Notes: generated from the sequence alone by a model not told the origin. 40,876 nucleotides of DNA from Candidatus Dormiibacterota bacterium (GCA_003170875.1 PMYJ01000035.1:1-40876); one strand, 5' to 3'. Positions 1-40,876 are shown, counted from the stretch's first letter. Program-made: numbers and translations.

Positions 1-17
1 ACTTCGTGACCGGAAGG

Positions 18-587
18 CTAGACGCTCACGCCTGGCTGCACCTCGGCAAGCAGCAGGGCAACCGCGTCGTCCACATGCTGTTCCACGGTGGGCGAGAGGC
101 CCTCGCCGTGACCCTCCTCGGCAAGGGCGATCAGCAGCAGGATGAGACGCGGCGGCAGCCGTTCGAGAGCGCGCCCCAGGGCCAGTGCTGCGGCCACCCC
201 GAGGCCGTGGCTGCTGGTGCCGGCCTCAAAGCCCGAGACCGCATCCGGCGCGCTGGTCACGTCGATCCGGGTGACCCCGGTCGCCGGGGAATGTGCCCAC
301 CGGACGGCGTCCACCACCACCGCGAGATCGGCCCCCGCCCAGGCGTCGAGCAGCGCGGTCGCCTCTCCGCCCAGGGTGCGCACCTCCACGTCGGGGGGCA
401 GCAGCGGCCGTGCGCGCTCGACCACCGCGATGCCGGCGCCGTCGTCACGGCGCATCTCGTTGCCGACGCCGATGACCACGACGCGTCGCCGCGCCGAGGG
501 CGCCACCGTCTGGACCGCCACCACCGTCGCCGCTGCGCTCACGCCCGGTCGCCCCGCTACGGGCGCGGCACCCGCCGGCCCGTCCAC
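18..587 (-). CDS. [NiFe]-hydrogenase maturation protease
   Basis: VIGVGNEMRRDDGAG, VVVDA and SSHGLG motifs; directly after the large subunit. Start uncertain (GTG 587 or 542). Confidence 0.9.
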   Translation of the reverse strand: MDGPAGAAPVAGRPGVSAAATVVAVQTVAPSARRRVVVIGVGNEMRRDDGAGIAVVERARPLLPPDVEVRTLGGEATALLDAWAGADLAVVVDAVRWAHSPATGVTRIDVTSAPDAVSGFEAGTSSHGLGVAAALALGRALERLPPRLILLLIALAEEGHGEGLSPTVEQHVDDAVALLLAEVQPGVSV

Positions 588-588
588 C

Positions 589-1884
589 TCATCGCCGCTC
601 GACGGTGAAGTCGAGGAAGTGGGTGGAGCAGGAGATGCAGGGGTCGTAGTTGCGGATCGACTGCTCGCAGAGGTGCTGCAGGTCATGGTCGTCCAGCTCC
701 AGGTTGGCGGTCACCAGCTTGCGCAGGTCGGCCTCGATCGCGTCCTGGTTCTGGGCGGTGGGGGGGACGATGTCGGCCTCCAGGATGGTCCCCTCGTCGT
801 CGATGCTGTAGCGGTGGTAGAGGATGCCGCGGGGCGCCTCGGTGGCGCCGTGGCCGACACCCGCTCGCGGCTCGACCGGGACCGCCGGCCGGTCGGGCTC
901 GGAGTACTCCTCGATGATCCTCACCGCCTCGTCGCAGGCGGCGACGGTTTCGACGGCCCGGACCACGATGCTGCGGAAGGGGTTGCGGCACTCCTTCCCG
1001 AGTCCCGCCTCCGTGGCCGCTTCACGTGCCACCGCGGGCAGCTGGTCGTAGTTGAGGGTGTAGCGCGCCAGCGGGCCCACCAGGTAGCGGCCGCGCTCGA
1101 TGATGTGGCCGTGGAGCGAGGTCGAATGGGGGACGTGCTCCTCGACGATGTGCTCCAGGAACTCAGCCACCTCGATGTCGAGACCGCGGTCGGAGACCAC
1201 CCGCCCCTGCGTGATCGCGTACTCGTCGGGATGGTGGAGCGCCACCAGCTCGTGGTCGACCTCGAGGTCGGGGAAGTCGAAGCCGGAGACCCAGCGCACC
1301 GTATCCAGGGCGGCGTCGCGCGCCCAGCGCAGCCTCTCTGCGAGCGGGCGCAGCTCCCGCTTGGTGGGCGCGCGGTAGAAGCCGCCGAGCCGGACGTTGA
1401 TGGGGTGGATCGCGCGGCCGCCGACGATCTCCATGATGTCGTTGCCGACCTTCTTGAGCTGGAGGGCCTTCTCGACGACGTCGCGATGGTCCTTGGCCAG
1501 CTCCAGGGCGCTGCCGGCGCCGAGGAAATCGGGAGCGTGCAGGAAGTAGATGTGGAGCACGTGGCTCTCGATCCACTCCCCGCAGTAGAGGAGGCGGCGC
1601 AGGGCGCGGAGCGGCTCGTCGAGGACGGCGCCGCACGCCTGCTCGATCGCCTGGCAGGAGCTCATCTGGTAGGCGACCGGGCAGATCCCGCAGATGCGAG
1701 CGGTGATGTCGGGGGGCTCAGTGTAGGCGCGGCCGCGCAGGAACGCCTCGAAGAAGCGGGGCGGCTCGTAGATGCGCAGGCGAACGTCGGTGACCTCGCC
1801 GTCGGTGACGACCACGTGCATGGCACCCTCGCCCTCGACCCGGGCGAGCCCCTCGACGGTGAGATCGCGAATCTTGTGAGTCAC
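589..1884 (-). CDS. hyhL: Group 3b [NiFe]-hydrogenase large (alpha) subunit
   Basis: ARVEGEG, L1 [11 protein letters not shown]2 DPCISCSTH plus short C-terminal extension; GTG start overlaps the delta stop (GTGA). Confidence 0.95.
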
Positions 1885-2675
1885 AGGCGTCCTGCCCCCT
1901 TCTCCTCGGCCCGGCTCGCCGCCTCGAAGGCGGGGGCGGTGGCGTTGAAGGTGCGGAAGAGCCGCATCACGGTGCCATCGTCCATTCCCCCGGAATGGAG
2001 GGCGGCGGAGAGCGAGGCCGCGTTGGGTGTCTCCATCGGCCCGAAGCAGCCGTAGCAGCCGCGCTCGAAGCTGGGGCAGATGGCGCCGCAGCCCGCCTGG
2101 GTGACCGGGCCGAGGCAGCCCGTGCCATGGGCGACCATCACGCAGACGTTGCCCCGGCGCTTGCACTCGAGGCAGACGCTGTGGGTGCGGATGTCGGGCT
2201 TGCGCTTGCGCAGGAATGCGCTGAGGACCTCCAGAAGCTGTCCCCGGTCCACTGGGCACCCGCGCAGCTCAAAGTCCACCGGAACGTGGGCGGAGATGGG
2301 GGTCGAGCTCTCGAGCGTCGAGAGGTACTCGGGGTGGGCGTAGACCACGGAGGCGAACTCATCCACCGCCGTGAAATTGCGCAGCGCCTGGATGCCGCCG
2401 GCGGTGGCGCAGGCGCCGATCGCGACCAGGTGTCGGGAGACCCGCCGGACCTCCTGGATCCGCTCCGCATCCTGGGGGGTCGTCACCGAGCCCTCCACCA
2501 GGGACACATCGTAGGGGCCCTCGACGACCGCCGACGATGCCTCCAGGAAGTGGGCGATCTCGACGGCGCCCGCGACGGCGAGCAGCTCGTCCTCGCAATC
2601 GAGCAGGGAGAGCTGGCAGCCGTCGCAGGAGGCGAACTTCCAGACCGCGAGCTTCGGGGTCGAGTGCACTGCCAC
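1881..2675 (-). CDS. hyhS: Group 3b [NiFe]-hydrogenase small (delta) subunit
   Basis: [22 protein letters not shown]...CLGPVT..GCGAICP...CYGC Fe-S motifs; GTG start overlaps the gamma TAG. Confidence 0.93.
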
Positions 2676-3526
2676 TAGAGCTCCCTCCGGGCAACCAGCG
2701 GGCCGACCCGCGACCAGGGGAAGACGGGTCCGTTGAGGCAGATCAGCACCGGCCCGAGCTGGCAGTGGCCGCAGCGGCCGACTCCGCACTGCACGTTCCG
2801 CTCCATCGAGACCCGCACCCGCTCGGCGGCGACGCCACGCCCGAGCACCTCGGCGGCGGTGAACCGCAGCATCACCTCGGGGCCGCAGATCATGACCGTG
2901 GTGACCTCGGGATCGATGGTGACGCGCTCGATGAGTGTGGGCACCACTCCCACCTCGCCCTTCCAGGCGGCGGTCGCGTAGTCGACCGTGGTGCGGACGG
3001 TGATCCGAGCGCTCGCCTGCCAGCTCGCCACCTCGCCGCGGAACACGATCTCCTCCGGAGAACGCGCCCCCACCAGGACGGTGACGCGTCGAAACCGGCG
3101 CCGGTTGTGGAGCAGCTCATGGACGACCGGCCGCAGCGGGGCCAGGCCGATGCCGCCGGCGATCACGATGACATCGCCCCCTGCGGCCGAGTCGACTCCC
3201 CAGTCCGTCCCGAAGGGGCCGCGGACCCCCACCATGGCACCGGCCTCAGCGGCGCAGAGCGCCTGACTCACCGCTCCCACCGCGCGCACGGTGTGCCGCA
3301 CCCGATGCCCCGCGTCGATGCCGCTGATCGAGATCGGCACCTCGCCCACACCGAACGCGTAGAGCATGTTGAACTGGCCCGGGGCCGGGGTGGCGATCGG
3401 CTGCTCCACCGGTTCGAGGCTGAGGGTGACGGTGTCCCCCGTCTCCTGGGCGCGTCCGACCACCCGGTAGGGAACCGGCACCATGGCGTCGGCGGCGCGA
3501 ACGTCAGCTGGGAGAGCCAGGACCAT
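2675..3526 (-). CDS. hyhG: Group 3b hydrogenase gamma subunit (FAD/NAD(P)-binding, 2Fe-2S)
   Basis: [34 protein letters not shown]...C. Start ATG 3526 inferred (3484 possible). Confidence 0.92.
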
Positions 3527-3971
3527 AGATGTCGAGCATCCGCATGCGGACGGACTGGAGCCGGGCCAGCATGACCTTGGCAAAGCGCTGCACCAGCAGG
3601 TATCCGAGGTGCGCATCCGCGTCGCACTTGGTGCGCAGGCAGATACCGTCGAATGCCACGGCCGCCACGTCCTCGCGTGCTTCGGCGTCGAACTGCCATC
3701 GATAGGGCTCGAAGAGCCACGACCAGCCCAGCACGTCGCTGCCGTTGAGGGTGTCGATGATGACCCCGCCCCGGCCCGGCACATAGAAGCTCAGGGCGAC
3801 GCTGCCGCTGCGCAGGAGATAGAAGGTGTGCGCCGACTCACCCTGGGTGAGGATCCGGTCCCCGGCCGCGTAGTGGACGTTGCGGCCGCAGCCCGCGACG
3901 AAATCGAGGCTGGCCTGGTCCAGCCCCTGGAAGAAGGTCTGCTCGGCGATGAGATCGGCGATCGTCTTCAT
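3504..3971 (-). CDS. Stand-alone cyclic nucleotide-binding domain protein
   Basis: 155 aa from MKTIADL; GDRILTQGE..TFYLLRSGSV, GSDVLGWSWL cNMP-fold pattern; no HTH; ATGA coupling to beta. Confidence 0.88.
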   Translation of the reverse strand: MKTIADLIAEQTFFQGLDQASLDFVAGCGRNVHYAAGDRILTQGESAHTFYLLRSGSVALSFYVPGRGGVIIDTLNGSDVLGWSWLFEPYRWQFDAEAREDVAAVAFDGICLRTKCDADAHLGYLLVQRFAKVMLARLQSVRMRMLDIYGPGSPS

Positions 3972-5128
3972 GGCGTTGCTCCGGCTGGGAGGCGGGTGAG
4001 CCCATCGGTGGCGCGGATTGCAGACACCTCTTCGGTGATGTCGATGCCCACGGGGCACCAGGCGATGCACCGCCCGCACCCGACGCATCCCGAGGTGCCG
4101 AACTGGTCGAACCAGGTCGCGAGCTTGTGGGTCATCCACTGCCGGTACCGCGACCGCGTGGTCCACCGCATCGAGCCGCCGTGGAGCTGGGAGTGGTCGA
4201 CGGCGAAGCAGGACGCCCAGGTCCGGTGCTGCTCGGCGTGGTCGGGGGAGAGACTCCCGGCTTCCCGGAAGTCGGCACAGAAGCAGGTTGGGCAGACCAT
4301 CGTACAGTTGGCGCAGGCGAGGCACCGGGCGGCGACGGTATCCCACCGGGGATGCTCGAGGTTGTGGAGCAGCACATCCTTGAGGCCGTCCGCCGGGAGC
4401 GCCCGGCCGATCGCCGCCGCCGCTCCCGACCACACCGCCGCCGCGGCCTCCCGGTCGGCGGGGGCCGCGTCGCGGGTGGCGAGCCGCGCGGCGACGGCGG
4501 CTCCTCTCTCGGAGCCGATCTCGACGAGGAAACGGCTGCCGGCGGCGTCCGGTATCTCGGTGAGCGCGAGGTCGTGGCCCGAGCCGACCCGGGGACCGCT
4601 CCCCATCGAGGGGCAGAAGCAGGTCGTTGCCGGGCTGGAGCAGTTGACCGCGATGAAGAGCGCCTCCCCCCGCCGGGCCGCATAGTCCCGATCGGGGTAG
4701 TTGGTCTGGACGAGCACACGGTCCTGGACGGCGATCGCGGCAAGCTCGCACGCGCGCACCCCGAGGAAGGCGTAGCGGGGCACCTCGGCCGGAGGAGCGA
4801 CCTCGACGCCGTCCCGGCTCACCTCCGCCTGCCAGGTGGTCGAGACGGGCGGGAAGAGGAACCGCTTCCAGGAGTCAGGGCCGACCGCGTAGCCGAAGAG
4901 CAGATCGTCGTCCCGCCGCCGCAGCCGGTAGCGGCCCGGCCCCTGGTCGTCCGCCCACCCGGCCGGCAGCTCTCCGATCTGGGTGATCTCGTCGTAGACG
5001 ACGGCCCCGTCCCGGACCGTGGGACCGATCACGCGGCGGCCGTCGGTGACCAGCACGTCGATCAGGGCCTGAAGTCCCGGGCGGTCCAGGACGACGGGAT
5101 GGTAGTCGGTGGGGGCCGCAGGCACCAT
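3968..5128 (-). CDS. hyhB: Group 3b hydrogenase beta subunit (4Fe-4S dicluster)
   Basis: GVRACE, CxxxxxTCFC, CLACANCTMVCPTCFC, CVGCGRCIAWCPVGID. Confidence 0.93.
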   Translation of the reverse strand: MVPAAPTDYHPVVLDRPGLQALIDVLVTDGRRVIGPTVRDGAVVYDEITQIGELPAGWADDQGPGRYRLRRRDDDLLFGYAVGPDSWKRFLFPPVSTTWQAEVSRDGVEVAPPAEVPRYAFLGVRACELAAIAVQDRVLVQTNYPDRDYAARRGEALFIAVNCSSPATTCFCPSMGSGPRVGSGHDLALTEIPDAAGSRFLVEIGSERGAAVAARLATRDAAPADREAAAAVWSGAAAAIGRALPADGLKDVLLHNLEHPRWDTVAARCLACANCTMVCPTCFCADFREAGSLSPDHAEQHRTWASCFAVDHSQLHGGSMRWTTRSRYRQWMTHKLATWFDQFGTSGCVGCGRCIAWCPVGIDITEEVSAIRATDGLTRLPAGATP

Positions 5129-5162
5129 CGCCGTCAGTCAACGCTTCCGGCCGTGGATCGCC

Positions 5163-5243
5163 AGAGCCGTTGGACAGTAGATGGGACGGGACGCACGTCC
5201 CGGAATGGGCCGGGGCACACGGTCGGTTGGGACGGATGGTCCC
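5163..5243. promoter_or_regulatory. DosR/DevR-like boxes upstream of the hydrogenase operon
   Basis: GGGAC-gcac-GTCCC at 5188-5201; GGGAC-ggatg-GTCCC at 5229-5243; degenerate box at 5163-5176. Matches the GGGAC-N4-GTCCC core of the mycobacterial DosR box. Confidence 0.55.
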
Positions 5244-5332
5244 CGTCAGGCGGGGAGGCGCGACTCGCCGCGGTCCGGTGACGTTTCGGTTGTGTCCGTT
5301 TCCGGGCCGTTCGCGCGGGGCAGACTGGCCGC

Positions 5333-6778
5333 ATGTGGAACCAGGCTCGTCGGGGGGCGGCGATCGCGGGGGGGACAGCCATCGTCGCCCTGTTTCTCCT
5401 CACGGTCGGGGGCGGAGGCTACGTGGCGCCCAGCACTGGCGGGCCTACGGCAAGGGTATCGGACAGCCCGCGCGTCCCGGCGGCGGGCGCGGGCGCGGCA
5501 ACCGGCGGAACGGTGTCCGCGACGCCCGGGTCGACGCTGCCGGCGTCTCCCGGCGCCACCTCGACCGCGGCGGCATCGGCGTCCGCGACCCCCACGCCGG
5601 GCAGCTCACGGCCCTCTGCGTCCGCGAGCTCCACGCCGAGCACCTCACGGCCCTCGACGTCCACGCCATCGCCCTCTGCCGCGCCGGCGCCGGCCACGCC
5701 AGCGCCGCGGAGCACCCTTCCGCCAACCCCATCAGCCGGTGCCCCCAGCGCCATCCACGTCTCCGGCAACCGTCTCGTCAACGCCGCCGGCCAGACCGTG
5801 ACCCTGCACGGTGTGGACATGAGTGGGACGGAGTCCGTCTGCGCCCAGAACTGGAGCACGGATCCGTTCGGGGGTCAGCCCGAGGACAGCGCAGCGACCT
5901 TCGCTGCGATGCGCTCCTGGAACATCAACGCGGTGCGCGTTCCCCTCAACGAGGATTGCTGGCTCGGGATCAATGGGGTCGAGATCGGCGGATCCGCCTA
6001 TCAGAGCGCGATCGTGCAACTGGTCAACGATCTCCAGGCCGCGGGCTTCTACGTGATCCTCGACCTCCACTGGAACGCTCCGGGGACTCAGATCGCGCTC
6101 TCCCAGAACCCCGCCCCGGACGAGGACCATTCGCCCGCCTTCTGGTCGGGCGTGGCGAGCACGTTTGGCGGCTACGGGAGCGTCCTTCTTGACCTCTACA
6201 ACGAGCCCTACTTCTACTGGACGACCTCGGGGGAGAACGAGTGGCAGTGCCTCTGGCAGGGCTGCACCCTCACCCAGTACGTCACCGGAGGATCCCCCTA
6301 CACGGTCACCACCAACTGGACGACCGCGGGGTTTGACCAGCTCACCACCGACATCCGGAATGCCGGCGCGTCCAACGTGATCATGGCCGGCTGCGTGGAC
6401 TGGGCCAATGACTGCTCCGACTGGGCCTCGTCCTTCGCACAGTGGGGCTCGGGCGATGCCAACACGGTGGTCTCGTGGCACAGCTACCCGGGGGAGAGCT
6501 GCGATACCCAGTCGTGCTGGAATTCGGTGATCGCCCCATTGGCGACGGAGCGGCCGGTGGTCATCGGTGAGACCGGGGACTCGTCAGCCGGTCCCGAGAC
6601 CTACCTGCCGACCTTCCTGCCCTGGGCGAGCGCGCACGGGCTGAGCTTCCTGGCCTGGACCTGGAATGCGTGGCAAGACTCCGACGACGTCCTGGTCAGC
6701 TCCATGACCGCGGGCACGCCGACCGCGGGCGAGGGCGTCTACTACCAGCAGTATCTCCTCGACCTCAGCCTCGGCTGA
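5333..6778 (+). CDS. GH5 (cellulase family) glycoside hydrolase with N-terminal TM/signal and Ser/Thr/Pro linker
   Basis: GNRLVNAAG, NAVRVPLNEDCW, ILDLHW, LYNEP (acid/base), SWHSY, IGETG (nucleophile), AWTWN. Confidence 0.9.
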   Translation: MWNQARRGAAIAGGTAIVALFLLTVGGGGYVAPSTGGPTARVSDSPRVPAAGAGAATGGTVSATPGSTLPASPGATSTAAASASATPTPGSSRPSASASSTPSTSRPSTSTPSPSAAPAPATPAPRSTLPPTPSAGAPSAIHVSGNRLVNAAGQTVTLHGVDMSGTESVCAQNWSTDPFGGQPEDSAATFAAMRSWNINAVRVPLNEDCWLGINGVEIGGSAYQSAIVQLVNDLQAAGFYVILDLHWNAPGTQIALSQNPAPDEDHSPAFWSGVASTFGGYGSVLLDLYNEPYFYWTTSGENEWQCLWQGCTLTQYVTGGSPYTVTTNWTTAGFDQLTTDIRNAGASNVIMAGCVDWANDCSDWASSFAQWGSGDANTVVSWHSYPGESCDTQSCWNSVIAPLATERPVVIGETGDSSAGPETYLPTFLPWASAHGLSFLAWTWNAWQDSDDVLVSSMTAGTPTAGEGVYYQQYLLDLSLG

Positions 6779-6798
6779 GCTGCCTCGAGGCCGCCGCC

Positions 6799-7605
6799 TC
6801 AGGCGGTGAGGTCGCGACGCTCGTACAGGACCACTGACGCTCCGAGCAGGACGATCGGGCAGACGATCAGGAGCAGCATCCCGGACCAGGACACGCCGGT
6901 GGTGAGCGCCGCCGAGCCGGCGGTCCAGTGGAAGGGCGACACCGCGTTGGCGAAACCGGTCAGCCACGGCACCAGCGAGCCGACGATGCTGAGCGCGTAC
7001 ATCGCCACCGCCAGGGCGGCAGCACTGCCACCGCCGATCCCGACCGAGCCGGTCGCGGAGGCGACCAGGAACGCGAGCATCCCGAAGCCGACCCCCATCA
7101 GTGCCACCGCCAGCACGGTCAGGGTGAGGTTGCCCAGGCTGAGGGTGATGCCCTGCGAGGGGCCGACGACCACGATCGCCAGCCAGATGGCCGCGGCGAC
7201 GACCAAGAGGGGGGCTAGAGCGCCGCAGGCCTTCTCGACGGCCAGCCGAGTGCGCCGGACGGGGGTCGAGAGCAGGAGGTCGATGGTGCCGTTCTGCTCC
7301 TCTCCCGCCAGCGCGCGGCTTCCTGCGAGCACGCCCATGACCAGCAGCAGCACGGGCACGATGGCGCTGAAGAGCTCGGTGCCGAGGTAGCCGGGCGGTG
7401 AGAGGTAGCTGACGCCCGCCGGGATGAATGCAGTCCGGAATCCCTTCGGCAGGGTGTTGAGGAGCTGCTGCACGCCGGCGCCGCTGCTCTTGATGGAGGG
7501 GTAGAGGAAGACGTAGAGCGCCACCAGCAGCAGGGCCCCGACGCCACACCCGATCAGCGAGCGACGGTGATCGGCCAGCTCCCGGCGGAAGACGTCAAGA
7601 CGCAT
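6799..7605 (-). CDS. ABC-2 type exporter permease
   Basis: Multi-TM; GEEQNGTIDLLLSTPVRR motif; C-terminal YERRDL. Confidence 0.88.
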   Translation of the reverse strand: MRLDVFRRELADHRRSLIGCGVGALLLVALYVFLYPSIKSSGAGVQQLLNTLPKGFRTAFIPAGVSYLSPPGYLGTELFSAIVPVLLLVMGVLAGSRALAGEEQNGTIDLLLSTPVRRTRLAVEKACGALAPLLVVAAAIWLAIVVVGPSQGITLSLGNLTLTVLAVALMGVGFGMLAFLVASATGSVGIGGGSAAALAVAMYALSIVGSLVPWLTGFANAVSPFHWTAGSAALTTGVSWSGMLLLIVCPIVLLGASVVLYERRDLTA

Positions 7606-8605
7606 CGGCGACCTCCGCATCGTCGGCCTTGGCGGGGACGTTCTTCGCACCGGTGTTCACGGCAACGACGCTCCCCGCGTCGCCTGCCTGCGCGCCGCTC
7701 GCCGCGTCGGCACCCTCGGTCCGGTAGTAGTCGTGGAACACCTCGTCGAGGTCGACCTCGGCGCTGCGCAGGGCGTGCACCCGGTAGCGCGCTGCGGTCT
7801 TGACCACGGCGTCGAGGTCCCCGCCGGCCGTGATTGTCAGCGTCCGGTCACTCGCCGACACCTGCGAGACCCCGGGGATGGCCCGGAAGACGGCGGGATC
7901 GACCTGCTCGGAGAACTCGATGGAGAGCACGTGCCCACCCTGCTCGGAGAGCTCGTTGACATCCTGCACGGCGACCAGCCGGCCGCGGCGCAGGATGCCG
8001 GCGCGGTCGCAGAGGCGGGCCACCTCCGGGAGGTCGTGCGAGGAGACGAAGATGGTCGCCCCGCGGTCCCGCGCCTCACGGATCAGGTCGTGGACGTTCC
8101 GCTGCATCAGCGGATCGAGGGTCGCGGTCGGCTCGTCCAGGATGAGGATGGCAGGGTCGTGCATCAGCGCCTGGATGACGCCCACCTTCTGCTTCTGGCC
8201 GTGGGACATCGCCCCGCACCGCTGGCCGAGATCGCATTCCATCCGCCGGGCTAGCTCGTCAATCCGCTCGGCGGACACGCCGCCTCGCAAATGGCCAAGG
8301 TAGGTGAGGAGCTGGCGGGCGGTCAGGCGCGGGTAGAGGCGGAGGTCGCCGGGCAGGTAGCCGGTCCGCCGGCGCACCTCCACGCTGTCCGTGCCGCAGT
8401 CGAGGCCGAGAAGGGTGGCGCGGCCGCCGGTCGGCCGGATCAGGCCCAGCAGGCAGCGGATGGTCGTCGTCTTGCCGGCGCCGTTGCTCCCCAGGTAGCC
8501 GAAGATCTCCCCGGAGCGGATCTCGAGATCGACGCCGTCGAGGGCCCGCTTGGCGCCGTAGTCCTTGGTCAGCCCCTCAAAGACGATCGCGGGAGAGCTG
8601 ACCAT
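7595..8605 (-). CDS. ABC transporter ATP-binding protein
   Basis: Walker A GSNGAGKTT, signature MSHGQ, Walker B LILDEPT, SSH switch; start at MVSSPAIVF. Confidence 0.93.
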   Translation of the reverse strand: MVSSPAIVFEGLTKDYGAKRALDGVDLEIRSGEIFGYLGSNGAGKTTTIRCLLGLIRPTGGRATLLGLDCGTDSVEVRRRTGYLPGDLRLYPRLTARQLLTYLGHLRGGVSAERIDELARRMECDLGQRCGAMSHGQKQKVGVIQALMHDPAILILDEPTATLDPLMQRNVHDLIREARDRGATIFVSSHDLPEVARLCDRAGILRRGRLVAVQDVNELSEQGGHVLSIEFSEQVDPAVFRAIPGVSQVSASDRTLTITAGGDLDAVVKTAARYRVHALRSAEVDLDEVFHDYYRTEGADAASGAQAGDAGSVVAVNTGAKNVPAKADDAEVADAS

Positions 8606-8655
8606 CGCCGGCAATCCTAGTGCCCCGGACCCCGGCCCGGCCGAGGAATAGGCCC

Positions 8656-9999
8656 TCAGCTTGTCGAGGCGGCTGCACCGATGGCGGCGTCCAGCACCTC
8701 CATCAGGTGCATGACCCGCACATGCGGGGCGTGGCGCCGGGCTCCCACGCGCAGCTGCACCAGGCAGGAGACGTTCTCGGTCACGAGCACGTCGGCCCCC
8801 GTCGCCACCACGTTCTCGAACTTGCGGGCGAGGATGGCGTTGCTGTGCTCGGGCTGGCCGGTGGCGTAGCTGCCGGGGCCGCCGCAGCACATCGCCGCCT
8901 CCTGGAGCGGGGTGATCCGCAGCTCGGGGATGCGCCCGAGCAGCGCACGCGCCACTCCGCGCTCCGGACCGTCGATGGGCAGCGAGCAGGGCTCGTCGAT
9001 GGTGACGTGCCAGGGCAGCGGGCCCAGCGGTGCGCGCCACCCCGCCCGCTCCAGGTGGACGCTGGCGAGGTCGGTGGCGTCCGCCACCCGCCCCGCGTCC
9101 TCAGCGAGCGCCGGGTCATCTCTGAGGATGCGGCCGTAGCGGCGGACGTGACCCACGCAGCTCGCGACGTCCCCGACCAGCCCGTCCACCGCGAGCCCCG
9201 CCAGCCCTGTGACCGTCCGCTTCGCCATCTCGCGCACCGCGGGCCCGTCGCCGAGGCTCTGCGCCGGGAGCCCGAAGCAGCCCAGCTCGGGCGCCTCCAG
9301 CTCGAATCCATTGGCGAGGAGCACCCGCATCGCCGCCTCGGTGGCCTCGGGAGCGACCAGGTTCTGGTAGCAGCAGATCAGGAAGCCGAGCCGGCCGCGG
9401 ATCGGCGGGGTCACTGCGGGGAGGCCGGCCACTCGCTGGTCAGCCCGGCGTCGGGGCAGCGGACCTATCCTCTCCGCCATCCCGCCCACGGTCCCCATCC
9501 AACGGGTGATGCGCAGCCCGCGGGCGGCGGCGTGGAGCCCGGTCAGCTGGGCTGCTCGCGAGAGGCGGTGCAGGGTGCGGGTGCCCCCCGGTCGAGGGAG
9601 GACGCGGCGCAGCAGCCAGCGCTGCCCACGCGGGTAGCCCTCCTGCTCGTGCAGCTCCTGGCGGGCGCGGGCGACGATCGCCGCGGTCGGCACCCGGGGC
9701 GGGCAGGCGGCCATGCAGTTGTCGCAGCCCAGACAGGTCGAGAGCGGGCCGTCGGCGATCTCCCGCAACTCGAGGCGCCCCTCCATGGCGTCCCGGATCA
9801 GCGCGACCCGTCCCCGCGCCGTCTCCCACTCCACCGGGTTGACCTGGTAGGTGGGGCAGACCGCCTGGCAGAGCGAGCACTTGTTGCACCGGCTCACGTC
9901 CTCGTAGATGTCGGCGAGGAAGCGGGGCGGGGGCACGGCTGTCGACTCCCCCGGGGGCTCGACGAGTGCGTCCAGGGGAGCGGCACGGGGGAGGCTCAT
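8656..9999 (-). CDS. GlcF-like Fe-S oxidoreductase subunit (2x4Fe-4S plus CCG domains)
   Basis: CNKCSLCQAVCPTY, ARGR, CLGCDNCMAACP, CCGGPGSY, ENVSC. Confidence 0.85.
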   Translation of the reverse strand: MSLPRAAPLDALVEPPGESTAVPPPRFLADIYEDVSRCNKCSLCQAVCPTYQVNPVEWETARGRVALIRDAMEGRLELREIADGPLSTCLGCDNCMAACPPRVPTAAIVARARQELHEQEGYPRGQRWLLRRVLPRPGGTRTLHRLSRAAQLTGLHAAARGLRITRWMGTVGGMAERIGPLPRRRADQRVAGLPAVTPPIRGRLGFLICCYQNLVAPEATEAAMRVLLANGFELEAPELGCFGLPAQSLGDGPAVREMAKRTVTGLAGLAVDGLVGDVASCVGHVRRYGRILRDDPALAEDAGRVADATDLASVHLERAGWRAPLGPLPWHVTIDEPCSLPIDGPERGVARALLGRIPELRITPLQEAAMCCGGPGSYATGQPEHSNAILARKFENVVATGADVLVTENVSCLVQLRVGARRHAPHVRVMHLMEVLDAAIGAAASTS

Positions 10000-10082
10000 G
10001 GCCCGCCCGATTGTAGGGGGCGGGCGGAGCGGAGTCTCGGCAACGCCGGCGGCCAGCCGGTGACCGCCGTAAAATGGTGGCC

Positions 10083-10304
10083 GTGTTCTCCCGTCATCAG
10101 CGCCTGTGGCTGTGGCTGCTGTTCCTCTTGCTGTGCTTCCTGGGGTGGGGGATTCATCGCTTGGTGCCGCCTGTCTGGGTCGTGATCGAGGGCGTGGGCA
10201 TCTACGCGCTCGTGCTGTGCGTCATCTACTGCATCTTCAAGGCGGTGAGGATGCAGGTGCGCTTCATGCGCAACCGCCGCCGTCGCGGGGTGCCAGCGCG
10301 CTGA
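10083..10304 (+). CDS. Small hypothetical membrane protein (2 TM, basic C-tail)
   Basis: Two hydrophobic segments, GC3-rich codons; TAAAAT at 10070-10075 lies 7 nt before GTG 10083 (ATG 10074 is an alternative start). Confidence 0.6.
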   Translation: MFSRHQRLWLWLLFLLLCFLGWGIHRLVPPVWVVIEGVGIYALVLCVIYCIFKAVRMQVRFMRNRRRRGVPAR

Positions 10305-10360
10305 ACTGGCGGCTCGGGCGCCTCCGGACATACCCTCGGCCGGATGGTAGGCGCGGGCAG

Positions 10361-10426
10361 GGGCCACTCGGCCCTCTCCCTCCGCGGACCGATGCCCCTG
10401 GCATCCCCAGGCCAGGGGTCCAACGT
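10361..10426 (+). promoter_or_regulatory. DosR-like tandem boxes and -10 upstream of the CBS-BON gene
   Basis: GGGCC-actc-GGCCC 10361-10374; CGGAC-cgat-GCCCC 10385-10398; CAACGT 10421-10426. Confidence 0.45.
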
Positions 10427-10474
10427 AGAGGTCGACGGCTGGAGTGAAGCTCTGCACCGCCAGGAGGTGTGGAC

Positions 10475-11263
10475 ATGAGCGGAAACAGCGTGGGAATGGT
10501 GGTCACCGCCTTCGTGGCGGGATCGACACCTCGGGGTGAGGAGGCACCGGGCTCGTATGGGCACGGGAGCAGAGAGGCGAAGGAGTGGACGGTCCGCGAC
10601 GTGATGTCGTCGCCGGTCGTGCACATCCCTCCGAACGCACCGGTCAAGGCGGTCGCCGAGCTGCTGCTGTCGGAGCGGGTCAGCGGCGTCCCGGTCGTCG
10701 ACGCCCATGGGCACCTGCTGGGGGTCGTCTCCGAGGAGGACCTACTCGCCAAGCAGATCGACCTGCCCGCCAGCGCGCACGTGCCCTGGCTCAGTGGTGG
10801 CCACTTGTCGCACGAGTTCCGCCGCCGCCGTGAGGCGCTGACGGCGGAGGGGCTGATGAGCACCCCGGTGACCTGCGTGCACCCGGACACCACCCTGCGG
10901 CAGGCCGCCAAGACCATGTACCTGCGCCACCTCAAGCGCCTTCCGGTCGTGGACGGCGGCTCGCTGGTCGGGATGGTCAGCCGCGCCGACCTGCTCCGCG
11001 TCTACCTCCTGCCCGACGAGCACCTGCGGCGAGACGCGGAGCACATGCTCCACGGGACCCTGGCCATGGGCGCCGCAGCGGTGTCCGTCACCGTGCACGA
11101 GGGCGTGGTCACGCTGGAGGGCGAGGTGGCCACCCACAGCGAGGCCGACGTGCTCGTGCGCCTCCTGGGCCGGCTCGACGGTGTGGTGGCGGTCGAGGCG
11201 CGGCTCACGTGGCGCATCGACGACCACGCCGCTCCCCAGGGGAAGCACGCGGCTCACACCTGA
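10475..11263 (+). CDS. CBS-domain pair plus C-terminal BON domain protein
   Basis: VRDVMSSPV, SGVPVVD..G.LLGVVSEEDL, second CBS KRLPVVD, BON VTVHEGVVTLEGEV; AGGAGG 7 nt before ATG 10475. Confidence 0.9.
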   Translation: MSGNSVGMVVTAFVAGSTPRGEEAPGSYGHGSREAKEWTVRDVMSSPVVHIPPNAPVKAVAELLLSERVSGVPVVDAHGHLLGVVSEEDLLAKQIDLPASAHVPWLSGGHLSHEFRRRREALTAEGLMSTPVTCVHPDTTLRQAAKTMYLRHLKRLPVVDGGSLVGMVSRADLLRVYLLPDEHLRRDAEHMLHGTLAMGAAAVSVTVHEGVVTLEGEVATHSEADVLVRLLGRLDGVVAVEARLTWRIDDHAAPQGKHAAHT

Positions 11264-11436
11264 CTCGGTCGCCGCCCAGGGCAGGAGCGCGGCTCGCACC
11301 TGACCCCTCCGGTGCCCCCGCACCGCGGGCCCCGGCCGGACCGTACACTTGTGCGTCGATGATCGGCCCCTACCAGACGCGACGGAGTGAGGTGCAGAAG
11401 CCGCAGGCTTCGGCGCCGAGCGTAGGACCGTCTGGT

Positions 11437-13053
11437 ATGCCGAGCGCATACCACCTCGAGACCCTCGACGACGGCGATCGGGCTCAGCTCGAGCCGTGGG
11501 TGAGCAACCTGGACTCCCCCGTATTCGCCCTGAATGGTCTCTCCCAGGTGACCGCGGCGGCGCTCTTCGCGCGCTACAGCCGGAGCCCCAAGAGCCTGCG
11601 CCGGCTCCTCCTCGACGAGTTCCTGAAGGGGGATGCGGTCGTCCCGGAGCTGGCGGCCCCGGCTCGGGACGATGCGGGCAGGGCGCGGGCGGGGCGCCTC
11701 TTCGGGCGCGTCATCGCCGAGTACGGGGACGATTCGGTCGCCCAGCTAGGTGGCATCCACCTGGCCTGCGAACAGGTCAGCCAGCCCCTGGCCAAGGCGA
11801 TCGAATGGGGCCGCCTCGCCGCCTACCTCGAGCAGTCGACCCGCTACATCCCCTACACCGACCTCCGCGATGGGCATTACCGCTACCACCGTGACCCGGA
11901 GCTGATGGGGTCGGCTCACGCCGCCACGTACCTTGCAGCCATGGACGGGCTCTTCGACGCCTATGTGGAGATGCTCCCCCTGCTGCGCGCGCATCTCGCT
12001 CAGACCCTGCCCGAGGAGGCCGACGCCAAGGCGCGCGATCGGGCGATCCGGGCGCTGTCCCTCGACCTCCTCCGCGGCCTGCTGCCCGCGGGCACGGTGA
12101 GCAACCTCGGGGTGTACGCCTCGCCCCAGGCGCTGGAGCAGCTGGTGATGCGGCTGCGAGCCCACCCTCTCCCCGAGGCGCGCGCCTACGCCGAGCTGAT
12201 CGACCGCGAGCTGCAGGCGACCATCCCCGAGATGGTCACCCGGCTCGATCGCCCGGACCGGGGTGGGGTCTGGGTGGAGTACCTGCGCGAGACCGCATTG
12301 GCCCTGGAGGCGGAGGGGGAGAGGCTGACCGGTGCCGGCGGGCTCCAGAAGGACCTTCCCGACGTCGAGATCCCATCCGCGGGCTCGGTCGCCCTGCTGC
12401 GCTGGGACCCGGACGGCGAGGAGCGGATCATGGCCGCGGCCCTGCTGCCGCACACCTCGGCCGGGCTCGAGGAGGTGGTGGCCGCGGTGCACGCGCTCCC
12501 CGAGGCAGAGCGGGACCGCCTCTTCGCCGCCGCGCTCGGGGTTCGGGGCAATCGGCGGCACCGGCCCGGCAGGGGCTTCGAGCACACCGATTACACATTC
12601 GAGCTGGTGTCGGACTTCGGGGCGTTCCGCGATCTCCAGCGCCATCGGATGCTGACCATCCAGTGGCAGGAGCTGACCCCCGCGCTGGGCTATGCCATCC
12701 CGCCCGAGGTGGTCGCCGCCGGGCTGGAGGGGCGGTGGCGAGAGGCGGTGGAGCGGGCCGAGGCGGCCTGGGTGGAGATCCGCCCCGAGCTGCCCGAGCA
12801 GGCCCAGTACCTGGTCACCCTGGCCCACCGGGTCCGCTACGTGATCAAGCTCAACGCCCGCGAGGCGCTCCACCTGATCGAGTTGCGCACCTCGCCCCAG
12901 GGGCATCCCAGCTACCGCCGGATCTGCCAGGAGATGCTCCAGCAGATCGACGCCGTGGCCGGCCACCACCGGGTGGTCCGGGCGATGAGCTTCGCCGGGC
13001 GCGAGGACGTCCACCTGCCCCGCTACGCGGCCGAGGTGGGCCGGGGCGACTGA
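11437..13053 (+). CDS. thyX: FAD-dependent thymidylate synthase, tandem-domain type
   Basis: FARYSRS, YGDDSVAQL, EQSTRY (domain 1); RDLQRHR, ELRTSPQGHPSYR (domain 2). Start uncertain (11437 or 11359). Confidence 0.87.
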   Translation: MPSAYHLETLDDGDRAQLEPWVSNLDSPVFALNGLSQVTAAALFARYSRSPKSLRRLLLDEFLKGDAVVPELAAPARDDAGRARAGRLFGRVIAEYGDDSVAQLGGIHLACEQVSQPLAKAIEWGRLAAYLEQSTRYIPYTDLRDGHYRYHRDPELMGSAHAATYLAAMDGLFDAYVEMLPLLRAHLAQTLPEEADAKARDRAIRALSLDLLRGLLPAGTVSNLGVYASPQALEQLVMRLRAHPLPEARAYAELIDRELQATIPEMVTRLDRPDRGGVWVEYLRETALALEAEGERLTGAGGLQKDLPDVEIPSAGSVALLRWDPDGEERIMAAALLPHTSAGLEEVVAAVHALPEAERDRLFAAALGVRGNRRHRPGRGFEHTDYTFELVSDFGAFRDLQRHRMLTIQWQELTPALGYAIPPEVVAAGLEGRWREAVERAEAAWVEIRPELPEQAQYLVTLAHRVRYVIKLNAREALHLIELRTSPQGHPSYRRICQEMLQQIDAVAGHHRVVRAMSFAGREDVHLPRYAAEVGRGD

Positions 13054-13200
13054 GCCGATTGGACCTGTCTGGGGCTACGTCAGGGTCCAAGGACCCATAC
13101 GATCCGGGAACTCAAGCCCATCTCCGGGCGGGCAGTGTCGTATGATTCCTATCGAACCACCGCCGGAGGGCGGGGCAGCCGACGTCAGAGGGACCCAGCA

Positions 13201-13563
13201 ATGATCAGCGTCTCTGAAGCAGCCGTCGGGCAGCTCAAGGAGCTCATCCCCCAGGAGCCGAAGGCAAAGGTCGGCCTGCGCGTATTCATCCAGTCGGGCG
13301 GCTGCAGTGGTTTCTCGTACGGGATGGGCCTGGACGACAACCCGCCCCGCGAGGACGACCAGGTGGTCACTGTCAGCGGGCTCAACGTCTACATCGACGA
13401 GTACTCCGCCCAGTACCTGGAGGGGGCCGAGATCGACTACGCCGACGCCCTCATGGGTGGCGGCTTCACGATCCACAACCCCAACGCGGTTCGGACCTGC
13501 GGCTGCGGCCACAGCTTCCAGACCGCCGACGGAGCCGGCGAGGCCCGCGCCTGCGGGCACTGA
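13201..13563 (+). CDS. A-type Fe-S carrier protein (IscA/ErpA/HesB family)
   Basis: GGCSGFSY and NPNAVRTCGCGHSF motifs. Confidence 0.95.
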   Translation: MISVSEAAVGQLKELIPQEPKAKVGLRVFIQSGGCSGFSYGMGLDDNPPREDDQVVTVSGLNVYIDEYSAQYLEGAEIDYADALMGGGFTIHNPNAVRTCGCGHSFQTADGAGEARACGH

Positions 13564-13633
13564 GCCCAACTCGCCGGCTCCGCCCGGCCGCCGCGGGGGG
13601 CGGTGGCTGGGCGCGGTATCCTGTGCCCGCGAC

Positions 13634-13709
13634 GCGGGAGTAGCTCAGTTGGTAGAGCGCTAGCCTTCCAAGCTGGATGTCGCGAGTTCGAGTCTCGTCT
13701 CCCGCTCCA
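13634..13709 (+). tRNA. tRNA-Gly (anticodon TCC)
   Basis: 76 nt; GCGGGAG/CTCCCGC acceptor stem, TAGCTCAGTTGGTAGAGC D-arm, CTTCCAA anticodon loop, GTTCGAG T-loop, encoded CCA. Confidence 0.97.
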
Positions 13710-13874
13710 CGACCTCTGGTGGTGACCACGGGTCAGCGGACACCAGAGGATTGCGGTCGGCGGCCCGCGGAACTGGCTCTCGTCACTTCTCGCGATGAGG
13801 TGACTCTGCGCGTACTCCTCAGCCTCGAGGCCGTCTAACTCTGTGAGCACGTCGCACTGACACGCCACGGTCAC
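13710..13874 (-). pseudogene. Truncated small protein, possibly Imm27-like immunity protein N-terminus
   Basis: CQCDVLTELDGLEAEEYAQSHL...WCPLT reads as real protein, then the frame runs into the antisense tRNA. Family is recalled resemblance only. Confidence 0.3.
13713..13749. repeat. Inverted repeat (hairpin) immediately 3' of the tRNA
   Basis: CCTCTGGTG...CACCAGAGG with inner TGACC/GGTCA stem; no U-tract. Confidence 0.5.
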
Positions 13875-13914
13875 GGGTAATCAGACGCCCACTTCCCGTC
13901 GGGTAGGCGTCTTG

Positions 13915-14253
13915 TTAGGGGTCGTGCGCCGGTGCCCGGAGGGCGTGTTGGCGTGTCGATAGAATGCGGCGCGGCACCACGCGACGTGGCGTGCGCCGAG
14001 CCGGCTTCCTTGGGCGGAGAGGCCGGGCCCGAAGGCGCTCGACATCCTTCTCGAGTAGGCTCTTGATGAGGGTCTGGTAGCCGATGCCGACCTCATCAGC
14101 CACTTGTCTCAAGGTGGTCAGCAGCTCTTCTGGGAACCGAATCGAGATCGCTTGCTGGCGTTCCCGATGGGTCGCCAGGAGTCCTGAGGAGCGACGATCG
14201 AGCTCGTCGTCGGACGTGCCTTCGTAGGGGTCGGGGAATCGCCTTGTGGTCAT
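13915..14253 (-). CDS. CopG/BrnA-like ribbon-helix-helix antitoxin (orphan)
   Basis: ISIRFPEELLTTLRQVADEVGIGYQTLIKSLL; GGAGG RBS before ATG. Confidence 0.75.
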   Translation of the reverse strand: MTTRRFPDPYEGTSDDELDRRSSGLLATHRERQQAISIRFPEELLTTLRQVADEVGIGYQTLIKSLLEKDVERLRARPLRPRKPARRTPRRVVPRRILSTRQHALRAPAHDP

Positions 14254-14339
14254 CGCAGAAGCCTCCGCTCACGTCTGCCCGCCCAGTGAGCACGACTGTA
14301 CGGGGACCAGGCGAGTGCAGCACGATCTTGTGCTATCGG

Positions 14340-15101
14340 TCACTTCGCTGTGAACCCGCCGTCCAGCACCAGACAGCTACCGACGGCGAAGCTGCTCTCG
14401 TCGGACGCCAGGAACAACGCGCCGAAGGCGATCTCCCGGGCGTCAGCGATGCGCGCGATCGGTGCCCAGCTCGCCTGTTCCTGCGCGGTCTTGGCGGGAT
14501 CCAGGCTGTTGTCAACCTCCGCCTGTAGGAGTGGCGTCCTGGTGATACCCGGGCACAGGGCATTGACACGGATCCCATAACGAATGAGGTCCAGCGCAAT
14601 TGCCTTCGTGAACATGATCACCGCCCCTTTGCTCGCGTTGTAGGCAGGGGACTCTGGAACGGCGACAATGCCCATCTCGGAACCCAGCGTGATGATCGAG
14701 CCACCGCGATCCTTCATGAGCGGGACCGCAGCCTTGACCATCATGTACATGCCCTTGACGTTGGTCCCAAGCACGCGATCCCACTCATCCTCGTTCAGGC
14801 CCTCAATGGGCATGACGCTGGTGATTCCGGCGTTGCAGACCAGCACATCGAGCCCGCCAAAGCGCTCAATCGCCGTGTTGACCAGCAACTGCGCGCCGTC
14901 GACGAGCCTGACATCGGCGTGAACGAAGGCCACGCCGGCCCCGCCCAGGGTGGGGTCTGCGGCGGCCGTTGAGAGCGCTCGGTCATCGATGTCTCCGACG
15001 ACGACGCGGGCTCCCTCCTCCGCGAACAGGGCGGCGATCGCCCGCCCGATGCCGGACGCACCTCCGGTGACGATCGCGGATTTGCCCTCTAACCTCTTCA
15101 C
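14340..15101 (-). CDS. SDR family NAD(P)-dependent oxidoreductase
   Basis: TGGASGIG, CNAG, YNASK, IRVNALCPG, DGG; GTG start with GGAGAG RBS. Confidence 0.93.
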   Translation of the reverse strand: MKRLEGKSAIVTGGASGIGRAIAALFAEEGARVVVGDIDDRALSTAAADPTLGGAGVAFVHADVRLVDGAQLLVNTAIERFGGLDVLVCNAGITSVMPIEGLNEDEWDRVLGTNVKGMYMMVKAAVPLMKDRGGSIITLGSEMGIVAVPESPAYNASKGAVIMFTKAIALDLIRYGIRVNALCPGITRTPLLQAEVDNSLDPAKTAQEQASWAPIARIADAREIAFGALFLASDESSFAVGSCLVLDGGFTAK

Positions 15102-15402
15102 GTACGCTCTCCAACTTCCAGCGCCTGGTTCAGCTCGGAGTCTGGCATGCTCAGTCCGCCGCCCCAAGGGCGGTGCCTGCGGCGAAGGGCGGCTCCTCGA
15201 GCCGCCCGCCCGGGGACCGAGGTGGTCTTCGACGACATGGCGGGGTGAGCCACCCGAGGCCTCGGCGCTGGCCCTGCCATGCCAGACCGAGGTTGGGGGT
15301 GCCCCCCGATCCCGGGCGGCTCACCCCGGTGCAGGCCATGCTCCGGCGGGGGCAATCAGCGGGTCGTATAGGCCGTTTGGCACACAATTACTCGGGACTT
15401 AA

Positions 15403-15549
15403 GGGCTGCTGATCGGGGTGGGCATCCTGGTGGTGCTCAAGCTGCGCGGCAGGGAGGACTGGCTGCAACGAGCCGGTGACGTGATCGAGGAGCGTATCGA
15501 CCCGGCGGTGGAGGTGGGGCCAGCCGCGGGCTCACCGGCTGCGAGCTGA
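15403..15549 (+). pseudogene. 3' remnant of an APC amino-acid permease
   Basis: Startless frame GLLIGVGILVVLKLRGREDWLQRAGDVIEERID...* resembles the C-terminus of the 28101-29558 permease (LHFTGRGDWMRKAELAMEEE). Confidence 0.6.
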
Positions 15550-15615
15550 CTGGAGGAGAGACAAGGAGGCAGCTGGAGAGGGTTCCCGATCGTTCCCTAC
15601 ATGCGCGACCCCGAG

Positions 15616-16362
15616 TCAGGGCTGGCGACCGTCGAAACCATCCTCAATCCTGTCGACAACATCGCCGAGAAACCTGGCGGCGTACGCGCCGTCGACGACG
15701 CGGTGGTCGAAGCTGAGTGATAGGGTCGCCGGCCGGCCGAGCGCCGGCAGCGCCCGGAAGGCACCGATCCCCAGTACCCCCGTTTGCGGCGGCGTGATGA
15801 TCGGCGTGAACCCATCGATTCCGAGGGCGCCGAGATTGGTGATCGTGAAGGTCGCGCCTTCCACATCCGCAGCTTCGGATCGACCGGCCCGGGCACGCTC
15901 CACCATCGCCTGGAAGACGTCAGCGAGCTCCACCTCCGATCGTCTATCGGCTTCGCGGAGGACCACGATCGTCAACCCCTGAGTGGTCTCGACCGCCACT
16001 GCCACGTTGCGTTCTGGATGAACCAGGACGGCGGGGGGGTTCTCCATCCAGGATCCGTTCAAGAGCTCGTACGTGACGAGGCTACGCGCCACGGCGCCCG
16101 CGACGAGTGCATCGACGCTCGGTAGGGGATCCATGGCCCGGCGGCGCTCCAGCAACCTTGCGAACCGCACCTCACGATGAAGGGTGACAGCCGGAATCGT
16201 CAATGCCGCCTGGGTCATTCGCCGAGCGACGACTCGTCGGATGAGCGTGAGCGGTCGCACGTCCTGTGAGCCAGGGATGCCTGCCGGATACCGGGTGGCG
16301 GGATCGCCTTCGGTGTCCGTGACCCCTGAATCTCCGCCCGCGCCGTCCGAGCCAGAACCCAT
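15616..16362 (-). CDS. 2-oxoacid dehydrogenase E2 acyltransferase catalytic domain (stand-alone)
   Basis: ATFTITNLG, FTPIITPPQ, LSFDHRVVDGA; no lipoyl or E3-binding domain. Confidence 0.88.
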   Translation of the reverse strand: MGSGSDGAGGDSGVTDTEGDPATRYPAGIPGSQDVRPLTLIRRVVARRMTQAALTIPAVTLHREVRFARLLERRRAMDPLPSVDALVAGAVARSLVTYELLNGSWMENPPAVLVHPERNVAVAVETTQGLTIVVLREADRRSEVELADVFQAMVERARAGRSEAADVEGATFTITNLGALGIDGFTPIITPPQTGVLGIGAFRALPALGRPATLSLSFDHRVVDGAYAARFLGDVVDRIEDGFDGRQP

Positions 16363-16617
16363 TCAGTCGATCTCCTCGCCTGCTGTGGCGATGGTCCCGA
16401 TGACCGACAAGATTGCCGTCTCGGTGCCACCCGGCACGACAATCTTTCGAAGAATACCGTCCGCCGGCGATTCGACATCGAGCGAGATCTTCTCGGTCTC
16501 GACATGGACGAGCGGCTCCCCCTTGTGCACAGGGTCTCCCTCCTTCTTGAGCCACTCCACCACCAGGCCGACCTCCAGGTCCTGGCCTCCCTGCGGCATC
16601 ACGACGTTAACCAGCAT
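16363..16617 (-). CDS. Stand-alone lipoyl-domain protein
   Basis: MPQ...VVEWLKKEGDPV..GEPL..VETEK...VESPADG; lipoyl Lys in ETEK. Confidence 0.88.
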   Translation of the reverse strand: MLVNVVMPQGGQDLEVGLVVEWLKKEGDPVHKGEPLVHVETEKISLDVESPADGILRKIVVPGGTETAILSVIGTIATAGEEID

Positions 16618-16673
16618 TTCGGAACCCCTAGCTCACATCAGCAGACGACGTCGACGGGTCGCGATCGAGGCAC

Positions 16674-17666
16674 TCATCTCACCGGGATTGACGCGCCCAT
16701 CGAAGCCTCGATCCCAGCGACGATTTCGTCCACGGACGGAACGGCGGCACGCTGCAGCGACGTGTTGTACGGGATCGGGGTGTTCTTGCCGCAGACGCGG
16801 ATGATGGGGCCGGCGAGACTGTCGAACGCCTGCTCGACCACCGTCGCTGCGATATCACCCCCAATCCCACCCCGCTTGACCGCTTCGTGGACCACCACCA
16901 AACGGTGCGTGCGGCGAACCGACTCGATGATGGTGTCGGTGTCCATTGGCACCAAGCTGCGAAGGTCGATGATCTCGGCACTGATCCCGCGCTCGGCCAG
17001 GCGATCGGCTGCCTCCAGGCAACGGAGGGTCATCAACGAATAGGTGACGACGGTCACGTCGGTGCCGGCACGCTTCACGTCGGCGTGGCCCAGCGGGATC
17101 ACATAGTCCTCGTCAGGAACCTCGCCTTCGGTCATGTAGAGCAGCTTGTGTTCGATGAACATGACCGGATCGTCGTCGCGGATCGAAGCCTTGAGCAGAC
17201 CCTTGGCGTCGTACGGGGTGGACGGCATCACGACCTTCAACCCCGGCACGTGGTAGAAGAGCCCCTCGAGGCTCTGCGAGTGCTGCGCGGCGAGTGCCTC
17301 GCCCGCACCGCCCTGGGTTCTGATCACGAGCGGAACCCGACCCTGGCCGCCCGACATGAACCGGTACTTCGCCGCCTGGTTCACGATCTGGTCCATGGCC
17401 AGCATGACGAAGTCGACAAAGAGGATCTCCACCACCGGTCGAGCACCTGCGATGGCTGCCCCCGCCCCGAGACCGGTGAAGCCGGCTTCGGCGAGCGGTG
17501 TGTCAATCACTCGAGTCGGCCCGAACCGCTTCAGAAGGCCTTCCGTTACCCGAAAGGAGCCCCCCCGCTCGGCGATCCCTTCGCCAATGCAGAAGACAAG
17601 GGGGTCGCGTTCCATCTCTTCGGTGAGCGCAATCCGCAGGGCGTCCCGATATTTGATCTTCGCCAC
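16674..17666 (-). CDS. TPP-dependent dehydrogenase E1 beta subunit (acetoin/pyruvate DH-like)
   Basis: DTPLAEAG, RPVVEI.F.DF..LAMDQIVNQAAK, AQHSQS, IEHKLLY, IDLRSL.P.D. Confidence 0.93.
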   Translation of the reverse strand: MAKIKYRDALRIALTEEMERDPLVFCIGEGIAERGGSFRVTEGLLKRFGPTRVIDTPLAEAGFTGLGAGAAIAGARPVVEILFVDFVMLAMDQIVNQAAKYRFMSGGQGRVPLVIRTQGGAGEALAAQHSQSLEGLFYHVPGLKVVMPSTPYDAKGLLKASIRDDDPVMFIEHKLLYMTEGEVPDEDYVIPLGHADVKRAGTDVTVVTYSLMTLRCLEAADRLAERGISAEIIDLRSLVPMDTDTIIESVRRTHRLVVVHEAVKRGGIGGDIAATVVEQAFDSLAGPIIRVCGKNTPIPYNTSLQRAAVPSVDEIVAGIEASMGASIPVR

Positions 17667-17723
17667 TCGCTTTTCCTCAGTTCCTCGTCAGCGTCCAGTT
17701 TGGAAGGGGTCGATCCAGACCGG

Positions 17724-18683
17724 TCATGCGGCCGAGATCTCTGCCAGGAAGTCGGCCACGGCTGGCTCCGGGCTGTCGATCGCGAACTGGACGGCCTCGT
17801 CCATCAGCACCTCGATTCGCTGATCGATCTGCGCGATCTCGGCTTCAGCCACGCCAGCGTCGACCAGGTGCTGCCGCAATATGCCCACCGGGTCTCGGGC
17901 GCGCCACCGCTCCAGCTCGTCCTTTGGCATGTAGAGACCGGGGTCATTGACGTGATGGCCGCCCTGCCGGTAGGTCTTGCATTCGATGAGGGTCGGACCC
18001 TCTCCCGCCCGTGCTCGCTGGAGCGGCTTCTCCATCGCCGCACGCACAACGAGGGCATCGTTGCCGTCAACGGTCACACCAGGCATGCCGTATCCGGCCG
18101 CGCGCTCGGAGAGGTTCTCGACCAGGGCGGTATCACGGATAGGCGTCGATACGGCGTAGTTGTTGTTCTCCAGGACGAAGATCACCGGCAGGTGGTAGAT
18201 CGCCGCAAGGTTGAAGGATTCGTGGAGGGCCCCATTGGCTGCGGCACCATCGCTGCAGAACGACACGACCACATCCGAATCACCGCGCAGGTGAATGGCA
18301 AAAGCGGCACCGACCGCGAGCGGCATCCCGCCCGCCACGACACCGTTGGCTCCGAGATTGCGCAAGGCCAGGCTCGAGACATGCATGGACCCGCCCCGGC
18401 CCCGGCAGTATCCGGTGGCCTTTCCGAGAAGCTCCGCCATCATCAGGCGTGGCTCGTGGCCCTTGGCGATGGCATGACCGTGCCCGCGATGGGTGCTGAC
18501 GATGTAGTCCGATGGCCGCAGCGCAGCCACGGCGCCGACCGCGACGGCTTCCTCACCGAGGTAGGGGTGGAGGTAGCCGCGGATATTGCCGAGGCGATAC
18601 TGCTCGATGGCGCGCTGCTCGAACCGCCTGATCGTGAGCGCGGTTTCATACATTGCTGCGATCGACGCGGTTTCGACCGGCAT
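17724..18683 (-). CDS. TPP-dependent dehydrogenase E1 alpha subunit
   Basis: GYLHPYLGEEA, STHRGHGH, GRGGSMH, SDGA...ENN TPP motif, TYR..GH; AAGGGGAG RBS favours ATG 18683. Confidence 0.93.
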   Translation of the reverse strand: MPVETASIAAMYETALTIRRFEQRAIEQYRLGNIRGYLHPYLGEEAVAVGAVAALRPSDYIVSTHRGHGHAIAKGHEPRLMMAELLGKATGYCRGRGGSMHVSSLALRNLGANGVVAGGMPLAVGAAFAIHLRGDSDVVVSFCSDGAAANGALHESFNLAAIYHLPVIFVLENNNYAVSTPIRDTALVENLSERAAGYGMPGVTVDGNDALVVRAAMEKPLQRARAGEGPTLIECKTYRQGGHHVNDPGLYMPKDELERWRARDPVGILRQHLVDAGVAEAEIAQIDQRIEVLMDEAVQFAIDSPEPAVADFLAEISAA

Positions 18684-18737
18684 CTGCAACTCCCCTTCGG
18701 CGTCCAGGCTTGCGGATTCGATTGTGGCAACCTTCAG

Positions 18738-18779
18738 GCTGTTTTAGCGAATTATGCCGAAACAGCTCGCCGAGGTCAA
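18738..18779 (-). promoter_or_regulatory. sigma70-type promoter of the E1 operon with overlapping inverted-repeat operator
   Basis: Minus strand TTGACC-N17-CATAAT (18779-18751); GCTGTTT-N15-AAACAGC (18738-18766) spans the -10. Confidence 0.65.
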
Positions 18780-18916
18780 GCTTCCCGATGGCATGGCCCG
18801 CCGCGACAGGCTATAGGAGGGGGCAGGTGAGGAGCTCCCTCCAAACGCCCTCAACCCATCGAACCGACCATCGGTTGGACGGAGCGGATCCGGTTGGATG
18901 GAGCACCCCAACCGGC

Positions 18917-18945
18917 TTGTCAGGTGCCACCGATGTTGGTATTCT
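18917..18945 (+). promoter_or_regulatory. sigma70-type promoter of the deoR-TIM-aldolase-HAD operon
   Basis: TTGTCA-N17-TATTCT upstream of the AGGAGG RBS. Confidence 0.6.
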
Positions 18946-18985
18946 GTGGAATAATCCGCGTTTGTTCCTCTATCAGGAGGCGAGT

Positions 18986-19804
18986 ATGGAGCCACTCCGC
19001 CGACGCATCCCCGCGGATCGCCAGCGAGTTATCGCGTCAATCGTTCGGCAGAGCGGCAGCGTACGGGGCAGTGAGCTGGTCGACATCCTTGGCGTCACGG
19101 ACGAGACGATCAGGCGAGATCTGCTCCAGCTCGCCCTGAGCGGCGCGGTGCGACGGTCTCGAGGCGGAGCGGTCGCCATCAGCCCACTGGATGAGTCGAA
19201 CACGGATCTCCGCCTCCGTGAGCACGCCGCCGAGAAGATCGCAATCGGAACTCGGGCGGCTGACCTCGTCGAGGATGGCAGCCGGATCATCCTGGATTCG
19301 GGGACCACCACCCTTTGCCTCGCGCGAGCTCTGCGCCAGAAGCGGAACCTGACCGTGGTCACCACCGCGGTTACGCACGCCGTCGAGTTGATGGGGATCG
19401 CTGGAGCCACGGTTGTCATGACCGGCGGAGTGATCCGGCCCGCAACGTACGGGGCGAGCGGGCAGCTCGCTGTTGCAACGATTCGCGAAGTGCACGTCGA
19501 GCAGGTGTTTCTTGCGATTCACAGCGTTTCGGTCAAGGGCGGGCTCACCTACCCGAGCTTCGAGGAGGTCGAGGTGAAGCGCGCCATGATCGGTGCCGCC
19601 AGACGAGTGATCCTCCTGGCCGACCATTCGAAATTCGGCCGCGAGGCCTTCGTCAAGGTCGCGCCGATGCTTGCCGTCCATACCATCGTCACCACCCCTG
19701 GAATCGATCCCGCCGAGGCAGACGCGATACGCGAGCTCGGCATCGAGCTGATCGTGGCGCCCCTAGCAATCGAGTCGACCGATGCATCGTCGGTGACAAC
19801 CTGA
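18986..19804 (+). CDS. DeoR/GlpR family transcriptional regulator
   Basis: VTDETIRRDL HTH, RSRGGA, ILDSGTT, LADHSKFG; AGGAGG RBS. Confidence 0.93.
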   Translation: MEPLRRRIPADRQRVIASIVRQSGSVRGSELVDILGVTDETIRRDLLQLALSGAVRRSRGGAVAISPLDESNTDLRLREHAAEKIAIGTRAADLVEDGSRIILDSGTTTLCLARALRQKRNLTVVTTAVTHAVELMGIAGATVVMTGGVIRPATYGASGQLAVATIREVHVEQVFLAIHSVSVKGGLTYPSFEEVEVKRAMIGAARRVILLADHSKFGREAFVKVAPMLAVHTIVTTPGIDPAEADAIRELGIELIVAPLAIESTDASSVTT

Positions 19805-19921
19805 CTGAATCTCATGGAAGACCTTGGTGCCAACCATGTCAACGACGGTCGTAATCCGGAAGTTCGAAGCGTGCCGACGTTCGTGACAGATCCCCCAGAC
19901 CAGCGCGCCGTCCGGCGACCC

Positions 19922-20689
19922 ATGCGTCCTCTCATCGGCACCAGTTGGAAGATGCATCTGACCGCGAGCCAGGCGGTCCAATACTTGCAAACACTGCGAC
20001 CACTCGTTGCGGATCTCACAGATCGAGACCTCTTCGTTCTGCCGGCATATCCCGCGATCCCGGTCGCTCGAGAGCAACTGGATGGGAGCAACATCGCCTG
20101 GGGCGCTCAGGACGTCCACCCGGAAGACTGGGGTGCGCACACCGGTGATGTGTCCGCGCCGATGCTAGCGGACTTGGGCTGTCGCTACGTCGAGGTCGGG
20201 CACTCTGAGCGTCGGCGCGAACACGGCGAGACGACGGACGTGGTCGCACGAAAGATCGCCGCCGTCGCCCGCTGGGGTATGACGCCGATCCTCAGCATCG
20301 GCGATCAGCATCGTCACGGTCCCCAGGCTGCTCTAGCGGAGTTGATGCCGAGCCTCGAGCGCTTGCTGGCCGGCCTCCCGCGAGAATCTCTGGGCGATCT
20401 GGTCATCGCGTACGAGCCAGCTTGGGCGATCGGCGAAGGCGCCGCACCAGCCTCACCGGAGGAAGTCGGGGCCGTGCTTCGCGAGCTCCGCGCTTCGCCG
20501 CTCTTGAAAGGGGTCGAAGCATCTGGCGTTCGCCTGATCTACGGCGGCAGTGTCGACCAATCGATAGCCGAGGAGATGCTCAGCCAGCCGTGCGTCGACG
20601 GCCTGTTCATCGGACGGCAGGGACTTGATCCTTACACCTTCGCTGCACTGGCACGTACCCCCTGTTGTATGTCACACAGTGAGCCCTGA
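19922..20689 (+). CDS. Triosephosphate isomerase family, EryH (L-erythrulose-1-phosphate isomerase)-like
   Basis: GTSWKM (not GNWKM), GHSERR, AYEPAWAIG, YGGSV, DGLFIGR (not GxLVGGAS). Start uncertain (19814-19922). Confidence 0.85.
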   Translation: MRPLIGTSWKMHLTASQAVQYLQTLRPLVADLTDRDLFVLPAYPAIPVAREQLDGSNIAWGAQDVHPEDWGAHTGDVSAPMLADLGCRYVEVGHSERRREHGETTDVVARKIAAVARWGMTPILSIGDQHRHGPQAALAELMPSLERLLAGLPRESLGDLVIAYEPAWAIGEGAAPASPEEVGAVLRELRASPLLKGVEASGVRLIYGGSVDQSIAEEMLSQPCVDGLFIGRQGLDPYTFAALARTPCCMSHSEP

Positions 20690-20743
20690 CCGGTGGACAG
20701 ATGCCAGGAGCAGCCACCAATCATCTGAAGGGAAGGTGCAGCC

Positions 20744-21598
20744 ATGCCTGTCGTACGGACCAAAGCCATCCTCGAGCGCGCTTTCGAGGAGCGCTACGGA
20801 GTTGCCGCGATCAACGTGGTGGACGAACTGACCATGGAGGCGGTCCTGGCGGCCGCTGAAGAGCTGCGCGCGCCAGTCATCGTCCAGACCTCAGTCAAGC
20901 ACGTTGTGATGACCGGGGTTGGGGTCATGTACGCGATGTGGCGTGAGTTGACCAAGACGATCACCGTCCCGGTTGCGCTCCACCTCGACCACTGCCCCGA
21001 CCGTACCTTGATCAGCGAGTGTCTGGCCGCCGGCTGGAGCTCGGTGCTCTTCGACGCCAGCAAGCTGACGGTGGAGGAGAACATGCGCCAGTGCATCGAG
21101 GTGGTCGCCGAGGCGCGCCGCCACGGGGCTGACGTGGAGGGCGAGATCGAGGGCTTCAAGCGGACCGAGGAGATGACCGGCGACGAGGCGGAGCACGTCC
21201 AGTCGCTGAAGACGGTGGTCGAGTTCGTCCAGGCCACCGGGGTCGACGTCTTCGCCCCCGCGATCGGCAACGCCCACGGGGTGTACGCGACCACCCCCCA
21301 CCTGGACAGCCAGCGGGTCACCGACATCGTCGAGGCCACCGGCATCCCGGTCGCCCTCCACGGCGGGACGGGGATGACCCCCGAGCAGTTCAGCGATCTG
21401 ATCAGCCGAGGCTGCGCCAAGGTCAACATCTCGACCGCGCTGAAGATCGCCTTCATGAAATCCGGGTACGAGTACATGAGCGCGCATCCCGGGGAGTACG
21501 ATCCGCCGGCGATCTTCAAGGCCCAGCGGGGCGCGGTTATGGACATGGCCCGGCACCACATCCGCCTCTTCGGGAGCGAAGGGAAGGCGTGGGCGTGA
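20744..21598 (+). CDS. Class II fructose/tagatose-bisphosphate aldolase family
   Basis: LHLDH, VEGEI, IGNAHG, LHGGTG, KVNIST. Confidence 0.92.
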   Translation: MPVVRTKAILERAFEERYGVAAINVVDELTMEAVLAAAEELRAPVIVQTSVKHVVMTGVGVMYAMWRELTKTITVPVALHLDHCPDRTLISECLAAGWSSVLFDASKLTVEENMRQCIEVVAEARRHGADVEGEIEGFKRTEEMTGDEAEHVQSLKTVVEFVQATGVDVFAPAIGNAHGVYATTPHLDSQRVTDIVEATGIPVALHGGTGMTPEQFSDLISRGCAKVNISTALKIAFMKSGYEYMSAHPGEYDPPAIFKAQRGAVMDMARHHIRLFGSEGKAWA

Positions 21599-22392
21599 GC
21601 GCCATCATCTTCGACTGCGACGGCGTGCTTGCGGACACCGAGCGGTACGGCCATCTGCCCGCTTTCAACCAGACCTTCCGGGAGGTGGGGGTGCCCCTGG
21701 AGTGGTCGGAGGAGGAGTACGGCCGCAAGCTCCAGATCGCGGGTGGCAAGGAGCGGATGGCCAGCGAGCTCACCCCCGAATTCAGCCGCGCCCACGGCCT
21801 GCCGGAGGATCCCGACGGCAGGGCTGCGCTGCTCGCCTCCTGGCACCGGCGCAAGACCCAGATCTACACCGAGATGGTGACCGCTGGGAAGCTGCCCCCG
21901 CGGCCCGGGATCCGGCGGATCATCGCCGCGGCGCAGGACGCGGGGTGGAAGCTGGCGGTGGCCTCGACCTCGGCGGAGCCTTCGGTGCGGGCGATCCTGG
22001 AGCGCGCCGCCGGCCCGGCGCGCGCGGCACGCTTCGACGTGGTTCTGGCCGGGGACTGCGTGCCGCACAAGAAGCCGGCACCCGACATCTACCTGCTCGC
22101 CCTGGAGAGGCTCGAGGCTGACCCCACCGACGTGCTCGTCATCGAGGACTCACGCAACGGCCTCGAGGCGGCCCACGCTGCGGGTCTACGCTCTCTCATC
22201 ACGGTGAACGGCTACACCGAGCACGAGGACTTCTCTGCGGCCGACCTGGTCGTCTCGTCGCTGGGTGACCCCGGTGGCGAGGAGACAGTGGTCATCGCCA
22301 ATCGGAGCCCGGCGAGGCCGCGAGCGTTCATCACACTCGCCGACCTGAAGAATCTCGTCAAGCCGGGTGAAGTTCAGGGTCAAGCCGGATAG
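21595..22392 (+). CDS. HAD-IA hydrolase, CbbY-like sugar-phosphate phosphatase
   Basis: FDCDGVLADTERYGH..AFN, YG..L.IAGGKERM, KKPAPDIY, IEDSRNG; GTGA coupling to the aldolase. Confidence 0.88.
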   Translation: MSAIIFDCDGVLADTERYGHLPAFNQTFREVGVPLEWSEEEYGRKLQIAGGKERMASELTPEFSRAHGLPEDPDGRAALLASWHRRKTQIYTEMVTAGKLPPRPGIRRIIAAAQDAGWKLAVASTSAEPSVRAILERAAGPARAARFDVVLAGDCVPHKKPAPDIYLLALERLEADPTDVLVIEDSRNGLEAAHAAGLRSLITVNGYTEHEDFSAADLVVSSLGDPGGEETVVIANRSPARPRAFITLADLKNLVKPGEVQGQAG

Positions 22393-22421
22393 CGGGAAGC
22401 CCAACGGTCGAGCCGACGCCA

Positions 22422-22472
22422 GACACCTGCGGAAGGTGTCAGCCAGGCGGCGGCCCCGCCGCCAGGCGGGGC
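22422..22472. terminator. Two GC hairpins between convergent HAD and RLP genes
   Basis: GACACCT/AGGTGTC and GCCCCGCC/GGCGGGGC stems; no U-tracts. Confidence 0.4.
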
Positions 22473-22510
22473 GAGGGGCGCTGATACGGCGGAGTCAGGC
22501 CGCCGAGAGG

Positions 22511-23830
22511 TCAGGCCGTCATCAGGTCGTAATTGCCCTTGACCCCGGTTTCGGAGATGCCCCAGGTGGCGAGCGCCGCCGCCAGCTCGGGCTCCTGGAC
22601 CCGGTCGCTGCGGATGAAGCCGTCGTCGGCCATCACCGCGTCGATTGCCTGGCGCAGGGCGCGTGTGCCCGCCGTCGGCCCGAGCGGGTGGCCATGGACG
22701 GCGCCGCCGGCGCCGACGATGAAGTCACGCCCCATGTCGTTGAAGAGCAGGGGCAGCATGCCCGGGTGGACGCCGCCGCCCGGCATCGGCCAGGAGCGCT
22801 TGATGTCGTGGAAGCGCCCGGTGAGGGCCTGGGCGATGCGCAGGTGCTTGGCGGGCAGCAAGGACAACTTGCCGTACGGGCTGGGATAGACCACCAGGTC
22901 GGCTCCGGCCAGGCGGGGCAGCTTGCCGAGGATGAGGTGAGAGCTCACCCCCGACCAGGGATCGCCGTATATGGCCCCGGAGAAGTTGAGGTGGGCCAGC
23001 AGCGGGACGTTGATGGCGGGATCGTCGGCCAGCATCGAGAGGGCTGAGATGCCAACCACGAGGTAGCTGACCATCAGCGCCGAGGCGCCGGCCTCCACGG
23101 CGCGGTGGGCATTCTCCACCAGCCGGTCGGGCCGGTCGGTGATGTTGACGAAGTAGAGGGTGCGGTGGCCGGTCTGCTCGAAGGCCGCCTTGGCCGCCGC
23201 CTCGTGCTCGCGGACCCGATCCAGGAAGTGGCTCCAGGGATGGGAGACCACAATCTCGTCGTCCTTGACCCCGTCCGCGCCGCCCAGGGCGGCCTGGTAG
23301 AAGGCTTCGGCACTCTGCTTGGGGGTGAGACCGATCGAGGGCTTGACCATGACCACCAGCAGCGGACGGTCGGGCACGCCGAGCAGCTCGCGCATTCCCG
23401 CAATGCCGAATTTGGGCCCCGCGAAATCGTTGGTGTAGGCCCGCGGGAAGGCGAGGTCGAGCAGCTTGAGCCGGCCCGCCGAGGCGATTTCACCGTAGAC
23501 CATGGTCAGCATCAGCGGGATCTGCGGTCCCACGTTGTGGACCGGGTAGGCGATCTGCAGGACCCAATCCCGGGTGCGCAGGTCGTGGGGGAGGCTGAAC
23601 TCGTGGTCCGGTACCTCCCAGATGGAGATGATCTTGCCCACGTGGCGCTCGCGCACCTCGGAGGTCTCGCCTTCCAGGCTGACCCAGGTCCCACCCGACT
23701 GTTGCTCGGAGATTGCCGCAGCCAGCTTGTGGATGTTGGCGGTGGCGCTCGTCTGGTAGAGGTAGGTGGCCAGGATGTGGGTGTCGAGGTCGACCCCCTC
23801 CGGAATCGGAAACGCGATCGGGTCGTACAT
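22511..23830 (-). CDS. Form IV RuBisCO-like protein (RLP)
   Basis: SGGTW, FAGPKFGI.G.R, VKPSIGL, GVKDDE, RLAGAD, PSPYGK, PGGGVHPG, GGAVHGHP; no rbcS or prk in the window. Confidence 0.93.
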   Translation of the reverse strand: MYDPIAFPIPEGVDLDTHILATYLYQTSATANIHKLAAAISEQQSGGTWVSLEGETSEVRERHVGKIISIWEVPDHEFSLPHDLRTRDWVLQIAYPVHNVGPQIPLMLTMVYGEIASAGRLKLLDLAFPRAYTNDFAGPKFGIAGMRELLGVPDRPLLVVMVKPSIGLTPKQSAEAFYQAALGGADGVKDDEIVVSHPWSHFLDRVREHEAAAKAAFEQTGHRTLYFVNITDRPDRLVENAHRAVEAGASALMVSYLVVGISALSMLADDPAINVPLLAHLNFSGAIYGDPWSGVSSHLILGKLPRLAGADLVVYPSPYGKLSLLPAKHLRIAQALTGRFHDIKRSWPMPGGGVHPGMLPLLFNDMGRDFIVGAGGAVHGHPLGPTAGTRALRQAIDAVMADDGFIRSDRVQEPELAAALATWGISETGVKGNYDLMTA

Positions 23831-23902
23831 CGTTAACTCACTTCCAATAGGGTTGGTCGTTCTCGTGCCGGAACTCCCTCGGTTGCTGGGCTGCGCCCCG
23901 GC

Positions 23903-24910
23903 TCAGGCACTCCTCGCCTCCGCCTGCAGGGATGGCGGTTCGGCCACGGCGACGTCGAGGATGCGGCGGGCCGTGGTCTCGTCGACGATCAGCACCCCGA
24001 CGACGCCGGTGCGCAGCGCGCCGAGCAGGGTCGGCGCCTTATCGGCACTCTCGCTGGCGGTCACGATCACCATGCCTACGTTGTGCAGCTGGTCCAGGGT
24101 GAGGCCGACGATGCGATCGCTGAACGGGGAGCTGATCACCCGCCCGTCGGCGTCGAAGTAATTGCCCAGGATGTCGCCAACCGCGCCGGCGGAACGCAGC
24201 CGCTGCATCTCGGCCAGCGAGCAGCAGCCGCTCCGCACCATGGTGCAGCCGTCGTCGGTGCCGCCCGCGCCGACCACCGCGATCCGCGCCTCGGCGGCGA
24301 TGCGCAGGGTGTGGGCGACCGCCTCTTGGCGAAGCAGCCGGTCGCGCATCGCCCGGCTCTCCACGAAGGCCGGGGCAAACAGGCTCTCCCAGCGGCCACC
24401 GGCGCGCTCGGCAAGGGCGCGGCAGATGTCGTTGGGGTTGGTCGGTGCGTCCATCCTCGGGGAGCCGCCCATGGCGCTGACGAAGGTGCAGTCGAGCGGG
24501 CGCGCCGTCCGGAAGGCGGCGGCCAGCTCGCCAGTGTTGCGGCCCATGCCCACAGCGATCACCCCGCCCCGGCGGATGTGCCGCTCCAGGTAGCCGGCGG
24601 CGGACCTGGCGACGGCGCGCCGCTGGGCCTGGGGATCGGGATCACTGGGGGTCACGATGGCGTCCGCGAGCTGGAAGGTGGTGCGCAGCCGTGGCTCCAG
24701 GGCTGCCGCCGCGGCGGACGGCCCGATGATCCGGATGTCGACCACCCCGTTCTCCCGGGCGCGTCCGAGCAGGCGCTGCACCTTGGGCCGCGAGAAGCCC
24801 AGCTCGCGCCCGATCTCGACCTGGGACTTGCCCTCGATGAAATAGCGGTAGGCGATGCGCACCAGGAGCTGCTGGTCGGTGCGGGAACGCGGGGTCGGCA
24901 GTATCGTCAC
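23903..24910 (-). CDS. SorC/DeoR-type sugar-binding transcriptional regulator (LsrR/EryD-like)
   Basis: AYRYFIEGKSQVEIG..LGFSRPKVQRLL HTH; GMGRN, AVGDILG.YFDADG, LIVDE. Confidence 0.92.
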   Translation of the reverse strand: MTILPTPRSRTDQQLLVRIAYRYFIEGKSQVEIGRELGFSRPKVQRLLGRARENGVVDIRIIGPSAAAAALEPRLRTTFQLADAIVTPSDPDPQAQRRAVARSAAGYLERHIRRGGVIAVGMGRNTGELAAAFRTARPLDCTFVSAMGGSPRMDAPTNPNDICRALAERAGGRWESLFAPAFVESRAMRDRLLRQEAVAHTLRIAAEARIAVVGAGGTDDGCTMVRSGCCSLAEMQRLRSAGAVGDILGNYFDADGRVISSPFSDRIVGLTLDQLHNVGMVIVTASESADKAPTLLGALRTGVVGVLIVDETTARRILDVAVAEPPSLQAEARSA

Positions 24911-24918
24911 GATGAATC

Positions 24919-24985
24919 GATCATTTGCTCACTAAATGAGCAGAAGCCATAGCCGCACGCTAGCACAGCCCTCGCTGACTGGCAA
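24919..24985 (-). promoter_or_regulatory. Promoter and operator of the sorC-like/RLP unit
   Basis: Minus strand TTGCCA-N17-TAGCGT with TG extension (24985-24957); palindrome TGCTCA-N5-TGAGCA at 24926-24942. Confidence 0.65.
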
Positions 24986-25039
24986 GCGTCCTTCGGCCCG
25001 GGTCCTCACAGAAGCGTCAAGACACCGGATTCGGCCCCC

Positions 25040-26158
25040 TCAGCCGGCGCTGGCGGGCCCTGCTGGGAGGGCGGCCACCCGGGCCGCGAAGGCGGAGATC
25101 TCCGCCTCCCCCTGCAGCGCCCCCACCTCCAGCCGGTAGGCGCGCTCCTCACCCGGCGCCAGCCACTGCAGCTCCTTCCTGGCCTGGGCGTCGAAGCGCC
25201 CCGCGTCACGGTTGGTGGTGGGCTCGAGGGCGACCCCATAGGTGCCCTCACCGAGCATCCGCCAGAGCGTGTGGAAGGGCATCGCCCGATGGTCGAAGAG
25301 CTCGTACACGCCCAGGCCGAGGGCATCGTTGACCAGCGCCACCGGAGCGGTGCCATCGGGCTCCGCGTGCACCACGTGCTCGAAGCATTGCTCGGGCCAG
25401 TGCGGTATCGGTGCGCTCATTACCCGGTAGCCGGGGACCAGCCCCGCCGCGTCCACGGGCGGCACCTCCGCAGCAGGGATCAGCAGCCGGGCACCCTCGT
25501 CGAGCACCGGGTATCCGACGTTGACGTGGTACAGCATCATGTGGCTGGTGCTCTCGAAGCCCACGTTGACCACCCGGTCGCTGATGCGCAGCGCCGAGGT
25601 GCCCACGGTGACCTCGATCCGCCGTCGCAGTTCGAGTGCCTCAGCGTAAACCGCCGCCTGGCGGACCACGCCCTCCGCCCAGAGGATGCAGTCATCGCCC
25701 TCCCAGGTCTCGCCGTAACCGAGCAGGCGGGCTGGCAGCATGCCGATGCGGCCGTGCAGCCCGTACTCGACCGCCGGCTGGATGGCCTGGTGGAAATGCT
25801 CCGCGGAGTCCCGGCCCCCGATCAGGGTGTGATCGAGACCGCAGGTGACCACCATGCCGCCGCCCCAGCTGCGCAGCCAGCCCAGGCCCATCGGATCCGA
25901 ATACCACGGAGCCACAACGTCCGCGCTGGAAAGCCAGGTCAGGGATCGCCCACTCAGGGCGCAGCGGCCGATGTCGAACGCACGGTCCACAAGCACGTCG
26001 AACTCGAAACCGCTGCCGCTGCGAAACTCCAGAACCCGCACGCCTCGGGAGATGCCGTCGCCGAGAGTCACGAGGCGCACCCCGGCCACCTGCTCCAGTC
26101 TCCCGACCCGCTTCATCAACGCAGCCCTCGCCAGATCGGACCCGAAAAGCCTGGTCAT
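25040..26158 (-). CDS. DUF4432 / aldose 1-epimerase-like protein
   Basis: RGVRVLEFRSGSG..F.VLVDRAFDI, GG..TCGL, YGLHGR, LYHVN.G, LEP; GGAGG RBS. Confidence 0.88.
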   Translation of the reverse strand: MTRLFGSDLARAALMKRVGRLEQVAGVRLVTLGDGISRGVRVLEFRSGSGFEFDVLVDRAFDIGRCALSGRSLTWLSSADVVAPWYSDPMGLGWLRSWGGGMVVTCGLDHTLIGGRDSAEHFHQAIQPAVEYGLHGRIGMLPARLLGYGETWEGDDCILWAEGVVRQAAVYAEALELRRRIEVTVGTSALRISDRVVNVGFESTSHMMLYHVNVGYPVLDEGARLLIPAAEVPPVDAAGLVPGYRVMSAPIPHWPEQCFEHVVHAEPDGTAPVALVNDALGLGVYELFDHRAMPFHTLWRMLGEGTYGVALEPTTNRDAGRFDAQARKELQWLAPGEERAYRLEVGALQGEAEISAFAARVAALPAGPASAG

Positions 26159-26291
26159 CCGACACCTCCGCGCCGCTCCAATGGAGCCAACCCGTGATTG
26201 CCGCTGCTTCCCCTCCCCCGGTCGATCGGCTCGACCCGCAGGGGCTTCCGCTCCGAGGTCCTGAACGGCGTCAAGGCGCGCCGTCCCGGGC

Positions 26292-27341
26292 TCAGCGGGA
26301 CTGGCGGAGCAGGGATTCGTCCGCAGGGCTCAGCCGCTTCGTCACGTTGGCCGCCTGGTGCCAGTATGGATAGAGCAACGTGGGTTGTGAGACCCGGTCG
26401 AGCTCGGCTTGGTCCGCAGGGTCCAGGGCCAGCTCAGCCGCACCCAGGTTGATCTCCAGCTGCGCCAGGTCACGCGCGCCGACCACCACAGAGGTTACCG
26501 CCGGCTTGCCGATGAGATAGGCGAGGGCGACGGCGGCCGGGGACGCGCCGTGGCGCTCGGCAACGTTCACCAGCACCTCGATCACGTCATACACCGGATC
26601 CCAGTCACTGACCGGCGGCTCACCCCAGTCGGTGGTGTGACGGGCGCCCTCCGGCCAGGCTTGACCGCGGCGGTACTTGCCGGACATCAACCCACCCGCC
26701 AGGGGACTCCAGATCAGCAGGCCAAGTCCTTGGTCGATCGCCGCCGGGACCAGCTCGTACTCGGCCTCGCGGCCAATCATCGAGTAGTAGATCTGATGGC
26801 TGACGAACCGCTGGAGCCCCAACCGGTCCGAGATCCCGAGCGCCTTCATCAGGTGCCAGGCCGAGTAGTTGGAGCAGCCAATGTAGCGAACCTTGCCTTG
26901 GTGCACCAGGGTGTCCAGGGCATCCATGGTTTCCTCGGGCGGCGTCTTTCCGTCCCACTGGTGCGCCTGGTAGAGGTCGATGTGGTCGGTCTGGAGCCGC
27001 CGGAGGCTGCGCTCGCAGGCGGCAATGATGTGGTCTCGGGAGAGCCCCTCATCGTTGGGGCCATGCCCGGTCGGAACGCCCACCTTGGTGGCGATCAGGA
27101 TGTCGTCACGTCGTCCCTTCAGCACCTCGCCGACGATCTCCTCGGACCTGCCGTAGGAGTAACAGTCCGCGGTGTCGATCAAGTTCACCCCTGCCGACAG
27201 TGCACGGTCGACGAGCTGTCGAGCCTGATCGACCTCGAGCTCACCCACGCGGCGGTAGCCGCCCTTCCCCCCGAATGTCATGGTTCCAAGCGTCACCGTC
27301 GAAACCAGGATTCCGGAACGCCCGAGTTGGCGGTATTCCAT
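26292..27341 (-). CDS. Aldo/keto reductase
   Basis: LGTMTFG, DTADCYS, ATK, IDLYQAH, GKVRYIGCSN, WSPLAGG. Confidence 0.94.
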   Translation of the reverse strand: MEYRQLGRSGILVSTVTLGTMTFGGKGGYRRVGELEVDQARQLVDRALSAGVNLIDTADCYSYGRSEEIVGEVLKGRRDDILIATKVGVPTGHGPNDEGLSRDHIIAACERSLRRLQTDHIDLYQAHQWDGKTPPEETMDALDTLVHQGKVRYIGCSNYSAWHLMKALGISDRLGLQRFVSHQIYYSMIGREAEYELVPAAIDQGLGLLIWSPLAGGLMSGKYRRGQAWPEGARHTTDWGEPPVSDWDPVYDVIEVLVNVAERHGASPAAVALAYLIGKPAVTSVVVGARDLAQLEINLGAAELALDPADQAELDRVSQPTLLYPYWHQAANVTKRLSPADESLLRQSR

Positions 27342-27564
27342 AGGATCGCAACCTCCGTCTGATCATTCCGCGCGGCTCGATGCCACGGTTGGTGCCAGCG
27401 GCACCCGCAAGCTGGGCTTGGCGATCGGTGACGATGAGGAGGGGCTCGATAACGGCCACAGTGCCCATTTCCGCGGAACTCGTTCAACCGCCATTCCGTT
27501 CGTCTCGAACCGTTGCCGCGCTGATCCCACCAGGGGCGCGGAGATTATCGCACGCGGCACACCC

Positions 27565-27848
27565 CTAGTTTCGCGGTCGATCGTTGCCGTACTCCTCATC
27601 GAAACGGAGCGGCTCCAGGTCGGTCCCGGCCAGAGTCGGGCCGCCCATCACTCCCACAGACTTGTTCCCGCATCCACGATAACCCGCCCGGGTTGACGGC
27701 TTATCACGGTGGTGGCCTCGCTCAGGGCCGTCTCGAAGTCGCCGAGTCGCTGGGCATGGAAGTTGTCCATTGGCAGGTAAGTTCCTGCCTGGACCTCGGT
27801 GACGTCGGGACGCTCAGCGGTCAGTCTCCACGTCACCGTGCCGCCCGG
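27565..27848 (-). pseudogene. Frameshifted fragment of a D-threonine aldolase/DSD1-family PLP enzyme
   Basis: GGTVTW...TEVQAGTYLPMD...TTVISRQPGRVIVDAG, then after a frameshift NKSVG...LRFDEEYG; paralogous to 31957-33054. Confidence 0.75.
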
Positions 27849-27947
27849 ACATTGCGGCGAACAAGCTAAACCTACTACACGGCGCAATGCGGGCAGAGCT
27901 GGCGAAAGCCCCCCTTGCGTTCCGCCGCTGTCCACGTGACCTACATT

Positions 27948-27998
27948 GTTCGCGAACGCTTGACAAAGCTCCAGGGGCGGTGAAGAATTTCCGAAATC
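27948..27998 (+). promoter_or_regulatory. Putative promoter/operator of the permease operon
   Basis: TTGACA at 27960-27965; palindrome GTTCGCGAAC at 27948-27957; near-palindrome ATTTCCGAAAT downstream; weak -10. Confidence 0.35.
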
Positions 27999-28100
27999 TA
28001 GGTGATGACCCAGCGTTGAGGGAGCCAGGGCGGCGGGGGGTCGACCCCCAGCCGAGGAGGGCGCTGCGGTCCAGCAGCCGGGTTGTAGAAGGGTGAGGCG

Positions 28101-29558
28101 ATGAGCGAAAAGTTGGCGGAGCGCGGCGGCACGATCCGGTCCGAGCTGGAGCCCAACGTCATGAGCCTGCCGGGCGTCTTCATGCAGGGCATCGCGAATA
28201 TCTCGCCGGCCTTCTCCCAGCTGGCGACGTTCACCTCCATCATCGCCCTGGCGGCGATCGTGGCCCCGGTGGCCTTCCTGCTCGCTGGAGTTGCCCTTGT
28301 TGTGCAGGCCTACGTCACCGGACAGATCGCCCGCGAGTTCCCCTCGGCCGGAGGCTGGTACACGTGGGTCGCCCGCACCCTGCACCCCGGCGCCGGCTTC
28401 TTCGCCGGCTGGGTGCTGCTGCTCTGGTGGCCCGCCTGCGGGACGATGGTTCTCGGCTACCTGGGCGCTGTCGTGCTGCAACCGGGCATCCAGGCCTACT
28501 ACGGCGTCGACATCCCCTGGTGGATCTACCCCGTTGCCGGCGTCGCCCTGTCGGCCTTCCTCTCCTATCGCGGCATGCGGATCTCGCAGAGCGTGCTGCT
28601 GATCACCGGGGGCATCGAGGTCGTGATCATGGTGGCGCTGGCAGCCTCGGGGATCGTCAGCCCGGGCAAGGGAGGCTTCACGCTCGCACCTCTGAATGTG
28701 GCGAACTTCGGCAAGGCACCCGATGTGTTCCTGGCCATCACCTTCGCCGTCTTCGCCTTCAGCGGCTGGGAGACGATCGGCCCGGTGGCCGAGGAGACCA
28801 AGCATCCCCGCCGCTACATACCGCTCGCCCTGGTCGGCTCCATCCTCTTCATGATGGTCTTCGAGCTTTTCGTGACCTACGGCAACGTGCTCGGCGTCGG
28901 GGTGTCCAACCTCAACAGCGCCGCGACCGCGGTGACGTGGCCGATCGCCACCATGGCCCAGCGGCTCTGGGGTGAGGGCTGGCTGTTGCTGCTCTTCGCC
29001 CTGATGAACTCCGGGATTGCCAACAGCCTCAGCGCCTTCAACGCCGGTACTCGCCTCTTCTTCAGCATGGGCCGCTCCGGTGTGTTCCCCGCGGCGCTGG
29101 GCGTGGTGTCCCCACGGCGGCGCACGCCAAACAACGCCATCCACACCCAGGTCGCGGTCTCGATCTTGGCACTCGTGCTGATGGCGATCTTCGGGGCCGT
29201 CAACGTCTTCCTCACCTGGGCGATCACCTTCACGTTTGGCCTGATCATCATGTACATCCTCGCCGACCTCGGGGCGATGCGCTACTACCTCGGCGAGGCG
29301 CGTGACCGGTTCAACGTCCTGAAGCACGTGGTGGCCCCGATCGCCGCCATCGTCGCGGTCGGCTACGTGTTCTACAAGTCGGCGGTCCCGCTCCCTGCTC
29401 CGCCCGAGCAGTGGTCCCCGGTCGTCCTGATCGTCTACTTCGTTGTCGGCGGCTGCCTCATGGTCGGCCTGCACTTCACCGGTCGCGGCGACTGGATGAG
29501 GAAGGCGGAGCTGGCGATGGAGGAGGAGCCGGAGAAGGTGGCCGCATCAGGTGCCTGA
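28101..29558 (+). CDS. APC family amino acid/polyamine permease
   Basis: ~12 TM; FPSAGGWY, FAFSGWE, AEETKHPRR, RLFFSMGR.G.FP, TP.NA. Confidence 0.92.
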   Translation: MSEKLAERGGTIRSELEPNVMSLPGVFMQGIANISPAFSQLATFTSIIALAAIVAPVAFLLAGVALVVQAYVTGQIAREFPSAGGWYTWVARTLHPGAGFFAGWVLLLWWPACGTMVLGYLGAVVLQPGIQAYYGVDIPWWIYPVAGVALSAFLSYRGMRISQSVLLITGGIEVVIMVALAASGIVSPGKGGFTLAPLNVANFGKAPDVFLAITFAVFAFSGWETIGPVAEETKHPRRYIPLALVGSILFMMVFELFVTYGNVLGVGVSNLNSAATAVTWPIATMAQRLWGEGWLLLLFALMNSGIANSLSAFNAGTRLFFSMGRSGVFPAALGVVSPRRRTPNNAIHTQVAVSILALVLMAIFGAVNVFLTWAITFTFGLIIMYILADLGAMRYYLGEARDRFNVLKHVVAPIAAIVAVGYVFYKSAVPLPAPPEQWSPVVLIVYFVVGGCLMVGLHFTGRGDWMRKAELAMEEEPEKVAASGA

Positions 29559-29697
29559 GGGCCTGGCGCCGAACAAGAACAGCTGACGGTGGCAAATCCT
29601 CCCCTCGAGCCGCACCGGAGACCCCCGAGGAGGTCGAGCAACTCAGACCCAACGGGTCTGAGCCGGGATTCCACATACCGATCGGAGGTCTAAGGAG

Positions 29698-30465
29698 ATG
29701 GAACGTCGTTTCGTCGGCAAGGTGGCCCTAGTGACCGGGGCCACCAACGGCATCGGTCAGGCCGCAGCGGTCCGACTGGCCGCCGAGGGAGCCATCGTCG
29801 GTGTCAACCAGCGCCCCACCGGGGATCCCACCGAAACCCTCAGACGGATCAAGGAGGCTGGGGGTGAGGGCTTCCCTGTGGTCGCCGACATGCGAGACCC
29901 CGCTCAGATCATCACAATGGTCGCCGAGGTGGCCCATCGGGGCGGCAGGCTCGACTACCTCGTCTCCAACGCGGCCATCAACCCCTTCATGAAATGGGAC
30001 GAGACCACACTCGAGGATTTCAACGCGCTTTCCGAGACCAACTTCCGGGGCACCTGGGTGGTCTGCACTGAGGCGGCCAAGGAGATGGTCCGAGAGGGTC
30101 ATGGCGGGGCGATCTGCTGCGTCAGCTCGATCTCGGCGCATGTGGGCGCACCTGGCCAGACCGCCTACTGCGGCACCAAGGGAGCGATCAGCATGCTCGC
30201 AAAGGCCCTCGGTGCGGACCTGGGCCAGCATGACATCCGGGTCAACGTGGTGGAGCCCGGCTGCATCGACACCAAGATGGCGGCACCACTGGTCAACGAC
30301 CCGGTCGCCCTCAAGTATTACAACGAGCGAATCGCCCTGCACCGGGTGGGCCGACCCGAGGAGATCGCCAGCGTGATCGCTTTCATGCTCACCGAAGATG
30401 CCAGCTACGTCACCTCCGCCGCGCTGCTGGTGGATGCCGGCTTCATAGTCAACGCGGAGTTGTGA
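29698..30465 (+). CDS. SDR family oxidoreductase
   Basis: TGATNGIG, SNAA, SSIS, YCGTK, IRVN.V.PG; AAGGAG RBS. Confidence 0.93.
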   Translation: MERRFVGKVALVTGATNGIGQAAAVRLAAEGAIVGVNQRPTGDPTETLRRIKEAGGEGFPVVADMRDPAQIITMVAEVAHRGGRLDYLVSNAAINPFMKWDETTLEDFNALSETNFRGTWVVCTEAAKEMVREGHGGAICCVSSISAHVGAPGQTAYCGTKGAISMLAKALGADLGQHDIRVNVVEPGCIDTKMAAPLVNDPVALKYYNERIALHRVGRPEEIASVIAFMLTEDASYVTSAALLVDAGFIVNAEL

Positions 30466-30502
30466 GCCGCATGGCGCGACCCCGTAGCGCCAGGGGGTGT
30501 CG

Positions 30503-31960
30503 GTGAGCCTCATCGGGATCGACCTCGGCACCAGCGCGATCAAGGTCGCCGCCTACGCGGTGGACGGTACCCTCTTGGCCGAGGCTCGCCAGGCCGTCCC
30601 CGCCCACCGGCCCCAGCCCGGTTACTGGGAGGTCGACGTCGGCGAATCGCTGACCGCCTTCCGCGAGGCGTTGACCACCGTCGCCAACCACCCGAGAGTG
30701 CGCGCCGACCCACCGCGAGCGATCTCCTTCAGCTCGTCTGGAAGGGAGATCTTCCCCACCGCGAGTGACGGCGCACCTCTCGGGCCCTGCCTGATGACGG
30801 CTGACGTCCGCGGCGATGACGTGGCGGCGAGGACGGCTGCCCGGCGCAGCACCGAAGAGTGGTTTCGTCTCGCCGGACACGTGCCCGGGCGGATGGATCC
30901 CGTGAATCGCATTCTCTGGTGGCAGGAGACCAATCGTGAGGCTGTGGCGTCAGCCCGGTGGTTCATGAATTGGCACGACTTCTACGCGCTGCTCCTGAGT
31001 GGCGTTCCCGTCGCCGACGCCAGCGGCGCCGGGGCATGGGCCGTCTACGATCTCAGCTCGAAGACATGGTCGGCAGACCTGGTTGCCGAGGTCGGCCTGG
31101 ATCCGCAGTGGCTCCCGCTCATCCAACCCAGTGCCAGTCCGATTGCACCGGTAACCCCCGCGGCCGCACGGGAATTTGGCCTTCCTGAGGACACTCTGAT
31201 CGTGACCGGGGCCTGGGACTTCTGCGCCGCCGCCCTGGGGACCGGGGCCGTCGACGCCCGCACCGTGGCCCTTGCCTCCGGTTCGTGGCATTCCTTCCTC
31301 CTCCCCGTCCCGTCAGGTTGGAAGGAGGATCTGGTCGACGAGGGGATCGCCGCGATCCCTCACCCCGGTCCCCTCGGCTTTGCACTCGCCAGTTTCGATC
31401 CCAATGGCATGAGCGTCATCGACTGGGCTCGTGACTTGCTCGGGCTCAGCCATCGCGAGCTCGAAGAAGGGCTTAAGGGCTGCGGCCCCGGTCCCGGCCC
31501 GATCTTCGCCGAGCCCACCTTCACCCCACTCCCTCACGTCCCCGCCACGGGCCGTGGCGGGTTGCTCTCGGGTCTGTGTCTGTCCAGCAGCAAGGTGGAC
31601 GTGGTGAGGGCTCTCCTGGAGGGAATCGCCTGCGACTTCTCGCTGGCGCTGGACAGGCTTCACCGTCATGGCTGCTCTCCTCAGGTCATCCGAGCCTCGG
31701 GGGGTGGCGCCGGCTCGGCGTGGTTCATGCAGCTGCACGCCGACCTCACCGGCCTCCCCGTCGAGGTCGTGAGCCAGGGCGAGCCGGGGGCCTTTGGCGC
31801 CGCTCTGATGGCTGGCGTGGGATGCGGCGCGTACTCCGATCTGACGACGGCCATCGACCGCCTGGTGGTCGTGTCCCGCCGCTTCGAGCCGGACCCGGAG
31901 CGCGGCCGGCGCTTCGATCCGATCCGCACCAGGCTGGCCACGGCCGGCATGGGAAGATGA
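30503..31960 (+). CDS. FGGY family carbohydrate kinase
   Basis: IGIDLGTSAIK, GAWD, RALLEGIA, SGGGA, Q..AD..G.PV, GAFGAA. Confidence 0.9.
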   Translation: MSLIGIDLGTSAIKVAAYAVDGTLLAEARQAVPAHRPQPGYWEVDVGESLTAFREALTTVANHPRVRADPPRAISFSSSGREIFPTASDGAPLGPCLMTADVRGDDVAARTAARRSTEEWFRLAGHVPGRMDPVNRILWWQETNREAVASARWFMNWHDFYALLLSGVPVADASGAGAWAVYDLSSKTWSADLVAEVGLDPQWLPLIQPSASPIAPVTPAAAREFGLPEDTLIVTGAWDFCAAALGTGAVDARTVALASGSWHSFLLPVPSGWKEDLVDEGIAAIPHPGPLGFALASFDPNGMSVIDWARDLLGLSHRELEEGLKGCGPGPGPIFAEPTFTPLPHVPATGRGGLLSGLCLSSSKVDVVRALLEGIACDFSLALDRLHRHGCSPQVIRASGGGAGSAWFMQLHADLTGLPVEVVSQGEPGAFGAALMAGVGCGAYSDLTTAIDRLVVVSRRFEPDPERGRRFDPIRTRLATAGMGR

Positions 31961-33054
31961 GAAGAGTGATCCACGCACCCTCGCCGACCGTCGAGATCGA
32001 GACCCAGCGGACCTTCTCAACTCCCGCTCTGGTGGTCGACCTCGACACCTTCGAGCGAAACGTGAGGGCGATGTCCGAGCTGCTCGAGGGCACGGGCAAG
32101 AGCGTCCGCCCCCACGTCAAGACCCATCGCACTCCGGAGCTCGCCAGGCGTCAGCTGGGTGGTTCGGCTCGAGGGGTCACCTGCGCGACCGTCGGCGAGG
32201 CCGAGGTCATGGTCGCGGCGGGGATCACCGACGTGCTGCTGGCCAACGAGCTGGTCGACCCCCTCAAGATGGACCGGCTGGTCGGGCTGGCTCATGAGGC
32301 CGCCGTGACCGTTGCGGCCGATGATCCCGAGCCGGTCACGTCGCTCTCCACTCGAGCGGCGCGGGCCGGAGTGACCGTCGGGGTGCTCATCGACGTGGAC
32401 GTCCTCCTTCATCGCTGCGGCGTCGCCTCGGCGGCGGAGGTGCTGCAGATGGCAGCGGTCATCGACCGATCGCCGGGCCTCCGGCTGGATGGGCTGATGG
32501 GCTATGAAGGCCGTCTGCGCCCTGGCGTCCAGGACCGCCAGGCCAAGATTGGCCGCGCCTACGCCCTGCTGGCGGAAACCCGCGACGCGCTCCTCCGTGC
32601 CGGTTTCGCGGTTGAGAGAGTCTCGGCTGCGGGAACGTCGACGTTGTTGGAGGCCCTGACCGATCCCACCATCACAGAGATCCAAGCCGGTGTCTACGCC
32701 CTGATGGAGCCGGAGTTGCTCGGCATGGGCCTCCCCTTCAGCTGCGCCGCGGCGATCCGCGGCACGGTGATCAGCCGGCACGATGATCGCTTCGTCCTGG
32801 ACATTGGTCGCCGGGTGGTGGGGGTGGAGTATGGCCCGCCGCTCAGCGCCGGCTTCGAGGTGACCAGCATCACCTTGGGGGACGAGCACACCATCGTCAC
32901 CGCCGAGGGGCCGCCACCGGCGCTCGGCGCCGAGCTGGACTTCATTCCCGGCCAGATCCGGACCACCTTCAACCTCCACGATCACGTGTGGGTGAGCCGT
33001 GGCGGCGAGCTGATCGACTGCTGGCCGATCTCGGCGCGGGGCAGCTCACAGTGA
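31957..33054 (+). CDS. D-threonine aldolase / DSD1-like fold-type III PLP enzyme
   Basis: TPALVVD, RPHVKTHR (PLP Lys), HRCGV, GLMGYEG, TEIQAGVY, GDEH; ATGA coupling to the kinase. Confidence 0.88.
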   Translation: MRRVIHAPSPTVEIETQRTFSTPALVVDLDTFERNVRAMSELLEGTGKSVRPHVKTHRTPELARRQLGGSARGVTCATVGEAEVMVAAGITDVLLANELVDPLKMDRLVGLAHEAAVTVAADDPEPVTSLSTRAARAGVTVGVLIDVDVLLHRCGVASAAEVLQMAAVIDRSPGLRLDGLMGYEGRLRPGVQDRQAKIGRAYALLAETRDALLRAGFAVERVSAAGTSTLLEALTDPTITEIQAGVYALMEPELLGMGLPFSCAAAIRGTVISRHDDRFVLDIGRRVVGVEYGPPLSAGFEVTSITLGDEHTIVTAEGPPPALGAELDFIPGQIRTTFNLHDHVWVSRGGELIDCWPISARGSSQ

Positions 33055-33178
33055 CGGCGGGTGGCGTGGACGCTGTGCTCGTCCGCTCCGCTGGTATGGC
33101 GGGTGGGAGGCTCCCTTTCCGGCCCTACATTGGGTGCCACCCGGATTGCCGCCGCTCGGGAATTCATGGGAGGTCCAG

Positions 33179-34147
33179 ATGAGTGAGCCACAGAGCCCGA
33201 CACCGGGCAGCCTCGTCTCCCACGAGGAGTTCGACCAGATCTTCGAGGCGGTCAAGAACTGGGGCAGGTGGGGGCCCGACGACCAGCTGGGCACCCTGAA
33301 CTACATCACCCCGGAGAGGATCAGCACTGCCGCCGGCCTGGTGAAGTCTGGCCGCCGGGTGTCCATGGCCCTGCCGGTCAACAAGGTGGCCGGCCCCGAC
33401 AACCCCAACCCGGCGGTCCACTTCGTGAGCCAGGGGCATGACGTCGACATCAAGTCGGGCGGGGTGCGCTTCGGCATGGACTACCTGGGCATGGCCTGCC
33501 ATGGCGACTCGCACACTCACGTCGATGCGCTCTGCCACATCTCCTACCGGGGTCTGGTCTACAACGGCCAGCCGGCAGGTGCGGTCCTCACGTCGCAGGG
33601 GGCCACCTCGCTGGACGTGGCCGCCTATTGCCGCGGCGTGGTCGGGCGTGGGGTGCTCCTGGACGTCCCCCGCCATCGCGGAGTCAAGTGGCTGGAGCCG
33701 GGGGAGGCGGTCACCCGGGGGGAGCTCGAGGAGATCGAGCAGGCCGAAGGGGTGCGACTCGGCGAGGGTGACATCCTGGTGTTCCGGACCGGGCACAACC
33801 GGCGCCGCCTGGAGCTCGGTCCCTGGAGCAACGACGCGCCCCCGCGCGGCGAGGGCAAGGCCGGTCTCCATGTCAACACCATCCCCTGGATGCACGAGCG
33901 CCGGATCGCCGCCTTCCTGCCCGACGGCGACGGTGAGGCCATCCCCAGCTCGGTGGAGGGCATCGTCTACCCGATCCATCCACTCCAGATCGTGGCCATG
34001 GGCATGCTGGCCTCCGATAGCCTGGACCTGGAGGAGGTCGCCGCCGCCTGCGCGGAGGAAGGGCGCTTCGAGTTCATGGTGGTCGGCCTTCCCCTGCGTC
34101 TGGGGGGCGGCACCGGCTCGCCTTGGAACCCCATCGCCCTCTTCTAG
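33179..34147 (+). CDS. Cyclase-family (kynurenine formamidase-like) metal hydrolase
   Basis: NWGRWGPDDQLGTLN, HGDSHTHVDALCH, GRGVLLD, GGTGSPWNP; GGAGG RBS. Confidence 0.9.
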   Translation: MSEPQSPTPGSLVSHEEFDQIFEAVKNWGRWGPDDQLGTLNYITPERISTAAGLVKSGRRVSMALPVNKVAGPDNPNPAVHFVSQGHDVDIKSGGVRFGMDYLGMACHGDSHTHVDALCHISYRGLVYNGQPAGAVLTSQGATSLDVAAYCRGVVGRGVLLDVPRHRGVKWLEPGEAVTRGELEEIEQAEGVRLGEGDILVFRTGHNRRRLELGPWSNDAPPRGEGKAGLHVNTIPWMHERRIAAFLPDGDGEAIPSSVEGIVYPIHPLQIVAMGMLASDSLDLEEVAAACAEEGRFEFMVVGLPLRLGGGTGSPWNPIALF

Positions 34148-34153
34148 AGCGAC

Positions 34154-35200
34154 ATGGCCGCTGACGAGAACATGACCAACCGGCCCCGGCCGGCGGACGC
34201 AGCCGGCCAGGAGGCGGACGGGGTCGACCGGGGCGCGGTTCGCCGAGCTCGAGACAGGCGGGCAGCTCCTCCGGCTCACGTCCACCTCCGTCCCCGAGCC
34301 GTGGCCGATCTCGTCCCCATCCTGGCCCGACGCTTCCTCGGCGAGCTGGAGCCGGGCTCCCCCATGCCGACGGTGCGGAGCCTGGCGGTCCAGCTCCACT
34401 CCAGCCTGGCCTCGATCCACGTGGCCATCACCCGGCTGGAGGAGGCGGGGGCCATCGAGTTCGAGACCCGCGGTCGGGCCGGCGCCCTCCTGGTGGACCG
34501 CTCGCTGGGCTCGCTGTGGTCGATCGCCGAGGGCGGGCCGCTGGTCGTTGCCATGCCGCTGGCCTCGTCGGAGCGCTACGAGGCGCTCGCCACCGCGCTC
34601 AAGCAGGTGATGACGGAAGCCGGGCTCGACGTCTTCTTCATCTTCGTGCGCGGCTCGCGGCAGCGGCTGCAGGCGATGCACGACGGTCGCTGCCACCTGG
34701 CGGTGATGTCGAGCTTCGCCGCCGGCGAGGTGTGCGGCCCGGATGAGGCGGTGGTGGCCGAGCTTCTGCCTCTCTCCTACAACACCGGGCACCGGGTCTT
34801 CTTCGTGGCCGGCCGGGAACCGGCGGTGCCGCTCCGGGTAATCATCGACCGCTCCTCGGCCGACCAGCAGCTGCTCACTCGCATCGAGTTCGCCGATCCG
34901 CAGGTGCGCCTCGTCCCGGCCATGTACTCTCAGATCGTCCGGCTGCTGGAGACCGGGGCGGCGGACGCGGCGGTGTGGACCGTCGACGAGATGGATGCTC
35001 GGCGCTCGCCGGCGCTCACGGGCCGGCCCATGTCGGAGATGGCGCAGCGGCGGGTCGGCGACCGCGACACCCGGGCCACCCTGGTCGGTGCCGCCGTCGA
35101 CGCCGCGGCGCTCCGCGCCCTGGCCTCGGTGCTCATCCCGGAGCGCGTCGAGGCCATCCAGCACGACGTCATGTCGGGCAGGCTGGTGGCGGAATACTAG
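34154..35200 (+). CDS. yhfZ: YhfZ-family regulator (wHTH plus YhfZ C-terminal domain)
   Basis: MPTVR..A wHTH; AMPLASSERYEALATALK, RGSRQR, AVMSSFAA, DRSSADQ and a terminal ..Y resemble E. coli YhfZ as recalled. Confidence 0.78.
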   Translation: MAADENMTNRPRPADAAGQEADGVDRGAVRRARDRRAAPPAHVHLRPRAVADLVPILARRFLGELEPGSPMPTVRSLAVQLHSSLASIHVAITRLEEAGAIEFETRGRAGALLVDRSLGSLWSIAEGGPLVVAMPLASSERYEALATALKQVMTEAGLDVFFIFVRGSRQRLQAMHDGRCHLAVMSSFAAGEVCGPDEAVVAELLPLSYNTGHRVFFVAGREPAVPLRVIIDRSSADQQLLTRIEFADPQVRLVPAMYSQIVRLLETGAADAAVWTVDEMDARRSPALTGRPMSEMAQRRVGDRDTRATLVGAAVDAAALRALASVLIPERVEAIQHDVMSGRLVAEY

Positions 35201-35265
35201 CCGTGCCCACGCGGCATCGCCCTGCCCCTGGCCTCCTCCCAGCGCCACGAGGCTCTCGCGTCGTG

Positions 35266-36201
35266 ATGGACGTTGACGTGGCGCTCGTTCCCGCTCAGGC
35301 GGACTCGTGGGGGCCGAGAGTGTGTGTGATGGTCGACGAGCTTCGCGCCAGTTCGACGCTCACCACGCTGCTCGATCTCGGCTGCCCGGGCGTCCTGGTC
35401 ACCGCCAGTCTCAGCGAAGGACGCCGCCTCGCCAGGGAACGCGGCAGCCTGCTCGCCGGAGAGCGCAAGGGCCAAACCCCGCGCGGGTTCGACGCGAACA
35501 ACTCACCGACCCAGCTCCGGGGGATGGGCGTGGGGGGTCGTGAGGTGATCCTCTGCACCACCAATGGAACCGCGGTGCTGAGCCGGTTGCGCCGCATGCC
35601 CTCGGTGCTCGTCGGGTGCCTGCTCAATGCCCGTGCCACCGCGGAGGTGGCCCTCCGCCTGGCCGATCGTCGCCACACAGGGATCGGGATCGTCTGCGCC
35701 GGCCAGCGTGGCCGCTTCGCGCTCGATGACACGGTCGCCTCGGGCCTGATCGTGGAGCACCTGCTCGCCGCCGCCAGCAGGCAGGGTCGGGAGTGCCGCT
35801 TGACCGACGCCGCCCACGCCGCCGTGCGCCTCCGGGCAGCACAGCCGGATGACCTCACGGCACTTCGCGAGTCGGGCAGCGGGCGTCAGCTGGCCGCCCT
35901 GGGGGCTGGTGCCGACATCGAGTTCTGCAGCCGGGCCGACAGCACCGCGACAGTCCCGTTTCTACGGCCCGGGGATGTTCTCACCATCGCTGTCTTCGAG
36001 GATGGCGGTGACGGCGATGGCCCGGCCGGGCGCCTCGCTGGTCGAGGCGCGCCCGGACCGCCGTCGACGGAGGTCCCGCCGGGAGCCGCGGACCGCCGCA
36101 GGCCCGATCCATCTGGGGCGGAGGCCCACTCAGACTCGTCTCAGCCGGGCTCGCGCGGGCCCGTGAGCCCCGGGAGAGCCCGTTACCGGAGGTCCCCATG
36201 A
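35266..36201 (+). CDS. comB: 2-phosphosulfolactate phosphatase (ComB) family
   Basis: VDELRASST, GERKG..P.GFD..NSP, TTNGT, VCAG, DD..A.G; long low-complexity C-tail. Confidence 0.85.
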   Translation: MDVDVALVPAQADSWGPRVCVMVDELRASSTLTTLLDLGCPGVLVTASLSEGRRLARERGSLLAGERKGQTPRGFDANNSPTQLRGMGVGGREVILCTTNGTAVLSRLRRMPSVLVGCLLNARATAEVALRLADRRHTGIGIVCAGQRGRFALDDTVASGLIVEHLLAAASRQGRECRLTDAAHAAVRLRAAQPDDLTALRESGSGRQLAALGAGADIEFCSRADSTATVPFLRPGDVLTIAVFEDGGDGDGPAGRLAGRGAPGPPSTEVPPGAADRRRPDPSGAEAHSDSSQPGSRGPVSPGRARYRRSP

Positions 36202-38600
36202 CCACTCCACCAGACCTGGCGACAGCCGCCCGCAGCGCAGCGGGATCGGCTGCCGACGTGGCTCGGCTGCATGCCGCGGCAGAGCCGGACTTCGCTCGCT
36301 ACGAGGTCCTCAAGGACATTGTCGACGAATGCATCGACCTCTCCCTCAACTATCGGCAAAGCGGTCACCCGGGCGGCTCGCGCTCGAAGGTCCACCTGCT
36401 GCTCGCCCTGCTGCTCTCCGGAGCGATGCGCTGGGACATCAGACGGCCGTGGCTTCGGTTCGCAGATCGCTTCGTGCTCTCCGCCGGACACACGGTGCCC
36501 GTGGTCTACTCCACCCTTGCCGTGCTGAACGAGAGCCTCCGGGCGCGGCACGAGCGGAGCGGCGACCCCCGGTTCGCCTTTCCCGCCGGCGGGCGCCACG
36601 CCCTGACCTGGGAGTGGCTCCTCGAGCTGCGGCGCCGGGGCGGCCTACCCGGCCACCCGGAGATGGCAGGGCGCACCCTTTTCCTCAAGTTCAATACCGG
36701 GCCGTCGGGGCATGGCATGCCACCGGCCGCCGGTGAGGCCCTCGCCCTCAAGCTGGCCGGCGCCGGGGAGGTGAAGGTCTTCGTCGTCGAGGGGGAGGGT
36801 GGGCTGACCGCCGGCGCTGCTCATGAGACCCGGACCTTGGCCTGGGGACTTGGCCTCGGCAACCTCGTCTTCCTGGTCGACTGGAACGACTTCGGCATCG
36901 ATCCCCGCCCGGCCTCGAGCGTGGTGGCGGGTACCCCGGTCGACTGGTTCGCTCCCTACGGCTGGAGGGTCAACGGGACCGAACAAGGCTCGGATTGGGA
37001 GCCGGTGACGCGCGCCGTCCTTGAGGCCGCCTGCGGTGACAACCCGGAGGGGGTGCCCAGCATGGCCTGGTTCCGGACCCGCAAAGGTCGTGGCTATGGC
37101 AAGCAGGACGCCGCCAGCCATGGCAGCCCATGGCCGATGAACTCCGCGGAGTTCTGGGCGACCCGTCACCAGTTCATGGCGCGGTATGGGGTGGAGTACA
37201 AGGGCGTCGATGCCCCGGCGCCCGCGGCTGCGGCGGAGCTGCGCGGGCAGGCTGAAGCCAACCTGCGCGTGGCCATGGATGTCCTCCGCCGGGACGACGC
37301 CCTGGTGGGGTGGCTCTCCGACCGTCTCCTGGCTCTCGCGGACAGCGTGCCGGAACAGATCGACGGCTTTCGCCTGGACGGCACGACCGCTAGGGTCTTC
37401 ACCGACCGGAGGCTCTTTGACGTGCAGAGCTACCCGGCGGGGATGTGGAAGCAGCCGGGGGAGAGGGCACCCAACCGCGCTGCGCTGGGAGCCTGGGGCG
37501 CGTACGTCAACGCGGTCGCCAGGCGGGACTACGGGCGTCCCCTCTTCATCGCCGCCTCGGCCGACCTCGCCGAGTCCACCAACATCGCAGGCTTCGCCCA
37601 CGACTCCGGTGATCTGCCGGGTTCCGGCTGGTACGAGCGGAGTTCCAACCCGCACGGAGCGCTGCTGCCCACCGAGATCACCGAGTTCACCAATGCCGGT
37701 TTGCTGGCCGGCATGGCATCCGTGAATCTGGCGGCGGACCCGTTCACCGGCTACGACGGCTTCTGGGGGGCGTGCTCGACCTACGGGTCGTTCTCGTACC
37801 TCAAGTACGGCCCCATGCGTCTCTTCAGCCAGCTCGCCCAGGACTGCGACCTGCGAGTGGGGAGGCTGCTCTGGATCGCCGGGCATTCGGGCCCCGAGAC
37901 CGCGGAGGACTCGCGGACCCATTTCGGCATCTTCGAGACCGGCGTCACCCAGCTCTTCCCCGAGGGGCAGGTCATCGACCTCCATCCGTGGGAGTACAAC
38001 GAGGTGCCGGTCGTCCTCGCTGCGGCCTTCTCGTCCCAGGTTCCGATCGTCGTCCTGCATCTGACGCGGCCGGCCATCCAGATCCCGGACCGGGTCGCTC
38101 TGGGCATGCCCTCTCACCTGGAGGCGGCGCGGGGGGCATATGTCCTCCGTCCCTTCCGAGACGGCCCGGCGAAGGCGGGCACGGTCTATGTCCGGGGCAC
38201 GATGGCGACCCACAACGTTCTCCAGGTGCTGCCCGAGCTGGACCGGCTGGAGCTCAACGTCAAGGTCGTGGCGGCGATCAGCCCCCAGCTGTTCGCGATC
38301 CAGGACCGGGCTTACCGAGAGAGCGTGGTCGGCCCCGCCGACCGTGTGGACGCCATGGTGGTCACCAACGGCGCGTTCTCCCTCATGCACCACTGGGCCG
38401 GAGGCCCTCTGGTGCGGGAGTACTCGCTGTCCGCCGACTGGGATGACCGCTGGCGGACCGGGGGGACACTCGAGGAGGTCATCGAGGAAGCCCATCTCGA
38501 CCCCGGGCACATCCTCGAGGCGATCGAGCGGTTCGCCGTTGAGCGCTCGAGGCGGCTGGGTGCGCTCCGGGATGACCTCGAGTCCGCGCTTGGTCGCTGA
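36198..38600 (+). CDS. Divergent 800-aa transketolase-family TPP enzyme
   Basis: SGHPGG, DRFVLSAGH, GHPE, NTGPSGHG, GEG...DWN, ADL, ITEF, EDSRTH, LTR. Confidence 0.85.
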   Translation: MTTPPDLATAARSAAGSAADVARLHAAAEPDFARYEVLKDIVDECIDLSLNYRQSGHPGGSRSKVHLLLALLLSGAMRWDIRRPWLRFADRFVLSAGHTVPVVYSTLAVLNESLRARHERSGDPRFAFPAGGRHALTWEWLLELRRRGGLPGHPEMAGRTLFLKFNTGPSGHGMPPAAGEALALKLAGAGEVKVFVVEGEGGLTAGAAHETRTLAWGLGLGNLVFLVDWNDFGIDPRPASSVVAGTPVDWFAPYGWRVNGTEQGSDWEPVTRAVLEAACGDNPEGVPSMAWFRTRKGRGYGKQDAASHGSPWPMNSAEFWATRHQFMARYGVEYKGVDAPAPAAAAELRGQAEANLRVAMDVLRRDDALVGWLSDRLLALADSVPEQIDGFRLDGTTARVFTDRRLFDVQSYPAGMWKQPGERAPNRAALGAWGAYVNAVARRDYGRPLFIAASADLAESTNIAGFAHDSGDLPGSGWYERSSNPHGALLPTEITEFTNAGLLAGMASVNLAADPFTGYDGFWGACSTYGSFSYLKYGPMRLFSQLAQDCDLRVGRLLWIAGHSGPETAEDSRTHFGIFETGVTQLFPEGQVIDLHPWEYNEVPVVLAAAFSSQVPIVVLHLTRPAIQIPDRVALGMPSHLEAARGAYVLRPFRDGPAKAGTVYVRGTMATHNVLQVLPELDRLELNVKVVAAISPQLFAIQDRAYRESVVGPADRVDAMVVTNGAFSLMHHWAGGPLVREYSLSADWDDRWRTGGTLEEVIEEAHLDPGHILEAIERFAVERSRRLGALRDDLESALGR

Positions 38601-38688
38601 TCCATGTCAACGCCGAAAGATGAGCCGTGCGTGCTGACCGCGCCGGCCCAGCACGTCCCGATGGATCCGTTCAACTGGAGATGATGAG

Positions 38689-39894
38689 ATGTCGGAGATG
38701 AGATTCGCGGAGCGGATGTCGCGGCTGGGGACCGAGTCGGCGTTCGTGGTGCTGGCCCGCGCCCGCCAGCTCGAGGCCGAAGGACGGGAGATGATCCACC
38801 TGGAGATTGGCGAGCCCGACTTCTCCACCCCGGACAACATCATCGAGGCCGCGGTCCAGGCCCTGCATGCCGGTGCGACGCACTACACGCCGGCGAGCGG
38901 GATCCGGGAGGTGCGCGAAGCGACCGCGCGCCACGTCACCCGTCAGACCGGGAGTCCGACCAGCCCGGAGCAGATCGTGCTCGTCCCGGGGAGCAAGAAC
39001 ATCCTCCATTTCCTCCTCCTCGCCCTGGTAGAACCGGGGGACGAGGTGCTGGTCCCCGACCCCGGCTATCCCATCTACAGCTCCCTGGTCAGCTTCGTCG
39101 GTGCCAAACCGGTTTCGGTGCCCATCCGCGAGGCCAACCAGTTCCGCCTGGACGTCGAGGAGCTGCGCTCCCTGGTGACCGAGCGGACCCGGGTCCTGGT
39201 GGTGAACAGCCCGGCCAACCCGACCGGTGGGGTGCTCACCCGCGAGGACTGCGAGGCGATCGCGACGCTGGCCCAGGAACGCGACCTCTTCGTGCTGAGC
39301 GACGAGATCTACTCGCGGATCGTCTATGACGGCGCCCACGTCTCCCTCTACGGCATCGACGGGATGGCGGAGAGGTGCGTCCTCATGGACGGGCTCTCCA
39401 AGACCTGGGCGATGTGCGGCTGGCGCCTCGGCTTCGGCGCGATGCCGGTGGAGCTCGCCCAGCGGATGGACACGCTGATGATCAACACCTCCTCGTGCGC
39501 GGCCGCCTTCACCCAGCTGGCGGCGATCGAGGCCTTCGAATCGCCGGAGTCGGATGCCGCCGTCGCGGCGATGGTGGCCGAGTTCTCCGCTCGGCGTGAT
39601 CTGATCGTGGACGGCCTCAACGGCATCCCCGGGATCCGCTGCCACAAGCCGTCGGCCACCTTCTACGTCTTCCCCAACGTGGAGGGGACCGGCTGGGACG
39701 AGCGCGACCTCCAGCGAGGGCTCATCGAGGAGGCGGGCGTCGCGGCCCTCTCGGGGACCGCCTTCGGCAGCTGGGGCAGGGGGTACTTGCGCTTCAGCTA
39801 TGCCAACAGCCAGGCCAACCTGCGCAAGGCCGTCGATCGCGTGGCCGCCTTCCTGGCCACGGCGCACGCCCAAGCCGTGAAGCCGAGCAGGTGA
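38689..39894 (+). CDS. Class I/II PLP aminotransferase (AspAT-like)
   Basis: IGEPDF, NSPANPTG, SDEIY, SKTWAMCGWRLG, LRFSYA. Confidence 0.94.
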   Translation: MSEMRFAERMSRLGTESAFVVLARARQLEAEGREMIHLEIGEPDFSTPDNIIEAAVQALHAGATHYTPASGIREVREATARHVTRQTGSPTSPEQIVLVPGSKNILHFLLLALVEPGDEVLVPDPGYPIYSSLVSFVGAKPVSVPIREANQFRLDVEELRSLVTERTRVLVVNSPANPTGGVLTREDCEAIATLAQERDLFVLSDEIYSRIVYDGAHVSLYGIDGMAERCVLMDGLSKTWAMCGWRLGFGAMPVELAQRMDTLMINTSSCAAAFTQLAAIEAFESPESDAAVAAMVAEFSARRDLIVDGLNGIPGIRCHKPSATFYVFPNVEGTGWDERDLQRGLIEEAGVAALSGTAFGSWGRGYLRFSYANSQANLRKAVDRVAAFLATAHAQAVKPSR

Positions 39895-40046
39895 CGGCTC
39901 ACGAGCGTGCCAACTGAGGTAAGCGTGGAGGCACTCCTCAATCAGCTTCTTCTGTCTCGCCGACGGACGGCAAACGGCGTTACGCGGCCTCGTGGTGGGA
40001 CCGGTCACCAAGCCCAACTGCGGTTGTCTAGACGGAGGTGCACATC

Positions 40047-40241
40047 ATGGCGGTAGAAGCGGTTATCCCGGCAGAGGCGGTCGAGGATCCCTGGCTCAAT
40101 GCGCAGCGGCAGTTCGACGCCGCAGCCGACGTCCTCCATCTCGATCAGGGTGTACGGGCAATCCTTCGCGAGCCCCAACGCCAGCTGATCGTCAGCTTCC
40201 CGGTCAAGATGGACGACGGGTCGGTCCGGGTGTTCGAGGGC
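40047..40241 (+). pseudogene. gdhA: 5' fragment of Glu/Leu/Phe/Val (glutamate) dehydrogenase
   Basis: NAQRQFDAAA..L...P.R.LIVSFPVKMDDGSVRVFEG, then similarity stops where YRVQH..ARGP.KGG is expected; GGAGG RBS. Confidence 0.8.
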
Positions 40242-40242
40242 C

Positions 40243-40876
40243 CATCTGCGAGGCCTCCTCGTCCTCCGCGGTCCATGCGGGGTCCGGGGCGAGGAAGCGG
40301 TCCCGGAGAGCGAGGGCCCAGCTGACGTGCGCCACCCAGGTCGGCTCCTCCGGGGGTGGCCAGATCCATGGCGACTACCTGCTCGGCGATGGCGCGGGCG
40401 TCGTCGATGTCGCGCCGGATGGCCGCGCGGCGGGCGTCGGTGAGGTCGCCTGCTTCCTCCAGGTGGGCGAGCTGCCGGGCCCGTGAGCCCGCGAGCTGGG
40501 TGAGACGGGAGCGCCATTGGTCCGCGCCGCGGACGGCGCCGGCGTCGCGGGAGAGCTGGTCCCAGCGCGCCTGGCTGCGCAACACGCCTCGGCGGTGAGG
40601 GAGACCGGACAGCCAGGCGAGAACCGCCGGGCGGGCGAAGTCCTGCTCCCGCAGCCGGATCAGGCCGAGCAGCCCGCGGGCCGCCACGGAGTCAGCGAGC
40701 GGGCGACCGCCGAGCGCCACCGGGGTGATCCCGGCCGCTCGTAGGGTGTCGCGCAGGGCGCTCCCGTACGTCTCGTCATCGGCGTGGACGATGGCGGCGC
40801 GGTGAAGTGGGACCGCGTGGTCGCCCTCCATGGCGGCGAGGACATCGCGAACGGCGGCGCGCACCTCCTCGATGGG
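40243..40876 (-). pseudogene. Internal fragment of an AddB-like helicase/nuclease subunit, frameshifted and truncated; continues beyond the window
   Basis: PIEEVRAAVR..., PLHRAAIV, RPLADSVAARGLL, WDQLSRDAG...W..RL; frameshift at the G5 run 40352-40356 continues as PEEPTWVAHVSWALALRDRFL. Confidence 0.55.

Follow-up and report, generated by a model that had tools for sequence, protein, structure and literature searches.

A RuBisCO-like protein and its partner genes in a modular island of soil Chloroflexota: a probable route for the breakdown of a nitrogen-bearing, sugar-like compound

Introduction

What do the genes around a form IV RuBisCO-like protein (RLP) on a peat-soil Chloroflexota contig break down, and how many of them belong to one system? 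The window, that is, the whole stretch of 40,876 nucleotides that was analysed, comes from a genome of 81% completeness. The original prediction had read positions 14340 to 39894 as an RLP-centred pathway of ~25 kb, made up of one route or several linked ones, acting on an amino- or branched-chain sugar. Pfam and NCBIfam searches found all the gene families that it had named in the places given, with the exception of a "GDH fragment": the ORFs after 39894 had no Pfam match, even at E 0.01, and the three GDH genes of the genome, located by six-frame searches with PF00208 and PF02812, all lie on other contigs. Three genes had been missed, namely those for the cyclase-fold hydrolase, the E2 core, and the lipoyl carrier. 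That the combination is not a described pathway agrees with our literature searches, in which no published description of the system was found.

Results

Extent of the conserved unit

The genes considered here are the following:

14340-15167, minus strand: short-chain-type reductase SDR1 (PF13561), outside the block shared with the relative G014
15616-16362, minus strand: E2 catalytic core lacking both lipoyl and E3-binding domains (PF00198, E 1.4e-51), DHRVVDG intact
16366-16617, minus strand: stand-alone 84-aa lipoyl carrier (PF00364, E 1.5e-15) with ETEK lipoyl-lysine motif
16674-17666, minus strand: E1 beta (PF02779 and PF02780)
17724-18689, minus strand: E1 alpha (TPP), pyruvate/acetoin-dehydrogenase type (PF00676, E 3.9e-79)
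18986-19804, plus strand: DeoR-family regulator, divergent from E1 alpha (PF08220 and PF00455)
19814-20689, plus strand: triose-phosphate-isomerase (TIM) paralogue (PF00121, 205 bits)
20744-21598, plus strand: class II ketose-bisphosphate aldolase, FBA2 (PF01116; TIGR00167 222.6 bits, cut-off 215.6)
21589-22392, plus strand: HAD-IA phosphatase (PF00702)
22511-23830, minus strand: form IV RLP, Tyr112/Glu114 type (PF00016 and PF02788)
23903-24910, minus strand: SorC-family regulator adjoining the RLP (PF04198)
25040-26158, minus strand: DUF4432 protein, aldose-1-epimerase-like (PF14486, E 8e-91)
26292-27341, minus strand: aldo-keto reductase, AKR (PF00248), inside the shared block
28101-29558, plus strand: APC-family permease (PF13520 and PF00324)
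29698-30465, plus strand: SDR2, resembling aldose 1-dehydrogenases (PF13561)
30497-31960, plus strand: FGGY sugar kinase (PF00370 and PF02782)
31957-33054, plus strand: DTA1, fold-type III PLP enzyme of D-threonine-aldolase fold (PF01168 and PF14031)
33179-34147, plus strand: cyclase-fold putative metal hydrolase (PF04199)
34154-35200, plus strand: YhfZ-type GntR regulator (PF00392 and PF14503)
35266-36201, plus strand: ComB-family phosphatase (PF04029), outside the shared block
36198-38600, plus strand: 800-aa transketolase-like protein, TKL (Pfam/NCBIfam)
38689-39894, plus strand: aminotransferase, AT (Pfam/NCBIfam)

Among 15 other genomes of the genus, only G014 carries the block together with the RLP, and within the genus, genomes either have the block as a unit or do not have it. 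The island shares 92-96% nucleotide identity with G014, where synteny starts at window position 15562 and stops at 35212. This stretch of ~20 kb, running from E2 to YhfZ, the last gene shared, is the conserved unit and is smaller than the ~25 kb first proposed. GC content was 0.635-0.684 over 14-24 kb as compared with 0.69-0.73 upstream. Near-identical DNA was present in at least 15 peat, soil, and bog runs, and contigs of independent soil/sediment runs bridged the TIM-FBA2, HAD-RLP, SorC-DUF4432-AKR, and APC-to-cyclase junctions, indicating that the arrangement did not arise in assembly. Our preferred reading, to which we give an even chance as a whole, takes 15562-35212 as an accessory catabolic island put together from modules that soil/peat Chloroflexota repeatedly combine.

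Could all genes from 14340 to 39894, including TKL, AT, ComB, both SDRs, and AKR, nonetheless work in one pathway, or in closely linked ones, around the RLP? The genes are contiguous, the ComB stop overlaps the TKL start, and ComB-family genes adjoin the RLPs of a sister sub-clade (L008, L009, L011, L040, and L044). However, TKL, AT, AKR, and SDR1 (at ≥45% identity) were each found in 0 of 42 loci of the RLP clade. In 12 relatives, TKL orthologues (69-93% identity) are present and this RLP is not, and G014 has the island but no TKL; the distribution of TKL does not follow that of the RLP. Neither TKL nor the aminotransferase is part of the RLP system. Moreover, SDR1, ComB, TKL, and AT all lie beyond the ends of G014 synteny, ComB not being beside YhfZ in that genome, and FBA2-HAD duplicates a pair of the genus core (see below). 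AKR, 97% identical in G014, is not conserved beyond the genus. We therefore regard the single ~25-kb pathway as very unlikely, and this part of the original prediction is not upheld.

A RuBisCO-like protein distinct from MtnW

The RLP has both RuBisCO large-chain domains and the carbamate-lysine/Asp/Glu metal site of the superfamily, with K189, D191, and E192 invariant in 121/121 clade proteins. The archaeal RuBisCO-like rows of our alignment table carry the full active-site residue set and served as reference. Against them, the RLP keeps Lys163, Lys189-Asp-Asp-Glu, His280, Gly352/353, and Gly375/376, while RuBisCO Lys177, Arg295, His298, and Ser379 are replaced by Ser, Leu, Ser, and Gly, and N123 by Glu (in spinach numbering, the RuBisCO residues are K175, K177, K201, D203, E204, H294, R295, H298, K334, S379, G380/381, and G403/404). 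A carboxylating RuBisCO of forms I-III was rejected on account of this incomplete set. Overall, the metal, carbamate-lysine, and first-phosphate sites are kept, and both the MtnW lysine and the RuBisCO second-phosphate site are missing.

The closest solved relative of the RLP is MtnW 2oek (E 3e-88), its top NCBIfam match is MtnW as well, and JGI names many homologues so. A role as the DK-MTP-1-P enolase of methionine salvage is nevertheless extremely unlikely in our view. The RLP missed both equivalog cut-offs (NF007095, 373.2 bits for a cut-off of 409; TIGR03332, 337.5 for 513.6), and the FGK of MtnW structures 2oek, 2oej, and 2zvi aligns to YGE, placing Glu114 in the Lys98 column. There, the 121 clade proteins have Glu (80) or Asn (41) and never Lys. 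Imker et al. in 2007 reportedly identified Lys98 of G. kaustophilus MtnW as the catalytic base. As originally predicted, there are no mtn genes within the window; in the 81%-complete genome, searches covered mtnA (TIGR00512) and mtnK (TIGR01767), and neither was found. Furthermore, the gene context was sugar- and amine-related in every RLP locus examined. Taken on these sequence criteria, the missing lysine, the scores, and the two mtn genes not found, the RLP is not MtnW despite its database naming, in line with the original prediction. The Glu/Asn residue correlates with context, but a single evolutionary change suffices on a quick tree, so that this correlation is not independent evidence.

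A passage of PMC6302742 describes MtnX as the HAD phosphatase paired with the enolase MtnW in methionine salvage. Like MtnW of Bacillus/Geobacillus, the RLP has the KDDE carbamate-lysine metal site and one phosphate site, and a phosphatase gene adjoins it. Phosphatase genes of three kinds flank RLPs: one for HAD-IA in this island, one for ComB in the His/Asn sub-clade, and one for a Cof-type HAD in Georgenia. The other neighbours differ: in place of mtn genes, there are genes for a kinase and a PLP enzyme and the lipoyl/E1E2 set. The same source has the D-apionate RLPs (OiaC/OiaX/OiaT) and the R. rubrum MTRu-1-P 1,3-isomerase acting on kinase-made keto-sugar(-acid) monophosphates in catabolic or salvage clusters (PMC6302742), and here too the RLP lies within a kinase-containing catabolic cluster. 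An OiaX/OiaC-type apionate RLP was rejected, however, since the OiaX model NF042437 scored 178.7 bits for a cut-off of 700 and the Pfam scan of window ORFs showed no DUF1537 kinase or ApnO-like gene. To our knowledge, DTA-fold PLP enzymes, a lipoyl carrier, and a cyclase-fold hydrolase are absent from both the apionate and the MTRu-1-P isomerase pathways.

Recurrent partners of the RLP

Across the 42 RLP-clade loci, the neighbours were DTA1 (22 loci), FGGY (20), cyclase (17), SDR2 (15), TIM (13), DUF4432 (12), APC (11, at 33-38% identity), DeoR and YhfZ (9 each), E1 alpha and E1 beta (8 each), SorC (7), FBA2 (6), HAD (5), and the E2 core (3). Of the partners from DTA1 to E1 beta in this list, none was present in any of 20 loci with an RLP/RuBisCO at ≤35% identity. 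Many genomes have colinear operons of the form APC-DUF4432-SDR2-(lipoyl)-FGGY-DTA1-DTA2-DTA3-RLP-cyclase. For a core subset, though not for every gene, co-location is thus beyond chance, and the predicted co-occurrence elsewhere was borne out to that extent.

A different reading sees independent units that came to lie together by chance in an accessory region: an operon like those for acetoin/pyruvate dehydrogenases, genes for a triose or polyol, an operon for the use of D-hydroxy-amino acids, and an RLP orphan that has a regulator to itself. Consistent with this, the four transcription units of the island have three different regulators among them, and the intergenic regions share no operator-like motif beyond chance. 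Most RLP loci have no E1ab nearby, and those that do are mutually related. The cyclase/SDR2/APC module is mostly without this RLP, and FBA2-HAD belongs to a glycerol/DHA-type locus elsewhere in the genus. We nonetheless judge chance juxtaposition unlikely. Indeed, in many genomes the single-strand operons above join APC, DUF4432, SDR2, the lipoyl carrier, FGGY, DTA1, and RLP-cyclase, E1a-E1b-lipoyl-E2-DTA1-cyclase run in one direction with little space between them in L036, L039, and L054, the block comes and goes as a unit within the genus, and its partners are absent from the distant-RLP loci.

Kinase, PLP enzyme, and lipoyl-linked enzymes

FGGY, a metal-less DTA1, the lipoyl carrier, and the Tyr112/Glu114 RLP make up a module (module 2) that is colinear with the early genes described below (module 1) in many genomes and recurs with pyruvate/acetoin-type E1ab and the lipoyl-less E2 core. 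The top PDB matches of the FGGY kinase were gluconate kinase, AI-2 kinase, and xylulokinase, all at ~E 1e-27. Its stop codon is overlapped by the ATG of DTA1, whose top PDB match was 4v15 (AxDTA, E 7e-60).

According to a section of PMC4401734, D-threonine aldolases conserve a base, His193, and two Mn2+ ligands, His347 and Asp349. DTA1 shares with the AxDTA/BhcC family the fold, the PLP lysine (Lys59 of 4v15), and the stacking Tyr187, and the PLP lysine is kept in every orthologue covering the position. In contrast, His347, Asp349, and His193 are replaced by Gln, Arg, and Pro. Gln/Arg stand at the metal-ligand positions in 22/22 DTA1 orthologues, and Tyr/Pro in the paralogues DTA2/3. DTA1 was accordingly rejected as a D-threonine aldolase, and of the predicted "PLP aldolase" the fold stands but the metal ligands and the base do not.

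E1 alpha scored 347 bits with TIGR03182, under the cut-off of 394, and E1 beta 412 bits with NF006667, over the cut-off of 321. A promoter-like site for E1 alpha lies at 18779-18751. The top NCBIfam match of the lipoyl carrier was the lipoyl region of acetoin-dehydrogenase E2; its homologues (55-72% identity) were found in 24 of the 30 RLP-clade loci outside the His/Asn sub-clade (Glu-type), and in 1/80 loci of a search seeded with the cyclase. The E2 core ATG directly follows the TGA of the lipoyl ORF, with GAGGAG upstream. Both E1 chains, a lipoyl domain, and a DHRxxDG-bearing E2 core are present, as in acetoin and pyruvate dehydrogenase complexes. Unlike in those complexes, E2 is split into the 84-aa carrier and a core without E3-binding domain, the carrier stands alone inside RLP operons elsewhere, and the window has no E3, although contig C87 carries one.

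The early genes and their link to LsrK and LsrF

APC, the DUF4432 mutarotase-like protein, SDR2, the cyclase-fold hydrolase, and YhfZ form module 1, which is widespread and elsewhere usually occurs with LsrK/LsrF. A promoter-like site (27960-27988) precedes the APC gene. DUF4432, relocated in G014, matched PDB 3ty1, a "hypothetical aldose 1-epimerase" (E 2.9e-20). SDR2 had L-rhamnose 1-dehydrogenase (Lra1) and glucose 1-dehydrogenase as top NCBIfam matches, both under cut-off, and the cyclase matched 5ibz, an uncharacterised protein (E 1e-46), with a His/Asp cluster invariant in 9/9 orthologues. Such sub-cut-off similarity makes SDR2 a putative aldose dehydrogenase and the cyclase-fold protein a putative lactone or amide hydrolase. 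The YhfZ regulator scored 204 bits with NF041241 (cut-off 260).

In the 80 cyclase-seeded loci, APC was present in 31 (some copies ~50% identical), SDR2 in 29 (≥60% identity), and DUF4432 in 18. The RLP clade occurred in 1/80 and was the immediate upstream neighbour in 1/54 evaluable loci, indicating that the early module does not need the RLP. The predicted "RLP-centred" organisation was therefore overstated for the uptake, SDR2, and cyclase part, although core partners do recur by the RLP. Instead, the module was usually joined to LsrK and LsrF orthologues: in L035, L147, L100, and L120, a second FGGY scored 614, 577, 561, and 638 bits (LsrK cut-off 528), and a DeoC-family protein 479, 472, 457, and 480 bits (LsrF cut-off 297). 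Scores above these equivalog cut-offs were found only in related RLP-free or mixed loci. The Lsr phospho-AI-2 pathway itself was rejected for the island, as the window FGGY scored 119 bits with the LsrK model and the source genome has no LsrF or VOC homologue.

TIM, FBA2-HAD, and two regulators

The TIM paralogue, the DeoR and SorC regulators, and a copied-in FBA2-HAD pair complete the island. The paralogue is the second TIM of the genome (the copy on contig C200 scores 271 bits with PF00121) and keeps the catalytic K/H/E motifs. In RLP loci it is often found with RpiB and DhaKL, as its orthologues are in L035, L086, L124, and others; the window has no RpiB. For the EryH-like isomerase of the original prediction, an EryH/TpiA2-type tetrulose-phosphate isomerase that would accompany a housekeeping TpiA and lie with genes for an RpiB-type isomerase and an erythrulose kinase, the paralogue is a candidate. 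Twelve other genomes of the genus carry FBA2-HAD at 84-89% nucleotide identity, next to a SorC paralogue, and the G014 island lacks the pair; the one at 20744-22392 duplicates this module of the genus core and was inserted into the island. The DeoR ATG at 18986 is preceded by AGGAGG. The SorC regulator showed weak LsrR and DeoR(Bacillus) matches.

Discussion

We propose that the island probably encodes an undescribed breakdown route for a nitrogen-bearing, sugar-like compound. After import, an amine-bearing compound of this kind would undergo oxidation or hydrolysis, with SDR2 and the cyclase-fold protein as the enzymes; its amino or amino-acid part would be taken off by the PLP enzyme, and FGGY would phosphorylate the carbon skeleton. 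The RLP may enolise or isomerise the keto- or diketo-monophosphate, whose cleavage by E1ab, the lipoyl carrier, and the E2 core would yield an acyl-CoA and a small sugar phosphate, to be finished by the TIM paralogue and the aldolase. The amino nature of the substrate, taken from the enzyme families, is plausible; the "branched-chain sugar" first suggested is without support.

The RLP branch may be a non-orthologous parallel to LsrK, LsrG, and LsrF, with the source genome having the RLP branch only. In a part of PMC8016206, the Lsr logic is given as a kinase (LsrK), isomerisation of the diketone phosphate (LsrG), and acyl transfer to CoA by the thiolase LsrF. The likeness lies in the shared early module, accompanied elsewhere by LsrK/LsrF orthologues, and in the SorC-family regulator of the island, Lsr having the LsrR repressor. 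On the other side, the places of LsrG and LsrF would be taken by the RLP and a TPP/lipoyl system, an equivalence that we infer, and neither the FGGY score nor the gene content of the source genome is that of an Lsr system. Moreover, many Limnocylindria-type loci carry the RLP set and LsrK/LsrF together, which indicates that the RLP branch was added there and not substituted, and weakens the analogy. On a modular catabolic system with two parallel branches, one of the Lsr type and the other made up of FGGY, the RLP, the lipoyl carrier, and E1ab/E2, our opinion is evenly divided.

Alternatively, the genes might serve a non-phosphorylative oxidative amino-sugar route, with DUF4432 as mutarotase, SDR2 as aldose 1-dehydrogenase, the cyclase-fold protein as lactone hydrolase, and PLP-dependent cleavage of a 2-amino-2-deoxy-aldonate to glycine and a tetrose or triose. 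Phosphorylation and isomerisation would then lead from this sugar to erythrose-4-P or triose-P, with the RLP serving as a tetrulose/ketose-phosphate isomerase or epimerase and with E1/E2 peripheral. The family resemblances fit (3ty1 for DUF4432, Lra1 and glucose 1-dehydrogenase for SDR2, gluconate kinase for FGGY), as do the APC-type permease and the TIM orthologues found with RpiB and DhaKL, RpiB of such loci scoring 165 bits with the D-erythrulose-4-P isomerase model (cut-off 240). Yet DTA1 has lost the aldolase Mn ligands and base, and we know of no PF04199 lactonase. Such a route also gives no necessary role to the RLP or the lipoyl carrier, both in the operon core, and leaves the LsrK/LsrF link unexplained. 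We consider it unlikely, though slightly more probable than chance juxtaposition.

Incidentally, a peat RNA run, in which DNA carry-over is possible, gave short contigs on E1 beta, DeoR, the RLP, SDR2, FGGY, and DTA1, a weak hint of expression.

A RuBisCO-like protein clade distinct from MtnW

The closest solved structures to the form IV RuBisCO-like protein (RLP) encoded at 22511-23830 (minus strand) were those of MtnW, the DK-MTP-1-P enolase of methionine salvage (2oek, E 3e-88). A canonical MtnW identity was rejected. The protein fell below the cut-offs of both MtnW equivalogs (373 against 409 bits and 337 against 514 bits). The FGK of three MtnW structures aligned with YGE in the window RLP, and across 121 proteins of its clade the column of the MtnW lysine held Glu in 80, Asn in 41 and Lys in none. 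Lys98 is reportedly the catalytic base of MtnW, in work by Imker et al. from 2007. Neither mtnA nor mtnK was found in the source MAG (3.03 Mb, 81% complete).

We compared active-site positions in spinach RuBisCO numbering, with archaeal RuBisCO-like rows as the internal reference. The equivalents of K175, K201, D203, E204, H294, K334, G380/381 and G403/404 were kept, and those of K177, R295, H298 and S379 were replaced. Judged from these residues, the pattern points to a site for metal-dependent enolisation with one phosphate pocket rather than to a carboxylase.

The clade is a large one: scoring 8000 candidates yielded 890 relatives at E <= 0.001, the best 120 of which were each at least 60% identical. 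Those that have a source name are labelled DK-MTP-1-P enolase or ribulose-bisphosphate carboxylase, which neither the scores nor the residues support. The window RLP is a member of an uncharacterised clade other than MtnW.

A sister sub-clade carries His112/Asn114 and has SorC, ComB, UPF0261 and PEP-hydrolase-like genes as neighbours (11 loci and one partial). The window RLP was 70-75% identical to these proteins, yet it has Tyr112/Glu114 and a D-threonine-aldolase-fold (DTA)/cyclase context. In a quick tree it fell with them inside a 13-row clade (support 85) whose internal order was not settled, so a single Glu-to-Asn change suffices. We had considered reading the Tyr/Glu and His/Asn types as a sign of convergence on specificity, but with one change sufficient they do not count as independent evidence.

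The same genome has a second cluster, without RLP, on contig C87 (258-20000). It contains two ComB, two UPF0261, PEP-hydrolase-like, Tyr-phosphatase-like, IclR, transaldolase-family and ALDH genes, as well as a fused E1, E3, a complete E2, a Zn-ADH, a cyclase-fold protein and a Mo-hydroxylase. The same families flank His/Asn sub-clade RLPs in other loci. Two cultured actinobacteria, Georgenia sp. Z1491 and Actinomycetales bacterium JB111, encode an RLP of 41-42% identity with Asn at the 114 position and are possible experimental models. In both, FGGY, a Cof-type phosphatase, E1/E2 and FBA2-HAD accompany the RLP. The Georgenia RLP neighbours a Cof-type phosphatase, FGGY, Zn-ADH, fused E1, full E2, FBA2, HAD, IclR and ALDH.

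Layout and limits of the island

The window is contig C57 (40,876 bp) in its entirety, and the names of homologues place it in Chloroflexota. Since the GC content is ~70%, most of its long ORFs are spurious. For gene identification, 46 ORFs were searched with Pfam and 23 with NCBIfam. This recovered every gene family named in the original prediction except a glutamate dehydrogenase (GDH) fragment, the ORFs after 39894 having no Pfam match even at E 0.01. Six-frame searches with PF00208 and PF02812 placed the three GDH genes of the genome on contigs C35 and C194. On C35 (3227-8483), two of them flank a second paralogue (65-70% identity) of the 800-aa transketolase-like protein (TKL). This paralogue is split in three and carries two TGA codons in frame, and the arrangement may be the source of the GDH idea. 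Three genes had been overlooked:

33179-34147, cyclase-fold (PF04199) protein
15616-16362, minus strand, E2 catalytic core
16366-16617, minus strand, 84-aa lipoyl carrier

The TGA of the lipoyl carrier is directly followed by the ATG that opens the E2 core, and a GAGGAG lies upstream. The genes fall into four transcription units:

Minus strand, E1a-E1b-lipoyl-E2(-SDR1)
Plus strand, DeoR-TIM-FBA2-HAD
Minus strand, AKR-DUF4432-SorC-RLP
Plus strand, APC-SDR2-FGGY-DTA1-cyclase-YhfZ(-ComB-TKL-AT)

Three of the four promoter-like hits lay in the two divergent intergenic regions. A single regulated pathway is disfavoured by the three regulators, the four units and the result of the motif search, which found no operator motif common to the four intergenic regions beyond shuffled controls. 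The terminator scan (four found versus seven expected, none in the right-hand part) was uninformative. A perfect 14-bp palindrome, GGGGGTCGACCCCC, lies at 28036-28049, between a promoter-like site (27960-27988) and the APC start (28101), and is a candidate operator or hairpin; small indels occur near it in other samples.

Among 15 other genomes of the genus, one (G014) had the RLP, at 97% identity; the remaining five matches in the 41 genomes searched were 29-31% identical. The window and G014 have a common block, at 92-96% nucleotide identity, made up of 15562-20702, 22488-25007, 26260-27399 and 27905-35212, and DUF4432 sits at another place in G014. The original prediction ran from 14340 to 39894, but SDR1, ComB, TKL and the aminotransferase (AT) fall outside the common block. 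TKL as part of the RLP system is further contradicted by its orthologues (69-93% identity) in 12 relatives without this RLP and by its absence from G014. These tallies include G017, G027, G032 and G036 (flagged unpublished), only as relatives without the island.

The island of G014 lacks the class II aldolase and HAD-IA phosphatase pair FBA2-HAD (20703-22487), which 12 further members of the genus carry at 84-89% nucleotide identity, adjoining a SorC paralogue. The window copy therefore represents a core module that was duplicated and recruited here. The other FBA2-HAD copy of this genome lies truncated in a glycerol/DHA-type locus on contig C34 (4373-5956), where the aldolase, cut to ~100 residues, is read through into HAD in one ORF. 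It could be a decaying gene replaced by the intact copy of the island, or an assembly defect.

At least 15 runs of peat, soil and bog material, drawn from many studies, contained near-identical DNA. Contigs of one soil and one sediment run bridged the junctions TIM-FBA2, HAD-RLP, SorC-DUF4432-AKR and APC-to-cyclase. Collectively, these data show that the island is a real, accessory and recurrent unit. In a peat RNA library, short contigs fell on E2/lipoyl, E1b, DeoR, RLP, SDR2, FGGY and DTA1, which does not by itself prove transcription, nor do uncovered bins in that run indicate silence.

Conserved neighbours of the RLP clade

An RLP-seeded scan with one genome per species gave 68 loci, of which we counted the 42 with an RLP of at least 50% identity in the best segment, leaving out the same-genus locus. 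On short-read loci, neighbours were taken from filtered ORFs and Pfam.

Table. Genes within 10 kb of the RLP in 42 loci (identity at least 45%, or 30% for APC; coverage at least 30%)
DTA1: 22
FGGY: 20
Cyclase: 17
SDR2: 15
TIM: 13
DUF4432: 12
APC: 11
DeoR: 9
YhfZ: 9
E1a: 8
E1b: 8
SorC: 7
FBA2: 6
HAD: 5
E2: 3
ComB: 3
AKR, SDR1, TKL, AT: 0 each

The last four had been proposed as pathway members, which their absence from all 42 loci speaks against. None of the partners in the table was found in the 20 loci around an RLP or RuBisCO of at most 35% identity. A frequent arrangement was a single colinear operon, (YhfZ)-APC-DUF4432-SDR2-lipoyl-FGGY-DTA1-DTA2-DTA3-RLP-cyclase, and in three loci (L036, L039 and L054) E1a-E1b-lipoyl-E2-DTA1-cyclase lay on one strand beside RLP/TIM-HAD-FBA2. 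Outside the His/Asn sub-clade, a lipoyl-carrier homologue (55-72% identity) was present in 24 of 30 loci, and three of the six loci lacking it start inside DTA genes. The RLP forms a tight set with FGGY, DTA1 and the lipoyl carrier.

DTA1, a PLP enzyme with a replaced metal site

The closest solved relative of the PLP enzyme DTA1 was the D-threonine aldolase of A. xylosoxidans (E 7e-60). The Mn2+ ligands His347 and Asp349 and the proposed base His193 are described as conserved among DTAs (PMC4401734). Their equivalents in the window DTA1 were Gln, Arg and Pro. Gln/Arg was found in 22/22 DTA1 orthologues, and Tyr/Pro in 30 paralogues of the DTA2/3 type. With the metal ligands and base replaced, retro-aldol cleavage, elimination and racemisation are all possible reactions of DTA1.

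Reciprocal test with the cyclase and a link to Lsr enzymes

The hydrolase is annotated in the protein atlas as 'cyclase family' only. Seeding in the reverse direction with an alignment of nine RLP-linked cyclases gave > 577 relatives on metagenome contigs, and we kept the 80 best (58-77% identity). An RLP of this clade occurred in 1 of these 80 loci and a distant RLP (35-36% identity) in 3; as immediate upstream neighbour of the cyclase, the RLP was found in 1 of 54 evaluable loci.

Table. Partners of the cyclase in the best 80 loci
DTA-like gene of Tyr/Pro type: 48
APC: 31
SDR2 at at least 60% identity: 29
VOC protein: 21
Second FGGY: 21
DeoC/LacD-family protein: 20
DUF4432: 18
2-hydroxyacid dehydrogenase: 15
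SorC-like regulator: 15

In the four loci scored, the second FGGY exceeded the LsrK equivalog cut-off of 528 bits (L035, 614; L147, 577; L100, 561; L120, 638) and the DeoC-family protein the LsrF cut-off of 297 (479, 472, 457 and 480 bits, respectively). The APC/DUF4432/SDR2/cyclase set is common to the island and to Lsr-type clusters. LsrK is described as phosphorylating DPD, LsrG as isomerising phospho-DPD, and LsrF as transferring an acetyl group to CoA with release of DHAP (PMC8016206).

In a FastTree of 92 cyclases, read for topology only, the RLP-linked ones shared one part with a pair of Lsr-linked cyclases and with several short contigs, and most Lsr-linked cyclases formed a sister group. 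The RLP set and LsrK/LsrF/VOC occurred together in many Limnocylindria-type loci, which also had RpiB-DhaKL-TIM. No LsrF or VOC homologue was found in the genome studied here.

On three metagenome contigs (L103, L125 and L127), the distant RLP lies a few kb from cyclase/DTA-like (and ComB) genes. RLPs may have been recruited to the cyclase/DTA-like module more than once.

A possible pathway

We infer an amine-bearing substrate resembling a sugar, on the strength of an APC permease, PLP enzymes, DUF4432 as a mutarotase-like protein (PDB 3ty1) and an SDR akin to aldose 1-dehydrogenases. As specific substrates we considered S-ribosylhomocysteine, Amadori compounds and D-glucosaminate and rejected them, since support for each went no further than analogy. 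The RLP branch would begin with a kinase step, after which the RLP would enolise or isomerise a keto- or diketo-monophosphate. A TPP/lipoyl-dependent cleavage would then give acyl-CoA and a small sugar phosphate, whose breakdown the TIM paralogue and the aldolase would complete. The TIM paralogue may be comparable to EryH/DerI. A phosphatase gene stands beside the RLP in three unrelated contexts, which recalls the enolase-phosphatase pair MtnW/MtnX.

A more specific scheme, to which we give a low probability, is that the Glu114-type RLP has a new activity of the RuBisCO superfamily and enolises or isomerises a vicinal diketone or 1-deoxy-ketose in phosphorylated form. This compound would come from an amine-bearing sugar and resemble phospho-DPD or be a C6 homologue. 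The RLP would work with the TPP/lipoyl system (E1ab, the free lipoyl carrier and the bare E2 core), which in a novel role would cleave the RLP product to acetyl-CoA and triose or tetrulose phosphate. With the FGGY kinase, the whole would stand in for LsrK/LsrG/LsrF in soil Chloroflexota, or accompany them, without being orthologous to them.

To our knowledge, RLPs have been assigned few roles, namely in methionine salvage, in the MTA-isoprenoid shunt and in the catabolism of apionate and hamamelose. The present clade, found in widespread peat and soil bacteria, probably catalyses a new RLP reaction. Its conserved partners, namely a metal-less D-threonine-aldolase-fold enzyme, a free lipoyl carrier and a cyclase-fold hydrolase, together with the genuine LsrK/LsrF of sister loci, make a new pathway a concrete and testable proposal. 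They also suggest that Lsr-type enzymes serve catabolism in soil organisms, and not the processing of quorum signals alone. Re-annotation is important as well, as metagenome surveys now count these genes as methionine-salvage or RuBisCO genes.

Literature searches, which largely miss subscription journals, found no publication on this cluster. Those on RLP with FGGY, DUF4432 and glucosaminate aldolase/glycine gave nothing relevant, and those on RuBisCO-like with autoinducer-2 and on RLP with Chloroflexi and form IV gave nothing on this cluster. New here are the limits and accessory status of the island, with TKL, AT, SDR1 and AKR excluded from the unit, the metal-site loss in DTA1, the reciprocal cyclase test, the link to genuine LsrK/LsrF genes, and the window RLP as a lineage joining two RLP contexts.

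Other features of the contig

Just left of the studied region, near the left edge of a lower-GC region, lies a CopG-type antitoxin-like ORF (13915-14253). Further upstream, a NiFe-hydrogenase-type cluster occupies 18-5128 on the minus strand, with a HycI-like maturation protease, a NiFeSe_Hases large subunit, an Oxidored_q6 small subunit, a NAD-binding/FeS subunit and 4Fe-4S proteins. A GH5 cellulase-family ORF is found at 5333-6778. The 614-aa ORF at 11209-13053 has a Thy1 (ThyX) domain spanning residues 396-584 only, and is probably an over-extended ORF in high-GC DNA.
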